DNA of 63,971 nucleotides, the filler included, from an uncultured bacterium (GTDB lineage: Bacteria > Hinthialibacterota > Hinthialibacteria > Hinthialibacterales > Hinthialibacteraceae): NCBI GenBank assembly GCA_964449065.1. It is 3 parts of 3 records of this genome, joined end to end, with 100 filler letters (N's around TTAATTAATTAA, not from the genome) between each part and the next. Parts side by side here need not be neighbours in the genome. Positions count along the whole stretch, not along the records: positions 1 to 23,279 come from CAYVAZ010000032.1; 2 more parts are not named here. One strand, written 5' to 3'. A program made the translations under genes and the position numbers. A model generated the notes under the pieces. It had not been told where the DNA came from. It did not search any database and worked only from the letters and a program-made list of their open reading frames with translations. Shown here one piece after another: positions 1-63,971 of the stretch. The stretch's first letter is position 1. Every line of letters begins with the position of its first letter.

Positions 1-20
1 GACGCTACATTGAACTCGAT

Positions 21-587
21 GCTTCAATGGAGCCACCGATGTTAATCGGTGGAAATTACCAATTTCCAAGTTCCAACGATCTTCGCGTGATTTTGCTTCA
101 ATGGAGCCACCGATGTTAATCGGTGGAAATTGCCTAGAGGAACTAGAGACAATCGGATCACTGGACCGCTTCAATGGAGCCACCGATGTTAATCGGTGGA
201 AATGATGGCGTTGAGTACGCGATTGCGTTTGGTGATATCGCTTCAATGGAGCCACCGATGTTAATCGGTGGAAATGAGGCGATCTCCGCTCGAGAAAATT
301 TCCGCGTCTCTGNNNNNNNNNNTAACGCGCGCGGGTTGTGTTTCCAATAAAAATCAATTTCGTCATCCTCTAATAGATCAGCGGCCAGTTGTTGTTCCCA
401 GTTTTCCATCCACGGTCCCAACGTGTACTGAACATGCTCCAACGACTGTTGCTCAATATTCGAAAACGTTGCACGGTCAAGCTCGCCAATCAGGTGCGGC
501 TGCACGCCAAAAATCGAGGCGATCTCCGCTCGAGAAAATTTCCGCGTCTCTGCTTCAATGGAGCCACCGATGTTAATCGGTGGAAAT
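21..587 (-). CRISPR. CRISPR array (type I-G/I-U-like repeat); probably continues beyond the window start
   Basis: Identical 36-bp repeat GCTTCAATGGAGCCACCGATGTTAATCGGTGGAAAT at 21-56, 95-130, 168-203, 240-275 and 552-587, with 36-38 bp spacers. Internal palindrome CCACCGAT/ATCGGTGG. The minus-strand repeat ends ATTGAAGC. N gap at 313-322. Confidence 0.97.
323..551 (-). other. Fragment of HK97-family phage portal gene inside the array (protospacer context)
   Basis: Translates ETRKFSRAEIASIFGVQPHLIGELDRATFSNIEQQSLEHVQYTLGPWMENWEQQL, the characteristic HK97 portal segment. 516-551 is identical to the spacer at 276-311. Confidence 0.85.
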
Positions 588-758
588 CGCCCCTAATCTT
601 AGGCACTGAATCGACTCGCTTTGCAGGGGCTTTTGCGAGCGACTCTTCCATATTCTATAACAGGAAATGTTATTTGTCCAGTTATTCACGTCATAACTCC
701 TTAATTATCAAAGATCGAGCGCTCCCTAGAGAAAACGCGCCATTCCACCGCTCGCAAA
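588..758 (-). promoter_or_regulatory. CRISPR leader
   Basis: Non-coding region between cas2 and the terminal repeat, AT-rich centre, two CGAGCG motifs. Confidence 0.75.
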
Positions 759-1049
759 TCAGACTACGACGGCAAACCGCTCCGATGGTTCATACGGTTT
801 ACCCAGCGCAACAATTTCTTTTTCCAACTCACCACCCGCAGGACCAACGGGAAACACCAACACTTGATCTTCGGTATGGTGAACGACTTCATCCAGTTTA
901 CTTAATAATAATACACGTTCTTTGTTAGAAAGGTCAGCGCGAAATACAGAAAGTTGCAAATGGTCGCCGAACCCGCGCATAATTCGAAATACTTTTCGTA
1001 ACCGTTTCGCGTCGCATACATCATAGGTAATAATATAGAGCCTTCGCAT
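759..1049 (-). CDS. cas2: CRISPR-associated endoribonuclease Cas2
   Basis: 96 aa; YIITYDV, GDHLQLSVF motifs; adjacent to cas1. Confidence 0.95.
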   Translation of the reverse strand: MRRLYIITYDVCDAKRLRKVFRIMRGFGDHLQLSVFRADLSNKERVLLLSKLDEVVHHTEDQVLVFPVGPAGGELEKEIVALGKPYEPSERFAVVV

Positions 1050-1055
1050 AGTTCG

Positions 1056-2756
1056 CTACCTGGTATTAAAGGTTGGCGGAGTGTTGATTTCTCCCGTTAA
1101 AAAACGGCCCAACAGCCGCGCTTGCACTTCAAGAACGCGGCGGTAACTGACCCGATAGTTGAAAACAGGGTGAGTAATCAGTGAATCCATACGCCGTTCA
1201 TACGCCATAATAAACCGTTTTCTTGCTTCTGGTTTGAGAGAGACGGCGTCTCCTGCTTTGATAAAATCGCCGACTGAGACTACTCCCGTGTTGATCGATG
1301 TAAGTACGGTTGAGTCGGCGATAATGGGCCGGAACGGTTCCATCAGATCAAGCGCAAGCGCTGGACGACCATAGCGGGGCTGATGGTAAAAACCTAAATA
1401 GGGGTCAAACCCCACGGTCAAGAGCGTCAGCGTCAAATCTTTAACCAATAATGAATAAGCCAATGACAACAAGGCATTCACCGGATCGCGGGGAGGCCGC
1501 CGATTCCGCGATTGAAAATCAAATTGCGGTTGGTCGGGTTGGCCTTCTTTGGGTTTGATCATATTTGAAAAGTGTTGAAAATAGATTCTTCCAGCGTTGC
1601 CCTCTACGCCCAATAACGTCTCTAACGAATCGACGGTTTGGACGCGGTCTTCCATGTGTTTTAGTTCATTGAGCGCGAGTTCAACATCATTAGTTGAATT
1701 TCTGCGCAGCAGAGTGCGTGAGTTTTGAATTTTATCGCGAACGAGAGTTTTGGCGATCAAAATAGCCGTTTCATTTTCTGACGCTCTATATTGCTGGCGG
1801 CGCAACTCGATGTTCTTATGGGGCATTCCAGCGCAAAGTCCGTTAAACCATCCGCCATACGAAAAATATAAAACGGGAATTTCACGCTGCATGAGTTGTT
1901 GAACGGCTTGCGTACTGATTTGAACGGAACCAAACAAACAGACGTGCGAGAGTTCCATCAATCGAATTTTCGCTACTATGCTTCCTTGTTTTTTGACAGT
2001 GAGTTCTTCGCCGGATTTTCCAACGTACCCCCCTTGTTCTTGTGCATAAAGCGGAGACGCGTCATCACGAGCCGGATATAAACGTCTTACCGCGTCATCA
2101 TCAGAACTGGCTTTTTTCTCTTGCGTAAACAGGGTTTCATCGGGAAGACAAATTCCGACGAGAGAACAAGCAGGACACTTGGGGCTATCAACTAACGGGG
2201 GCGGAGTTTGTCCTTTTTGAAATGTGCTTCGAAGTTCACGGGCGAGTTCATGGCATCGTTGCAGCAGCGGTTCATCCATCGTAACGGGAACACGGCGGCG
2301 GGATTGCGCGTAATAGATAACTCCGCTTGAGCAGCGATAGCCGTTCTCGCGCAAAACGATAGCCTGCGCTGCGAGTTGAACCCGTTCGGGTTCGTAGGAT
2401 TGGTCTTCATTATTGGGAATCGAACCGCGTTTGTATTCAACCGGAACCGCTTCGCCGTCTTCGGCTTCGATCAGGTCCATTTTGGCGATAAAACCCGCGT
2501 CGGGCGCAGAGAGAGTAACCGACCGCGCATGGATGGTCACGCTGTCGGCGTTATCCATCTGGTCGGCATCTGGCAGCGAACCGCCCGGCTGGTCAACGCG
2601 GCGGTGCTGACGGGTTCCGTCGAGCGTCCATTCGTTTTCGCGCCATTCCTGATCGACCCATTCGAGAGAACACAGACGGGGGCAATACGCGAACTCATTT
2701 AACATCCGCGCCGGGATGAGATCAGGTGGATTGATGACGCTCGTTTTCGAGTTCAT
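1056..2756 (-). CDS. cas1: Cas4-Cas1 fusion (type I-G adaptation)
   Basis: N-terminal Cas4 (YCPR, DLIE, EYKRG, CPACSLVGIC); C-terminal Cas1 (GVEGNA, RRPPRDPVNALLS, DPYLGFYH, LDLMEPFR). Confidence 0.95.
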   Translation of the reverse strand: MNSKTSVINPPDLIPARMLNEFAYCPRLCSLEWVDQEWRENEWTLDGTRQHRRVDQPGGSLPDADQMDNADSVTIHARSVTLSAPDAGFIAKMDLIEAEDGEAVPVEYKRGSIPNNEDQSYEPERVQLAAQAIVLRENGYRCSSGVIYYAQSRRRVPVTMDEPLLQRCHELARELRSTFQKGQTPPPLVDSPKCPACSLVGICLPDETLFTQEKKASSDDDAVRRLYPARDDASPLYAQEQGGYVGKSGEELTVKKQGSIVAKIRLMELSHVCLFGSVQISTQAVQQLMQREIPVLYFSYGGWFNGLCAGMPHKNIELRRQQYRASENETAILIAKTLVRDKIQNSRTLLRRNSTNDVELALNELKHMEDRVQTVDSLETLLGVEGNAGRIYFQHFSNMIKPKEGQPDQPQFDFQSRNRRPPRDPVNALLSLAYSLLVKDLTLTLLTVGFDPYLGFYHQPRYGRPALALDLMEPFRPIIADSTVLTSINTGVVSVGDFIKAGDAVSLKPEARKRFIMAYERRMDSLITHPVFNYRVSYRRVLEVQARLLGRFLTGEINTPPTFNTR

Positions 2757-2866
2757 GATCAGGTTTTTCCTTGCAAAGTACAATTAACCTTAACCCGAAA
2801 TAAAAAGAACCAATACTAAAGATGGCTTCTATATTTCAGACGCTGTAATCTATTAATAAATAATAA

Positions 2867-4018
2867 TTAATTCGATGTCAGCTCTCTGTGCTTGACATTC
2901 AACTCGGCGACAACTGCCGCCTTTTGTCCTTCCGTTTTCGCTGAAGTTTCAACCCGGAATTTCACTGTATAGGTTTTGTTGGAGTAAATGCCTTCAATGC
3001 CATCAACCCCCACTCGGAAGCGAGAACGTTCGGGCAGGTCGGGATTGTAGTAAAAGGTACTGCATTGAACAACTTGGGGTATCTCATTGGTAATCTTTTC
3101 CAAGTACCGTTTGACTTCTGGATGTTCTCCCGGCCAACCCGATTGTTCCAGCCGGGGTTCGCGTTTTTGTTCATTTGGCACTTCAGGCGGCAAGACTTTA
3201 TCCTTAACGGAACGAAACCGTTCATGGAATGTTTCGTGAAAGATTTGACCGGTAGGGGAAAGTTCAATGTAATCCACTCCATCGATTTCAATCCGCTCGA
3301 CCAGGCTTTCATATTTCTCGTCCCATTCATCTTCAAATTGAGAGGCTGGTGCGGGTTCTGGATTGCGTTCCAAATCAAACAGCATGCCGCTGGCGCGCAT
3401 CCAAACCTCAAAATCAAGCGATATAGGCATGGGTGGGAAAGCGATGATCTCACTAAATCGCTCATGCTTATAAAAAACGGGAACGCCAAGCGCCTGCCCC
3501 AGCAGCACGCCAATAGCGATTTGCGCTTTATATCCGCCAGTGGCATTAATGGCGCAAGTAGAAGCGGAACGCTCACGAATAATTTTGCACATTTCCTTCG
3601 TAAGATTACGCAGGCCTTTGGTGCGAAAACTCTTGGGGTCTTTGTCCTGCAAATCATTGACGGCGATTGCCTCAACCGGAGTGTGGCCTTTCTTTTGATA
3701 ATACCGCTTAAGGACCTCGGCAATACTGCAACCATCATCGGTATCGGAATGAAGAAAGAACAAGCCGCAGTTAGGGGGTACATACTGCTTTTCAATCATG
3801 CTGGCAATGGAGTTGATTTCCGCCCCGCAGAGGCGTTCCGTAGCAGGTATGTTAGCAAGTTCTCCAGCGACGCCAGTCCAGCTTTTGTTATCGTAAGATT
3901 CTGCTAATGGTCGCTGTTCATCAGATAGTTTGTTCTCGATCAATTCTTTCTTGAGGTTTTCCAGATTTGGGTAAAACAAACTAGTGCCAACCGTGCAAAT
4001 GAGGATATTGGGTTTCAT
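2867..4018 (-). CDS. APE2256-family CARF protein with wHTH and C-terminal RelE-like domain (Cami1-like cOA effector)
   Basis: CTVGTSL, GAEINS, HSDT, NATGGYKAQ, YKHERF CARF motifs; ~100-aa C-terminal extension; 383 aa. Confidence 0.75.
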   Translation of the reverse strand: MKPNILICTVGTSLFYPNLENLKKELIENKLSDEQRPLAESYDNKSWTGVAGELANIPATERLCGAEINSIASMIEKQYVPPNCGLFFLHSDTDDGCSIAEVLKRYYQKKGHTPVEAIAVNDLQDKDPKSFRTKGLRNLTKEMCKIIRERSASTCAINATGGYKAQIAIGVLLGQALGVPVFYKHERFSEIIAFPPMPISLDFEVWMRASGMLFDLERNPEPAPASQFEDEWDEKYESLVERIEIDGVDYIELSPTGQIFHETFHERFRSVKDKVLPPEVPNEQKREPRLEQSGWPGEHPEVKRYLEKITNEIPQVVQCSTFYYNPDLPERSRFRVGVDGIEGIYSNKTYTVKFRVETSAKTEGQKAAVVAELNVKHRELTSN

Positions 4019-4040
4019 GGCTAATCACTTTTTTAAAATA

Positions 4041-5171
4041 TCATTTCGATGGTAAATCCAGCAGGCGCTTGGCGATTTTCTTTTGCCGGTCTTTGAATAT
4101 AGATTTATTCTTATTTTTACCCTTTGTTGCATCTGGGTTTTCCAGCAATCCAGGAAAATGCTTTTTGACCAATTTTGATAAGTAGTCAATTGCGTCCCGC
4201 TGCGGGTCATTTTCGAGCCGGTCTAGCCATGCTTCAATGACGCCATCTCTTGTAAAAACATTTTTGTTGATTTCCCAATTTTCTTTCAAGGAAAGTTTAA
4301 TGATTTCTATTGCGAGCGCACTTTTACCTTTCAGTTGATCTTGCAATCGTCTTTCTTTTTGTTCTTGTTCAATAGCTTTTTGAAAATCCTTATCAGCATT
4401 TTCACTAGTTTCTTTATTCTGCGAAAACCGGCCAAAGCCAACGGATGTCTTCGCGCCTGCGCCGATCCATTCAAGCGAGTCTCTTAACCAAACAGCGGCT
4501 TGCTCACAATCCTTTTTGTCTTGGTCATTTTCGCCATGTTTAGGCAGTATCCCAAATTGGAAGGTGCATCCCGGCGCGACCACAAGAAAAGGTATCGGAA
4601 CAGGGCTGTACCAGTCGGCGGGAGGGTTCTTAACGGGATCACCACTATAGTATGGAGCATAATGCGGCGTCATGATATCGGCTTTGAGTTGAACCGGTTC
4701 AATGGGGATTGCATCAAGGAAAATTACCGAGCCGACATTTTTTTGATTGCCAATAATGCGATTGACATCTTGGTCGCTTGCTTTACACCATTGCCCTGCC
4801 CAAGCCCGTACCATCCCTTTGATCGAAGTCGCTGGTAGATAGGGAACACCCAACGTATGATGCCAGGCAAATCCATTTTCGACTGGATGCTCACGTCCCA
4901 AGCCGGTAACAAAGGCGCTGGCCAACTTATAGAAGATGGGGGTTCCTGATTGTTGTTTTATCAAGCGATATAGCCTTGCCCTGTAATCATCAAGATTTGC
5001 ACTTTGCGGATTGGATACTTCATTGATCCAATCCAGTTTGCCATTTTCTTTAAGTGACTTAAAGTTATCTTTCCACTGATTACAAAACTTGTCATACCAC
5101 AATCCAGCATTGCTTTTTGGATCAAACTTCTGTGGTATATGATTTTGAACGTCTTTATAAAGAGGTAACAT
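4041..5171 (-). CDS. cmr6: Type III-B RAMP Cmr6
   Basis: GLGREHPVENG, GVPYLPATSIKG, DIMTPHY, GAGAKTSVGFG. Confidence 0.95.
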   Translation of the reverse strand: MLPLYKDVQNHIPQKFDPKSNAGLWYDKFCNQWKDNFKSLKENGKLDWINEVSNPQSANLDDYRARLYRLIKQQSGTPIFYKLASAFVTGLGREHPVENGFAWHHTLGVPYLPATSIKGMVRAWAGQWCKASDQDVNRIIGNQKNVGSVIFLDAIPIEPVQLKADIMTPHYAPYYSGDPVKNPPADWYSPVPIPFLVVAPGCTFQFGILPKHGENDQDKKDCEQAAVWLRDSLEWIGAGAKTSVGFGRFSQNKETSENADKDFQKAIEQEQKERRLQDQLKGKSALAIEIIKLSLKENWEINKNVFTRDGVIEAWLDRLENDPQRDAIDYLSKLVKKHFPGLLENPDATKGKNKNKSIFKDRQKKIAKRLLDLPSK

Positions 5172-5605
5172 TATTTTTCCTCACTTGAATCTTTCTGGGG
5201 ATTTTCTTTCAAGTAGGCGGCGGCAAATTTCTTAAGCCAACTCAAATATGCCAACGCTTCCGCTTGGGCGTATAGATAGGCGTCTTCATCATTCTTAGTA
5301 ATTTGCTGCATGAGGTTTATATCATCGTTTGATTGATAAGGCGAACATTTGTTCGACTTACATAGCCAATCTTCTATTTGACTGTATAAAAGCCAATGAG
5401 CATCTTCCTTTTTCCCTTTTGCCGCCGCGAGCAAGGTTGCCATCGCTTGTCCAAACCCATTCTGTAAAATGGTCGCGGGCAAGCCTTTGACATAAGAAAC
5501 ATAGTGACCGTATTTATTTTCTTTTTTGGTTTTTTCAATTTGATCATACGCATGTTTGGCGCGTTGCATGTCGATGGTTTGATTCTCTGTTGTTTGATTA
5601 TTCAT
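5171..5605 (-). CDS. cmr5: Type III-B small subunit Cmr5
   Basis: RAKHAY, LPATILQNGFGQA, WLKKFA; position between cmr4 and cmr6. Confidence 0.93.
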   Translation of the reverse strand: MNNQTTENQTIDMQRAKHAYDQIEKTKKENKYGHYVSYVKGLPATILQNGFGQAMATLLAAAKGKKEDAHWLLYSQIEDWLCKSNKCSPYQSNDDINLMQQITKNDEDAYLYAQAEALAYLSWLKKFAAAYLKENPQKDSSEEK

Positions 5606-6398
5606 GCTCGCCTCCATTGTGAAATGCAATCGAAAACCAACCCTGGCCGACTGTCTCATTGCCGCCGATTTGAATGTAGGGTTTTTGATTCAATTCGTCT
5701 TTAATCTTCTTGGTTCCGTTACTTTTAGAATCCCGGTCTGCCATGACAAAATACATGAGTGTATCCGGCGGAAGATATTCCTCGTACCATAAATTCCTGC
5801 TTTGTTTCTTATCATCCAATTGATTGCGCGCTTGGACCGGCAATGCGTATTGAGCGAACCAGGAAAAATCATCATTGGAGAGAAAAACGAGTTGGTCTTC
5901 AAGACGATTTTGAGCTTCAGAATGTGCGATCAGTTTTTTGACTAAATTGAAAGCGTCTGGTAAATTACCTTGATGCTGAAAGTTTCTTTCTTCCAGAAAA
6001 AGCGGTTTATCTTTATCCCCTTTGCCAAGATATTTCTTTGACTCAATTTTCGGTAACTCTGCACAACCATTTAAGCCATTTCGTTTCAGATCACGTTGAA
6101 GACGTTCAATCAGCATGGGGCAGGTTGCCCATTTATAGGCGCTGGTCAGGCTGCGCACCGGCAGCAAAAGCAACCTCGCATCTGAAATCAAAACGCTTCC
6201 AGCGTTGTCATGTTTGCCAAACAGGGATTCATCATTTCCGATCCGGTCTTTCAACGCCCCCTTCATACTGGAACCCGCAATAAAGGGGTAGCCTGTTGAA
6301 GACTCTCTGGCAACCGGATTGTCTATGACTCCGACATCCTGATCGCTTCCTGGGTGAATAAATGTTTCTGCTAACAAACCTACCAGTAGTGCACTCAT
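5598..6398 (-). CDS. cmr4: Type III-B RAMP Cmr4
   Basis: IHPGS..GVIDNPVARE (catalytic Asp retained), GSSMKG, LWYEEYLP, QIGGNETVGQG. Confidence 0.95.
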   Translation of the reverse strand: MSALLVGLLAETFIHPGSDQDVGVIDNPVARESSTGYPFIAGSSMKGALKDRIGNDESLFGKHDNAGSVLISDARLLLLPVRSLTSAYKWATCPMLIERLQRDLKRNGLNGCAELPKIESKKYLGKGDKDKPLFLEERNFQHQGNLPDAFNLVKKLIAHSEAQNRLEDQLVFLSNDDFSWFAQYALPVQARNQLDDKKQSRNLWYEEYLPPDTLMYFVMADRDSKSNGTKKIKDELNQKPYIQIGGNETVGQGWFSIAFHNGGEHE

Positions 6399-7537
6399 CG
6401 TTTATCTCCTTGTTTCCAAGTTCCAATGACAATCAAACCAAATCCCCAATCTTGACATTCTCCGATGGTTGTTCCATGCAAGTTCTCGATTGCAACTTTT
6501 TCAGATTCTTTCGCTTCAAAATAAAACACGCTGCCCGGCGGTATATACGATTTTAAGGGAAGCGGCTTGCGATTGACGCTATCCCATCCGCCCCACCGTT
6601 GTGGTCGTGGAAGACATGCACTGACTAAGGCGCCGGGTAAATTCAAGAATGGCTTATTTGGAGCGGGAATGTCTCCATCGGAAATTCCCAACGGAGTTAA
6701 TGCAACAAGTGAATAATAAATCATTCCATCCACTGGTTCTAAATCGGGCCGTTTGGGTATGAAATCATCAAGATTAGAATCGTTAATATCCAAATAACAG
6801 GCGCGAGATTCACCGCCAACTGGCGCAATGCTTGATTGATTGGAGAATCCAATACGTTCAGGTAAACCCGATGCGAACATATTGAGTTTTACGTTCGGGA
6901 ATAAGCGTATATGACGAGGAGAATACATCGCGCCTTCTTTTGTGGTGCGGGTTTTCTCATCACGCTGAATACCGATCCGGGGTTCCATTTTCCATAGATC
7001 GGTATGATGAATTAAAGAATCCCCTTTAGGCGTATCGTTACATAGAATAGATTCCAAACCTGATTGGGTAATCCACCACTTTTCCAACGTTTTCAAACCC
7101 TCTCCATCTCCATTGGGCAATGTCGGCAGTCGAACCTCCATTCCCATATCACAACGCAACGCTGCTCCAGGCCGCAAGAAATTAAGACTTGTTGGTTTGT
7201 TATTTCCCTCCGGATCATCAGGCAGTTTGCCCATCAGGCAATATGGCACAGGAAACAGAGGGGCATCATTCTGGTATAGAATTGGGCCGCGAAATTTCAT
7301 TCCATTCAGTTTCAAACCATCACCTAGATTTTTGATGATGTTCGCAGTCCAGCCGTTCTTCCCATCCCATCCCAAAGCGCGAGCATACGCAGCGCGAATT
7401 GCGCCCACCAACGTGTTCGGAGACGGGGGAAACTGACTTGTTACATCGTTCTGGGTGGTTTCACCTTGGTGATAAGGACGACCATCGCGGAAAAACAATG
7501 TGTCTACTGGGGTGAAAGCAACTCGCTTCCAGTTCAT
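6395..7537 (-). CDS. cmr3: Type III-B Cmr3
   Basis: PVDTLFFRDGRP, FPPSP.T..GA, GGESR, GGWD, PPGSVF, WGFG. Confidence 0.95.
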   Translation of the reverse strand: MNWKRVAFTPVDTLFFRDGRPYHQGETTQNDVTSQFPPSPNTLVGAIRAAYARALGWDGKNGWTANIIKNLGDGLKLNGMKFRGPILYQNDAPLFPVPYCLMGKLPDDPEGNNKPTSLNFLRPGAALRCDMGMEVRLPTLPNGDGEGLKTLEKWWITQSGLESILCNDTPKGDSLIHHTDLWKMEPRIGIQRDEKTRTTKEGAMYSPRHIRLFPNVKLNMFASGLPERIGFSNQSSIAPVGGESRACYLDINDSNLDDFIPKRPDLEPVDGMIYYSLVALTPLGISDGDIPAPNKPFLNLPGALVSACLPRPQRWGGWDSVNRKPLPLKSYIPPGSVFYFEAKESEKVAIENLHGTTIGECQDWGFGLIVIGTWKQGDKR

Positions 7538-9483
7538 TCGCGTATGCCCCCTTTTGCAAGAAAATGCGCCAACCGAATGCCTTCGATCTGTACTTGATTC
7601 TCATTTCTGTTGTTTTTCTCATTCTCGCGTTTATAGCCATAACAGGCATCGAGCAGAATTTGAATTCTCTTTTCGACTTCTTTTTGTTTTTCTTCCTGAG
7701 ATAAACTTTTGCCTATTTCAAGTTCACGTGATTTCATGTATTCCGCTACCAGAATTGGTTTGATATCCATGTCAGCAATTTTGTTGGTTTTATCATCGAT
7801 CAGCATGGGATAACGTTGGCGCAGATGATAGAAATATCCAGTGGAGAAGTGCTTTTTTTCAATTTCATTTTTGAATTCTAGTAACTTGTTGGGAGGATTT
7901 ATTTCAACATGACTGTTCCAGGTAGCACACCATTCAGCGGCTTTTCCGGAAGGCTTCAGCAACGCAAGCGCCAGTGAATCACGCCCATTTCTTTCTTTGG
8001 CTATATCATCCAGTTGGTGGTGTGCTTCACGCAGAACTTCACGCAGAGCATTGTGAAAATGGGTGAAAATGATGGCCGAGGATGCTGAGAATTTATCCTT
8101 ATCTTTATTTTTAATATCTATGAACGATTCCGTATAGGCAGTTTTCAATTCAATTGCGCATTGAATGGCTGTATTAATCGGCAATATCGCCAACACGTCA
8201 TCCCCGCCAGCGTAGATCGTAAAACCATTTTTATTTTTGACTATTTCAGAAACATTTCCCGTGAATTTTGAAAGCGATTCCGAGATAGCGTATGCCTCAT
8301 TCATTTGCAGTAGTTTCCCCAAGTGGTCGCCGTCCATCAATAACAAGGCATAGTAGGGGCTGGCGGGTTCGCCAACTTTTTCGTTCAATTTCTTCAAATG
8401 TATGATGAGTTCCTCTCTGGCTTCTTGATCCGGGTCTTTGCCTGAATCTGACTTTGTTTTACTCAATGGCCTGGCGCGATGATTTGTCAAAGCGGTTTCT
8501 AAAAAGAAGTTTCCATCCTGACTTGCCAGATCACCCAATGGTTTCAGTGACGCAATGACAGTCGCTCGTTCGCTTTTGATCGAATTCTTATCCTCCACCT
8601 TGTCTTCGACCAAATTTACATAATCTCGTAAGTTATCAATCTTTCCATTGGCTATAATTTTCTCCAGCCAGGGCACAGCTGCCATATATACAGTAGAAGG
8701 CCAGTTGCCGGTATATTCGCGTTTGCCACCCGGAACCCATCCAATGGTTTGTTTTAGCCTGGGTTCCTTTAGTTTCGGAAACAATCGTTTTACCAGCGCA
8801 ATCGAGCACAACCGTTCGTCATCACCCAAATCAAGCAAGCCAAGTTTATCTCGAAGCTGCTCCCAAAACTGGTTCTGTTTGTCTTTTTCCTGTGCCCGAA
8901 TAAAACCGGATAGTTCCTGATAATCGTTCATCAATACGCAATGATCACCGCCTTCTTCAGTCGGTAAATGATTTCGCCAGTTTTTGCGGATATCCAACCA
9001 ACGCCCATCTTCATTTAGATCATCCGATTGCCCCAACACCCACTGAATTTCCCAAAAATTTTTTACCTGCCGATCCCAAATTCTTTTAGTTTCATTTTCA
9101 TACGCTTCTATAGGTTCGATAAATTGCTGCCAGACGGCTTCGCATAATCCAAGCCATTTCTTCATGATTTGATTCTGGATGATGTTTGGATCAAATGAAT
9201 CAGGTATGGTTGCCTTAAACCGATTGGGAAGCGAACCAATCGGTGGATTGTCATGCCCTTTTTCAAGGATGGCTTTCAACAATTCATCTGTTGGTTCATC
9301 ACGGCTGCCCACAGATGGAAATTTGATACTCCCATCGTTTTCCAAAACCGCAGCCATAGCCTGTCCCGCCAACCAGGAAAGAAGAAATGAACCCGCCCAC
9401 AAGTCGCGTGTCCGCCGCGCTTGCGCCACGAACCCCTGCACGGGGCCGATAGAAAAATGGAGGATGTGAGAGGTATTATTCAT
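7534..9483 (-). CDS. cas10: Cas10/Cmr2 (no HD domain; cyclase palm intact)
   Basis: FSIGPVQGFVAQARRTRDLWAGSFLLS, MDGDHLGK, YAGGDD; 649 aa. Confidence 0.95.
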   Translation of the reverse strand: MNNTSHILHFSIGPVQGFVAQARRTRDLWAGSFLLSWLAGQAMAAVLENDGSIKFPSVGSRDEPTDELLKAILEKGHDNPPIGSLPNRFKATIPDSFDPNIIQNQIMKKWLGLCEAVWQQFIEPIEAYENETKRIWDRQVKNFWEIQWVLGQSDDLNEDGRWLDIRKNWRNHLPTEEGGDHCVLMNDYQELSGFIRAQEKDKQNQFWEQLRDKLGLLDLGDDERLCSIALVKRLFPKLKEPRLKQTIGWVPGGKREYTGNWPSTVYMAAVPWLEKIIANGKIDNLRDYVNLVEDKVEDKNSIKSERATVIASLKPLGDLASQDGNFFLETALTNHRARPLSKTKSDSGKDPDQEAREELIIHLKKLNEKVGEPASPYYALLLMDGDHLGKLLQMNEAYAISESLSKFTGNVSEIVKNKNGFTIYAGGDDVLAILPINTAIQCAIELKTAYTESFIDIKNKDKDKFSASSAIIFTHFHNALREVLREAHHQLDDIAKERNGRDSLALALLKPSGKAAEWCATWNSHVEINPPNKLLEFKNEIEKKHFSTGYFYHLRQRYPMLIDDKTNKIADMDIKPILVAEYMKSRELEIGKSLSQEEKQKEVEKRIQILLDACYGYKRENEKNNRNENQVQIEGIRLAHFLAKGGIRE

Positions 9484-10712
9484 GATGTTTCCTTTGTAGT
9501 TAAAGATGGAGACAAGACAGAAATTTTATTTGGGAAATAAGCGGTCTTTGTCTTTTGATCTCTAAGTCCTTTGTATCCGTCTAAAAAGTTGTGCAGCACA
9601 GCATAATCCACATCACATTCAATATAATTTTTTCCGGCTTGGATTTTCGCATCTTCAGGCAAAAATACGGATGGAATGATAGAAACAATTGCCGCATACT
9701 GACCGTTATTAAAACGATGAATATGAATAAAAAGAGGACTCGATCTGCGATCTATTGGAGGCTTACTTTTATCTGTAGATACCGGCTTAAAGTCAGCCTT
9801 ATTATTTGTTGACGAAAAGAAATAATTATGCGGCAATCCAAACACGATGCGTTTTGGGGGATCCGTTACGCTTTCATGATTTGAAACCTTTTGCGCGATA
9901 TCATGATCTTCAGGGAAATTTTTTTCTGCATCCTGACCGTTTATGTTTACCTTCCCGTTCGACCCCCAACTGCGGTACAACTGCATAGTCTCTCCAATTT
10001 GATTGAGTAAATGAAGTGCATTATCTCCAGATTTTATGAGGTCAATTCTTGTATATTTACTAAATGCTGTGTATTCAGGCAGTTTACCCAATAATTCATT
10101 ATTATTCTGAAACAATGATTTGATTTGTTGAATTAAATCTGCATTATTCGCTGGGCAGGAATATACTTCTTTACCGTTTTCTTGCAGCGACTGTAAAGTT
10201 ACACTGCCATATCCTTTGCGGGCTTTGCTCCCCAACCCCCCAAGCAAACCCAATACTTGCAATGAAACTTTGACATCATTCGGAATGACTTTTTTACTGC
10301 ATATTTTGACTATGAATTCCTGATCTTCATTGATACAAGTGCGTGTCAATTGCCCTTTTTTTGTATTTCTTTTATTGCTTCCAAAAGCCTCACATACACC
10401 ATAACCCAAATACAACAAGCCGTTGCTGTTGGCTAATTTATCATGGACGCTTCCAGTCTTTCTTAATGTATATTCTTTATTTTGCAAACTGAATATTAGG
10501 TCCGCTTGCTTTTTCGTTGAACCGAAAATCTCCTCTTCTTCCCTTTTAATCTTTTCCAAGTCGCCATTCAACCGTCCATCCGCCAGCGCTCTCCACCAGA
10601 AGCGCAGTACTCCCTTGAAACTAGACAAGCGCAGTTCTGAATCGCCCTTGGGTTCAGCCCCTCCAATAAACATCGGTGTGTTGATATGGTAGGTCGCTTC
10701 AATCGTCTGCAT
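9480..10712 (-). CDS. cmr1: Type III-B RAMP Cmr1
   Basis: TPMFIGGA, ELR.SSFKGVLRFWWRA, GGLGSKARKGYGS, FGLPH, RRSSPL. Confidence 0.95.
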   Translation of the reverse strand: MQTIEATYHINTPMFIGGAEPKGDSELRLSSFKGVLRFWWRALADGRLNGDLEKIKREEEEIFGSTKKQADLIFSLQNKEYTLRKTGSVHDKLANSNGLLYLGYGVCEAFGSNKRNTKKGQLTRTCINEDQEFIVKICSKKVIPNDVKVSLQVLGLLGGLGSKARKGYGSVTLQSLQENGKEVYSCPANNADLIQQIKSLFQNNNELLGKLPEYTAFSKYTRIDLIKSGDNALHLLNQIGETMQLYRSWGSNGKVNINGQDAEKNFPEDHDIAQKVSNHESVTDPPKRIVFGLPHNYFFSSTNNKADFKPVSTDKSKPPIDRRSSPLFIHIHRFNNGQYAAIVSIIPSVFLPEDAKIQAGKNYIECDVDYAVLHNFLDGYKGLRDQKTKTAYFPNKISVLSPSLTTKETS

Positions 10713-12420
10713 CGTTATCTCCTTCTTCCTTGTCTAACCAGGTAATTTCACTTAATTTATAAGGATCATTGCGCTGTTCTTTTGGAACTCTCGAATCGAT
10801 TAAAATACATCGGCGAGTAGGCCGGTTATAACGTTGGGCTTTTTCTATCACTCGCTGGACGATGACACCCATGATGGTGGTTCCACCAGTCAGATTGCCA
10901 ACTACTTCATCCGCGTCAATGAGCATTTTTTTATGATTTTCAAGAATTCTAATGATTTCTTTTTCATCATACTGATTGGGATTATTCATAACAAAACACT
11001 GTACATTTTTTTCTTGAAACTCCGCATGACTGATGGCTTCCTGAATGTATGGTTCGGATTGAGATGAACATATCACAAGGCAATAATCCGGGTTTGTTTG
11101 CTTGACCGCGGAATAAAGCACGCCAGGGCTCAAACCTTGCGGCGTGATTAAGAGACGTCCTTTGCCGCCGCCAAAACGTGGGAACTCAATTTCATTATTA
11201 CGTAACCGCTCAAAAGACTCTCTGATTCTGTCTAATTGACTGGGCGGGAATTTCATTCTCTGCTCACGCATTCCATGATGATGCAGAGAATTACGGAGTT
11301 CTGATAACTGGCTCCAGAAATCACCCCATGTTTTTATTTTGGCGTCATCATATTTTTCTTGAGATAGAGACTTTAATAGCCCCAGTTGCCGCTCTGCTTT
11401 GATTCTCTCATCCCGTTTCAACCAGTTCGAATGATCTCCAGTATGAAAAACAACCCATGAAACTACCCATTCGCGCATTAAACCTAAAGCAAGAGGCATT
11501 TGACTACGCTCTAAATACAGATCAATCAAATTGGCCTGACGCTCTAATTCATTCTTGTCCAAACAAGTTGGCGAGTTTGATCCAAACCGTCCAATATCTC
11601 TCTGAATTGCTTCGTTTAAATCATCCGCCAGTGGAACATGTTTTTTTAATAGTTCTACAAATTCATCATTCAAAACTAATTGAAGCGTAGTGCTGATTTC
11701 TCCTATCTCGATTGGCATGCCTGATTCATAAGCATAGGTAATCTCTTCAAAAGGTTTCTTCAATTTATCAAAGGGAGACGCTTTTTTATGAATATCTTGA
11801 TCATCATTTTTCAATCTCGCATCCTGATGAATTTTTTTTGAATGTTTATCAATCATCTGCTGCATGGCCCGCGCCGATCCCGTTTCACGAAACATGCGGA
11901 TGGCATAGAACCATTCCGGCAATTCTAAAAGTGGTTGAAGATTGAGAATGGGTCGAGGCGATTCATAATCCGAAACTTCCAACTTGCCATAATACGCCCC
12001 TTTGATCTCAATATCTTTCAATGAACGTAAATACAAAGCCAACGCATATAAAATAAACGGAAAGTGTCGAAACCCTTGTGTTACATCCAGCGTGATCGAT
12101 GAGCCTTTGGGAAAACGAATGGCGACTTTCTCTAGAATTTCGCTGATCTCAGATTCATCTTTGCCATCAGGGATATCAATTTTCTCCAGAGAAAATTCAT
12201 TCGCCTCTCGCTCAAAAACTGGCCAGGATGAATTTAACGCCACTTTGGTAACCAAAACCAAGATGGAATCGATGGGATCGGGATGCAATTGTTGAGTCAA
12301 GTACTTGATTGTCGCGAGCGGGGCCAAATGCGCCTGATAGACAGTATCGTTGATTCGATATGGATACTTTGTATCTGCTTTTCCTTTTCCAAGCGCGGTT
12401 AAAAATATGTGCTGATTCAT
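10699..12420 (-). CDS. csx1: Csx1-like CARF-HEPN ribonuclease with an additional C-terminal CARF-like domain
   Basis: FLTALG, IPDG, DVTQGFRHFP, YYGKLE; HEPN RNSLHH; C-terminal TPQGLSPG...NLTGGT. Confidence 0.8.
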   Translation of the reverse strand: MNQHIFLTALGKGKADTKYPYRINDTVYQAHLAPLATIKYLTQQLHPDPIDSILVLVTKVALNSSWPVFEREANEFSLEKIDIPDGKDESEISEILEKVAIRFPKGSSITLDVTQGFRHFPFILYALALYLRSLKDIEIKGAYYGKLEVSDYESPRPILNLQPLLELPEWFYAIRMFRETGSARAMQQMIDKHSKKIHQDARLKNDDQDIHKKASPFDKLKKPFEEITYAYESGMPIEIGEISTTLQLVLNDEFVELLKKHVPLADDLNEAIQRDIGRFGSNSPTCLDKNELERQANLIDLYLERSQMPLALGLMREWVVSWVVFHTGDHSNWLKRDERIKAERQLGLLKSLSQEKYDDAKIKTWGDFWSQLSELRNSLHHHGMREQRMKFPPSQLDRIRESFERLRNNEIEFPRFGGGKGRLLITPQGLSPGVLYSAVKQTNPDYCLVICSSQSEPYIQEAISHAEFQEKNVQCFVMNNPNQYDEKEIIRILENHKKMLIDADEVVGNLTGGTTIMGVIVQRVIEKAQRYNRPTRRCILIDSRVPKEQRNDPYKLSEITWLDKEEGDNDADD

Positions 12421-12484
12421 TGTGGAGCTCCTATATTTATGAAACTGGAACCGAGTTGTCCAGATTTATGGGCCCTGCCTCTTT

Positions 12485-14029
12485 TTACATATTGTGCAGA
12501 GAGGCGAATATCCCAAATCCACAATGCCGCCCCGCGCCAATGGCAATAGGGCCGGGGACTTTAAGCCCATCTTTGAAACGGAGGGTGAGATGCACAGCGG
12601 TTTGAGTAAGTAAATGATCGGGACGGAAGTAACCCGCTGGTTTTCCGTCTTTACCATATTTGTGTGAAGAGTAAGACTTGCGAAATCTTGAGAATGTGCT
12701 CCATTCAAAATCACAGGCCTGTTCAATGCCGGATTGGAAAAGGACTTTTTCGATCAGTTTTTGTGTCTTTCCCGGTTTGTGATCGTCAAAACCGGGTAGG
12801 ATTACTGGCGTGACACTAGCCCATTCATTCGCTTCACTTGTATAACAACGAGTGACTCCATCCCCTTTAGGCGGCATAGGAACAAGAATCGGAGGTTCAT
12901 CGCCGCCAAACTCAACGCCCTTGATTGGATCTGGCCTAAGCGCCGTCCCTGCCAGTCGTCGAGTAATTTGATCAAGCCATTCTTCATCGCCCACAGGCGC
13001 AGAAATCATCACGCGCCTTACTCCAGGATCGGCGTATTCATGACCTACAGAAGGCAGCGGTATATAGGAGAGTTGACGATGATTGGATCGGTTGCCGTTG
13101 TTAATGTGTCCAGCGATGTATGTTTCAGCCCAGTCTTCGTCAACACCAGAAGGGCGATTGCCAGGAAGGCGCATCGCCTCAATTGCAAGATGACGCACCA
13201 TGCCCGCGATATGAATGAGCTTTCGATGAGGATATCGAAAACGCGACCCATTCGTATTGCGAAGTTCAAAAATGCGGCAAGGACGCTGGAGAGGCTGATT
13301 TTGACAACGATACTGAATGACGTCAAACACGCGCAAAGGTGGAACAGGACGAAAGCCGTCTTTTGATACGCGGTTCAAAAAATCAGTGTGCTTGCGGATG
13401 AGATCGTCAAGCGTTCCTGGTTTTGGCGTACGAAGTGGAACTCCGCCAAGGGGAGAGGGACGCCAGCGCAAGCCTGGCAATGCAGCAACTTGCTCGCGCG
13501 TGATTATACTGGCGTCGCCAACTGCCATATCGACGCCCCAACCCAGGTGCGTAATGGATCGCGCAGCACTCGTTAATATATCCAGATATGGACATTGACC
13601 GTCGGGGAGGAGATATAAATATTGAATAGCATCGCAATGTTGGTTTGTGTAATCCAATCGGGTAGACAATATGGTTTTCATTGTTTTCAAGTCAATGGGA
13701 CGGTGTGGCTTGATAGGTTCACTCCCTCTAGCCCATACATGTGCTGGAGAATCCCAGTCGTTATTTGGTACGGCGATTTGAAACGGAATACCAAAGTGAT
13801 AAGTTGGCGTGACAATAAGAACCGGGGGAATCATTTCGATCCACGTTAGCATTGGCTTAGCCCAATCGATAAACTGTGATTCCCGCCACTGGGAGGCAGC
13901 GGAATCGACAAGCGACTGAAAAAGTCGTAGTGGTGATGGAGGCCATTCAGGTTGACTATCGTCTCTTTGTCCGTGGAAAGCAGATGCCGGATCAAGAAAA
14001 CGAATGTTAATGCAAAGAAATTCTGACAT
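12485..14029 (-). CDS. csb2: Type I-G Csb2 (Cas5/Cas6-like fusion)
   Basis: FHG...EWPPSPLRLFQSLV, VPNND, LGWGVDM, YIPLPSVGH, WASVTP, GPIAIGAGRHCGFG. Confidence 0.93.
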   Translation of the reverse strand: MSEFLCINIRFLDPASAFHGQRDDSQPEWPPSPLRLFQSLVDSAASQWRESQFIDWAKPMLTWIEMIPPVLIVTPTYHFGIPFQIAVPNNDWDSPAHVWARGSEPIKPHRPIDLKTMKTILSTRLDYTNQHCDAIQYLYLLPDGQCPYLDILTSAARSITHLGWGVDMAVGDASIITREQVAALPGLRWRPSPLGGVPLRTPKPGTLDDLIRKHTDFLNRVSKDGFRPVPPLRVFDVIQYRCQNQPLQRPCRIFELRNTNGSRFRYPHRKLIHIAGMVRHLAIEAMRLPGNRPSGVDEDWAETYIAGHINNGNRSNHRQLSYIPLPSVGHEYADPGVRRVMISAPVGDEEWLDQITRRLAGTALRPDPIKGVEFGGDEPPILVPMPPKGDGVTRCYTSEANEWASVTPVILPGFDDHKPGKTQKLIEKVLFQSGIEQACDFEWSTFSRFRKSYSSHKYGKDGKPAGYFRPDHLLTQTAVHLTLRFKDGLKVPGPIAIGAGRHCGFGIFASLHNM

Positions 14030-14040
14030 GGCGGACTCCA

Positions 14041-15318
14041 CTATTTTTTAGAAGTAATACTAATTGCTACACCATTCTTAACTTCAAGATCGACTTTCGC
14101 TCCGACTTTAATGATAGTTTCAAATCTCGCAATATCTTTTCCCTTTTTGATCACAGTTTCTGAATTCGTGCCAATTTCAAAATCTTTCTTCTTGAACTTG
14201 ACTTTAAACGCGTTGTTTTCACTATCAACTGATATCACTTCACTACCGTTCATTTTTTCCGGTTTTGCCGCATTAGCTTTCTCGGCGATCGAAGCATCAA
14301 ACGGCTTTTCTTCCCCTGATTGGATACCGAACTGATTCATTGCTTCATGTGCGTATTCAACGGCATCTTTGTGGAGAAGAGTATAATCAACTCGAGTCCC
14401 ATCGATGTTGACCAGTTTAAACTCACATCCTTTATCCGTGTCGGGAACAAGATTACATCCTTGTCTAAGGAAAGGATCTATTGGAGCTGTAAGTGAAACG
14501 AGAGAAAGACCAAGGATATACCGACGCAGTGACTTCGTCTTGTCCAAATTTAAACTCCCACTGGCATCAAGGACAGAAAGTCGTCGAAGCGCAGCAAGCG
14601 CGATTGTAGTATCCCGACGTATATAGCCGTTGGGCGCCAGTTGTACTCCACCGGGAGCTTTTGACTCAAGCGCGTTCGCAAAACCATCTTTTGATTCCGC
14701 CCCAGGTAGGATTTCCAGTTTCGCAAGGTCGATGGTCATTTGAGTTAGGAAATTTGCTGATCGTGTGAGGTTTCGAACATTAAATGCACGGATCGTGGAA
14801 GAGAAGAGCCGTGGAATTTTCGCTTGCGTATCGCGCGAATCCCATACTCCAAACACTAAGGAAGTGGGGGCAATTTTAGCTAAATTTTCATAATTACCGC
14901 GTTGCACCTCTTGAAATGCTTTTCTCAAATCTTTTTCAAATGCTGAGCAGCGTATTATCGCATCAGCGGCTCTATGATTGGCATGGAGCCAATTAATTCG
15001 AATACCTTTAGATGGAAATATAACAAAGTTTTGTGGTACAAGTTCAGAGTATTTATTATCCGCAAAAAATGGCTCGATTCGATTCGCTTGTGACCCCACA
15101 CTGTCCACAAGGCACACGTTTGTCCCATCAGAAAAAAAGTCGATATTGTACCCTCCTTGGAATTTTTCCTTGTCTTTATCAGAGCCTGGTTGAGCCGCAT
15201 AAGTAGCTGGGAAAAATACGCCATCAGCTCCTTCGATGGGAATCAAATGCTCACGAATTACAAGTGCAGCAGGTCCGTTAGATTGAAACCATTCATCATA
15301 CTTCGTTATATCAATCAT
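14041..15318 (-). CDS. cas7: Type I-G Cas7 (Csb1) with C-terminal extension
   Basis: FFPATYA, VDSVGSQANRIE, HRAADA, PTSLVFGVWDSR, LRQGCNL. Confidence 0.93.
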   Translation of the reverse strand: MIDITKYDEWFQSNGPAALVIREHLIPIEGADGVFFPATYAAQPGSDKDKEKFQGGYNIDFFSDGTNVCLVDSVGSQANRIEPFFADNKYSELVPQNFVIFPSKGIRINWLHANHRAADAIIRCSAFEKDLRKAFQEVQRGNYENLAKIAPTSLVFGVWDSRDTQAKIPRLFSSTIRAFNVRNLTRSANFLTQMTIDLAKLEILPGAESKDGFANALESKAPGGVQLAPNGYIRRDTTIALAALRRLSVLDASGSLNLDKTKSLRRYILGLSLVSLTAPIDPFLRQGCNLVPDTDKGCEFKLVNIDGTRVDYTLLHKDAVEYAHEAMNQFGIQSGEEKPFDASIAEKANAAKPEKMNGSEVISVDSENNAFKVKFKKKDFEIGTNSETVIKKGKDIARFETIIKVGAKVDLEVKNGVAISITSKK

Positions 15319-16147
15319 TGTTTTCTCCTAACATTTCTAAATATGCGTAATTTAGCGCTGAATATTGACCACGATTCGTTATTGAAGTCCGGTAGCATGA
15401 TGTAAACCTATCTGTAATAAAACCAGTCATTGCTGCTGATGCAATAAATGGGGAATATGGTCTATGCCATGTATAGTATTTGAATTTATCTCGGCTATTG
15501 TTAACTTTAGGTCTAAATCGTTGTAATCCGATTGCAGCAAACAATTCGGTCGCTGGAGAAGATTCAACTTCATAACTTTGTTCATTTGGTGAAAACCCAA
15601 CATCCAACGCATTCCACGCAGGACCAGGATCAAAACCAAATCTACCTTTTTGAAGCAGGCGTAGTGAGAACAATCCAGTTAATTGTTCTAAAGATATCTT
15701 AATTAATTGCTTTTCTAATCCACGCATTAATGAAGACCAAATTCTTAACGATGTTTGTTGTCCAGACCAAAAGTTCCAAGGAGGATTAGGAGAAATTTTA
15801 ATTACACCATTGCTCGTGGTGATGCGCGTCCAAGCATCAAGAATGAATTCAGTTCTTGCCCCATTTCCAAAATTAAAAGCGAGTGGTGCAATTATAGGTT
15901 TGATTTCTAAACTACTGCATTCTAAACGTTCAATTGCGCTTGGTGGATTAGCCACTAGCATTTCCAATAGTTCTATAAGCGTCCCGTTCTTGCACTCCAT
16001 GCGGAACTCCCCTGCATCCTCAGAAAACCACCCTTCGGCGCCGGGCCAGAGGCGGTCGGCGAGTTCGAGCAGGCCGCAGCAGGCGAAAAACTGGCCAGGG
16101 TTGGTTACATCGACTTTCACGCGAATGTTTGGTTCGTGAGCATTCAT
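15311..16147 (-). CDS. Type I-G short large subunit (Cas8g2/Csb3-like)
   Basis: NPGQFFACCGLLELA, WSGQ, LDVGFSPN, ELFAAIGLQRFRP; lies between cas3 and cas7. Confidence 0.8.
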   Translation of the reverse strand: MNAHEPNIRVKVDVTNPGQFFACCGLLELADRLWPGAEGWFSEDAGEFRMECKNGTLIELLEMLVANPPSAIERLECSSLEIKPIIAPLAFNFGNGARTEFILDAWTRITTSNGVIKISPNPPWNFWSGQQTSLRIWSSLMRGLEKQLIKISLEQLTGLFSLRLLQKGRFGFDPGPAWNALDVGFSPNEQSYEVESSPATELFAAIGLQRFRPKVNNSRDKFKYYTWHRPYSPFIASAAMTGFITDRFTSCYRTSITNRGQYSALNYAYLEMLGENND

Positions 16148-18762
16148 GACGCGGCCTCCTTTTCTTCTTCGTCATCACTGACGGATGGGTTAGCGCTGGC
16201 GGCGTAATCAGCCGCGCGTAATAGCGATTCCAAATACGCCAGCCCCCATCGCCCGTATTTGCGCTGTAAGCGGGCGAAGCGACGCATGGCTTCGATAGAA
16301 ACGCCTGTTGATTCCTCATTGGAATATTCAGGGTCGTATGCATTTTCCATTGGGAAATGGGGCCTTGCATACCCGTGATGAGAAGCGATCAAGTGAAGAA
16401 CGACATCCTGCATATCTGGATTTAATTTTTCATACTCGGCGTAGAATGGTTTTTCAGGATTCAAAATATCCAACAATGAGCCAAACTCGTGGCGGTAATT
16501 CGGGCAACTATTTAGTCCGACCCATTTTTTGTCTGACTTTGCGTAAGGCTCATTGGGATTGGGGTTGCCAATGCTTCGTTGCCAGATTTCTCGCTGTTTT
16601 CCTACGTCATGCCATTTTGCCGCGAGAGTAACGGCGTTTTTCAGTTCTTCGGTTAGAACAAGTTTATCTACATTATTTTTCGCGATTTCTTCAACTTGTT
16701 TGATATGGCTGCCTAAACGAACGAGAACCGACGATGTTTTGGTTAAATCGTCGTCAGACGAACGCGGACGAACATACCAATACCAGAAGCGCTTGGGAGA
16801 TGAATCATCATCATCACCGTCCCGCTCATCCGCATCAGGTTTTGCGTCAATCGTGCGAACCAGCCTCATCCCTATTGGAGGCTCTGCTTTGCGTGACGCG
16901 CTCCATTTCCTCTCACGACGATATTGTTTCTTTTCATCCTCCCATTGATCAGAAATATCATATTGAAGGGCTTCATTGTGTTGAGTATTGCCATCTAACG
17001 TTCCTGACTTGGTCAGGCCGCCAATGGATGGAGGCAGGAGAACTGTTGCGTTTGTGATCTCTTTTTTAATCGCTTCTTTCTTTCTGTCTTCGGTTAGTGT
17101 TCTAAGTGTAGTGATAAATATTTCATTTTGTACGCTGATGATCCATACGGGGGATTTTGGGTTGCTTTTTGCCAGCATCAGCAAGGAATCTGCGATCCGG
17201 TCGCTCTGGTCGCGTAAAAGTTCATGCGGCTTGAGCGGAAAATCCTCCAGCAGGTCAACCGGCGGATAGAGTTCAAGCAGCTCCTCACCAATGATTTCGA
17301 CTTCCTCCCGCCAAGCAACGTGTGTATCTGGAGGCTGCCATTCAGAGATTCCGTGCAGGTATGGCTCAACAGGCGGACGGCCCGGCATCTTGCCGCGGAT
17401 CGTCGTTAGAGACCATGCGTCAAACAAAATGTCCGTAACGGGAAGAATGGTTGGCGCAGGGGTAAAGGCGTCGGCTTTGTCGTTCGCGTCGAGGCCATTC
17501 AATGCCAACGGACTTGCATCAAAATTATTTTCTACTCTCGGTAATTTCTGAATGAGTTCTAAGGTTTTGTGTCTTTGTTTATCATATACCTTCTCTTTGA
17601 TTTCCTTTGTTTTTTTATCGAGTTTTCCGAACGATTGAGGATGTACGACATCAATCTTCGCACTTCCTTCGCCATACCGATTCACGCGGCCCAGGCGCTG
17701 CGCCATGCTGTCAAACGGCGTGAGGTCGCAAACCATGTGATCGGCGGAGATGTCGATGCCAACTTCACCTGCGGAGGTACAAATGAGATATACCGTCTCA
17801 CCTGGATCAGGATTTTGGAGAAAACTCTTAAATTCAATTGTTTTAACCAGTTCGTCGCGTTCCTTTCCCCGCATGGTTCCTGTCAGCAATATGGTTTTCT
17901 TCTTTGTCTTCTTTTGTAGTTCCTTTTCAATCTCCACAACATCTTTTACTTCCTTGGCGAACACAATTACGGCGACGTTTTGGTCTTTGTATACTTCAGC
18001 GGCCTTTACAATCTCAGAAGGTACTTTATTTTCAGCATCAACCGATATCAGGCTTAACTGCTTATGCGCCTCAATCCTTTTCTTGACCTCTAGATGCGTA
18101 TAGTCGTCAGGCGTGAGAGAAAACGGCAGATCATCTCTTCCGTTTCGTCCCGTCGCAGTCAACTGCATTACGCGTAGATTAGGCCAATGTAAATGACTTT
18201 TATCTTTGCGTTCGCGTTCCTGCTCTGATTCGATGGCGTCAATCAGTTCCTGAAAGGCTGGTTCAAGATGCGCTTCATCGTGAATGAGCAGCGCGTCTTG
18301 CCCGAGAAAGCCTGCGAACAGGGGACGGGTTTTGAATCCCGCCCGATAGCCGTTAAACAAGAGGCGGCTGCCAATCATATCCACTGTGCCGCAGATAATT
18401 GCAGGCCGTGAAGGATCGGCTGACCAATCACGATTGTCAGCAAATTGGCCTCGTAGGGTGCTTATGCCAAGGTTTTCGATTCCAATATTTTTAGCATTGT
18501 CGCGTAGATTTATTGCTTCGTTCGTTGTTTGGTCTACGACAGTGCGTCGATTCACAACATAGACAAGCCGCCGCGGGACATCCAATTTGTTAGCAAGAGC
18601 AATTAACCAAATCGCGATGACGTTTGTTTTTCCCAATCCGGTTGGTAAGTTGCAGCAATGAGGTATGTCCTGCAGTTCAAAGCGCCGATAAAGTTTTTCT
18701 TGCCAAGGGAATGGTTTGTGTTTTGTCAGCTGATAAAATGCATCGCAAAAGTCCATGTTCAT
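16144..18762 (-). CDS. cas3: Type I-G Cas3 helicase with C-terminal HD nuclease
   Basis: PFPWQ, PTGLGKT, YVVNRRTVVDQ, DEAH, QRLGRVNRYG; C-terminal WHDVGK, RHE, SHHG, RAAD. Confidence 0.95.
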   Translation of the reverse strand: MNMDFCDAFYQLTKHKPFPWQEKLYRRFELQDIPHCCNLPTGLGKTNVIAIWLIALANKLDVPRRLVYVVNRRTVVDQTTNEAINLRDNAKNIGIENLGISTLRGQFADNRDWSADPSRPAIICGTVDMIGSRLLFNGYRAGFKTRPLFAGFLGQDALLIHDEAHLEPAFQELIDAIESEQERERKDKSHLHWPNLRVMQLTATGRNGRDDLPFSLTPDDYTHLEVKKRIEAHKQLSLISVDAENKVPSEIVKAAEVYKDQNVAVIVFAKEVKDVVEIEKELQKKTKKKTILLTGTMRGKERDELVKTIEFKSFLQNPDPGETVYLICTSAGEVGIDISADHMVCDLTPFDSMAQRLGRVNRYGEGSAKIDVVHPQSFGKLDKKTKEIKEKVYDKQRHKTLELIQKLPRVENNFDASPLALNGLDANDKADAFTPAPTILPVTDILFDAWSLTTIRGKMPGRPPVEPYLHGISEWQPPDTHVAWREEVEIIGEELLELYPPVDLLEDFPLKPHELLRDQSDRIADSLLMLAKSNPKSPVWIISVQNEIFITTLRTLTEDRKKEAIKKEITNATVLLPPSIGGLTKSGTLDGNTQHNEALQYDISDQWEDEKKQYRRERKWSASRKAEPPIGMRLVRTIDAKPDADERDGDDDDSSPKRFWYWYVRPRSSDDDLTKTSSVLVRLGSHIKQVEEIAKNNVDKLVLTEELKNAVTLAAKWHDVGKQREIWQRSIGNPNPNEPYAKSDKKWVGLNSCPNYRHEFGSLLDILNPEKPFYAEYEKLNPDMQDVVLHLIASHHGYARPHFPMENAYDPEYSNEESTGVSIEAMRRFARLQRKYGRWGLAYLESLLRAADYAASANPSVSDDEEEKEAAS

Positions 18763-19060
18763 CCCCGTCTCAAATTTTAAATGATTCTACACCTCACCCC
18801 TGACAACCACTGTCACCCGATTTTCAAAACCCAACACAAAAAAGCAATCAAACCATCCACTAAATTTCACATCATCAATTACAACTTCACCATATTGTTG
18901 TAAATTTAACGAGCGAGCGCAAGGTTTAGTCGATTTAATTATGTGATTGGAGTGATCTGTATGGTCTTGGTTGAATTGGATATCGCAGTAGTAGATCGAA
19001 TATGGATGAACGAGATAAGCGAGGAATGGTTATGGTTACTGTGGGGTATGGTAATTAAAT

Positions 19061-19747
19061 GCGAAGCCTGCTGGCAGTTTCACGATGGGCAGTCCGAGTG
19101 GTGAGAAGGACCGGTACGATAATGAAGGCCCTCAACATCGTGTGACGATCAGCCAGGGCTTCTGGATGGGTAAGTATGAGGTGACGCAGGCGCAGTGGCA
19201 GGCGGTGATGGGGAACAATCCATCTTATTTCAAAGGTAGTAATCTTCCAGTTGAAACAGTTTCCTAGAATGATTGCCAATCCTTTATTCAAAAGCTCAAT
19301 CAAGCCAATCAGGGGCGTTTTCGTTTACCGAGGGAGGCGGAGTGGGAGTATGCGTGTCGAGCGGGGAAGCAGACGCGTTTTTATTGGGGGGATGACTCGA
19401 ATTATAATCAGATAGGTCAATACGCTTGGTATGACGGTAATTCTGGAAGCCATACTCATGAGGTGGGTCAGAAGCACGCAAACGCTTGGGGGTTGCATGA
19501 CATGAGTGGGAATGTGTGGGAGTGGTGTGGCGACTGGTATCAGGATAGTTATAGAGGATTAGAAACAGAAGACCCAGCAGGTCCTCAATCAGGTTCGAAC
19601 CGTGTCGTACGCGGCGGCGGTTTGGGCCTCGATGCGAAGACCTGCCGATCTGCGACCCGGGGTTGGAACGATCCGGACGACACGGGCAGCAGCCTAGGAT
19701 TCCGCGTCCTTAGCGTTCTATCGTTCAAGGACGATAAAAGAGAGTAA
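19061..19747 (+). pseudogene. FGE-sulfatase/CLec-fold (SUMF1-like) gene remnant
   Basis: [51 protein letters not shown]; in-frame TAG at 19265-19267 where Trp is expected; 5' truncated. Confidence 0.88.
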
Positions 19748-19888
19748 ATGAGGAGTCCATAGGCATATTCCTGCGCCGTGCTTATGACCAGATACGAGGC
19801 CATCTGATAAAGCCGGACAAAGATAAAATCAGCCTGGATGGGGTTAGTAGGGTAAATCTGAAAACTCCATCCAGGCGGCCTCAACAAG

Positions 19889-21136
19889 GTGAATTGGATG
19901 AACTTTCTAAAAATCTATTCTCAAACGCGTAAGAGCCATTTCTTCTGGTTGACGCTCTATTACAACCGGTTCACCAATCCGTTGCCCGCGATGTTCGCTG
20001 AACTGCGAAAGCAAGCTCTACTCAAGCATAACGAATTATGGGTGCTCTTTTTTGATATCTGCATTGCCTCAGAAAAATGCTGGCATGACCGTAGTTATAA
20101 TCGCTGCAAAGTCTTTCTCGACAAATACGCCAAATCAAAGTCTCCGGTTGTGAAAGCCGTCATCCTCATCGTTCAGGCTTACCGGCTCCACTCGCTCTAT
20201 GAGCGCAAGTTTTATAAAGAAGCGTTAAATGAAATTGAAGAACTGTGGGAGAAAAACAAGCACTACGTCCAAAAACGTGAAGGCTACATGGTGTACCTTT
20301 TTCTCACCGGGCGCTGGCGTCAATGCTTTCTCATCCCCATCTATCATCAGACGCTGGTTTGGATTTGCTATTTGCGCGCCTGTTTGTTGGGCCGACATCG
20401 ATATTCCGATCAATCGATTGCCGCTTATGAAGAATTAGAGCGGCTGTTCCTTTCATTTGAAGACGAAGAGTTTCGCTATTGGATCGCTCGCTCACGGTTA
20501 GACCGCGCTCTCATCTATCGCGACCTTGAAGATCCTGTCCAAGAAGACATTTATTATGACAAAATTATTCGGTCGCATAAAAATAGCGGATACATTCTAT
20601 TGCAATGCATCACAGCGATGGCGATGATCTTTAAATCGTGTTCGTTATACAGCCGCACCCGGACGGTTGAAGCGTTCCGCTTAATTGACCAGGTAATGCT
20701 TAACACAGAGCCGCCCAGCCATGATTACTTACAGGAAATTTTCATCTCAGCCAGTGTGACAAAAACTTTTTTTCACATCGACCAACAAGACTGGATGGGT
20801 GAATATCGTCTATGCGAACGAGATATCAAACGATTTTCATCCAATCCCAATGTTTATGCGAAACGGATCGTCGCCGCTTCTGACCATGATAAAGCGATGA
20901 TGCTGGTGTTTATGGGGAAAATTGTTGATGCGGTAGTTCATTTTGAAACGATTGCGATCAAATATATGCATGATCTTGATCCTATCATTGCGTACTGTGG
21001 GGAAATGGCGCAGTATCATGCCGAGGAATTTGTTGTTGAACTCAGACGCAAAGTCAAACGCAAGTACGAACCCTACAAATCCCCACTCGATCAATGGAAA
21101 CTCTTCTCCGAGTTCGTGAATCCAAATTTGAATTGA
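19889..21136 (+). CDS. Hypothetical helical-repeat (TPR-like) protein
   Basis: 415-aa ORF with repeated helical A..AYEEL..F / YYDKII patterns. Confidence 0.55.
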   Translation: MNWMNFLKIYSQTRKSHFFWLTLYYNRFTNPLPAMFAELRKQALLKHNELWVLFFDICIASEKCWHDRSYNRCKVFLDKYAKSKSPVVKAVILIVQAYRLHSLYERKFYKEALNEIEELWEKNKHYVQKREGYMVYLFLTGRWRQCFLIPIYHQTLVWICYLRACLLGRHRYSDQSIAAYEELERLFLSFEDEEFRYWIARSRLDRALIYRDLEDPVQEDIYYDKIIRSHKNSGYILLQCITAMAMIFKSCSLYSRTRTVEAFRLIDQVMLNTEPPSHDYLQEIFISASVTKTFFHIDQQDWMGEYRLCERDIKRFSSNPNVYAKRIVAASDHDKAMMLVFMGKIVDAVVHFETIAIKYMHDLDPIIAYCGEMAQYHAEEFVVELRRKVKRKYEPYKSPLDQWKLFSEFVNPNLN

Positions 21137-21139
21137 TCT

Positions 21140-21408
21140 CTTCATATCAAATCAATCTCATCATCATGCGCTTGGAGATGGGCGTAGATCATAGTGGTTC
21201 TGATATCAGCGGAGCTCTACCTCATGTTGTGTTTCTTGAAGCGGGAGAAAACATCATACGCATCTATGAGAGGGAAGCGAATTCTCCCTCTGTTCAGTTC
21301 GAAATTTTTATACTCACTGATGTGCCAGTAGAAGACTATATGCCTACTGATGAAGATGCATTGCAGGTCTTGAACTTAACAGGTATAAATAATTTTATGC
21401 TTCATTGA
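21140..21408 (+). pseudogene. 3' remnant of a secreted protein gene
   Basis: LEAGENIIRIYERE...PTDEDA...TGINNFMLH; no convincing start. Confidence 0.45.
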
Positions 21409-21849
21409 AATAGTTTTTTATCCAGTCGAAGACAGAATTTCATTGCAAAAGCCGTAGGGGATTGAGTCAAATTGTGATCTTTGCAAGTATATGTCGTGAA
21501 GATTGACGGTCAAGTATGTAAGGAGTAATGCTGAGAAGCGGCGGCGGAGCCTTAGAATCCCGGTTATAGATGATGGAATTTGTTAGTGATAGGGATTCCA
21601 TCAGCTTGTTGGGCTGAGGGCCATTGTGATAGTCCGAATTAAATTTGATTTCACGTGGTTCAAAATTGAAAAAATCATGAGTAAAATCTCTGAGTAATAT
21701 CGTGGAGCAACGTGCTACACCGGTGGAGCATTTGCGTTATTTGTTGTTACTTGATGCTATTCATTTTCCAGTCGTAAGTCTAATAAGTCGTGTGTTTTGT
21801 TATTCAGAGTCATCCGTTGTTACGCCATGCTCTTCAAACCATTTTTGGA

Positions 21850-21891
21850 CTTCCAAGCTGAGGGTTGCGGGTTCGACCCCCGTCTCCCGCT
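21850..21891 (+). mobile_element. 3' half of tRNA-Gly(TCC); att-like integration scar
   Basis: CTTCCAA anticodon loop, GCTGA stem, GCGGGTTCGACCCCCGT T-arm, CTCCCGCT acceptor 3' strand; no D-arm or 5' half upstream. Confidence 0.8.
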
Positions 21892-22146
21892 TGTTCACTG
21901 GCGTGAAACATGCACCCTGTTCGTCTCCTAAATCTCAGCCCCGTCAGTAAAATGATCTATCTTCAGAAGACCACATAAATCGCGGCCTTGCATCTAGCGT
22001 CCATACGATCATAATTTTCATATTCGATCATCAATTAATCACCACACAATATAAATAACTTTCGAACCACTTCGTTTTGAGTCAGTACAGAAAGGAATTC
22101 TCAAATTCTAAACAAGAAACGTATCATTCGATATTTAAGAATCAGC

Positions 22147-23151
22147 ATGCCGATCATTGCGATCATTTGCGCCGTGATTTTCCCGCCCTGGAACGCAATA
22201 TGGGCATGGTTAGCCCCATTACCTGATACGGTTCAAGAACAAGTCGATGACGCCGTTGACCACGAGCTGGACGGCATCATCGTTTATGTAGACCAAGCAG
22301 GGAAAGAGCCAGCGTTTTACTCTGCCGGCTTGAAGAACAAGGAAAATCAAACGCCTGCCGATCCACACGCCTTATTCAAAATTGCCAGCATCAGCAAGTT
22401 ATATATCGCTGCCGCCGCCGCAAAATTAGTAAATAACCAAAGCCTGTCGCTGGATGACCAGCTCACCGATTATTTGCCCGAACTTGAAGGCAAAATTGAA
22501 AACGCTGATCAGATTACTTTGAAAATGCTGCTGCAACATCGCAGCGGCATCCCCAATTTTACCGACGATGAAGCGTTTTCATGGTTTGAACCATCGTGGG
22601 ACATCGAAAATAGTCTCAAGTTGATATTAGATGATCCGGCGGATTTTAAGCCTGACGCCCGCTATCATTATTGCAATACAAATTATCTTTTGATTGGCCG
22701 TATTCTCGATAAAGTTTTAGGGTATAGCCATCAGCAATATATTAAGGAAGAAATACTGGAACCTCTTGGACTCAACCATACCTATGGCTTACTCAGCCAA
22801 GCGGATTCCGAAGATGTTGTAAGCGGGTACTGGTATGAATATGAGGATGATCTGAAACAACTTGATTTTTTAGTTCCTGGCGGATCGATGGTCGCGACGG
22901 CCCAGGACGTCGGGATATTTTTAAGAGCGTTGAATGACGGCTCATTGCTGAATGACGATGAGCAGGCGATCTACTCCTCTATATACGAATATGAACATAC
23001 AGGCTGGTTGCCGGGATACCACAGCATCGCTCGCTATCACAAAGATATAGATACAGTCGTGATTCAATTTGTGAATACAACCGGCGAAAACACAATTTTG
23101 ACGTCACTTGTTGTTTATAACCGGATTATCAAAATTCTGCATAGGCAATAA
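22147..23151 (+). CDS. Serine hydrolase, beta-lactamase/AmpC-like family
   Basis: FKIASISK (SxxK), LLQHRSG, YCN, HTG motifs. Confidence 0.88.
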   Translation: MPIIAIICAVIFPPWNAIWAWLAPLPDTVQEQVDDAVDHELDGIIVYVDQAGKEPAFYSAGLKNKENQTPADPHALFKIASISKLYIAAAAAKLVNNQSLSLDDQLTDYLPELEGKIENADQITLKMLLQHRSGIPNFTDDEAFSWFEPSWDIENSLKLILDDPADFKPDARYHYCNTNYLLIGRILDKVLGYSHQQYIKEEILEPLGLNHTYGLLSQADSEDVVSGYWYEYEDDLKQLDFLVPGGSMVATAQDVGIFLRALNDGSLLNDDEQAIYSSIYEYEHTGWLPGYHSIARYHKDIDTVVIQFVNTTGENTILTSLVVYNRIIKILHRQ

Positions 23152-23379
23152 TTACAGGAACTAAACATTAACAATCAAAGCAATTCGGGTTCGAACCATT
23201 CCTTCCCCTGAGTGAATCTTTTGTGGCTCGTCCTAAGAATCTGTGCAAGAAAAAAGACCGAATCGGCCTATAACTACCTNNNNNNNNNNNNNNNNNNNNN
23301 NNNNNNNNNNNNNNNNNNNNNNNTTAATTAATTAANNNNNNNNNNNNNNNNNNNNNNNNNNNNNNNNNNNNNNNNNNNN

Positions 23380-23454
23380 GCTCCAATCGATAATGAAAAA
23401 ATAAAAGAATATTACCAATGTCGAAGACAACAGATCATGTCAACAGCAAATTAG
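23380..23454 (+). CDS. Partial gene (3' end), possibly Panacea/DUF4065 antitoxin
   Basis: IDNEKIKEYY resembles DUF4065 C-termini; truncated by the gap. Confidence 0.4.
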   Translation, partial: APIDNEKIKEYYQCRRQQIMSTAN

Positions 23455-23804
23455 AAGACTCTTAATTAGAAGAGTTCTTAAAAAAGGCGCAAGACTCAAA
23501 ACTTGATGAAGAAACCCCTGAGAATGATGATCTTGCGCTAGAAGAAGAAGAAAACCTAAGCCAAAATGATAAAGACAAAGAACAATACAGGGAAATGCGT
23601 TATTTATACGCGAATCGCTGTTTCTGGTTTCTTGTATTTTGGTCTTTTGGCTTGCTGATGATCCTCGTACAAACAGGAAGTCATAATTATGATTTTCGCC
23701 TATCAGATACTGTTCTTGTTGCTCTTATAGGAAACACTACTGTCAACGTTATAGGTTTAGTTGTAATTATTCTTCGCGGCATATTTCCGCATTATAAGAA
23801 ATAA
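23418..23804 (+). pseudogene. Small 2-TM membrane protein with in-frame stop
   Basis: ATG at 23418, TAA at 23463-23465, then acidic region and two TM helices (LSDTVLVALIGNTTVNVIGL). Confidence 0.5.
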
Positions 23805-23991
23805 ACCAAATGAGGACAATACCGAATTGTTAAACATACCGAATTATTAAATACCATAGTTAAATTGGATCACCGGGTTTGAATAACACTAAGTCTTTCT
23901 GTCGCTGAGGCTTATCGCCGCGCTTGCTCTACAATCCAAAATAGAAACGGTATTACAAATTCTGAATGTAGATAGTAAAAAATAGGAAATT

Positions 23992-24086
23992 TAGAGCAAT
24001 TCAGGTTTGCGTAGAGGTACAACGTGTACATCCATATACCGGCTGGAAGCCGGTGCTACCCGGCTATTCAACTCTGAAACGCTCTA
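23992..24086. mobile_element. MITE-like element family B, copy 1
   Basis: Ends TAGAGCAATTCAGGTTT...AACTCTGAAACGCTCTA; same ends occur inverted at 55107-55221. Confidence 0.65.
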
Positions 24087-25553
24087 ATAAATTTCCATCC
24101 GCTTGGGTTTGGCGTTTTCATCCGGGGTGACGCCGTTTTTGATCATGACTTCACGAAGGGCGTCAATCGTTTCGAACGAGGGTTTAAAATTGCCGACGCG
24201 GTAGCCCTTGGCGATGTGCCAGGGAGTCCAGCCGTATTTATTTGGTTTATTCCAAACGCGGATATCGGCACCGTTTTGATCCAGAAAGCGGACCATTTTT
24301 GGGAAACTGGCATACGCGGCGCCGTGCATCGTGGTTTCGCCGATATCATTCACGTGGTTCATATCCGCGCCTAAGTCTAAAATCATCCTAACGGCTTCCA
24401 GGGCTTCCTCTTCCGTGCCGGCTTCTTCGGTGGGGGCGAAAGTGCCCAAACCGACTGCCGCCATCAACGGCGTTGTTTGCCTCGCGTTGGGGATATGCGG
24501 GTTCGCGCCTAAATCCAGCAGCAATTTCATGAGAGGGATATCCGCCGTATCGGCAGCCATAAAAAATGGAGTCATCCCTTCTTTGACGAGTCTTCCTTTT
24601 CCCGCCCCGCCTTCGTTTAACCGCGCGTTGACATCGGCGCCCAAGGCAACGATCTGCTCAACAAATTGCAGGCTGCTCAATTTCCCCGAACCGATCGGAG
24701 ATGGATCGCCGTTATCACCGCGGTCCGGTTTGCGTACCCACGTAATGTTGTGTAAGGGGGTATATCCTGCGCGTTGATCGTTCGGGTCCGCCCCGGCTTT
24801 GACCAATTCTATCGCCAATTCAAAGTGGCCGTTCTCAACCGCTAAAATCAGCGGGCTGGTTCCTTTGTCCGGTGAATCTCCGGAACGCCGCTCGACATCC
24901 ATGGTATCATTAACATCGATCCCTGCATCAAGCAGCGTATTTACGACTTCGGTATGGCCTTCACGTACGGCAAAGAAGAAAGGGGTAAAGCCGGAATCCA
25001 GCGCGTCGTCAAAATCCGCACCCTTCTCAATAAGAAATTTCACAACCTCGTTGTGTCCTTCTGCCGCGGCCCACATGATTGCGGATTGGTTTTTGCGGTC
25101 GGTCCCGTCTATGTTGGCGCCATACTCAAGCAGCAACTCTATAGGTTCGACTTTTCCGGTGCGGGCGGCGGTCATTAATAGTGTTTCTCCACCATAGAGA
25201 GATGCGTTGGGATTGGCGCCTGCTTTAAGCAGTAATTCAACAATCTCCCCGTTTCCGTTTAAACAGGCAAAGTACAAAGGTGTCACGCCATAGCGGTTCG
25301 TGATATTGACGTTGGCGCCTGCATCAACCAATTGCTTTGTGGTTTCGTGGTGGTTGTGATGAACCGCCCAGTGCAGGGCGGTCATTCCGTCGGCTTGCGG
25401 TTCGTTGATGTTGGTTTGGTCTGAAAGCAGTGTCCGGGCTTTTTCAAACTCTTGCGATTGGATTGCGTCTGCAAGCGTGTTACCACTCCTGGCCTGCAAG
25501 CTGTAAGAGCACAGCAAAAACAATAATAGTAAGCGGCTTATGCATTTCATCAT
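24084..25553 (-). CDS. Secreted ankyrin-repeat protein
   Basis: Signal peptide; many GxTALHWA/GADxN ankyrin repeats. Confidence 0.92.
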   Translation of the reverse strand: MMKCISRLLLLFLLCSYSLQARSGNTLADAIQSQEFEKARTLLSDQTNINEPQADGMTALHWAVHHNHHETTKQLVDAGANVNITNRYGVTPLYFACLNGNGEIVELLLKAGANPNASLYGGETLLMTAARTGKVEPIELLLEYGANIDGTDRKNQSAIMWAAAEGHNEVVKFLIEKGADFDDALDSGFTPFFFAVREGHTEVVNTLLDAGIDVNDTMDVERRSGDSPDKGTSPLILAVENGHFELAIELVKAGADPNDQRAGYTPLHNITWVRKPDRGDNGDPSPIGSGKLSSLQFVEQIVALGADVNARLNEGGAGKGRLVKEGMTPFFMAADTADIPLMKLLLDLGANPHIPNARQTTPLMAAVGLGTFAPTEEAGTEEEALEAVRMILDLGADMNHVNDIGETTMHGAAYASFPKMVRFLDQNGADIRVWNKPNKYGWTPWHIAKGYRVGNFKPSFETIDALREVMIKNGVTPDENAKPKRMEIY

Positions 25554-25563
25554 AAATACTCGT

Positions 25564-26916
25564 TTACATGGATACCGGTGAATCATAAAACTCCCGAACC
25601 GTTCCGGTGCTGTCCGCGAATGAATCGAGTTTGACTCCTACTTTATCCAATAGGGTTAAATGCAGGTTTGCCAATGGCTGCGGTTTTTCGTACTCGATGT
25701 GCCGTCCGCCTTTGATCATTCCCGCGGAACTGCCGGCGACGATGATGGGCAGGTTGATGTGGTCATGCACATTTGGGTTGCCCATGCCGCTGCCGTAAAG
25801 ATAAAGCGAATGATCCAGCAGGGAACCGTTTCCTTCCGGCGTGTTTTTCATTTTCTCTATGAAATAGGCGAAGAGCGATACATGAAATTGGTTAATCTTT
25901 GCCATCCGCGCGATTTTTTCTTCATCTCCGCCGTGATGGGACAGCGGGTGGTGCGGATCGGGAACCCCGATTTCCGGATAGGTTCTTCCACTTGTTTCTC
26001 GCGCGAGTTGAAAAGTGATCACGCGGGTGATATCGCCCTGCATGGCCAAAATCTGTAAATCAAACATGAGTTTGGCGTGCTCTTCATAGCTGGCAGGAAC
26101 CCCCATGGGCCGTTCGACATCCGGTACGGGATTCTCTTTGGCATCGCGCTCGGCTTTTTGAATCCGCCGTTCCACTTCGCGGATGGAATCCAAATATTGG
26201 TTCACTTTGCTGCGGTCTTTGGGGCTAAGTTTGGTTTTGAGTTTGGCGATATCTTCCGTTATCCAATCGAGCAGGCTGGCTTTTTTCTTTAAATTGGCGC
26301 GGCGTTCTTCCGGTGTGCCGCCTTCACCAAACAGTTTTTCAAACACAAGGCGCGGATGCGCTTCGGCGGGCAGCGGTGTTGTGGGTGACGACCAGGACAA
26401 GTTGTTGTGATACACGCAGGCATAGCCGTTGTCGCATTGCCCGACGGTTTGCAATAAATCCATTGCCATTTCAAGCGACGGTAGTTGTGTTTCCTGTCCG
26501 ATATTCTTTGCGGCGATTTGATCGACAGTTGTACCTAAGTAATAATCCGTGCTTTCCGTCATCTTGGCTTTGGCGGCGCTTAAGAAAGCTGAGTTCGAGG
26601 TTGCATGGGTGCCGGGATAGGCGTTTTGCAGTTCCATATTAGAGAGGACATTGATATGTCCTTTAACAGATTCCAGCGGGCTGAGAATGGGGGAGAGTTG
26701 ATCCAATGTTTTCGTGTTTCCCAAATTCCAGCGGGTGTGGTCGCAGCCCATCGGCATATAGACAAATCCCAAGCGGCGAAGGTTAGACGGGTTGGCGGCG
26801 GTTTTGGCTTCCGCGGTCATCGAGGGAATCATGGCATCCAATAACGGCAGCGAAAGCGATACGCCCATGCCCTTTAAAAATGTGCGTCGTGGCAAAGCCT
26901 TTTTCGAAATAATCAT
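25564..26916 (-). CDS. DUF1552 domain protein (Tat substrate)
   Basis: RRTFLKGMGVSLSLPLLDAM, TVDQIAA, HPLSHH, GSGMGNPNVH. Confidence 0.9.
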   Translation of the reverse strand: MIISKKALPRRTFLKGMGVSLSLPLLDAMIPSMTAEAKTAANPSNLRRLGFVYMPMGCDHTRWNLGNTKTLDQLSPILSPLESVKGHINVLSNMELQNAYPGTHATSNSAFLSAAKAKMTESTDYYLGTTVDQIAAKNIGQETQLPSLEMAMDLLQTVGQCDNGYACVYHNNLSWSSPTTPLPAEAHPRLVFEKLFGEGGTPEERRANLKKKASLLDWITEDIAKLKTKLSPKDRSKVNQYLDSIREVERRIQKAERDAKENPVPDVERPMGVPASYEEHAKLMFDLQILAMQGDITRVITFQLARETSGRTYPEIGVPDPHHPLSHHGGDEEKIARMAKINQFHVSLFAYFIEKMKNTPEGNGSLLDHSLYLYGSGMGNPNVHDHINLPIIVAGSSAGMIKGGRHIEYEKPQPLANLHLTLLDKVGVKLDSFADSTGTVREFYDSPVSM

Positions 26917-29288
26917 GGTGCACTCCTCATTTGAAACGGTGTACTTTTTACAATCCCCAATATCAGTGAAGAAAATTTATACTCATCGTCTTTCGCATTC
27001 CGGACAATTTGGCGAATTGCCGGATAGTCATAATACTCGATCCCACGGCCCAATGCAAACGTTAATAATTTTTCAACCAGGGTGCCGGCGAACATATCTT
27101 GGTGCTGCAAGAGAATGGTTTCTAATTCATCGATGTTCTCAAAGGGGCTGCCGTCAAAGAATTCTCCGGATGCGTCGATAGGCTCTCCATATTCCACAGT
27201 ACGCCACCGCCCAACCGCGTCAAAATTTTCCAAAGCAAACCCCAACGGGTCCATGACATCATGGCAGCTGGCGCAGGCGGGATTTTCGCGGTGGGCCAGC
27301 AGCCGTTCGCGAATGGGCAGCGATGCGGAGACGGTATTTTCTTCCAGCGCCGGGACATCCGGCGGGGGTGGGGGAGGCGGCGTCCCGAGCATGTTTTCTA
27401 AAACCCAATGGCCGCGAATCACCGGCGAGGTGCGGGTCGCGTAAGAGGTTACCGTTAAAATGCTGCCCTGCCGCAGCAGTCCTCCACGGTGGTGGCCATC
27501 CTCCAATTTCACCCGGCGAAAACGGCTTCCATATATGTGTGGAATATCGTAATGCCGCGCCAGACGTTCATTTAAGTATGTATAATCCGCATCAATCAAA
27601 TCGATCACGCTACGGTCTTCCCGCAAAACGCTTTCAAAAAACAACTCGGTCTCTTTGCGAAACGCTTGCCGCAGGTTGTCATCAAAATTGGGGAACAAGC
27701 GCAAATCCGGTGTGGTGGATTCTAAATTGCGGAGATAGAGCCACTGCCCGGCAAAATTGGTTACCAGCGATTGGGATTTGGGATCCTTCAGCATCCGCAG
27801 GACTTGTTCTTGCAATACGGATTCATTGTGCAATACACCGCGTTCAGCAAGCGAAAACAACTCCTCATCGGGAATGCTGCTCCATAAAAAGAATGATAAG
27901 CGTGATGCTAAATCAAAACTGCTGACTGTATAAACTTCATCCGGCTTAACTTCATCCGGTGCAAATTCAATACGGAAGAGAAATTGGGGGCTGACCAAAA
28001 TCGAACTTAACGCCCGTTCGACCCCCGCTTCAAATCCCCCTTCGGATTTTCCGGTTTGAAAAAACTCCATCGGTTTTACCAAATCGGTGTCGGTAACCGG
28101 TCTGCGGTATGCCTTTCTCATCAGATTGGAGAGAATGGTTTCAGCGCAGTGATCATACTCATCCGGTGAGTTTGGATAGCAGATAAATACCGCATTCCGG
28201 CTGGGGGTGCTGCCCGGCCCTTGCGCGTTGTAGGGCCCATTGATAGAGACTTGATACACTGCGGGGGAAATGCGCGGGTGGCGGTGAAAGTTAAAGTGGG
28301 CATCAAAGGGCTGACGTTCGGTCTCTAATAATGAAGACGGCTTTTTGATGAAAGTAACACCGAGATCATGAGGGCCTGCGGTTACCGGAACGCGGACATG
28401 AAGGTGTTGATCCACCTCAGCATGGCTTTTTTTACCGGATGGCGGTTTAACTTTAAACATCTTTACGCGTTGATTGTCCAGCAAAATTTCCAACTGATGC
28501 GGTTCATGCAATCCTTCCACGCTTTCGTTGCGGTCGCGGCTGAGTCGAACGCTGATTTCATATTCGCCATCGCGCGGGAAATTGTGGGTGAGCAAAACAC
28601 CTCCCCTTGTGCCATACGGTAATCCCTCCACATGTTCTTCCTGCGTAAGGTCAGGGCGAATGCGGATGGTTTCTCCCTGCGGAGAGTTCACGGTTCCAAC
28701 CGCCAAGCGGCTGATTTTTTGCGCGGCGGAAATGTAACGGTCTAATAAAGTGGGGGACAATTCGCCCACAGTGATATTATCGAACCCGTGGCTGGCTTCA
28801 TCGTGGGGAAGTAATTCTATAACATCGATATCCAAAGCCAGCAAATCGCGGATGGCATTTTTATATTCGGTGCGGTTTAAGCGGCGGAAGGTTTCGGTCC
28901 GCCCGGGATTGGGGTGTTTGGCGGCGTGTTGATCTAATTTTGCGGTGAGATAGTTTATGATCGCTTCGTATTCTTCTTCGCTGGGCCTAAGCATGTTCGA
29001 TGGAGGCATTTGCCGCCCGCGCAATTTGTGGACGACGCTTTCCCATGCATGAGGATTTTGGCCGATAGCATTTGTCTCAATGGATTCCAAATCCAAACCG
29101 GCGGTTTTTTGCTGCTGGTTATGGCAAAAGACACAATATTCGGTCACAAACCGGCCGGTTTTGTTTCCAGAAATACCATTCAGATCATCAGTATTCTGTC
29201 GTGCATTCAAATCCGTATTCGTAGATAAGATCAATGCGAAAACAATTATGCACAATCGGTTAACTGTCATCAAACAAAAACTCCCCAA
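26913..29288 (-). CDS. Cytochrome c plus DUF1587/1595/1592/1588/1585 protein
   Basis: CVFCH and CASCH haem motifs, RRLNRTEY, LASRLSFFLWSSIPD, TSPVIRG. Confidence 0.9.
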   Translation of the reverse strand: MGSFCLMTVNRLCIIVFALILSTNTDLNARQNTDDLNGISGNKTGRFVTEYCVFCHNQQQKTAGLDLESIETNAIGQNPHAWESVVHKLRGRQMPPSNMLRPSEEEYEAIINYLTAKLDQHAAKHPNPGRTETFRRLNRTEYKNAIRDLLALDIDVIELLPHDEASHGFDNITVGELSPTLLDRYISAAQKISRLAVGTVNSPQGETIRIRPDLTQEEHVEGLPYGTRGGVLLTHNFPRDGEYEISVRLSRDRNESVEGLHEPHQLEILLDNQRVKMFKVKPPSGKKSHAEVDQHLHVRVPVTAGPHDLGVTFIKKPSSLLETERQPFDAHFNFHRHPRISPAVYQVSINGPYNAQGPGSTPSRNAVFICYPNSPDEYDHCAETILSNLMRKAYRRPVTDTDLVKPMEFFQTGKSEGGFEAGVERALSSILVSPQFLFRIEFAPDEVKPDEVYTVSSFDLASRLSFFLWSSIPDEELFSLAERGVLHNESVLQEQVLRMLKDPKSQSLVTNFAGQWLYLRNLESTTPDLRLFPNFDDNLRQAFRKETELFFESVLREDRSVIDLIDADYTYLNERLARHYDIPHIYGSRFRRVKLEDGHHRGGLLRQGSILTVTSYATRTSPVIRGHWVLENMLGTPPPPPPPDVPALEENTVSASLPIRERLLAHRENPACASCHDVMDPLGFALENFDAVGRWRTVEYGEPIDASGEFFDGSPFENIDELETILLQHQDMFAGTLVEKLLTFALGRGIEYYDYPAIRQIVRNAKDDEYKFSSLILGIVKSTPFQMRSAP

Positions 29289-29386
29289 AGCGATACTTGC
29301 ATAAATAGTTCAAAAAAATCAAATATTGCATTTAAATTAACATGATTTTATTGGATTTTCAAATGAATTAGGATAAAAATCAGTGT

Positions 29387-29420
29387 AAAAAAAAAGCGGT
29401 GGATTTCTCCACCGCTTTTA
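29387..29420 (-). terminator. Rho-independent terminator
   Basis: AAAAGCGGTGGA-loop-TCCACCGCTTTT hairpin with A/T tracts. Confidence 0.8.
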
Positions 29421-29447
29421 AAAAGAAAAGAAATAAGATACAAGAAC

Positions 29448-30269
29448 TTAATTCATGATTTCCCAATTTACCACCGCTGTATCGGCAGGGATTTCATCGA
29501 AGTTAAAGAAACTATCGACGATACCTGTTCCTGTTAATACCTCAGTGTTATCGGTGGAGTGAGGAGTGTAGAACACACCCAATACCGGTGGATCTAACGA
29601 ATCATCATCATTGATAACAAGAGTGTTATCCGGCAAACCCCGGTCCAGGTTATCATCCGGCTCCAGCCAGGGACCTTCCGCGCTTTCAGCGGTTAAAATT
29701 TGGAACACATCACCGGTACGTACCAAACGGGTCCACCAGCCGGCTTTGGGGCCGCTGCCGTCATCGCCGCGGCGTGCGCGGTCTGTGCCATCACCAAAAT
29801 TTAACCGGAATTGCGCCCGCAAACCATGAGAACGGGAAATTTGTGAACCCACATAAGGTGCGAATTCGGTAAGCCCTTGCCGGAACACGATCCCGGCTTT
29901 TTCCCACTCATTGCCGCCGTTCGGTGGGGTATTGTTGGCGGCATCAGGGTCGCCATCCAAATTGCCGTCAAAACTGATGACATGCAGTACCACATCGAAA
30001 TCGCCGGTGACTTCCTGATAGACGAACGTCATTCCGTCGTCATCTTCCCACACATCCCAACCGTTGTTGGTAATGTGCAGTTGACCATCAATAACCTCCG
30101 CACCGCCTTCCGCCGATTCAAAGTCCCCTTTGGCAGGGCCGGAACCGATGACCTCAACTGTCCATTGTGAACCCAATCCGTCGTTGAAATTATCGCTGAC
30201 GGGCGATTGCGCCAATGCTCCTGATGCGATGAGCAAGCTGGCCGCACTGGTTAAAACTACATTCTTCAT
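29448..30269 (-). CDS. Secreted ConA-like (DUF1349-like) beta-sandwich protein
   Basis: Signal peptide; DVW..DDGMTFVYQEVTGDF, WEKAGIVFRQ, RLVRTGD. Confidence 0.7.
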   Translation of the reverse strand: MKNVVLTSAASLLIASGALAQSPVSDNFNDGLGSQWTVEVIGSGPAKGDFESAEGGAEVIDGQLHITNNGWDVWEDDDGMTFVYQEVTGDFDVVLHVISFDGNLDGDPDAANNTPPNGGNEWEKAGIVFRQGLTEFAPYVGSQISRSHGLRAQFRLNFGDGTDRARRGDDGSGPKAGWWTRLVRTGDVFQILTAESAEGPWLEPDDNLDRGLPDNTLVINDDDSLDPPVLGVFYTPHSTDNTEVLTGTGIVDSFFNFDEIPADTAVVNWEIMN

Positions 30270-30534
30270 ACTAAAGCCTCCCAAATATTAAGAAATTTAG
30301 CATATTTTTAATATGCTATTAACATATAATTTCAGAATTAACGTGAAAGTTCAAGGGATAAAGTTGCAATTAAGCAATTGATTTTTAATAACTTAAAAAT
30401 ATTGGTTCGAAAGACGGATTGAATTGTTATTTCGCTTGAAGCGGTAAGTTAGACATAAACATAATAAAGTTAGCGCGTTATAAAAATATAAGATCACCAT
30501 GAAATGATAGTTTTCAAAACAATATTATTTACAT

Positions 30535-30708
30535 GTAACAGGTCAGCGATATGAAGTGCATATTAAAAAATCGAATAGATTTTCTCTTTCCTCCCCCAAT
30601 GCAATGGGGGAGGCTAGGTGGCGGTTAAACGCTCAGTGCTTCAAACCCTCCCCTAACCCCTCACACCTTTGGGAAGGGGAATTTCTCTTCAAGTGGCTGA
30701 CCTATTAC
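30535..30708 (+). mobile_element. MITE family A, copy 1
   Basis: 13-bp TIR GTAAYAGGTCAGC; 8-bp direct repeat ATTTACAT on both sides. Confidence 0.85.
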
Positions 30709-32062
30709 ATTTACATAAACCGTTCAAATAGTCTTCCAAATTGGTATATCCATCCCCGTTTTGATCCTTATTGCCATCACCCGGATCACTTGGGTTCAAT
30801 CCGTGTTCCGCTTCCCACAGATCGGGCATGCCGTCGCGGTCGGAATCGGTAGGCGCCGGGGTGGAATCGAGTTGCGGCCAGCCGCCGACTTCTTCTTGGC
30901 TGTTAATGATCTGGCCCGTGCGGGTTTGGACTTCGTTTACGACGCGGGTGTCGTTGGCATCGCGGGTAGGGAGGCTTGCGCCGCCTGCTGCCATGACCCG
31001 TGCATAAGCAGTCCAAGCGTCTTCATCTTTTATTGGTCCGGTCTCGAATGGCTGGTTTTGTTTGTATTCGCGAATGATATCATCAGACCAGTCCTCGTCA
31101 AAAAGAACCAAATCCCATTGATTTTCCAGTATTTGATAATTGTAAATGTTGCCTGCGAAGAATGATTTATTGTAGGGAGAGCCGGTGCGGTAGGCTTTGC
31201 CTTTGTCTTCGGAATTGGGGCCGGGGATCAGAAAATTTCCGACATAATTTAAGAACGTTACGCTTTCTTGATCGGCGTTATACCCGGCATAGCCGCCGCC
31301 CCAATTGTAGATGACGTTGTTGCGGAAATCGAGCAGAAGGCCGTCAGGGTCTTCATCATGGGGATTGCGGTCGTAGTTGCCGGGGCGGGGATTGCGGCCG
31401 CGGTTGTGGGCATATAGATTGTGATGAAAGCTGTATTTCGCGCCGCCTGTGCCGCGGATGAGAGAACCATAGCCGTGGTTTTCGGGGTTAAGGGCTTCGG
31501 TGATGAAGCACCATTGCACGGTAACGTTGGTCAAAGTCGGTTCGTCTGTGGAAGCCGATAGGGTTTCATCCAGGCTCCAACCGGCGGAACAATGATCGAG
31601 GATGATGTTAGCGCCTTCGCTGATGCTGACGGCGTCTCCATCATCGCCTTGATCACCGAGACGGCAGCGCAGGTAGCGGATGATGACATCATGGGTTTTG
31701 ATCACGAGGCCGTCATTGCGTATGCAGATGCCGTCGCCGGGAGCGGTTTGTCCCGCGATTGTGATGTAGGGATTTTCGATTGACAGAGTGTTCTTCAGCT
31801 CGATTGTGCCTGAAATTTCAAACACCACCGTGCGGGGGCCTTCTTGCTCGACCGCCCAGCGCAGGCTGCCGGGGCCTTTGTCATCCAAATTGGTGACATG
31901 AATCACCTGCCCGCCGCGCCCGCCTTTTGAATAAGCACCGAAGCCTTCGGCACCAGGAAAGGCCAGCTGCTTTTGTTCATCTGAAAGAGTGAGATTTGCT
32001 ATTACCGTACAAAAAATAGTAAGTAATAGCATTTTATTCGTACAGTTTTTTTGGATAAACAT
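30689..32062 (-). CDS. Pectate lyase-like polysaccharide lyase (PL1-type)
   Basis: AFPGAEGFG, GPGSLR, IAGQTAPGDG, DHCS.GWS.DE, RNPR; C-terminal DSD.DGMPD.WE. Confidence 0.88.
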   Translation of the reverse strand: MFIQKNCTNKMLLLTIFCTVIANLTLSDEQKQLAFPGAEGFGAYSKGGRGGQVIHVTNLDDKGPGSLRWAVEQEGPRTVVFEISGTIELKNTLSIENPYITIAGQTAPGDGICIRNDGLVIKTHDVIIRYLRCRLGDQGDDGDAVSISEGANIILDHCSAGWSLDETLSASTDEPTLTNVTVQWCFITEALNPENHGYGSLIRGTGGAKYSFHHNLYAHNRGRNPRPGNYDRNPHDEDPDGLLLDFRNNVIYNWGGGYAGYNADQESVTFLNYVGNFLIPGPNSEDKGKAYRTGSPYNKSFFAGNIYNYQILENQWDLVLFDEDWSDDIIREYKQNQPFETGPIKDEDAWTAYARVMAAGGASLPTRDANDTRVVNEVQTRTGQIINSQEEVGGWPQLDSTPAPTDSDRDGMPDLWEAEHGLNPSDPGDGNKDQNGDGYTNLEDYLNGLCKCNRSAT

Positions 32063-32143
32063 CGATATACCCGTTTCATATCATTTTGATTTTTTTATTC
32101 AAACAAGAATTGCACGAAATGTCGAGCCAACGACCATGTTGTT

Positions 32144-33580
32144 TCACGATTTTCGCAAAACGGTTCGGTACGATTCATAGAGAAGAATCAAGAAAAACGG
32201 GACATATTCGAATTGCCGCACCCATGGGGGGTATACAAACTGCTCGCCGGTGAAGAACAAGTAATAGACAAAACAAGCCAACGAAAGATAAAACCAGGAG
32301 ACGCAGGGAAAGAAACACAAAAATGGGGTAACCCATGCGATATACCAGGGATTGGCAACCGGGCTGCATAGGAGAATTGTGCCGATTAAGAAAAAAGCGT
32401 ACTTGAGTTTTGTTTGATCATCCGTTTCCGGTTTTCGGTGGATTTGAAGCAATAAAAACAGAAACACGCAGCCCACGATTAACACACCTGATAGTTTCGC
32501 CATAAAGAATGCATCGAAGGTGAAGGGCACCCCCGCCCATTCGGCCATGACGCTGCCTTGGTTCCAAGCGGGGATGCCGATGGATTCGTATCCCCATTCC
32601 ATTGCCGAGACCAAACTGCTGTTGCTTTCCCACCGTTGGGTGAAGTGGGCGTACCCGGCATAACTTTCTTCGCGCCATTGCACAAACGGCGCGCTGATGA
32701 GGATGCAGGCGGTCACAAAGACGCCCCATACTTTCCATTGTGGAAGTTTGATCCAGAAAAAGAGCAGCGGAAAGGTGAAGTATTTCGTTAAGACCGAGGC
32801 CGGCCAAATGATCGCGGAAAGAAACGATTGTTTTTTGCCCCACATCAATACGCCTAGAAAGAACAGTGAGAGCGCAATCCCATCGAAATGCGTGGTGTTA
32901 ATATACTCCTTCAATACAAGAGGCGACCAGGCATAGAAGATGACCAGGGCGGGATTTTTGTTCCACAAGCACAGCAGTTTGATGATGCTGTATATCAAAA
33001 GGCCGTCAAAGATGAGAATGACGCCGCGCCAAACCATCAGCGAAAACGGTTGAGTGAGCGAAGCCGCCATAAACAGCATCTGTGTGAATGGTGGGTAAAT
33101 GGTGTTTACAGTTGCATTGTTGATATCGTTTAAGATGTAAAAGCGTTGTTCATCATAACGAACTTTGTCGAGAACTTCGTATACTTCTTCGCGTTCATCT
33201 ACCGGTAAGTTTTTTGTTTCGTTGCTGTCTAAAAACAGCGATGGCGGGTATTGGTAGGGATTCATACCCTGCGATGTCACAAAGCCATCCCACAGGTAGC
33301 GGTTCCAATCGGTTTCTAAGATGGGATTGCTTGGAAAAAGAACGATACGAAACAGGATTGCCCACAGAATGACCCAACGTGTGTGTCGGGAAATCCATTG
33401 GTTGCGGATGCCATAAGCCGCAACTGCATACGCGACTGCCATGATGCCCAAAACGGTTAACAATAAATACACTTCATAGGCAACGGCGGTGGGATCAATC
33501 CAATACGAGCACCATGTCATCCACCCGCATCCGCAGGCGGTAATCAATCCACAGATATGAAAGGCAATTGCAGGTTTCAC
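32144..33580 (-). CDS. Membrane glycosyltransferase (GT87/DUF2029-like)
   Basis: DWNRYLWDG, NPY, TIYPP, NPWY; multiple TM segments. Confidence 0.8.
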   Translation of the reverse strand: MKPAIAFHICGLITACGCGWMTWCSYWIDPTAVAYEVYLLLTVLGIMAVAYAVAAYGIRNQWISRHTRWVILWAILFRIVLFPSNPILETDWNRYLWDGFVTSQGMNPYQYPPSLFLDSNETKNLPVDEREEVYEVLDKVRYDEQRFYILNDINNATVNTIYPPFTQMLFMAASLTQPFSLMVWRGVILIFDGLLIYSIIKLLCLWNKNPALVIFYAWSPLVLKEYINTTHFDGIALSLFFLGVLMWGKKQSFLSAIIWPASVLTKYFTFPLLFFWIKLPQWKVWGVFVTACILISAPFVQWREESYAGYAHFTQRWESNSSLVSAMEWGYESIGIPAWNQGSVMAEWAGVPFTFDAFFMAKLSGVLIVGCVFLFLLLQIHRKPETDDQTKLKYAFFLIGTILLCSPVANPWYIAWVTPFLCFFPCVSWFYLSLACFVYYLFFTGEQFVYPPWVRQFEYVPFFLILLYESYRTVLRKS

Positions 33581-35070
33581 GATTCCAGTTCGGCGTTGGT
33601 TTCGTCTTCAACCGGGCGTGTGACTTCGGCCCAGATATCTTGGAAGAAGGCGAGTCCGGTGAACAAAATAAGCCCTAGCAATCCGCCCAGGACGGTCATC
33701 AATGAACGGCGGGGGAACACGCGTTTATCGGGCTTGATGGCGCGGCCGATGGAGGCATCGGATAATTGCTCGTCAAACCCTCCGCTGTCCAGCATCATCG
33801 CTTCGCGCCACAGCGGTTGGATTTCTTCCCACTGTTGTTTCGCTTGAGCAACGTTGCGCACCAACGCGCTGCGTTCGTTTTCTTTTTCGACCAGCGTTTG
33901 ATTAAGCGTATTGATGCTGGCGGCGACTTTTTGAATCTGTTGGTTGACAGCGTTTAGTTCGCGTTGGTGGAGTTGAAGTTCTTCCGCATTGCCCTCACCC
34001 TGCTGCAGCCGTGTGATGTCTTGTTCGAGAGCGTTTTTTTGCGGGATGAGCGCCTCATCGTATTTTGCCGTGGGCGAAAACAGGGTGGTTTCGGTAGCGA
34101 TGGTTTTTTGATTCACGAACGGTTTGGTCTCGTCAGCCACATCAAAGGCTTCTTCGGATATGGTGGAGCGCTGCGTTTTTTGTGTGACGCCATACAGCAA
34201 AATGTGTTTCGCTTCGATTTCCGCGCGGATGCGTTCAATCGCGTTTTGCTTATCAAAATCCGCCAATGCGGCTTCGGCTTTGTTTAAGGCTTCTTCGGCG
34301 ATTTGGTTGCGCTGCTTTTGCAGTGATACTTCTTTATTAAAAATACCGCGTACGGTTTGTTCCGCCCGGGCTTGGAACAGGTTCAGCCATACATTGGCCA
34401 GCATTTTGGCTTCGACCGCGGATCCGGCTTCGGCCGCGATGCTGATGGTTTTGGAAAACTCTTTTTCCAGGTTGGTGTCCACCAAGACGGCAATGTGGGT
34501 GGAAAGATTTTGCCGCAAATCGTGAACGGTCCAATCTTCATAGTCATCGATGTCTTCGTGATAAATGGTTTCAATTCCTTCACCGCTTAGATGGCCGAGG
34601 ATGGAGATGCGGGTTTGGTACATCAAGTCATCTTTTTCTTCACCGGAAAGCAGCAGTTCCGATAATACTCTCAAGTTGGTGTTTTCGATCAATTGATAAT
34701 CGGTTAGCGTTGCGGCTTTTTCCGCCAAATTCTCTTTTAAGCGGTTGATGGCATCGGTATCCAAAAGGGTATGGATGGAGCCGTGCAGCCATTGGAAGGT
34801 GTCTAAAATTTCGCGGTAGAGGCGGTCTGAGGTTAAGATGCTGTTGTACCAGTTTACATCGAAGCCTTGCTGATCTGCGATTTTGAGGTTGGTTTTATAT
34901 GCCGGGGTGGAGATGGTCACCCCGCTGTTGGCACGCCAGGTCTCCGGCCAAACCAATGAGACGATCATTGCCACAATACCGGCTCCCACCGCCCCTTTAA
35001 AGATGAACCAGCGTTTGAGGTAGATGACCCGTAAAAATTTCACCAAATCATACGCGAATGTATCTGCCAT
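33577..35070 (-). CDS. Wzz/GumC-like polysaccharide chain-length determinant
   Basis: N- and C-terminal TM helices, coiled-coil middle, AIKPDKRVFPRR. Confidence 0.75.
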   Translation of the reverse strand: MADTFAYDLVKFLRVIYLKRWFIFKGAVGAGIVAMIVSLVWPETWRANSGVTISTPAYKTNLKIADQQGFDVNWYNSILTSDRLYREILDTFQWLHGSIHTLLDTDAINRLKENLAEKAATLTDYQLIENTNLRVLSELLLSGEEKDDLMYQTRISILGHLSGEGIETIYHEDIDDYEDWTVHDLRQNLSTHIAVLVDTNLEKEFSKTISIAAEAGSAVEAKMLANVWLNLFQARAEQTVRGIFNKEVSLQKQRNQIAEEALNKAEAALADFDKQNAIERIRAEIEAKHILLYGVTQKTQRSTISEEAFDVADETKPFVNQKTIATETTLFSPTAKYDEALIPQKNALEQDITRLQQGEGNAEELQLHQRELNAVNQQIQKVAASINTLNQTLVEKENERSALVRNVAQAKQQWEEIQPLWREAMMLDSGGFDEQLSDASIGRAIKPDKRVFPRRSLMTVLGGLLGLILFTGLAFFQDIWAEVTRPVEDETNAELES

Positions 35071-35154
35071 GTTGTGTCCTTACTATCATTAGATGCGATG
35101 TTCTGAATTGTACTGTATTTTCTTATGATCAAAAATATGGAGTGACCGGATTTT

Positions 35155-35329
35155 GTAATAGGTCAGCCGCTTGAAGAGAAATTCCCCCTCCCAAAGGTGA
35201 GAGGGGTTAGGGGAGGGTTTGAAGCACTGAGCGTTTAACCCCCACCTAGCCTCCCCCATTGCATTGGGGGAGGAATGAGAAAATCGATTCGATTTTTTGA
35301 ATAGGCACTTCATATCGCTGACCTGTTAC
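35155..35329 (-). mobile_element. MITE family A, copy 2 (inverted)
   Basis: Near-identical reverse complement of 30535-30708; 8-bp direct repeat CGGATTTT on both sides. Confidence 0.85.
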
Positions 35330-35335
35330 CGGATT

Positions 35336-36058
35336 TTATTGTTTCTCTCTTGCCGTGAATATGACCTGTGTGTTAAGCAGCGATCCAAGCCATTTCATTG
35401 GCAGACCGGCTTGTGTGATATGTTTGAAGTGCTTTTTGAGTTCATCTCTTACAGTGCGGAAATCGAAACCCTTGTGCGACGACAAACTCTCACGCTTGAT
35501 CTTATCCATCCGCCCGGTGGCGGCATGCCAAATTTCCGTCCAGGAATATTTGCCTCTGTACCCGCCGAAACAGAGGTTCGAAACTCCTTGCTTGAGCAAA
35601 ACCGGAAGCCCCAGCTCAATCGGAACCGAAACAATCAACGTGCCGTCATCCGCCAGGATGCGCTTGAATTCCGCAATCGCGCCGGGCATATCGTATACAT
35701 GCTCCAAGGTTTCCAAACAACAAATGGTATCGAAGGATTGATCCGGGAAGGGCATTCTACAGACATCGCCTTGCAGGGCGATGAGGTTACCGTCATCCGC
35801 CAAGCGTTGTTTGAGTGTTTTGAGCGCTTCGATGTTGTGATCGGCGCCGACGGCAATGGAATACCGCCCGTTTGCCCGAACGATCAACTCGCCATCCGAG
35901 CATCCCGCGTCCAAAAAGCGTTGGCTGCCGTCTAAATTCGCCAAACGCACCGCCTCATTGATATGCGCGGCGTGCACCCAGTTCATCACGCGGTGGCGGC
36001 TGTGGTAGAGTTGTTTGGAATGGCCGCTGGGATCGTATTGAAACGTGGGCTGATTCAT
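35336..36058 (-). CDS. Class I SAM-dependent methyltransferase
   Basis: LDAGCSDG, PFPDQSFD, ETLEHV. Confidence 0.88.
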   Translation of the reverse strand: MNQPTFQYDPSGHSKQLYHSRHRVMNWVHAAHINEAVRLANLDGSQRFLDAGCSDGELIVRANGRYSIAVGADHNIEALKTLKQRLADDGNLIALQGDVCRMPFPDQSFDTICCLETLEHVYDMPGAIAEFKRILADDGTLIVSVPIELGLPVLLKQGVSNLCFGGYRGKYSWTEIWHAATGRMDKIKRESLSSHKGFDFRTVRDELKKHFKHITQAGLPMKWLGSLLNTQVIFTAREKQ

Positions 36059-36337
36059 GATTCTCTTTTCATAAGCATTTAAAGTAACGCGAAAGGGTGA
36101 ACCGAGAATGCGCGCGATTCAACGCGAATAATACTATTGTCAATTTAAAATGAATGATTTCACTTGTTTGTCAATTATCATGAACGCGAATACCGTATGT
36201 AAATCAAAACAGTATAAAACAAACTCATTTCAAACAAAGCACTGATACGATCTTCACCAAAATTTGCACTTTACTTTTTTCTGTTCTGGTTACAATTCAT
36301 GAGATCTTTATCCTGTATCGTGTTGGATTGTGGTTTT

Positions 36338-37735
36338 ATGAAGCGTGTAATTCAAATGGTTATTATTGGAGTGTTGGGCGTCTTTTCTCCGGCACATTCT
36401 TCGGTGCAATCCTTGGCGCAAAGCACCGGTGAACTCTTGCAACAGATGCAAGAGCAAATTCAAAACTTACAGCAGCGCGTGACAGATTTAGAAAACCAAA
36501 ACGCCGAACTCAAGAAGCAACTATCCATAGAAGACACGAAGCCAGCCGCTCCAACAATAGAGTCTCTTTCACCGGAAACCCCTTTAGAGAAAGAAGCCGT
36601 CCCAACCACGGAAATCAAATCGCCTCATGACGGTCTTTTTTCCGCGCCCAAAGTCACATCGGATTACCCCATCGATATCTACGGCCGCTTGCAGTGGGAT
36701 GCTTCGTATGATGATTCACGCACGAACCAGGGCAACTTCAGCCGCTGGGTGCTGCCGGAAACCACCAATTCCGGTGACGATCAATTCAACACCACCGGCA
36801 GCCGTACCCGCCTGGGGATGAGAATTACCGGGCCGGATTTTTATGCCGCCCAAACCACCGGGTTGGTGGAAGGCGATTTCTTCGGCGGCGGCGATGACAA
36901 CAAACCGCGGTTTCGCTTGCGGCACGGCTTTGTGCAGCTGCACTACCCGCAATACGATCTCTCGTTCTTAGCGGGACAGACGTATGATATTTTTTCTCCC
37001 TTGTTCCCGCCAACGGTGAACTTTACCACCGGGTTTTGGGTAGGCAACATCGGCTTTCGGCGGGCGCAGTTTCGTGTGACCAAAAACTGGAATATACAGG
37101 AGGATACGAAATTTACCGCGGTGGGCGGGTTTAGCCGCACCATTGGTGACTTGACCGGATTTGATCCTGGAGACACCGGAGAGGATGCCGGGTTCCCCAC
37201 TTTGCAGGGAAGAATTGCTTATACGTCTCCGCTGTGGCTGGATTCTCCGGCGACTATCGGCCTGTCCGGCCATTGGGGGCAAGAAGAATACGACTTTGAT
37301 GTTTTCGGGAACCACCACGATTTGGATACCTGGTCGGCCAACCTGGATCTTACTCTTCCTATTTATGATAAATACAAAGTCACATCCGAATGGTGGGTGG
37401 GTGAGAATTTGGATACCTACGTTGGCGGTATTAACCAAGGTGTAAATCCTCTTACACTGGAAGAAGTGGGTGCCTGGGGTGGATGGGCCGCTTTAACGAT
37501 GGGGCCTTGGTATGATGTAAGATACAATATCGGCGCGACACTGGATAACCCTGAAAACGGCGATTTGAACGGCGGGGGGCGTTCACAAAACGAATCTTAT
37601 TTTGCCAATTCGATTTGGCAAATGAATCAGGCCCTGCAAATGGGATTGGAATTTTCATACTGGAAAACCGAATATATCGGTTTGGATGAAGGCGACAGTT
37701 TTCGAGTACAAACCAGTGTGAAGTATAAGTTTTAA
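36338..37735 (+). CDS. Outer-membrane beta-barrel porin (DcaP-like)
   Basis: Signal peptide, N-terminal coiled coil, EGDFFG, RLRHGF, terminal Phe (KYKF). Confidence 0.8.
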   Translation: MKRVIQMVIIGVLGVFSPAHSSVQSLAQSTGELLQQMQEQIQNLQQRVTDLENQNAELKKQLSIEDTKPAAPTIESLSPETPLEKEAVPTTEIKSPHDGLFSAPKVTSDYPIDIYGRLQWDASYDDSRTNQGNFSRWVLPETTNSGDDQFNTTGSRTRLGMRITGPDFYAAQTTGLVEGDFFGGGDDNKPRFRLRHGFVQLHYPQYDLSFLAGQTYDIFSPLFPPTVNFTTGFWVGNIGFRRAQFRVTKNWNIQEDTKFTAVGGFSRTIGDLTGFDPGDTGEDAGFPTLQGRIAYTSPLWLDSPATIGLSGHWGQEEYDFDVFGNHHDLDTWSANLDLTLPIYDKYKVTSEWWVGENLDTYVGGINQGVNPLTLEEVGAWGGWAALTMGPWYDVRYNIGATLDNPENGDLNGGGRSQNESYFANSIWQMNQALQMGLEFSYWKTEYIGLDEGDSFRVQTSVKYKF

Positions 37736-37904
37736 ATGGATGGATTTTCTGTTGATGAATTGATGTTATTTAACCGCGAATGGACGCGAATCACCGCGAA
37801 TAAAGCCAATGTATGTTTAAGCGTGTTAGAGTTTCCTAATTTATGCGCATTGAAACAATAAAGCAATATACTATTCTCTAAACTCTTATCTCTGACCACT
37901 GCCC

Positions 37905-38180
37905 CTAATACATCTCATTCACGATTCGATCTACCACGTTGGCCTCAATGCCGGAATCTTCTTTTTTTGACATTTCCATGACAATCATGCGCATTTGTTC
38001 TTGGCTCATCAATTGATGAACTTTATGTACCCGGTCGAGCGTATGACATTTCGAACACAACTGCTCAAAATTCGGGTGGCCTATGGTTTGTGACATATCA
38101 TCATGCGGGACGGTGGCGCAGCCCACAGCAAGGATTCCTGCAATAACGAATAATGGGAAAAAGTAAACGTAAACGTTCAT
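37905..38180 (-). CDS. Small c-type cytochrome lipoprotein
   Basis: Lipobox AVGC; CSKCH. Confidence 0.7.
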   Translation of the reverse strand: MNVYVYFFPLFVIAGILAVGCATVPHDDMSQTIGHPNFEQLCSKCHTLDRVHKVHQLMSQEQMRMIVMEMSKKEDSGIEANVVDRIVNEMY

Positions 38181-38294
38181 GATGCTATGCCTTAACCATA
38201 AGATACAACTAAATTGTAAGGAAATCTCCCCATCTTCGCAAGGATTGGGTTTTCATTTACAATAAGTCGTTTTTAGCGAAACAAGTGAGGCAAT

Positions 38295-39304
38295 ATGTTG
38301 AAACGATTTCGTCTTTTGCTTTTATCAATCGTACTGCTTACCGCTTTTGTCTCCTGCACAAATCAAACCGATTCTCCGTCTGAAGACATGTTTTCCGTCA
38401 TCATGATCACCGATATCGGCGGGTTGGGCGACAAAGGCTTTAACGATGCGGGGTGGATGGGGTGCCAAGACGCGCGGCAGCGTTTAAAGGAACAGGGAGT
38501 GGAGATTTCCATCAAGGTGGTGGAATCGCGGGAGCAGACCGATTACAACGATAACCTTACCCTTGCCGCCGAAAAAGCCGATGTGGTGGTGGCGTTGGGC
38601 TTTTTGATATTGGATAACGTGAAAGAAATAGCCCCGCATTACCCGGATACATCGTTTGTATTTATCGATGGGGAAATTGAAGCCGGCAATGTCGCCAGTT
38701 TTACCTTCCGCGCGAATGAAGGCGGTTTTCTCGCGGCGATATTAGCCTCGTATGTGACCCAAACCGGAATCATCGCGGTCATGCCGGGGATGGATATTCC
38801 ACCGGTGGAATCGTTTGCATCGGGATACCGGGCCGGCGCCAAAATGCCGCTTTGCGGCCATAAGAATATGAAAGTGCTCTCCAGCACCATCGGCAGTTTT
38901 AACGATCCCGTCAAAGCGAAATCGCTGGCACAAACGCTGCTGAACCAAAACGCGGATGTTATTTTTCAACTCGCCGGCAACAGCGGTTTGGGCGTGATCG
39001 AAGCCATTCGCGACGCCCCGGAAGGCCGCTTTGCCATCGGCGGTGACATCAACCAAGATGATCTGGAACCGGGAAAGGTGCTCACCAGCGTGCTCAAACG
39101 GATGGACAGAGTGATCTCCGATCAAATTGTTGCGGCCTATAATCAGAATATCGAATACGGTGTCTTTGATGTGGGGCTGGAAGACGGCTACATCAGCTTA
39201 ACCGATATGCAATACACCAAACACCTGATACCGGACGATGCGTTCAAGGCGGTTGATAAAGCCAAGCAGATGGTGATCAACGGGGAAATCGATGTTCCCG
39301 ATAC
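38295..39304 (+). CDS. BMP-family ABC substrate-binding lipoprotein (3' end in gap)
   Basis: DIGGLGDKGFN, GSFND, AIGGDINQD, TSVLKR. Confidence 0.9.
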
Positions 39305-39404
39305 NNNNNNNNNNNNNNNNNNNNNNNNNNNNNNNNNNNNNNNNNNNNNNNNNNNNNNNNNNNNNNNNNNNNNNNNNNNNNNNNNNNNNNNNNNNNNNNN
39401 NNNN

Positions 39405-40819
39405 TTCAATCCAACCACATTCACGCGTTGCTGGGCGAAAACGGGGCGGGGAAATCCACCCTGGTTTCTATCTTGTATGGATTGCTGCAGCCGGATAGCG
39501 GCTCCATCTTACTGAATGATCAAGACGCAAAATTTTATCATCCCCATGATGCCATCCGCAACGGCATTGCCATGGTGCAGCAGCATTTGTCTCTCATTCA
39601 AGATTTCACGGTGCTGGAAAATTTGATGCTGGGGCAAGAGCATACCGCCTGGGCCGGTATGAATAAACCAATTGCTGAAGGATACTTTCTATCGCTGGCA
39701 AAGCGGTATCATTTGGAACTTCCCCTGCACAAACAGCTAGGCGATTTGCCGGTGGGGATCCAGCAGCGGGTGGAAATCGTAAAGGCAATGAGCCGCAATC
39801 CCCGCGTCATCATATTCGATGAACCGACCGCCGCCTTGGTGACGCATGAGATCAAGGCCTTTTTGCGGACTATGCAGCATTTGCGTGATCAAGGCATGGC
39901 GGTGATCTTTATCACCCACCGGATGAATGAAGTAGTGCAGGTCGCGGATACGGCATCTGTTTTAAGAATGGGGAAATTGGTCTTTCAACAAGACCGCGAG
40001 CATTTCGATCAAAACAAAATTGCCTCCGCCGTTGTTGGAGACATGAACCCAACGGAAGAGTATGCTCTGCCTTCTACCGGAAGACCGCTTTGTGTGGTAG
40101 AAACCCTGCGTGCAGAAGGGAATCCACCGATTGAAGACATTTCTCTCACTTTGCATGAATCCGAGATTGTGGGGATTGCGGGTGTGGCGGGGAACGGGCA
40201 GGATACGCTCATCAAATCTCTGGTCGGCATTCACAAAATAGAACGCGGTTCGATTGTCTTAGAAGATAAGCCCATCCAGCAATTGGATGTATACCGAAGA
40301 AAACAATTGGGCATAACGTTCATCCCGCAAGACCGGAGATGTTATGGATTGCTGGCTGATTTTCCGTTGTGGGAAAACGTTTTGCTAAACCGGCTCACTT
40401 CATCCATGCAAAACCGCAGCCTTTTAAATACATCATCCATTCAAGCAAAGACCGATTCGCTGTTACGAAATTTTTCGGTAAAAGCAACATCCTGTAAACA
40501 AGCGGCAAACGCTTTGTCCGGCGGGCATCAGCAGCGTTTGATTATCGCGCGCGAACTATCCGCCAATCCCAAAGTGATCATTGCCTACGACCCCACCCGC
40601 GGCTTGGATATCCGTGCCTCACGCTTTGTACATGAGCAGCTGATTGAAGCGGCCAAGAACGGGGCTTGCGTTTTGCTGTTTTCATCGGAACTTTCCGAAC
40701 TGTTTCTGCTTTGCCATAGCATCGGGGTATTGCACCGGGGGAAACTCTCAGTGCCCCGTTCCGTTAAAGAATGGACGCGAGAATCGTTGGGATACGCGAT
40801 GACCGGAGGCGGTTTATGA
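39405..40819 (+). CDS. ABC transporter ATP-binding protein, nucleoside/sugar type (5' end in gap)
   Basis: GENGAGKST, DEPTA, LSGGHQQR, PTRGLD. Confidence 0.92.
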
Positions 40820-41832
40820 TGGCGAGACTGCTTCCATTGGTTTACGCGCTGCTTGCTTCATTCGCGGTTTTGGCGGTTGGGTTGTGGCTATGCGGCTATT
40901 CGCCCATCCGGTTTGTTACCGTGATTGCGCAAAGCACATGGCTTTCGCCCCGTGATATCATCACGGTACTCAACAAAAGCGCCTTGCTTATATTGACCGG
41001 TTTGGCGGTTGCGATCCCGTACCGTGCGGGCTTGTTTAACATCGGCGGCGAAGGGCAGATGTATGTGGGGGCGATGACAGCCGCCGCGGTCGGCGCGCTG
41101 CCGCTTGCGTTTCTCGGCTATTTTCAACTTGTGCTCTGTATTCTTACAGCGGTTTTGGCGGGAAGTTTATGGGCCTGGATCGCGGCATGGCTTCGGACTG
41201 CGCGCGGAGCGCATGAAGTTATTAGCACGATTCTGCTCAACTTCACCGCCTTTTATTTGGTGAACGAACTTACCTTTAATTGGCTGCTGGCCGAACCCGG
41301 CGCCAGCCGCACCGCGTTTATTTTGCCTTCGGCGGAATTGCCCGCGCTGGTCAGTATTCGGGCGGCTTCGCTCTCTTTCGGTATTGTTCTGGCCGTATTG
41401 GCTGCTGTGCTACTCGCTTTCATTCTTTATTTTACCTGGCAGGGGTTCGCGATCCGCGCGGTGGGTGAAAATCCGGATGCCTCGCAATACGCGGGGATCG
41501 CGATCGGCAAAATCCAGCAAATGGCGATGATGGCCGGCGGGGCTTGTGCCGGCTTGGCTGGAGCGATTGAAACAACTGGAATCAATAAGACTTTTTATGC
41601 ACGCTTTGACGGCGGCACGGGTTTCGATGGAATCGCGGTTGCCTTTTTGGCGCTATGCGAACCGTGGGCGGTATTGCCAAGCGCGTTGTTTTTGGCCACC
41701 ATCCGTTCCGCCGACCGCGCGCTGCAATTGGAACTGGGCATCCCCAAGGAAATCGTGTTTGTGGTAGAAGCCGTGTTGGTAATATGCGTTGCCGTCTTTT
41801 TGCGGAAGAAACCGGCAGGTGAACATGTCTGA
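40816..41832 (+). CDS. ABC transporter permease
   Basis: GLFNIGGEGQ, HEVISTILLN, GFDGIAVA. Confidence 0.9.
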   Translation: MMARLLPLVYALLASFAVLAVGLWLCGYSPIRFVTVIAQSTWLSPRDIITVLNKSALLILTGLAVAIPYRAGLFNIGGEGQMYVGAMTAAAVGALPLAFLGYFQLVLCILTAVLAGSLWAWIAAWLRTARGAHEVISTILLNFTAFYLVNELTFNWLLAEPGASRTAFILPSAELPALVSIRAASLSFGIVLAVLAAVLLAFILYFTWQGFAIRAVGENPDASQYAGIAIGKIQQMAMMAGGACAGLAGAIETTGINKTFYARFDGGTGFDGIAVAFLALCEPWAVLPSALFLATIRSADRALQLELGIPKEIVFVVEAVLVICVAVFLRKKPAGEHV

Positions 41833-42739
41833 ATGGTTCTCATCTGAGTTCCCCGGTATTGTGCATACCGGTTTGATTATTGCCGCACCATTGTTATGGG
41901 CGGCCTTGGGTGGATTGTGCAGCGAGCGGTCCGGTGTCATCAACGTGGGGCTGGAAGGCATGATGCTGACAGGGGCCTTTGCCGGTGCGGCGGGGTCGTT
42001 TGTATCCGGCAGCCCGTGGGTTGGACTGTTGTTCGGGATGATGGCAGGCGGCTTGATGGGGCTGCTTCACGCGTGGATCACTCTTCAGTGGAAGGCCAAT
42101 CAGATCATCAGCGGCATGGGGATCAATCTATTGGCGTTTGGTCTGACGGGATTTCTGCTTTCCCGCATTTTCGAAGCCCGCGGCAACTCGCCGGAAGTAA
42201 CAAAGTTTCCTATGCTAAGGTTTGAAGATATACCGTTTATATCGAAACTCCTCTTTCCGGTATCCCCCTTGCATATTTTTCTGATCTTCACGGCCCTAGC
42301 CGCTGTTTATTTGTATCACTACACCCGGTTTGGTTTGCGGCTGCGGGCGTGCGGCGAAGACCCGCACGTTGCTTTATCAGCAGGGGTTCGGGTCAATCTT
42401 TACCGCTATATTGGAGTGACAGTTAGCGGTATTTTGGCAGGCGTTGGAGGCGCGCAACTTTCAATTGGAGATATCAGCCAGTTTAGCGTGGGGATGACTG
42501 ACGGACGCGGTTTTATTGCCTTGGCCGCTCTCATCAGCAGCGGATGGAAACCGGGCCGGCTGATACTGATTTGCGTTGTTTTCGGCACGCTGGTATCGAT
42601 GGGCGAGCGCCTGCAAACCGTCTTCCCGGAAATTTCCTCCCGCGTGTTTTTGATGTTCCCCTTTGTTCTTGCGTTATTTATATTAGCGTTTTATTCAAAT
42701 TCATTGCGGCCCCCCGCATCATTAGGGAAATCAACATGA
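41825..42739 (+). CDS. ABC transporter permease
   Basis: SERSGVINVGLEG, GLRLRACGE, GRGFIALAA. Confidence 0.9.
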   Translation: MSEWFSSEFPGIVHTGLIIAAPLLWAALGGLCSERSGVINVGLEGMMLTGAFAGAAGSFVSGSPWVGLLFGMMAGGLMGLLHAWITLQWKANQIISGMGINLLAFGLTGFLLSRIFEARGNSPEVTKFPMLRFEDIPFISKLLFPVSPLHIFLIFTALAAVYLYHYTRFGLRLRACGEDPHVALSAGVRVNLYRYIGVTVSGILAGVGGAQLSIGDISQFSVGMTDGRGFIALAALISSGWKPGRLILICVVFGTLVSMGERLQTVFPEISSRVFLMFPFVLALFILAFYSNSLRPPASLGKST

Positions 42740-44418
42740 CCGAAGCGAATCAACAGGAATATCCCTCCATACCAATCAGCACAATTTTGATTTGCGCGTT
42801 GGCGATGGCATTGGGGTGGCTGGTATACGGCAACCGTCCGTTTCCGGAAGCCGCGGCATTGCCCGGGGCGTTGGCCGGTCTCTGCATTTCCCTCTGTTTT
42901 GGCAGAGAAGATTGGCAGAAGCGCTGGCGCGATTTTGCTTTATTCGGTGCTATCGGCTGGGGACTGGGCGGCATGATGCCGTTACAGCACTTGGCCGGCT
43001 ATACCAACACCGGGGCACAGTATTGGTGGAACATGCTGTACGGAACCGCCGGATTAAGTCTGGTAGGATTGATCTGGGCGGGGGTCGGCGGATTTTTTAC
43101 CGCGTTGCCTGCTTTGCTAAAACCGGACGATTTGCGTTCTTGCAGGCAGGCCGCGATTGTGTTTATCGTACTATGGCTGCTGACCAAACTTCTGCTTTTC
43201 TTCAATATCCCCCCGCAAGATCAATTGGAAATTTGGGTGCGGCATTATTTCTATGAAGAAAACCCCGCGAATGGGGGGGCGCTGTTATACGCTTTTGCTT
43301 GGTTTCAATTTCATGGTATTTCTTTGCTGCTGCCGGTTCTTATGCTGTGTTATTGTTGCATGCGTTTTATGACCCGCCAAAATTCTTCGTTGGGATTTTT
43401 GCTTTCATGTTTGATGGTCTTTGGCTGGTTCACCGGTGTGAGTCTATTTGTTGGCGGTTTCGGATACCGCCTCAATCCGCCGCAAAGCGATGCCTGGGCG
43501 GGATTGTTGGGTGTGTTGATTGCGCTGTTGGCGGCTTTGATTGGAAACCGGAAATTCAACTCACTGCCGGAATTCCGTTCGATCATGTTTCTCACAGTCG
43601 TGACTGCGTTTTGGGGGGCATTGGCGGTCCCGATGGCGAATACGTTCCGCTTGTATGTGTATTGCCAAAACGCTCTTTATCCCTCGGAACAAATTATGTG
43701 GCTGGCGCAGGGATTGATCAATGGCTTGGGATTGTGTATTGCCCTAAGTTATGCGGCGGCGTTTCTATCGTTTGACAATCACGATTCGCGGAAGATGCAC
43801 TGGAAGTCACCATCTTTGTTCATGGCTGTTGTGTTCGTATTTACCGGAAGTGTGGTCTATCGTGTTGTGTTATCCGATTGGGCACAAGAAAATCTGATCG
43901 TTCTTTTTCCCGCCGATGTGCATTTGGCGGGCTGGATTGCATTGGCGTTGCTGGGAATGTGGCTCACTTTATCCGCGGTTCTTTGGGTAAAAAAGGATAT
44001 GATGATTCCCGCGCTGCCGGTTGTGGATGAAATGCTGGGACGGTGGCTGTGTTTGGGGCTTGTATGGATGACGGTTGTTTTGTTTCTGATTCAAAACACC
44101 GTGTTTAACCACAACGTATGGCTGAATATCCTTTGTTGGATGGCTGCTTGTTTCCTCACAATTCGAGGGTTGATCGCGCCGGAACCGCTGCCGGTGCCGA
44201 AGACGGAAAATCCCTGGCAGCAGGATGTAAAACGGCGAACGGTGCAGCATGTGTTGTCTTGGGTGATCATCACCACAGTTTTCATCTTTGCGCTGACGGC
44301 GTTTCATGCCAATTTGATTTTATACCCCACCAAAGGGCATTATTTCCGGTTCGGGCCCAACGCGTGGTATCCCGGCATCGATTCATTTGTGTATGCGGAT
44401 GAGCGGGAGAGTGGCTAA
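42736..44418 (+). CDS. Hypothetical polytopic membrane protein
   Basis: Many hydrophobic helices; translationally coupled to the permease. Confidence 0.7.
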   Translation: MTEANQQEYPSIPISTILICALAMALGWLVYGNRPFPEAAALPGALAGLCISLCFGREDWQKRWRDFALFGAIGWGLGGMMPLQHLAGYTNTGAQYWWNMLYGTAGLSLVGLIWAGVGGFFTALPALLKPDDLRSCRQAAIVFIVLWLLTKLLLFFNIPPQDQLEIWVRHYFYEENPANGGALLYAFAWFQFHGISLLLPVLMLCYCCMRFMTRQNSSLGFLLSCLMVFGWFTGVSLFVGGFGYRLNPPQSDAWAGLLGVLIALLAALIGNRKFNSLPEFRSIMFLTVVTAFWGALAVPMANTFRLYVYCQNALYPSEQIMWLAQGLINGLGLCIALSYAAAFLSFDNHDSRKMHWKSPSLFMAVVFVFTGSVVYRVVLSDWAQENLIVLFPADVHLAGWIALALLGMWLTLSAVLWVKKDMMIPALPVVDEMLGRWLCLGLVWMTVVLFLIQNTVFNHNVWLNILCWMAACFLTIRGLIAPEPLPVPKTENPWQQDVKRRTVQHVLSWVIITTVFIFALTAFHANLILYPTKGHYFRFGPNAWYPGIDSFVYADERESG

Positions 44419-44720
44419 TACCCATTTCATTTGGGATGGTTCAGAACGAGAACCGCTAATACCACGCTGCATATAAAAAGTGAGTGATCTTTCACGCAAC
44501 CATACGGGATCATGAAACTGCAGGGTGGGATCAAAGCGAAGCGTAGCCCACCATGACCATCTCTGCTCACTCGATTTAAAATAACATTCTTATTGCCATT
44601 GGTATAAATCCTTCCTTCTCCCTAGCCGGACATAGGCACTCAACAAACATAACATCGATTAACATAATACATGATCAGTAAGAGAAGATCAATCATCCCC
44701 ATGCCGAACGCATAGTGCAT

Positions 44721-45668
44721 TCATCGATTCAATCCCAACAACACCGCACCTGCGACCACCACATCTTCTTCCAGCGCTGCGGGGACGATTTCATACTTGC
44801 CCGCGAACGGTTCGAAGCAGTTGGATTCGACCGTGCTGATGAGCGGTTTCCAGAACAGGTCGCCCATCAGGGAAACGCCCCCGCCGATGATGATTTTTTG
44901 CGGGTGCAGCAACGCGATGATGTTGCAAATAGCAACCGCCAGCGTCTTGCTGGTTTCATCCAAAATCACGGTGGCGAAATCGTCATCCTGTTCGGCGGCT
45001 TTGTAGACATCTTTAGCGGTGATTTGATCGAGTCTGCCCTCAAACCATTGGCGCAGAATGGAGTCTTCTTCGTCCAGTTCCAGCGCTTGTTGGGCGCGCC
45101 CCCCGATCGACCAGCCCGAGCATACGTGCTCCAGCAGTTCGGGCTCTCCGGTATCCGGGTCGGGAACCCAGCAATGGCCGATTTCTGCGGCGCCAAATCC
45201 TTGCCCTTCATCGATCTTCCCGTTGATGATCCATCCCCCGCCGATGCCGCTGCCAATGGTTATGTAAAATACGCGGCTGCATCCTTTACCGGCACCCAGA
45301 TGCGCTTCGGCATAGCCGGCGGTGCTGGCGTCGTTTTGAATAACGGCCGGTTTGCTGAAGGTGTTTTCGATCCAATCCTGCAGCGGAAAGCGGTCCCAGC
45401 CTTCGACTTGATGCGAGGTAATCACGATCCCTTTTTGCGAATCAACCGGTCCGCCGAATCCTACACCTATACCGCTGATGTCGTCCCAAGTGCATTCGGC
45501 TTTTTGCAGGGCTTCGTTGCATAAGTCCGGCAGTTGGTTTTGAATGCCTTGAGCGCCTTGTTCTGCATTGATATTCGCGCGCACGGTGCTCATCAACTTG
45601 TTCTCGCGCAGTCCAACACCCGCTTGCAGTTTGGTCCCGCCGATTTCAATTCCAAGAGCGTATTTCAT
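44721..45668 (-). CDS. ROK-family sugar kinase
   Basis: GIEIGGTK, QND, GSGIGGG, AEIGH. Confidence 0.9.
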   Translation of the reverse strand: MKYALGIEIGGTKLQAGVGLRENKLMSTVRANINAEQGAQGIQNQLPDLCNEALQKAECTWDDISGIGVGFGGPVDSQKGIVITSHQVEGWDRFPLQDWIENTFSKPAVIQNDASTAGYAEAHLGAGKGCSRVFYITIGSGIGGGWIINGKIDEGQGFGAAEIGHCWVPDPDTGEPELLEHVCSGWSIGGRAQQALELDEEDSILRQWFEGRLDQITAKDVYKAAEQDDDFATVILDETSKTLAVAICNIIALLHPQKIIIGGGVSLMGDLFWKPLISTVESNCFEPFAGKYEIVPAALEEDVVVAGAVLLGLNR

Positions 45669-46234
45669 GACAGAGTTTTAAACCGTTCGTGAAGTTCTTC
45701 CAGCATGTAATGGAAAAAGATCATGTGCACCGATTCCACCAATCCCATATTGAATGAGGGTACATGCAGAAACGCGTCGCACATGGGTTTGAGTTTGCCG
45801 CCGTCATAACCGGTAAAGCCGAAGACTTTAATGCCGTTGGCTTTGGCGTATTCTACAGCCGCAATCACATTGGGGCTGTTGCCGGAACCGCTAATGGCGA
45901 TCAGCAGCGCGCCGGGTTCGGCGAAGTTTTTGAGTTGCTCGACAAAGATACGGCTGTAGTCGGTATCGTTCCCCCACGCGAGGATGTAGGGGGTGTTGTC
46001 GGTGAGGCTCATTACCTTCAGGCGCTTTTGGTTTTCAAAATCATGCAGGGTGCCTTTTCCCAGGTCTTCACATATATGGGAAGCGTTGGCCCCGCTGCCG
46101 CCGTTGCCGATGAGAAAGACGGGCTTGTCCGCTTGATAGGCTTCGGTGATGGCATCCATAAAGGCGTTCACTTGCGCTTCGGGGATCTGTTTGATCAGGT
46201 CAAACGCGTTATTGAGATATTCATTAAGTTGCAT
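45665..46234 (-). CDS. SIS-domain phosphosugar isomerase (GmhA-like)
   Basis: GNGGSGANASH, ND, ISGSGNSPN, ESVH. Confidence 0.88.
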   Translation of the reverse strand: MQLNEYLNNAFDLIKQIPEAQVNAFMDAITEAYQADKPVFLIGNGGSGANASHICEDLGKGTLHDFENQKRLKVMSLTDNTPYILAWGNDTDYSRIFVEQLKNFAEPGALLIAISGSGNSPNVIAAVEYAKANGIKVFGFTGYDGGKLKPMCDAFLHVPSFNMGLVESVHMIFFHYMLEELHERFKTLS

Positions 46235-46834
46235 GAAGGGCTCCTTGAAATCATGATGTTTGCAGAATGATGAGTGCGGGAATCTGTATTATCATTTGTT
46301 CATCATTCTCTACTCACAACGGCCAATTATACGTTTTGGTATCATATCCCAAACGGTTGAAGGATCAATTTGTCTATTATCTTAAAGACAGTGGTTGGTG
46401 ACGAGCACCGAACCCTCAGATAAAGCGTTGAGAGATATAGCGAAAGGCTAACACCATAGGGCTGGTAGTACGTAATCCATCCTGAGTTTAAGCAAGTGAA
46501 GATACGTAAATGATGATTGACTACAGAAGATTTTGCTATAGAGCAAATTGTCTAAGTTAAACTCAAGGTCTATCGTCTTCTCCCTTTGGGAGAAGATAAG
46601 AGATGAGGGCGAAGAGAGNNNNNNNNNNNNNNNNNNNNNNNNNNNNNNNNNNNNNNNNNNNNTTAATTAATTAANNNNNNNNNNNNNNNNNNNNNNNNNN
46701 NNNNNNNNNNNNNNNNNNCAAAACGCTTGGCGGGATTTATGTCACGTCATCTTCAATTCCGCCGAGTTTATATTTGTAAAATAGATAGAATAGTATTCAC
46801 CACAGAGACACGGAGAACACAGAGGATTATTATT

Positions 46835-48274
46835 ATGACTTGTGATAATACTAAAACACCACTCAACCGCCGCGATATGCTGTTTCAATGTGCAAACGGC
46901 TTTGGTGCACTCGCATTGACGGCCTTGTTAGGCGATAACGCCTATGGCGCCAACGATATCTATACCGATCCTCAGCGGCTGAAAGACCCCTTCAAGCCCA
47001 TCCCCCCTCACTATGAACCAAAAGCCAAAAGCGTGATCTTTTTATTCATGGAAGGCGCCCCGTCGCAGGTGGATACCTTTGACTACAAGCCGCGTTTGGC
47101 GAAAGAGGCAGGCGAGCCGATCAAGATGGATGTCCCTACCACACAGTTTAACAACGTGGGAAGCGTGTTCCCATCTCCTTGGGAATTCAAACGTCGCGGC
47201 CAAAGCGGCTTATGGGTCAGTGATTTGTTCCCCCACATCGCCACATGCGCGGATGACCTCGCGGTCATCCATTCGATGACCAATGAGTTTTCCGAGCACA
47301 CTTCCGCAAACTTTTTTCTGCATTCCGGCTTTGGCCAGCAGGGCAGACCCAGCATGGGCTCATGGTTTACCTATGGGTTGGGCAGTGAATGCAGCGATCT
47401 GCCCGGCTTTATTGTGCTCGATAGCGGGTTGATTCCACCCGGAGGGATGGAAATGTTCAGCAGCGGGTTTTTACCCGCCGCATACCAAGGCTCGTTGTTC
47501 CGGCAGGGAGAGCAGCCGGTCGCCGATGTGTTCCCGAAGGAAGAAAAGCCGGAACAGCAAAAGGGCAAACTGGGCCTGCTGCGGATGCTGAATCAGCACG
47601 CGCTTGAGCGCTTGGGCAAGGATGACAAAGTCGAAGCCACGATTTCCAACTATGAACTCGCCTTTCGGATGCAGACCGCCGTGCCGGAACTGACTGACCT
47701 CAAGGGGGAAACTTCTGAAACGCTGAAACTGTATGGCATTGGCGAAGAACCGACCGACCGTTACGGCAGGCAATGCCTGATCGCGCGCCGGTTGGTGGAA
47801 CGTGGCGTGCGCTTTATTGAACTGCTGCCGCCCAGCGAGAACGGAGTGGACCGATGGGATCAACACGGCAACCTGCGCGACGGCCACAGCAAAAACGCCG
47901 CGAATGTCGATCAACCCATTGCGGCGTTGATCAAAGACCTCAAGGCACACGGTTTGTGGGATTCAACTCTGCTGGTCTTCGGCGGCGAGTTCGGCAGAAC
48001 CCCAATGGCGCAGGGCAGTAACGGGCGCGATCACAACCCCTACGGCTTTACGATGTGGCTGGCCGGCGCGGGCATTAAAGGCGGCACAGTATATGGGCAG
48101 ACGGATGAATACGGCTATTATGCCGTTGATAAGATTACCGAGATGCACGATCTGCACGCCACTATGCTGCACCTGTGCGGCATCGATCACGAGCGCCTCA
48201 CCTACCGCTTCAGCAGCCGCGACATGCGCCTGACCGATGTGCACGGCAAGTTGATTGAGGATATCTTGGCATAG
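46835..48274 (+). CDS. DUF1501 domain protein (Tat substrate)
   Basis: NRRDML, AKSVIFLFMEG.PSQVDTFD, WDQH, GEFGRTP, GRDH. Confidence 0.9.
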   Translation: MTCDNTKTPLNRRDMLFQCANGFGALALTALLGDNAYGANDIYTDPQRLKDPFKPIPPHYEPKAKSVIFLFMEGAPSQVDTFDYKPRLAKEAGEPIKMDVPTTQFNNVGSVFPSPWEFKRRGQSGLWVSDLFPHIATCADDLAVIHSMTNEFSEHTSANFFLHSGFGQQGRPSMGSWFTYGLGSECSDLPGFIVLDSGLIPPGGMEMFSSGFLPAAYQGSLFRQGEQPVADVFPKEEKPEQQKGKLGLLRMLNQHALERLGKDDKVEATISNYELAFRMQTAVPELTDLKGETSETLKLYGIGEEPTDRYGRQCLIARRLVERGVRFIELLPPSENGVDRWDQHGNLRDGHSKNAANVDQPIAALIKDLKAHGLWDSTLLVFGGEFGRTPMAQGSNGRDHNPYGFTMWLAGAGIKGGTVYGQTDEYGYYAVDKITEMHDLHATMLHLCGIDHERLTYRFSSRDMRLTDVHGKLIEDILA

Positions 48275-48275
48275 T

Positions 48276-48510
48276 ATGGGTATTTTTATACCTCAATATG
48301 AAGTTCGTATTTATCGCACCCAGGAAGGGAAAGAACCATTTACTGATTGGCTTCTTTCTCTAAAAGACAAGAATACAGAAATACGAATCCGGCAACGAAT
48401 CGCAAGATTGAAATTGGGAAATCTTGGTGATTGCAAACGAACTGATAAAGATTTATATGAGTTGCTTTTTTTCTTTGGGTCGGGATATAGAATCAATTTT
48501 TCTAATCAAA
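48276..48510 (+). pseudogene. RelE/ParE-like addiction-module toxin, 3' truncated
   Basis: EPFTDWL, RIARLKLGNLGD.K, GYRI then runs into the convergent gene. Confidence 0.65.
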
Positions 48511-48747
48511 AGAAAACTCTTTTTTCGGACTTGCTTTTGACTTCTCAACTAGAGATTGAAATTTTGGATTGGTCTCAATCAACTCATCCATCAATGAATC
48601 GTCTTCGTTGGGATCAAGAGTTTGAATAACCAATAAGCGTTGATCGGGCATTTCAACAACTATAGTGTCACCGGAATCGGCGCATTCATTCAGCTTTTTT
48701 TCCAACTCATGTTCAAGGATGCTGAGTTGTATCGTATTGATGGGCAT
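48502..48747 (-). CDS. Small hypothetical protein (antitoxin-like)
   Basis: 81 aa acidic ORF. Confidence 0.55.
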   Translation of the reverse strand: MPINTIQLSILEHELEKKLNECADSGDTIVVEMPDQRLLVIQTLDPNEDDSLMDELIETNPKFQSLVEKSKASPKKEFSFD

Positions 48748-49045
48748 GAAATTCTTCCTTCAACAATAAGTTTGTTGCCGACTTTCTTGCCTACAATTAG
48801 TATACAACTTTATCATCTTCAACATTATCCAACGTTCTCAAATTACCTGCACGGAGTTTATACTGCGCTAACGGATTGGGACGCAATTTCTAAACGGCTT
48901 GTGTTTGAGTTGTAGGTTGATCAATAAGCCTTTGTGAAATTGCAGTTTTGAGAATCCTTTGATCTCTAACGGATAACCAATGAAACTGCCTATCAGCAAC
49001 TTCGGTTATAATGATAGTGTGTCTCATTGTATCATGCAATTCAAT

Positions 49046-50806
49046 TTAATTCTCTGTTGAGTCGTCATTTTCCGATTTAGAATCCTCTGCTTCTGAGGAT
49101 TCTTCTACATTTGCCTCTTCAGCCGGTGTTTCTTCCTCATCCGGCTGCTCTAACTCTTTGACGCGGATGTTGCGGAACTCGACCGGGCTGCCGTGGCCCA
49201 AGAAGGCGATATGGCCGGATTCGTTATCCAGGCCGGGGTGTTCGTTGCCGTCGATGGTTCCCAACAAAGCGGCTTTATCGATGTTGGCGTTGACGATGGT
49301 AGTGCCGTTCAACCGGATAATAATTTTGTTGCCGTATGCGATGACTTCTTGCTGATTCCAAAGACCCGGTTCGCGTAAATATCCACGTTTGGCCGGTACC
49401 ACTCCATAAATGGAGCCGTGCGCCTGCCACGGTTTGATGCCTTTGTACATCGGATGTGAGTCATGCAGGATTTGCAGTTCCATGCCGTGATAGGCCGCGT
49501 TCTTGCCCATCGGCGTGCGGATACCCAAACCGTTGTTGCCGCCGGGGGGCAGTTTGAACTCAAAGCGCAGCACAAAATCGCTGTATTCTTTTTCGGTATA
49601 GAGATTACCGCCGAGGCAAATCAAGTTTGAATTTTCAACAATGTAGCCGTTCGTGTCTCCTGTCCAGCCGGTGAGGTCTACATTGTTGAATAAAGGAACA
49701 AATCCATTCTCGTTGGGCTCATCCAAACTGACCGGAGGGTACTCGATATCCATCATGGCAAGGTAGTCATCCCAGCTGTACAGCATATCCATGATTTTGC
49801 CGCGCAGTTCTTCCGGCGAGCGCTGCGCCTTGTTTTCCCACATTTGCATAAACACCTTGCGGGGAAGTTTTTTTGCTAACGCCAATGCCTGCGCGCTTAC
49901 ATCGCTGTGTTCGCTTGCTGCATACATCATCAAATCATTGATCGAATGATGGCCTTTGGCATGAACCAACACATCCAATGCTGCGCATTGAATGTGTGTT
50001 TCCTCCGCTTTGGTATATCTCTTTAGTGCGTCATACGCGATTTGCGCGGCGGTGTATGCCTGGCCTTGTTTTGCCAAATCGTTGGCATAGTCAAACAAAT
50101 ACGATACGGCCTGATGCTTCATTAAGCCTTTTTCACCGCGTACCGCTTTCAACAAAGCATCGTGAACGTGAAGGCCGCCGATATTGGCTAACGCGTAAAT
50201 AGCCGCCAGCCGCACGCCGTCATTTTCATTGGTGGTATAAGGAACGATGACTTCAAAATCACCATCATAGTTCAAGTCTCCCACGCCGCGTAAAAACATC
50301 GCTTTGGCTTCGTTGTTAACTTCGGGCAGGGCATCGATGAGATATTGCGCTCCTGTTGGGCTGCCGATTTGGATGATGGCAATCGCGGAATTTACATAAA
50401 GCTGCTCGTGGGTTAGATATCGGCTTAGCGGTTCAAGCGATGCTTCACTGCCAAAAAGGTGGAATTGCGTCAGCAGAAAATCTTTAATCTGATCGTGTTC
50501 GGCTTCTTCCAGCATGTCCAAAAACGCTTCTTCAACCATACCGCGCTGGTCCAAGTTATCCGGATGGCTGGCATCTTTGGCGATGATAGTGAGGATGAAG
50601 CGTGTTTTGGTATCGTCACCTTCTTCTGGTGGAAGAAGCATTTTCCCTTTGGTAACGATTTCTTCTTTACCGGATGCGGAAATTTCACGCGCGGTGCGTT
50701 CGTAATCCGGCACTTCGTCTTCGTATTGAAGAACAGTGTTTTCTTGTGCGGTTGCAAGGCTTACTGCAAAGAGAGTGATGGTAAATAGCGATACGATATA
50801 TCTCAT
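49046..50806 (-). CDS. HEAT-repeat plus DUF1080 (3-keto-disaccharide hydrolase-like) protein
   Basis: LFN..DLTGW, GNNGLGIR, ELQI, HGSIYG, GHGSPVEFRNI. Confidence 0.88.
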   Translation of the reverse strand: MRYIVSLFTITLFAVSLATAQENTVLQYEDEVPDYERTAREISASGKEEIVTKGKMLLPPEEGDDTKTRFILTIIAKDASHPDNLDQRGMVEEAFLDMLEEAEHDQIKDFLLTQFHLFGSEASLEPLSRYLTHEQLYVNSAIAIIQIGSPTGAQYLIDALPEVNNEAKAMFLRGVGDLNYDGDFEVIVPYTTNENDGVRLAAIYALANIGGLHVHDALLKAVRGEKGLMKHQAVSYLFDYANDLAKQGQAYTAAQIAYDALKRYTKAEETHIQCAALDVLVHAKGHHSINDLMMYAASEHSDVSAQALALAKKLPRKVFMQMWENKAQRSPEELRGKIMDMLYSWDDYLAMMDIEYPPVSLDEPNENGFVPLFNNVDLTGWTGDTNGYIVENSNLICLGGNLYTEKEYSDFVLRFEFKLPPGGNNGLGIRTPMGKNAAYHGMELQILHDSHPMYKGIKPWQAHGSIYGVVPAKRGYLREPGLWNQQEVIAYGNKIIIRLNGTTIVNANIDKAALLGTIDGNEHPGLDNESGHIAFLGHGSPVEFRNIRVKELEQPDEEETPAEEANVEESSEAEDSKSENDDSTEN

Positions 50807-50846
50807 CGATCAAGTCTCCTTATCAATCCATTCCATATTCAAAAAG

Positions 50847-52130
50847 CTAAAGAGTAGAAATCCAGTCGCGTTCGGGCTGTTCGATTAAGCGGTTGGCCAT
50901 GTCGTCATCCACAAAACGCAGGGTTTCAGGATCAAACTTCAGATTGCGTCCCAAGCGCACGGCAATCTTGCCCAGGTTCACCAATGTGCATGAACGGAAA
51001 CCGTTCCTCTCATTCAACGCGAACTTCTGCCGGGTTTTTACGGCTGTCGGACAGTCGGTCAACTGCGGTTCCGGGTCGGGGAACGATTCCAAAATGTTAT
51101 CGATGTTTGGGATGTCGCATTTAAACTCTTTATACAACTTGCCTTCGGGTCCTTCGATGAAGGCGGCGTCCTTGATTTTGTTTTCGCCGTCTAAAACAAT
51201 CTCGCAGCCGTCGGCGTATTTGTAGCGGATCAAGTTCCAGGAACCGACCGCGTCTGGATGCTGCCGGGGTGCTTCGACTTCAATTTCGATTGGGCTGGTG
51301 TCGTCTTTGCGCAAGAGGTATTGCGCGGGATCAATGTAGTGCTGCCCCATATCGCCAAGGCCGCCGCCGTCGTAATCCCAATAGCCGCGGAAGGTGCCGT
51401 GGACACGGTGCGGGTGATAGGGCTTTTCCGGGGCGGGACCAAGCCAGTAGTTGTAATCCAACTCTTGAGGAATATCTTGCGGTACCAGATCGGTTCTGCC
51501 GCTCCAGTTGAATTTCCAATTGAATCCGGTAACCCCGCTGATGGTAATTTTTAGAGGCCAGCCCAACAAACCGCTTTCAACCAGTTTTTTGATCGGTTTC
51601 ACGGGAACTTTCATGCCGTAAAAATCGTTTTCAAAGCGAAACCATGTGTTGATGCGGAAGATACGGCCGTATTGATTGACGGCTTTGACCACGCGTTCGC
51701 CTTCGCCGATGGTGCGGGTCATGGGTTTTTCACACCAAATATCCTTGCCCGCTTCCGCCGCCATGATGGACATAATGGCATGCCAGTGCGGCGGGGTGGC
51801 GATGTGAACGATATCGATATCGGGGCGGTCATAGACTTCCCGAAAATCTTTATAGCCTTTTATATTGCCTTCACCGTAGCGTTTTTCGGCTTCTTGAATG
51901 CCTTCTTGCAGATGCTTCTCATCCACATCGCAGACAGCGACCAAGCGGGCGTCTTGATAGCGGATGTGGCCCTTGCCCATGCCGCCAACGCCGATGATGG
52001 CTTTGGTCAGTTCATCGCTGGGGGCGGTGTGGCCCGCGCCCAATACCCGGCGGGGAACAATGCAAAGACCGCCGGCGGCCAGTGTGCCGTACAAAAAAGA
52101 ACGGCGGGAAACGGAACGTATACGCTTCAT
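50847..52130 (-). CDS. Gfo/Idh/MocA oxidoreductase (Tat substrate)
   Basis: SRRSFL, IGVGGMG, ATPPHWH, CEKP, DMGQH. Confidence 0.92.
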   Translation of the reverse strand: MKRIRSVSRRSFLYGTLAAGGLCIVPRRVLGAGHTAPSDELTKAIIGVGGMGKGHIRYQDARLVAVCDVDEKHLQEGIQEAEKRYGEGNIKGYKDFREVYDRPDIDIVHIATPPHWHAIMSIMAAEAGKDIWCEKPMTRTIGEGERVVKAVNQYGRIFRINTWFRFENDFYGMKVPVKPIKKLVESGLLGWPLKITISGVTGFNWKFNWSGRTDLVPQDIPQELDYNYWLGPAPEKPYHPHRVHGTFRGYWDYDGGGLGDMGQHYIDPAQYLLRKDDTSPIEIEVEAPRQHPDAVGSWNLIRYKYADGCEIVLDGENKIKDAAFIEGPEGKLYKEFKCDIPNIDNILESFPDPEPQLTDCPTAVKTRQKFALNERNGFRSCTLVNLGKIAVRLGRNLKFDPETLRFVDDDMANRLIEQPERDWISTL

Positions 52131-52245
52131 ATTTCATTCTCCTCAACATCGAAACATGCTTGGTATTACTATAGGTGATTTGACCGATTTATGCTATGAA
52201 TGTGAAGGATAGAAATATCAATTGTTTCGATAGTGTGAGTGAGCA

Positions 52246-53343
52246 ATGACCCAACAACCAACGTATCACTTTGATCAAACATACAAATGGAATTACGACA
52301 ACGGCCCCGATTTTGATGGGGACTTTCCTACGCAAAGCGGAACCATTTCCTTCCAACTGCTTGGGATGACCATCAACTCCCCGTTTGGGATTTCTGCGGG
52401 TATATTGCTGAACTCCAACTGGATTGAAGTGTATTCCAAATTGGGGTTTGATATCCTGACCTACAAAACGGTACGCAGTTATCATCGTCCATGTTATCCT
52501 CTGCCCAACTGGGTATTTGTGGATTGCCCGGAGCAATTGAACAAAGGTGATGATATTCCTCTGATTGCGCATCCGCAGCCCAAGCAGGAGTTGGACAAAC
52601 TGACCTCGTCGGTGTGTTTTGGAATGCCATCCGCCGCGCCGGATGTTTGGCGGGATGATGTTGCCCGTGCCAAGAGTGTAATGCAAAAAGGGCAATTGCT
52701 GATTGTAAGCGTTGTAGGCACGCCGGATGAAACCGGTTCGCTGGATCATCTCGCTGAGGACTATGCGCAATGCGCGGAGTGGGCCGTGCAAGCCGGCGCC
52801 GATGCGGTGGAGGCGAATTTATCCTGCCCGAATGTGTGTACCGCCGAGGGAATGGTTTACCAGGACGAAGAAGCAACCCAGGCGATTGGGGAATCAATTC
52901 AAGAACGGATCGGCAGCACGCCGTTGCTATTAAAAGTTGGATCCTTAAAGGATTTGCAGGCGTATAAGAACTTTTTGTTTCAAACCGAGTTGTTTGCGGA
53001 CGGCATTGTACTGCTGAATTGTGTTCCACGCCGGATACACAAACCGGATGGCTCTCCGGCGTTTGGTGAAGGAAAAGAGCGCGCCGGTGTGTTGGGCTGG
53101 GGAACGTTTGATATTTGTATGAAACACGCCAAATTGATTCTGCAAGCCAATGCGGAAATCGGGAGCCGGCAAACCATTATTCCGGTGGGGGGAGTGACGA
53201 CACCGGATGCCGCGTATCAATATTTACAGGCAGGCGCGAACGCGGTTTTAATGGGAGGGGCGCCTGTATTTGATCCCTATTTTGCGATGAAACTGAAACA
53301 GGCTGATTGGAATGACGACAAAAAAACGAATACTGGCGGTTGA
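52246..53343 (+). CDS. Dihydroorotate dehydrogenase-like FMN protein
   Basis: PFGISAG, TYKTV, NLSCPN, VGGV. Confidence 0.8.
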   Translation: MTQQPTYHFDQTYKWNYDNGPDFDGDFPTQSGTISFQLLGMTINSPFGISAGILLNSNWIEVYSKLGFDILTYKTVRSYHRPCYPLPNWVFVDCPEQLNKGDDIPLIAHPQPKQELDKLTSSVCFGMPSAAPDVWRDDVARAKSVMQKGQLLIVSVVGTPDETGSLDHLAEDYAQCAEWAVQAGADAVEANLSCPNVCTAEGMVYQDEEATQAIGESIQERIGSTPLLLKVGSLKDLQAYKNFLFQTELFADGIVLLNCVPRRIHKPDGSPAFGEGKERAGVLGWGTFDICMKHAKLILQANAEIGSRQTIIPVGGVTTPDAAYQYLQAGANAVLMGGAPVFDPYFAMKLKQADWNDDKKTNTGG

Positions 53344-54406
53344 ACCGTATTACGGCGGCTCACATAAAGCATGGATCGATGGCTGGATCAAACGGTCGCG
53401 GCATGAGATCACTCTCCTCACTCTTCCGGCGCGCAAGTGGAAGTGGCGTATGCGTGGCGCCGCGGTGGAGTTGGCGGAACGGTTTAACCAAGAATTCTCC
53501 ACGCAAACATGGGATGGATTGATCGCCAGCGATATGATGAATCTGGCGGAGTTTATCGCGCTAACCCGCCCCGCGTTTGAACGAGTTCCCAGCATTCTGT
53601 ATCTGCATGAGAACCAATATAGTTATCCCTTGCATCCGGAAGAGCGGATTGATTTTCATTTTGTGCTGACCAATTTCGTTTCAATGGAAGCGGCCACCCA
53701 AGTCGTGTTCAATTCCGAATTCAACCGCGATGACTTTTTTCGGGGGATCCAGCATGTGTTTAAGAAGATGCCGGATTTTACGCCGGATGCAGCAAAGTTA
53801 GAGCGCATGAAACAAGAGAGTTTGGTGATCCCGCCTTGCGTTGAATTGCCTGAATACAAACCGAAAATGAAGCCTTCCGGACACCCGCCGGTCATTCTAT
53901 GGAACCACCGCTGGGACCGGGATAAACAGCCGGATTTTTTTATGCATGCGCTTACAGACTTGACCAAGCAGGGAGTGGATTTTCAAACCATTATCTGCGG
54001 GGAATGTTTTGAAAATGGAGACGAATGGTTTAAAGAGGCGCCGGAACGATTGGGAGAGCGGCTACTGCATTTGGGATATGCGGAATCGCGGCAGCAGTAT
54101 GAGCAGTTTTTGCATCAGAGCGACATTGTGATCTCGACCGCCATGCAGGAATTCTTCGGCATCAGCATTGTGGAAGCGGTCGCGGCCGGCGCGTTTCCGG
54201 TCTTGCCCAACCGGTTGAACTACCCATATCTGATACCGGACGCGTTTCATAAATCCGTGTTGTATGATGATGCCAACCTTACCGGTCATCTAAAGAGAAC
54301 TGTCGGGAAATGGAAAAACGGAGACCTTCCCAATCTATCAGAGTATATGAAGCAATATGAGTGGGATTATCATGTTGATACGTACGATGGACTTTTTGGG
54401 TTATAA
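53312..54406 (+). CDS. GT-B glycosyltransferase, DUF3524/GTDC1(QTMAN)-like
   Basis: EPYYGGSH, KWKWRMRG, YLHENQ..YP, WNHRW..DK, EFFGI, PNRL.YP. Confidence 0.85.
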   Translation: MTTKKRILAVEPYYGGSHKAWIDGWIKRSRHEITLLTLPARKWKWRMRGAAVELAERFNQEFSTQTWDGLIASDMMNLAEFIALTRPAFERVPSILYLHENQYSYPLHPEERIDFHFVLTNFVSMEAATQVVFNSEFNRDDFFRGIQHVFKKMPDFTPDAAKLERMKQESLVIPPCVELPEYKPKMKPSGHPPVILWNHRWDRDKQPDFFMHALTDLTKQGVDFQTIICGECFENGDEWFKEAPERLGERLLHLGYAESRQQYEQFLHQSDIVISTAMQEFFGISIVEAVAAGAFPVLPNRLNYPYLIPDAFHKSVLYDDANLTGHLKRTVGKWKNGDLPNLSEYMKQYEWDYHVDTYDGLFGL

Positions 54407-54436
54407 TGTAAACCAAACCAATTGTGAGTGGGAAAT

Positions 54437-54727
54437 ATGAAAACGATTTCTTTGGATGAAGCGCAAAAACATCTGTATAAATATTTACAGGAATCCGGGC
54501 AGGGAGATACGTTTTTGATTGCTGAAGATGGGATCCCTCGTGCAGAACTTAAAATTATTCAACAGGGAACGGTTACGGATCAGCCTGATACATTTGATCA
54601 ATATCATTCTTCAGAATCACCGCGACCTCCGCGTAAGCCAGGGGGATCTTGGAAAGGGAACGTATGGATGGCTGATGATTTTGATACGTTACCCGAAGAA
54701 ATAGTTGAAGCTTTCGGTATGCAATAA
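54437..54727 (+). CDS. Phd/YefM-type antitoxin
   Basis: MKTISL.EA, G..KG..WM.DDFD. Confidence 0.75.
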   Translation: MKTISLDEAQKHLYKYLQESGQGDTFLIAEDGIPRAELKIIQQGTVTDQPDTFDQYHSSESPRPPRKPGGSWKGNVWMADDFDTLPEEIVEAFGMQ

Positions 54728-54729
54728 AT

Positions 54730-55060
54730 ATGCGGTATTTATTGGACACAAACATTAAAAGAAATCTCCAATCCAAACAATACTGTATTCGCTAGCGTGG
54801 CTTCGGTTTGGGAAATGGAAATTAAATCTGCTATTGGTAAATTGAACTTACCAAGTAATGTTGAAGAAGAAATAAAATTACATGATATTGAAATTCTTCC
54901 TATTCATTTGCATCACGTCTTAGCATTACGAAATTTACCGCTTCATCATAAAGATCCATTTGATCGAATTCTAATTGGTCAAGCATTCAGCGAAAACCAT
55001 ACCCTTATTACACGTGATAAAATCATTCAAAGATACGAAATTCAAACACTTCTTGCTTGA
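54730..55060 (+). pseudogene. VapC/PIN toxin, internally deleted and frameshifted
   Basis: MRYLLDT start out of frame with SVASVWEMEIK...HKDPFDRILI. Confidence 0.75.
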
Positions 55061-55106
55061 AGGAATGTACCTTCAACAACGTTTCTCTCTTGATAAACTT
55101 TCTCAT

Positions 55107-55221
55107 TAGAGCGTTTCAGAGTTGGATAGACAGAATCTGTCGTTGTTCCCCCCCTTATTAAGGGGGGTAAGGGGGGATCAAAGACGATATCTTTCTATCT
55201 ACTCAAACCTGAATTGCTCTA
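55107..55221. mobile_element. MITE-like element family B, copy 2
   Basis: TAGAGCGTTTCAGAGTT...AAACCTGAATTGCTCTA; internal CCCCCCTTATTAAGGGGGG palindrome. Confidence 0.65.
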
Positions 55222-55252
55222 AAACAAGCATAAACGAAAAAGGATACAGAGC

Positions 55253-55546
55253 ATGGAAACCATTACAATACAGTCGCAGCAGGAAACACCGAACGGATGG
55301 CAGTTGGAAGTGGTTGTGGGGGAAGGCAACGATACCACACATCATAACGTTTCTGTGGATAATGAGTATTTGAAAATGCTGGATGTTGACAAGTTTCCGG
55401 TGGAAAAGGTAATAGAGACTTCGTTTGAATTTTTGCTGGCGCGTGAGCCGAAAACATCCATCCTACGCTCATTCAGCCTCGATGTGATTGAGGACTATTT
55501 TTCCGAATACAAGCCTGTAATCAAGAAGATGGTTGAGCAGAAATAG
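55253..55546 (+). CDS. Conserved hypothetical protein
   Basis: 97 aa; SFEFLLAREPKTSILRSF; RBS present. Confidence 0.7.
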   Translation: METITIQSQQETPNGWQLEVVVGEGNDTTHHNVSVDNEYLKMLDVDKFPVEKVIETSFEFLLAREPKTSILRSFSLDVIEDYFSEYKPVIKKMVEQK

Positions 55547-55568
55547 TTCGGATAATGCAGAAAAAATA

Positions 55569-55603
55569 TTTAAAGGGGATAAGCAATTTATCCCCCTTTT
55601 TAA
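55569..55603. terminator. Bidirectional terminator
   Basis: GGGGATAA...TTATCCCC hairpin between convergent genes. Confidence 0.65.
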
Positions 55604-55624
55604 ATAACCATTGTGGATTCCGGT

Positions 55625-57295
55625 TTAATACAACGCCCAATCAACAAAGCCTGTTGGCGCGTCTACTCTCACAGGTATAGAAAACAAACTGGTTGCTGTT
55701 CCATTTGCTTCGATGGCGTTTGCCGCTACGGTTAAATATAACTCATCAGAGAGTCCTGCCGTATCGAAATTGCTGACTTGAAAGGCAAACTCGCCCGGTG
55801 TGTTATTCATGTCTTCGGCGGAATCGTCCACAAAGGTTTGGATGTATACCATCCCCTGCGGTCTTTCCAAATTGTTCGGATCGGCAAGGTATAAATCCAC
55901 TTCAACGGAATTCACATCCGGATCGTCTGTTGTGATGGGCAATGTGCCGGCGATCATGGATGATGTGGTTTCATCCGGATTTAAAACGGGACGGAAATCT
56001 TCGGGGTCTTCTGAAATAAGATACCGCCCGAATGCCGAACCGCTCAGTCCATCGCCTTGCAGAGAATTATTAAACATCGTATTCCCACGAAGTGCGAACA
56101 GGCCGAATTGGTCAAAATTGTTACTGGCCTGATACCCGAAGAAGAGAGTTTGTGTATTGGCGATGATATTGCTCTCCAATTCATCCTGATTCCCATCAAA
56201 ATCCGGGCCGACTCGTAAATCTTCAATATCGGCAAACATGCGGAAAAAACTGTCATTGGGGATAGCGGTTTCGCCGTCTATCCCAACGCCAATATAGTTG
56301 CCGGCAATTACCAATCCGGAATGATCCCCCCAAAACGAGAGAACGTCATTGTTCATCCCGCCGATGATGTTGCGTTCCAACTCATCGGATACACCATCGC
56401 TGTTGGTGCCGACAATGGTGTTGGGCATCCCGGCGCCTTCTACCGCATCGCCTTCGGTGATGTTGACGATGATAAAATCGGTGGCGGGAGTCAGCCCGTC
56501 CGGCATGATGCCGATGAAGTTGCCGGAGATTCGGCAATTCGGGGCTTCTTCGATGATGGTATTGACGTTATGCCCGGCAATTACGTTGAATTCATGAACG
56601 TCGTCAACACCGTCGCCATTGGTTCCGATAATGTGACCGCCTCCGGTACCGCAGCATACACCAACACCGATTTCCATATTGCCAATGGTTTCCTGGTCGG
56701 GATGAATACCAACCCAGCATCCCGCGACTTGCCCGCCGGTTGCGCTGCCGCGCCAATTGACACCATAATTCGCGGCGCCGGCTGCAAATTGATCGCCAAC
56801 AAATGAAATCCCCATCACCTTTACGTTATCGCCTAAAATGGCCAACATATCAAAATCGGAGTTGGTATTGGATGTGAGCGCGGAGATGACAATTTGTATA
56901 TTTGCGTTATTCGGTTCCAGTATGCTGTTGGTGTTGGGAGAAGAACCGGGTTGAGAGTATCCATCCAAAATCGTCCCGTTGCCGCGGATGGGAGGGAAGC
57001 CGAGGGTGCCTTCGACCGCACCAACGCCGGATGGCAATTCGATTTCATGCGGGCCATCTCCGGGGATGTTGAATTGGATTGCATCGTTTTCTCCAGGGGT
57101 GCCATCCACCAGCGCTTGTTCATCCGCGTCCAGTGTATCAACGCTTAATTCTCCATTGGAAATGAGAATGGCTTCCGTCAGGGTTATATTTCCATCTCTT
57201 GCATTACTATTATCCGGTGATTGAATGGTTATTGTGGCACTGGAAGCATACAGAGTTGCCGCACAACACATTGTTAGAAACGAAAGTATACGCAT
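55625..57295 (-). CDS. Secreted acidic beta-helix-like protein
   Basis: Signal peptide, IDGYSQPG-like motif, repeated GN.IG and IGTN.DGV.D..E.N.I motifs. Confidence 0.75.
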   Translation of the reverse strand: MRILSFLTMCCAATLYASSATITIQSPDNSNARDGNITLTEAILISNGELSVDTLDADEQALVDGTPGENDAIQFNIPGDGPHEIELPSGVGAVEGTLGFPPIRGNGTILDGYSQPGSSPNTNSILEPNNANIQIVISALTSNTNSDFDMLAILGDNVKVMGISFVGDQFAAGAANYGVNWRGSATGGQVAGCWVGIHPDQETIGNMEIGVGVCCGTGGGHIIGTNGDGVDDVHEFNVIAGHNVNTIIEEAPNCRISGNFIGIMPDGLTPATDFIIVNITEGDAVEGAGMPNTIVGTNSDGVSDELERNIIGGMNNDVLSFWGDHSGLVIAGNYIGVGIDGETAIPNDSFFRMFADIEDLRVGPDFDGNQDELESNIIANTQTLFFGYQASNNFDQFGLFALRGNTMFNNSLQGDGLSGSAFGRYLISEDPEDFRPVLNPDETTSSMIAGTLPITTDDPDVNSVEVDLYLADPNNLERPQGMVYIQTFVDDSAEDMNNTPGEFAFQVSNFDTAGLSDELYLTVAANAIEANGTATSLFSIPVRVDAPTGFVDWALY

Positions 57296-57404
57296 ATGAT
57301 ACTCCTATTGATTAAGATATAGTTTACCTATATTACGAAATAGATAAACGTAATACGGATAAAATAACATAAATCCAACATACGGAGAAGGGAACATTAC
57401 GGAT

Positions 57405-58586
57405 ATGGTGAACAAAACGGTTATGCTGAGTTTTATGATGTTGGTCGTATCTCCATTATTTGCTGAGTCTGAATACCGATCTCAAATGATCTTTCCGCTG
57501 CAGGATAAGCATGTACATGGCAGCAGCATTGTGGAACTGCCCAATGGGGATTTGCTGGCTGCGTGGTTCCACGGCAGCGGAGAGCGCAAGGCGAATGATG
57601 TGAAAATTCTCGGTTCGCGCATGAAGAAAGGTGAAACCGAATGGAGCGGTGTATTCCTCATGGCGGATACACCACACCTGCCCGATTGCAATCCCGTGTT
57701 GTTTTTGGACCGCAACAATTCATTGTGGATGTTTTGGGTTGCCGTGCGTGCCAACCGGTGGGAATACAGTGTTCTCAAATACAAAACCACACTGGACTAT
57801 GAAGGGGATGGTGCTCCAAAGTGGGATTGGCAGGATGTTATTATACCAATTCCGGGTGAAAAATTTGTTGATGAAGTAGAGAGAGCGTTTGAAGAACTGG
57901 CACCGCCCGAACCGATGTGGGCGGAGTACGCGCATCCCTATTCGCGCATGCTGCAAGAGGCCGCGCGGGATAAAGAAAAGCGGCAGCAAGGGTGGATGAC
58001 GCGGATTCATCCTTTGCAGCTTGAGAGTGGACGGATTTTGCTGCCCGTATATTCAGACGGCTTTAACTTTTCGATGGCGATGATTTCGGTCGATGATGGG
58101 GCAACCTGGCAAACCAGCAAACCAATAGTGGGCTTGGCGGGGATTCAGCCCACGTTTGTGCAAAAAGACAATGGCGACATCGTTGCCTATATGCGTGAAA
58201 CCGGGCCGCCGCCCAGCCGGGTGCAAATGAGCGTATCCAATGATTTGGGTGAATCATGGAGCGTGATGGAAGAAACGGATATTCCCAATCCCAGTTCCAG
58301 CCTTGAAGTGATCGCGCTGGATGATGGCAAGCATTGGGCAATGATATACAACGATACAGAACACGACCGCGGTTCGATGGCGGTTGCGTTATCCGACGAT
58401 GAGGGGGAGAGTTGGAAGTGGAAGCGGCATATCGGTACCGAGCATTATTACGCGTATCCGTCGATGATCCAAAGCCGGGATGGGAATATTCACATCACCT
58501 ATACCTATCAAGATAAAGCGGGGACTGGCAAAACAATCAAGCATGACGTAATGAATGTGGAGTGGATTAAAGATTATTGTCACTGA
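57405..58586 (+). CDS. Exo-alpha-sialidase-like BNR/Asp-box protein
   Basis: S.D.G.[TS]W Asp-boxes, YAYPS, signal peptide. Confidence 0.85.
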   Translation: MVNKTVMLSFMMLVVSPLFAESEYRSQMIFPLQDKHVHGSSIVELPNGDLLAAWFHGSGERKANDVKILGSRMKKGETEWSGVFLMADTPHLPDCNPVLFLDRNNSLWMFWVAVRANRWEYSVLKYKTTLDYEGDGAPKWDWQDVIIPIPGEKFVDEVERAFEELAPPEPMWAEYAHPYSRMLQEAARDKEKRQQGWMTRIHPLQLESGRILLPVYSDGFNFSMAMISVDDGATWQTSKPIVGLAGIQPTFVQKDNGDIVAYMRETGPPPSRVQMSVSNDLGESWSVMEETDIPNPSSSLEVIALDDGKHWAMIYNDTEHDRGSMAVALSDDEGESWKWKRHIGTEHYYAYPSMIQSRDGNIHITYTYQDKAGTGKTIKHDVMNVEWIKDYCH

Positions 58587-58674
58587 TATAAGCAATCAAA
58601 TTTGAAAACGCAATATCTTCTCCCCCAAGTTTTGGGGAGACACAGAGGGAGTTGCGACCACATATGATAGAAAC

Positions 58675-58856
58675 CGGGTAGCATCGGCTTCCAGCCGGGA
58701 AATGACTGACCGGAAAAAGTCAAAAATTGTGGTGCAGGCTTCCAGCCTGCTACTATATACTGTTCAGCATACTATTCAGCCTGTAGAGTGGGTCTCGCTG
58801 TTCTGCCTCACCACTTACAATGCGGGCCTTGGGAGGGCGAGGCTCCCGCCGAGCCG
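58675..58856. repeat. Cluster of REP-like palindromes
   Basis: GGTAGCATCGGCTTCCAGCCGG, TGTGGTGCAGGCTTCCAGCCTGC and GGAGGGCGAGGCTCCCGCCGAGCC, recurring near 24050 and at 63810-63971. Confidence 0.7.
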
Positions 58857-59060
58857 GAAGTACAGTTCATTCCAATCCGAACACATTTTTGGCGACATCG
58901 CTTTAAATGATGAAAAAAAAGCCCCAAATGGGCACCCTAACATAACACAGGGCAACACACTGATAATAGTTGTGGGTAAAGCTCAACCCCGTGTGCGAGG
59001 GCGTTAGATGTAGCGAATAATTCAAATAATATGCATATCGTAATGAATGCGTAACAGCAG

Positions 59061-59435
59061 TTACTTAATTTTCTCATTGGCTAAATCAACAAATTCATGG
59101 GCATGATGGATAATTTTGTAGGCAGCTTGGGTTGAAATTACTTCTTCAGGTGCGTAATCACCATCTTGTCTTGCTTCAAAAGCGTGAATCAAATAGCGGT
59201 GAAAGTGTTTCGGTATCTTTCCCGTTTTGATGAAGTGCTGACCGAAACCTGAAATCGTTCCCGAATGTTTTGAATAGGATAACCCTTCACCTACTAAAAA
59301 AGCTGTAGCTATATAAAACATAGAATAGTATACTCTTGAAACAGCAAAACCTGGGAAACCTTCAGCCAATAAAATATTTGCTGCCTTTAGACTGTTGGCA
59401 GCTTTTTGAACAAGTTCTTTTTGTTCCGGTGTCAA
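59061..59435 (-). CDS. HEPN domain toxin
   Basis: SRVYYSMF, SKHSG, RQDGDY; TTG start overlaps the MNT stop. Confidence 0.85.
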   Translation of the reverse strand: MTPEQKELVQKAANSLKAANILLAEGFPGFAVSRVYYSMFYIATAFLVGEGLSYSKHSGTISGFGQHFIKTGKIPKHFHRYLIHAFEARQDGDYAPEEVISTQAAYKIIHHAHEFVDLANEKIK

Positions 59436-59752
59436 ATAGATATTCCTTCCTGATTTATATTTCGAAGTAAAGAATTGTTTTTCGCCACATATTCTTCTAC
59501 TCCCATGAATATACATGCAATGACGACATTATTTTCCAAAGACAGGTCAGATACGATTTCAATTGTTCGTTCTCGCTCCACATTGGGGTCGGTCTCATCT
59601 TTCAAGACGACCAATACATCTATATCGGATTCATTATCTGCTTGGTTTCTAGCATGGGATCCGAATAAAAACAGATTTTCTAGACGGTCTTTGTATAAAT
59701 CAACCAACTCAGATTTCAGCTTCTCTACAATTGATTTAATTTGATGGTTCAT
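59432..59752 (-). CDS. Minimal nucleotidyltransferase (MNT) antitoxin
   Basis: LFGSHAR....ESDIDVLVV. Confidence 0.88.
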   Translation of the reverse strand: MNHQIKSIVEKLKSELVDLYKDRLENLFLFGSHARNQADNESDIDVLVVLKDETDPNVERERTIEIVSDLSLENNVVIACIFMGVEEYVAKNNSLLRNINQEGISI

Positions 59753-59887
59753 CGGTGCTTTCCCAATCGTGTTTCGATGATTCACAAACGATTATAATCC
59801 AATGAGGTGCAAATGAAAATAAACATTGGTTTATTCATGTGATATTAAATGATATGATAAATCAATAACATAACCAAAGGTGAAAAG

Positions 59888-61402
59888 ATGAAATCTACTT
59901 CAGCAATCATACTTTTATGGCTTTTTCTAAATTTGACTGCCATCCCTTGCTATTCAAGCGAATACTCCAAACTGTGGGGGAAGAGAGGGGAACTCTGGTC
60001 GCCAACCAGCCGGCTGCCTGATGTGTCTTGGGCAGGGTATCACCATGGGGAGAAAGAGATTCCCGATGTGCCCGTGACCGCAAAGGTCACAGATTATGGC
60101 GCTGTTCCAAATGACGGGGAAGATGACAGCGCTGCGTTTATCCAAGCCATCGAAGACACAGTAGAGGGAGCGGTATTCATCCCGGACGGCAAATACATCA
60201 TCACGGAAATTATAGATATCTCGAAATCGAATATCGTATTGCGGGGGGAATCACGCAATGGCGTAATTTTGTATTTTCCCAAGCCTTTGCAAGAAATCCG
60301 TCCCAATTGGGGGGCGACAACCGGAGGACGGAAGACATCGAACTACGCCTGGTCCGGCGGGTTTTTGTGGGCGAAAGGGAACTATGGATCAAAAGAATTA
60401 TCCAAAATCACCAAGCCTGCCAAGCGTGGGGATGAGTGGATTACGCTTTCCTCAACAGAGGGATTGAAAGCGGGGCAGTGGGTGGATGTTCGCCAGCAAG
60501 ATACCAGTGAGAATTCGCTTGCGGTTCATTTGTATACCGGTGACCCCGGAAAGACAGAAAAGTTGAGAGGGAGAACACGAACATCGCTGACGGCAAGAAT
60601 TTTTGAGATTGATGGCAATCGGATTCGCCTAGAACGGCCGCTACGGAGTGATATTCGGGATGAATGGCAGCCTGCCGTTCATGCGTTTAATCCGTCTGTG
60701 AGTGAAGTGGGAATTGAGAACCTGACATTTGAGTATCCTGTGAAACCGTATGAAGGGCATTTTACCGAGTTGGGAATGAATCCGGTTGCGTTTAGTGATG
60801 TAGCTCATTCATGGGTGCGGAACATCCGCGTTCAACATGCCGACAGCGGGTTGTTTATGAGCGGGCGTTTTTGCACCGTAGAAGGCGTGTTGTTTGAATC
60901 CAACCGTCCCGGTGATTCGCGCGGCGATACCGGGCATCACGGCATCTATATCTCCGATGACGATAACCTGTATACGGATTTCGATTACCGCACAACGTTT
61001 ATTCATGATATCAGCGTGAGCCATTGTGCCGGGAATGTGATATCCAACGGCAAGGGAGAGAATCTATCATTCGATCATCATAAGCGGGTGCCGTATGCCA
61101 ATGTGTTTACCAATATCGTTGTGGGCAAGGGAACCAACATCTGGCGCTGCGGCGGTGGCGCCGCTCTGGGGAAACATTGCGCGGCATGGGGGACATTTTG
61201 GAACATCCGTTCGGATGAACCGGTAGAGTATCCGCGTGAGAATTTTGGGCCATGGTCAATGAATTTGGTGGGGCTGCATACCAAGCAAGAATCCATCACA
61301 AAAGAGGATAGTAAATGGTTTGAAACGGTACCGCCGGAGGAGTTGGTGCCGCAAAACATTCATAAAGCGCAGTTGAAACGGCGGGTGAGAAAAGGAAAGT
61401 AA
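59888..61402 (+). CDS. Secreted beta-helix carbohydrate-active enzyme (pectate_lyase_3-like)
   Basis: LPDVSWAGY, DYGAVPNDGEDDSAAF, P.G.Y, VLRG. Confidence 0.75.
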   Translation: MKSTSAIILLWLFLNLTAIPCYSSEYSKLWGKRGELWSPTSRLPDVSWAGYHHGEKEIPDVPVTAKVTDYGAVPNDGEDDSAAFIQAIEDTVEGAVFIPDGKYIITEIIDISKSNIVLRGESRNGVILYFPKPLQEIRPNWGATTGGRKTSNYAWSGGFLWAKGNYGSKELSKITKPAKRGDEWITLSSTEGLKAGQWVDVRQQDTSENSLAVHLYTGDPGKTEKLRGRTRTSLTARIFEIDGNRIRLERPLRSDIRDEWQPAVHAFNPSVSEVGIENLTFEYPVKPYEGHFTELGMNPVAFSDVAHSWVRNIRVQHADSGLFMSGRFCTVEGVLFESNRPGDSRGDTGHHGIYISDDDNLYTDFDYRTTFIHDISVSHCAGNVISNGKGENLSFDHHKRVPYANVFTNIVVGKGTNIWRCGGGAALGKHCAAWGTFWNIRSDEPVEYPRENFGPWSMNLVGLHTKQESITKEDSKWFETVPPEELVPQNIHKAQLKRRVRKGK

Positions 61403-61404
61403 TC

Positions 61405-61647
61405 ATGTCTCAATTTACTAATTGTTGTGTGCTCTGTTGCGGTGAGGTCGCTGTAAAAGAAGTCACAGAGTTGCTGCATGGAGGTGGTAATACAGCTCAA
61501 TTGCATGTACAAGCTGGAGTATGTTTGAAGTGTGGAGAAAGATTCTTTACACCGGAAATAGTTAGACGATTTGAAGAAGTAAAATCAAAATTAGAAAAAG
61601 AAGATACTGAAGAGTTCGAATTAATAGGTAAATCGTACCAAGCGTAA
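61405..61647 (+). CDS. YgiT-type zinc-finger protein
   Basis: CVLC...VCLKCGE.F. Confidence 0.8.
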   Translation: MSQFTNCCVLCCGEVAVKEVTELLHGGGNTAQLHVQAGVCLKCGERFFTPEIVRRFEEVKSKLEKEDTEEFELIGKSYQA

Positions 61648-61907
61648 ATCCTTATAATGTAACAATTTAAATTTGGTTGACTATCCCAAAAATATGAGTT
61701 CATCAAAGTTGTACTTCTTCTCATCTATTTATTCACCTATGCAGTTCCGGTTGAGAATGCTTTGCCGGCTTTGGCACATAATAAGGCACCAATATTCCGT
61801 TTTCAAATTTACAGGTTTAGGTGATGTTATAACTGTTTTGCATCCGCTACAAGATATTCATTTGCACGCCAATCGCTATCTAAAACCTCAAATTCTTCTC
61901 CCGCTAA

Positions 61908-62534
61908 TCACTTTGAGCGTGCCTCTTTACAGAGGCGCAGGTTCTCGCGTGCCAGTTTATCAGAGGGGTCCATCTCAACCGCTTTTTGCAATGTTTCTTC
62001 TGCTTCCTCAAGCCGCCCAGCTTCAAGCAAACTCCATCCCAGATCGTTTATCAGTTTTTGGGAATCCGGTTCCAGCTTCACTGCCTTCCGCGATACTTCA
62101 ACCGCCTTATCAAACATCCCTTCGTTGCCGGCGCAGCAAGCGAGTCCCTGATAAAGGAATGCCCGGTCCGGAAACCGGCGAACCGCCGCTTCATATAACT
62201 CAAGCCCTTCCGCGTATTTCTTTACTTTAATAAGGAAATCCCCTGCCTCGTCTATGACCTCACAAAGTTCTTCATATTCATCCGGCAGTGAAAGCAAAGA
62301 CATGAACAAACGGATTCCTTCCTTTTTTCTGCCTAATTGATATTCAATGGTTCCCATGGTCATTATTGCAGGGGGATAGTCCGGCTTAATTTCCAGTGAC
62401 TGCTTCACAGAGGCGATACATGCATCCATATCCCCCATACTTCTGTGAAACATGCTTTCGGCATACGCCGCTTCGGCTTCAAATTGACGCCACTCTTCTG
62501 GAATTTCGTTTTCCATATCCCTTTTTTGTTTCAT
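61908..62534 (-). CDS. TPR protein
   Basis: Multiple TPR motifs (KAVKLEPD, NDLGWSL, KAVEMDPS). Confidence 0.85.
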   Translation of the reverse strand: MKQKRDMENEIPEEWRQFEAEAAYAESMFHRSMGDMDACIASVKQSLEIKPDYPPAIMTMGTIEYQLGRKKEGIRLFMSLLSLPDEYEELCEVIDEAGDFLIKVKKYAEGLELYEAAVRRFPDRAFLYQGLACCAGNEGMFDKAVEVSRKAVKLEPDSQKLINDLGWSLLEAGRLEEAEETLQKAVEMDPSDKLARENLRLCKEARSK

Positions 62535-62768
62535 GAAACACTCCGTTTTGTACCAATTGTTCGTTATCAGGTTTAAGAAATATTTGACTATGGATAATTA
62601 TCAATTGTTCATTATCATTTGTCAATTTAACCCAGTTTTTTGAAGGACGATTCAGGGGTTTACAGGATNNNNNNNNNNNNNNNNNNNNNNNNNNNNNNNN
62701 NNNNNNNNNNNNNNNNNNNNNNNNNNNNNNNNNNNNNNNNNNNNNNNNNNNNNNNNNNNNNNNNNNNN

Positions 62769-62823
62769 ATTTGTGAAGATATGGATTTGTGAAGATATGG
62801 ATTTGTGATTGCCTGGATTTGTG
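62769..62823. repeat. 16-bp tandem repeat next to an assembly gap
   Basis: ATTTGTGAAGATATGG x2 plus degenerate copies. Confidence 0.6.
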
Positions 62824-62916
62824 GTGGCAGCGAAGGTCAAATGTAAGAGAAGGACAAAGGGGCAAGAGCAGTCGAAATCCGCCCTTGCCCGTTGTATGGA
62901 ATTTTCTGTACAGCGT

Positions 62917-63525
62917 TTATCCTTTGGCGGCGGTATAGCGTTTGGCGACTTCATCCCAGTTGATGACGTTGAAGAACGCCGCGATGTAATCGGGACGCCG
63001 GTTTTGGTAGTTCAGGTAGTAGGCGTGTTCCCACACATCGATGCCGAGGATGGGAGTTCTGCCTTCCATGATGGGTGAATCCTGATTGGGGGTGCTTTCG
63101 ACGATCAATTTTCCGCCATCAACACTCAACCAGGCCCAACCGCTGCCAAAGCGGGTTGCGGCCGCGTTGCTGAAGTCTTCTTTGAACTTGTCAAAGCCGC
63201 CCAATTCGGTATCGATCGCGGCTGCTAAATCGCCGGTAGGCTGGCCGCCGCCGTTGGGGCCGATGACCTTCCAAAACAAGGTGTGGTTGGCGTGGCCGCC
63301 GCCGTTGTTGCGCACCGCGGCGCGTTTGTCTTCAGGAACAGCGCTTAAATCGGCGATCAAGTCTTCGATGGATTTGGATTCCAATCCCGTGCCTTCAATC
63401 GCGGCATTCACTTTGGTGATGTAGGCCTGATGGTGCTTGCCGTGATGGATTTCCATAGTCTTGGCGTCGATATGCGGTTCAAGAGCGTCAAATCCATAAT
63501 CTAATGCGGGTAGTTCATAAGCCAT
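62917..63525 (-). CDS. sodA: Superoxide dismutase (Mn-type signature)
   Basis: [33 protein letters not shown]. Confidence 0.95.
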
Positions 63526-63829
63526 TGGTAATACCTCCTCTAGGTAAATGATAATAGTTACATCTATAACAATGCATTTGTAGTGAAACTGTTAGACTCT
63601 GTTACGCAGCTTATTGATGAGGTAGCCCAAGTCAAGGGAATCTAAGTTAAATTGCTGTGAGTTTGGAGATGTGTATCGAAATACTTCAATGCTGCTCAAC
63701 CAATACGGTTTGAATGATGGATATTGAACTTTCGGATAGGTGGATGTCGGTTGATCCAAACCAACGTATTATAGATAATTGCTGCTGTATTACTCCATTT
63801 TAGTGTTGACGAACCGGCAAAAAGTCAAA

Positions 63830-63890
63830 CATTGTGGTGCAGGCTTCATTGTGGTGCAGGCTTCATTGTGGTGCAGGCTTCCAGCCTGCA
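63830..63890. repeat. Tandem 17-bp REP-like repeat x3
   Basis: CATTGTGGTGCAGGCTT at 63830, 63847 and 63864. Confidence 0.8.
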
Positions 63891-63971
63891 AATTCATAGA
63901 ATGGGCTCAAAACGAAGCATACCCCCCCACTCACGAAGCAAGCCCTAGGAGGGCGAGGCTCCCGCCGAGCC

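Follow-up and report, generated by a model that had tools for sequence, protein, structure and literature searches.

A type III-B cassette nested in a type I-G CRISPR-Cas operon of an uncultured Hinthialibacterota bacterium, with Csb2 as the likely source of crRNAs for both effectors

The window, which is the whole stretch of 63,971 nt analysed (filler included), carries a composite CRISPR-Cas locus on a 23-kb contig. Fourteen ORFs, all on the minus strand, lie between 759 and 18762 in the order cas3g-cas8g2-cas7g-csb2-[CARF/HEPN csx1-like, cmr1, cas10, cmr3-6, Cami1-like CARF]-cas4g/cas1g-cas2, followed by a leader and an array (Table 1). All 14 proteins exceed the NCBIfam curated cut-offs in profile searches, and every gene from cas3g to cas2 is intact. 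Adjacent genes overlap by 1 to 62 nt. The sole gaps are of 64, 22, 83 and 6 nt, and the first three lie at or beside the module borders. The gene order, the common strand and the tight coupling noted in a preliminary description of this DNA are thereby borne out.

Table 1. Features of the composite locus and second-study contigs that cover parts of it
Feature	Position	Strand	Basis
CRISPR array, 5 identical 36-nt repeats, spacers 36-38 nt	21..587	-	repeat search
Foreign 193-nt phage portal gene fragment within array	323..515	-	PF04860 Phage_portal, E 1.2e-23, profile positions 218-290
Leader	588..758	-	between cas2 and first repeat
cas2, 96 aa	759..1049	-	TIGR01573 29.7 bits (cut-off 24.5), PF09827 56.1 bits
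cas4g/cas1g fusion, 575 aa	1056..2783	-	NF049935 776.7 bits (cut-off 560)
Second CARF protein, 383 aa	2867..4018	-	TIGR02619 71.1 bits (cut-off 37.45), PF09651 119.5 bits
cmr6, 376 aa	4041..5171	-	TIGR01898 147.5 bits (cut-off 51.1)
cmr5, 162-aa ORF	5171..5659	-	PF09701 125.3 bits, TIGR01881 61.2 bits (cut-off 27.9)
cmr4, 266 aa, backbone RAMP	5598..6398	-	TIGR02580 182.3 bits (cut-off 87)
cmr3, 380 aa	6395..7537	-	PF09700 235.8 bits, TIGR01888 118.3 bits (cut-off 100.4)
cas10/cmr2, 649 aa	7534..9483	-	TIGR02577 158.5 bits (cut-off 79.4)
cmr1, 410 aa	9480..10712	-	TIGR01894 66.3 bits (cut-off 28.65)
Csx1-like ancillary effector, 573 aa	10699..12420	-	TIGR02221 CARF 84.6 bits (cut-off 76.25), residues 83-190
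csb2, 518-aa ORF, Cas5-Cas6 fusion, proposed crRNA endonuclease for both effectors	12485..14041	-	TIGR02165 212 bits (cut-off 45)
csb1/cas7g, 425 aa, Cascade backbone	14041..15318	-	TIGR02570 145.3 bits (cut-off 38), PF09617 129.8 bits
cas8g2, 278 aa, short large-subunit variant of type I-G	15311..16147	-	TIGR04106 144.5 bits (cut-off 125)
cas3g, 872 aa, helicase + C-terminal HD nuclease	16144..18762	-	TIGR02621 646.6 bits (cut-off 400), E 1e-193
X4 record 23 (second study)	552-5393		covers this part of window
X3 record 21 (second study)	11346-12624		covers this part of window
X4 record 26 (second study)	11720-13378		covers this part of window

The HD domain of Cas3g occupies residues 686-847. 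Cas8g2 found no match in the Pfam search. Csb2 matches profile positions 2-490 of TIGR02165, and its database relatives begin 4 codons later than the window ORF. Csb2 itself contains a Cas6-like domain.

Within the III-B cassette, Cas10 shows Cmr2_N from residue 8, a palm2 domain at residues 377-505 and the GGDD cyclase motif, and a domain search of the 649-aa protein found no HD domain; it is predicted to be HD-less and cyclase-competent. The real start of cmr5 is probably later than the ORF start, since residue 27 is the first to align with the profile. The Csx1-like protein has an N-terminal CARF, a central HEPN-type R-x4-H motif and a C-terminal second CARF/Csx20-like region, where residues 441-527 give a weak Card1-CARF match. 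R376, N377, L379 and H381 are invariant in an alignment of three sequences, and the orthologue in G033, another genome of the phylum, matches Csx20. The closest solved relative of the second CARF protein by sequence is 8PHB, titled Cami1 (profile E 3.2e-18). The AlphaFold model of the second CARF protein (pLDDT 87) aligns over residues 4-265 with Cami1 8PHJ at VIA Z 20.2, and with the ring nucleases Sis0811 and Sso1393 at VIA Z 18-19. The earlier label Cami1-like is supported for residues 1-265, which are Cami1-like or ring-nuclease-like, and not for the C-terminal ~115 residues.

The source genome is metagenome-derived, 86.67% complete and in 515 contigs. Contigs from such a bin may falsely join two loci into a chimera, and a chimeric scaffold join is indeed present at the array end of this one. 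However, the contig has no N between 588 and 23279, and contigs of a second study, ~94% identical, span both module junctions. The junctions are thus bridged by independently assembled contigs from two studies: the nested order does not stem from misassembly, and we give the chimera almost no credence.

The array is cut by the contig end. The scaffold join interrupts it at 276-552, with N at 313-322, and a spacer is duplicated (276-312 equals 516-552). The portal fragment, of which the rest of the assembly has no second copy, runs straight on from the leader-proximal spacer 516-551. For this spacer alone a target is visible; the crRNA made from it would be sense-oriented relative to the portal ORF. 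Against the portal mRNA such a crRNA would serve I-G, not III-B, which counts against shared use. Within the leader, a single promoter-like sequence (680-652) agrees with the consensus at 10 of 12 promoter positions, and such sites are no more frequent in the region than expected by chance.

The transcribed repeat is predicted to fold (-11.8 kcal/mol) into an 8-bp stem closed by a 4-nt loop, with 4 nt before it and 12 nt after it. The stem is followed by 4 nt and then the 8-nt tail ATTGAAGC, which matches the '-TTGAAGC' motif described for myxobacterial I-G repeats, themselves 36 bp long and hairpin-forming (PMC11237760). The repeat of Thioalkalivibrio sulfidiphilus is also 36 nt; its Csb2 was reported to cut 4 nt 3′ of the stem to give an 8-nt handle, and H503A abolished cleavage (Shangguan et al. 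2022, PMC9638904). The layout of the window repeat agrees with this cleavage geometry, and the corresponding His, part of the C-terminal GAGRH motif, is conserved in every one of 22 aligned relatives. The T. sulfidiphilus enzyme has a high affinity for the cut 3′ hairpin (KD 43-55 nM) and is thought to remain in Cascade, which counts against a handover of crRNA to Cmr (PMC9638904).

The genome has a single copy each of Csb2, Cmr4 and a Cas10 of this kind. It had been noted that cas6 is missing; a stand-alone Cas6 was found neither in the locus nor genome-wide with five models (PF01881, TIGR01877, PF10040, PF08798 and PF09618). The searches are not fully sensitive, since the PF08798 control was positive in just 1 of 14 control genomes, and at 86.67% completeness in 515 contigs a Cas6 or a further array may be unassembled. 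Cmr might instead receive its crRNAs by way of another enzyme: a Cas6 in the unassembled 13%, a host RNase, or Csb1/Cas7g as a second processing enzyme. A cyanobacterial III-Bv system without cas6 reportedly uses RNase E. A preprint claims that Csb1 and Csb2 process pre-crRNA redundantly (10.1101/2022.08.19.504415).

Sister loci bear on this alternative from both sides. The closest cassette in the phylum belongs to G008 and is 36-52% identical. It is preceded by an array of its own, whose 37-nt repeat is of another kind and weakly structured, and a search for Cas6 in that genome (85% complete) found none. Therefore a route other than hairpin-specific cleavage by Csb2 may serve the Cmr clade of G008 and the window. 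TIGR01877 found canonical Cas6 above cut-off in 0 of 35 phylum genomes, three of which give weak, sub-threshold Cas6-like matches. Yet the five Cas6 models matched nothing in the present genome, and the sole array beside cmr is built of Csb2-type repeats. Moreover, a half-size Csb2 persists in III-B loci devoid of I-G effector genes. In G033 (94% complete) a half-size Csb2 (TIGR02165 positions 277-492, 75 bits) precedes cas4g/cas1g, cas2, a 40-repeat array of I-G-type repeat and cmr1-6, and neither Cas7g nor Cas6 was found in this genome. Three metagenome loci (L127, L129 and L130) combine cmr1-6, a CARF gene, csx15 and a short Csb2, and L127 and L130 also carry I-G-type repeats. Family matches for csx15 and Csb2 were run for these two loci; the short Csb2 of L129 was recognized by tblastn and ORF layout.

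A precedent for the pairing comes from Haliangium ochraceum, whose III-B Cmr was reconstituted with csb2 as a Cas6 substitute and a mini-array; in E. coli this system conferred immunity and produced cOA signalling that depended on target RNA (Steens et al., 10.1101/2023.06.23.546230). With these points against it, supply by another enzyme seems rather improbable to us.

Cmr4 is above cut-off in 7 of the 35 phylum genomes, all seven of which have Csb2, against 8 of the 28 genomes without Cmr4; the one-sided Fisher p of 0.00096 overstates the link, because related genomes are not independent. Arrays of at least 3 repeats were absent from the fetched flanks of seven III-B loci from G005, G007, G010 and G015. 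Among other species, 77 of 80 Csb2 loci are without type III genes, and the cassette carfA-cmr1-cas10-cmr3-4-5-6 stands alone in G008, L117, L120, L121 and L126. The direction proposed earlier, a complete Cmr set inserted into an I-G operon, is supported on both counts. The same nested order was looked for in relatives, and metagenome contig L118 (cas3g-csx17-cas7g-csb2, short csb2, carfA-cmr1-6) shares the I-G-then-Cmr layout of the window.

The two systems could still be mere neighbours, with Cmr idle or working from other arrays and no spacer sharing in practice. The interval between csb2 and cas4/1 is an insertion hot spot: it holds an IS66 element in L067, a Csm-like module in L071, and five unrelated genes in T. 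sulfidiphilus (PMC9638904). The same genome also has a second array with a related repeat, on contig C442, and this array or an unassembled one could supply Cmr. The single shared array of the preliminary description is thus not strictly right for the genome. In the C442 repeat, however, a single compensatory base-pair change leaves the hairpin intact and the tag is the same; this repeat would still be a Csb2 substrate. In addition, all eight cassette genes are intact with GGDD kept in Cas10, the ~94% identical strain of the other study has the same junctions, and type III modules recur beside Csb2 in independent lineages (window, L118, L071, L030, G033 and L127-L130). We regard mere proximity as quite improbable.

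A self-contained Cmr cassette inside the I-G operon, reliant on Csb2-cut crRNAs of the shared array, is the best-supported explanation of the sequence data. Its support is comparative, from the conserved His, the repeat geometry, the joint occurrence in phylum genomes, the half-size Csb2 and the H. ochraceum precedent.

In Pyrococcus furiosus, a stand-alone Cas6 reportedly serves all effector complexes from shared arrays, and Csb2 is not known there; what was once called 'type I-G' in this species is now I-B. The III-B system of Marinomonas mediterranea is said to use crRNAs of the co-resident I-F system, processed by Cas6f. The P. furiosus Cst locus with its Cmr module resembles the window in having type I and III-B at one locus (PMC4666368). 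In M. mediterranea, type III gives redundancy against viruses that escape type I, and the two systems are described separately, in contrast to the nested operon here (PMC5576922). Cas6 and the adaptation module are 'often missing' from myxobacterial III-B clusters, whose genomes frequently carry I-G as well, and seven 'hybridized' loci are mentioned; a nested I-G/III-B operon, as in the window, is not among the features described in that III-B account (PMC11237760). T. sulfidiphilus shares with the window the I-G gene set, the 36-nt repeat, the catalytic His near the C-terminus and extra genes between csb2 and cas4/1. Its insert, however, comprises toxin-antitoxin and xpf-like genes instead of a Cmr cassette, its Cas8g is the large, Csx17-type protein and not the short Cas8g2, and a III-B locus, also present in that genome, is reported as a separate one (PMC9638904). 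H. ochraceum is like the window in having Cmr1-6 without a Cas6 of their own and Csb2 as pre-crRNA processing enzyme, yet its cmr operon (Hoch_1313-1323) carries SAVED-CHAT and caspase genes, and its effectors are proteases, whereas those of the window are Csx1-like and Cami1-like proteins (10.1101/2023.06.23.546230). The Csb2-Cmr partnership is thus already in laboratory use, and the concept is less novel than first assumed; the packing here is unusually tight.

We infer every biochemical step of the shared-crRNA mechanism as follows. Cas4g/Cas1g and Cas2 would extend the array with new spacers next to the leader, and the array would be transcribed from the minus strand. The C-terminal Cas6-like domain of Csb2 would cut the repeats 4 nt 3′ of the hairpin to leave an 8-nt 5′ tag, as judged from the T. 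sulfidiphilus biochemistry and the repeat shape. The crRNAs would enter the I-G Cascade (Cas7g, Cas8g2 and Csb2), which would recruit Cas3g for DNA destruction, or alternatively, once trimmed at the 3′ end, enter Cmr. Cmr bound to a complementary transcript would cleave it via Cmr4, and Cas10 would produce cyclic oligoadenylate that activates both CARF proteins.

It is likely, in our judgement, that a complete type I-G operon took up a self-contained type III-B cassette between its csb2 and cas4/cas1 genes, forming a composite locus in which Csb2-cut crRNAs feed both effectors. Guide RNAs cut by Csb2 are the most likely supply for each of them. If this is true, an RNA-sensing III-B system and a DNA-cutting I-G system would run on guides from one enzyme, Csb2.

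The type I-G operon and the type III-B (Cmr) cassette form a single co-oriented run on contig C32, as the preliminary description had claimed. Fourteen minus-strand ORFs fill the locus in the order Cas3g, Cas8g2, Csb1/Cas7g, Csb2, a TIGR02221 CARF protein, Cmr1, Cas10/Cmr2, Cmr3-6, a TIGR02619/APE2256 CARF protein, Cas4g/Cas1g and Cas2. All 14 score above the NCBIfam curated cut-offs, and the Pfam matches are concordant. What places the locus in type I-G is the layout of Cas3g, the presence of the effector genes for Cas8g, Csb1 and Csb2, and the Cas4-Cas1 fusion accompanied by Cas2.

Coordinates of the features, with profile matches of the type I-G proteins. C32 positions are those of the window; other positions are those of the fetched loci (L numbers), taken from genomes (G numbers, G000 being the window's own) or metagenomes.
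Feature	Source	Position	Match or content
Nested I-G and III-B run	C32	759-18762, minus strand	14 ORFs
Cas3g	C32	residues 4-857; HD match residues 686-847	TIGR02621, 646.6 bits; helicase first, C-terminal HD
Cas8g2	C32		TIGR04106, 144.5 bits, above cut-off
Csb1/Cas7g	C32		TIGR02570, 145.3 bits, above cut-off
Csb2 (Cas5-Cas6 fusion)	C32		TIGR02165, 212 bits, above cut-off, match end to end
Cas4g/Cas1g fusion	C32		NF049935, 776.7 bits
Cas2	C32		TIGR01573, 29.7 bits
Bridging contig, X4 record 23	C32	552-5393	
Bridging contig, X4 record 26	C32	11720-13378	
Bridging contig, X3 record 21	C32	11346-12624	
Scant or zero cover in runs X3 and X4	C32	parts of 13651-18200	
Scaffold join inside the array	C32	276-552	ten N at 313-322; 37 nt of 276-312 repeated at 516-552
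Array of C442	G000, L007	1-527	seven 36-nt repeats
Type II-C locus of C117	G000, L006	1622-8760	cas9 (1064 aa), cas1, cas2, roughly 35 repeats
Repeat of C435	G000, L008	3499-3662	three 38-nt copies, ~73-nt spacing
Array upstream of separate Cmr cassette	G008 C144, L092	9074-9327	37-nt repeat
Start of large I-G array	G010 C100, L114	1-290	identical 72-nt units
Half-size Csb2	G033 C95, L098 (also L093)	1215-2147	284-310 aa
Short and full-length csb2	G007 C141/C168, L112 and L111	3-1803 and 2700-3356	
I-G-then-Cmr locus	metagenome, L118	93-18069	
Csm-like module after csb2	Planctomycetota, L071	3683-8981	csb2-[cas10/csm1, csm2, csm3, csm4, CARF]-cas4/1-cas2
Csm-like module after cas4/1	Planctomycetota, L030	11968-17181	csb2-cas4/1-[cas10, csm3, csm4, CARF]-cas2

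Adjacent genes of the locus overlap by 1-62 nt. Gaps occur at only four places: 64 nt separate csb2 from the CARF gene, 22 nt separate cmr6 from the second CARF gene and 83 nt separate that gene from cas4/1, while the fourth gap measures 6 nt. The first three are the larger ones and therefore delimit the inserted block. A consensus scan, uninformative on operon structure, gave no excess of promoter-like sites (28 versus 31.4 +/- 5.6 expected) or of terminator-like sites (23 versus 21.6 +/- 3.9 expected). C32 (window positions 1-23279), on which the whole locus lies, is one of the 515 contigs of a metagenome-assembled genome of 5.22 Mb, with a completeness of 86.67% and a contamination of 2.78%; the other parts of the window are further contigs, set apart by runs of N. 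Both module junctions are spanned by Logan contigs, about 94% identical, of a second study of hot-spring metagenomes (sets X3 and X4); contigs of the probable source study, identical in sequence, span them as well. The nested gene order is no assembly artefact.

All six Cmr proteins (Cmr1, Cas10/Cmr2, Cmr3, Cmr4, Cmr5 and Cmr6) score above their curated cut-offs and are free of internal stops. The translated Cas10 has 649 aa, starts with Cmr2_N, and carries GGDD within its palm2 domain at residues 377-505; no HD domain was detected in it. Therefore the expected output of the complex is RNA cleavage and cOA signalling, not DNA cleavage by Cas10.

The two CARF proteins differ in how far they can be named. 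The first, of 573 aa, has an N-terminal CARF domain (TIGR02221, 84.6 bits versus a cut-off of 76.25) and a second CARF/Csx20-like region. Its residues 376-381, R-N-S-L-H-H, form a putative HEPN-type R-x4-6-H stretch kept in 3/3 aligned orthologues, and no HEPN family model matches it. Judged from these motifs, "Csx1-like" would be a fair label. The second protein, of 383 aa, belongs to a highly conserved family, with 60-74% identity to many planctomycete and other metagenome proteins. The "Cami1-like" label given to it earlier holds for the CARF part. Its top solved relative by sequence is 8PHB, titled Cami1 (profile E 3.2e-18), and its model (pLDDT 87) aligns over residues 4-265 with Cami1 8PHJ (VIA Z 20.2, with an rmsd of 4.8 over 236 residues). 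Two ring nucleases, Sis0811 and Sso1393, score Z 18-19, within about 1-2 Z units of Cami1. For the C-terminal ~115 residues a RelE-like domain would be putative: for residues 270-383 structural alignments give no cover, the PDB no sequence match at E <= 10, and the Atlas no usable hit, and the single-sequence model is poor (pLDDT 58). Csx1 and Cami1 were reported together in 54 loci (PMC11229360), and the pairing is therefore ordinary.

The leader of 171 nt lies between cas2 and the first repeat. The array shows 5 identical 36-nt repeats and reaches past the first base of the contig; its interior holds the scaffold join. Within it, 193 nt are non-CRISPR, and their minus strand together with a spacer codes for a 76-residue stretch of phage portal protein (PF04860, E 1.2e-23). 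The portal fragment continues straight from the leader-proximal spacer, which, from its position, is the newest. The spacers of C32, those of a further array on contig C442 and the portal fragment have no other match in the genome, so that no self-target or prophage source is found there. Probably the assembler merged phage reads with the array through the leader-proximal spacer, yielding a chimera with the targeted phage. If so, the join would record recent spacer uptake from a phage in the same sample. A crRNA of the portal-matching spacer would read in the sense of the portal ORF itself; it could therefore guide targeting of the DNA, and could not pair with portal mRNA.

In type III-B, crRNA maturation usually, though not always, relies on a stand-alone Cas6. 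Here such a Cas6 had been declared missing, and the search agrees. No Cas6 was found in the locus, nor at E <= 1 in the 86.67%-complete genome, with PF01881, TIGR01877, PF10040, PF08798 and PF09618; the PF08798 control was positive in just 1/14 control genomes. The further claim of a single shared array needs qualification, as C442 holds a second array, though one of the same repeat family. Five positions of its repeat differ from that of the window, one difference being a compensatory stem pair, and the 8-nt tail is as in the window repeat. C442 is a 3.6-kb contig without cas genes, and its array goes past the contig start. It may be the far end of the window array, a second array, or the array of a co-binned strain.

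Two other repeat loci were considered as sources of Cas6 and rejected. The type II-C cas9 locus of C117 has an integrase next to it. The GC of its contig, 60.5%, exceeds the 99th percentile of a bin whose overall GC is 47.5%. The locus is probably foreign to the bin, by contamination or recent transfer, and is irrelevant to type III. The repeat of C435 amounts to just three copies beside an IS1380 transposase, running past the contig end, and may represent either a third mini-array or a repeat tied to the IS.

Csb2 is the candidate for processing in this locus. Its C-terminus carries a GAGRH motif whose His is invariant in 22/22 sequences (the window Csb2 and 21 relatives of 55-66% identity). 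From the C-terminal place of the motif, this His would be the equivalent of H503 of T. sulfidiphilus Csb2, the residue for which catalysis has been shown. The T. sulfidiphilus enzyme cleaves the 36-nt repeat unaided, loses cleavage upon H503A substitution, and stays active as the C-terminal domain alone; cleavage occurs 4 nt 3′ of the hairpin and produces an 8-nt 5′ handle, and the enzyme binds the cleaved hairpin with a KD of about 43-55 nM (PMC9638904). A search for solved relatives returned no meaningful match for the full-length Csb2 profile or for a half-size form from another genome of the class, G033.

The transcribed window repeat is predicted to fold into 4 nt, an 8-bp stem, a 4-nt loop and a 12-nt tail, at -11.8 kcal/mol. 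An Rfam scan of window positions 1-1200 returned no match to a CRISPR repeat family (E <= 0.01). In its 36-nt length, its hairpin, and a predicted cleavage 4 nt 3′ of the stem that would leave an 8-nt tag, the repeat resembles the I-G repeats described in PMC9638904 and PMC11237760. Cut 4 nt beyond the stem, the window repeat would give the 8-nt tag ATTGAAGC. Cmr complexes recognise an 8-nt repeat-derived 5′ tag. All 10 repeats examined from Csb2-associated arrays have the identical architecture, with compensatory changes in the stem.

The Cmr side of the locus was followed through the 35 species genomes of the phylum in the collection. Cmr4 scores above cut-off in 7/35, and all seven contain Csb2, which is found in 8/28 of the others (one-sided Fisher p = 0.00096, a value inflated by relatedness). 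TIGR01877 Cas6 exceeds its cut-off in 0/35. Within the available flanks, the seven III-B loci of G005, G007, G010 and G015 have no array of at least three repeats, and every I-G array of these four genomes carries the Csb2-type repeat. In G010 the large I-G array begins with three to four identical repeat-spacer units, from either spacer duplication or an assembly effect.

G008, of the same family, carries CARF-cmr1-cas10-cmr3-4-5-6 in the identical order (36-52% identity) on a contig separate from its I-G genes, and the cassette is therefore taken as a mobile unit. The I-G end of G008 is an ordinary csb2-cas4/1-cas2-array, and Cas6 was not found in its genome. Upstream of the G008 cassette, which is the closest one in the phylum to that of the window, lies a small array of its own, whose repeat differs from that of the window, is weakly structured and lacks a strong hairpin. 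This array is the chief evidence against exclusive dependence of such cassettes on Csb2.

The I-G side was surveyed by a Csb2 profile scan of species-representative genomes, from which 80 loci were kept. Window-like Cmr genes occur in 0/80 by tblastn with the window proteins (E <= 1e-5; many loci are shortened by contig ends). Type III genes of any kind occur in 2/80, according to tblastn with three Cas10 queries and to family models applied to 38 ORFs from 14 of the loci; the uninterrupted csb2-cas4/1 arrangement is therefore the common state. The two exceptions, from two Planctomycetota genomes, are compact Csm-like modules in I-G operons, with cas10 of 549-610 aa, and Cas6 was not detectable in either host genome. 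The csb2-cas4/1 gap is a recurrent landing site: that of locus L067 holds an IS66 element, and that of T. sulfidiphilus five unrelated genes (PMC9638904).

The nested order to be sought in relatives, absent from the 80 representative loci in its window-like Cmr form, does have a counterpart in metagenome locus L118. There, cas3g-csx17-cas7g-csb2 is followed by two small ORFs, a short csb2 and CARF-cmr1-6; its Cmr proteins share 31-53% identity with those of the window. L118 is a second, independent I-G-then-Cmr fusion, on the other I-G variant (Csx17). Its short Csb2 stands directly upstream of the CARF gene, in the place occupied by full-length Csb2 in the window.

Short forms of Csb2 beside Cmr genes recur. 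The half-size Csb2 of G033 (94% complete) covers profile positions 277-492 only, at 75 bits versus a cut-off of 45; it keeps the His-containing C-terminal motif and comprises the Cas6-like C-terminal domain only. The same contig carries cas4g/cas1g (761 bits), cas2, a 40-repeat Csb2-type array, a TM1812/Csx20 CARF gene, cmr1-6 and a TIGR02619 CARF gene, and neither Cas7g nor Cas6 was found in G033. By its gene content, G033 would in effect have a III-B system with the Cas6-like half of Csb2 and without the I-G effector. In G007, whose genome has three Cmr4 loci, a short csb2 appears to lie beside full-length csb2, before cas4/1, as pieced together across two contig ends. The metagenome loci L127, L129 and L130 hold cmr1-6, a CARF gene, csx15 and a short Csb2, by family matches for L127 and L130 and, for the short Csb2 of L129, by tblastn and ORF layout. 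Csb2-type repeats are present in L127 and L130 too, together with a Cas4/Cas1-like match that is weaker and divergent. A whole-library search returned 1932 short-form relatives at E <= 0.001, many of 275-320 aa and covered nearly end to end.

From these comparisons and from the biochemistry of other species, the best explanation is probably that Csb2-cut crRNAs from the shared array serve both the I-G Cascade and Cmr. The use of Csb2 to serve a Cmr complex is an idea with precedent. What the locus shows is closer physical packing of this known partnership, which does not make it a new kind of system; some added interest is that type III modules are repeatedly associated with Csb2 or its free-standing half. 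In the literature searched, with the myxobacterial hybrid-locus supplements of PMC11237760 outside the search, no paper was found to describe Cmr genes nested within an I-G operon or a half-size Csb2 beside Cmr.

A broader reading, to which we give slightly less than even weight, is that the Cas6-like half of Csb2 is the native crRNA endonuclease of a whole clade of III-B systems and that the window is an intermediate in the exchange of modules between I-G and III-B. Three states are seen. In one, the Cmr cassette sits in a full I-G operon, from which it would borrow Csb2, the adaptation genes and the array (window, L118). In a second state a free-standing half-size Csb2 lies beside the full-length one (G007, L118). 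In the third the I-G effector genes are gone, leaving III-B with half-size Csb2, cas4g/cas1g and I-G-type repeats (G033), in the company of L127 to L130 with short Csb2 beside Cmr. If this is true, type III crRNAs would have a third general source in Csb2-type processing, in addition to canonical Cas6 and host RNases.

Type III systems without Cas6 and adaptation genes are common, and the source of their guide RNAs is often left open. Myxobacterial III-B clusters, for instance, often lack both in I-G-rich genomes (PMC11237760). The locus and its relatives offer a concrete, testable answer for one lineage, namely the Cas6-like domain of Csb2, and csb2, the repeat and cmr1-6 make a compact, naturally co-adapted set for reconstituting III-B without a separate Cas6. 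The half-size Csb2 beside Cmr in other genomes suggests that the dependence is old and widespread, and no accident of a single locus. In M. mediterranea, type III was reported to back up a type I system (PMC5576922). In the present locus, two effectors, one that degrades DNA and one that signals when triggered by RNA, are placed downstream of a common supply of one leader and one spacer-uptake machine, and one spacer record could then drive two defences with different escape requirements.
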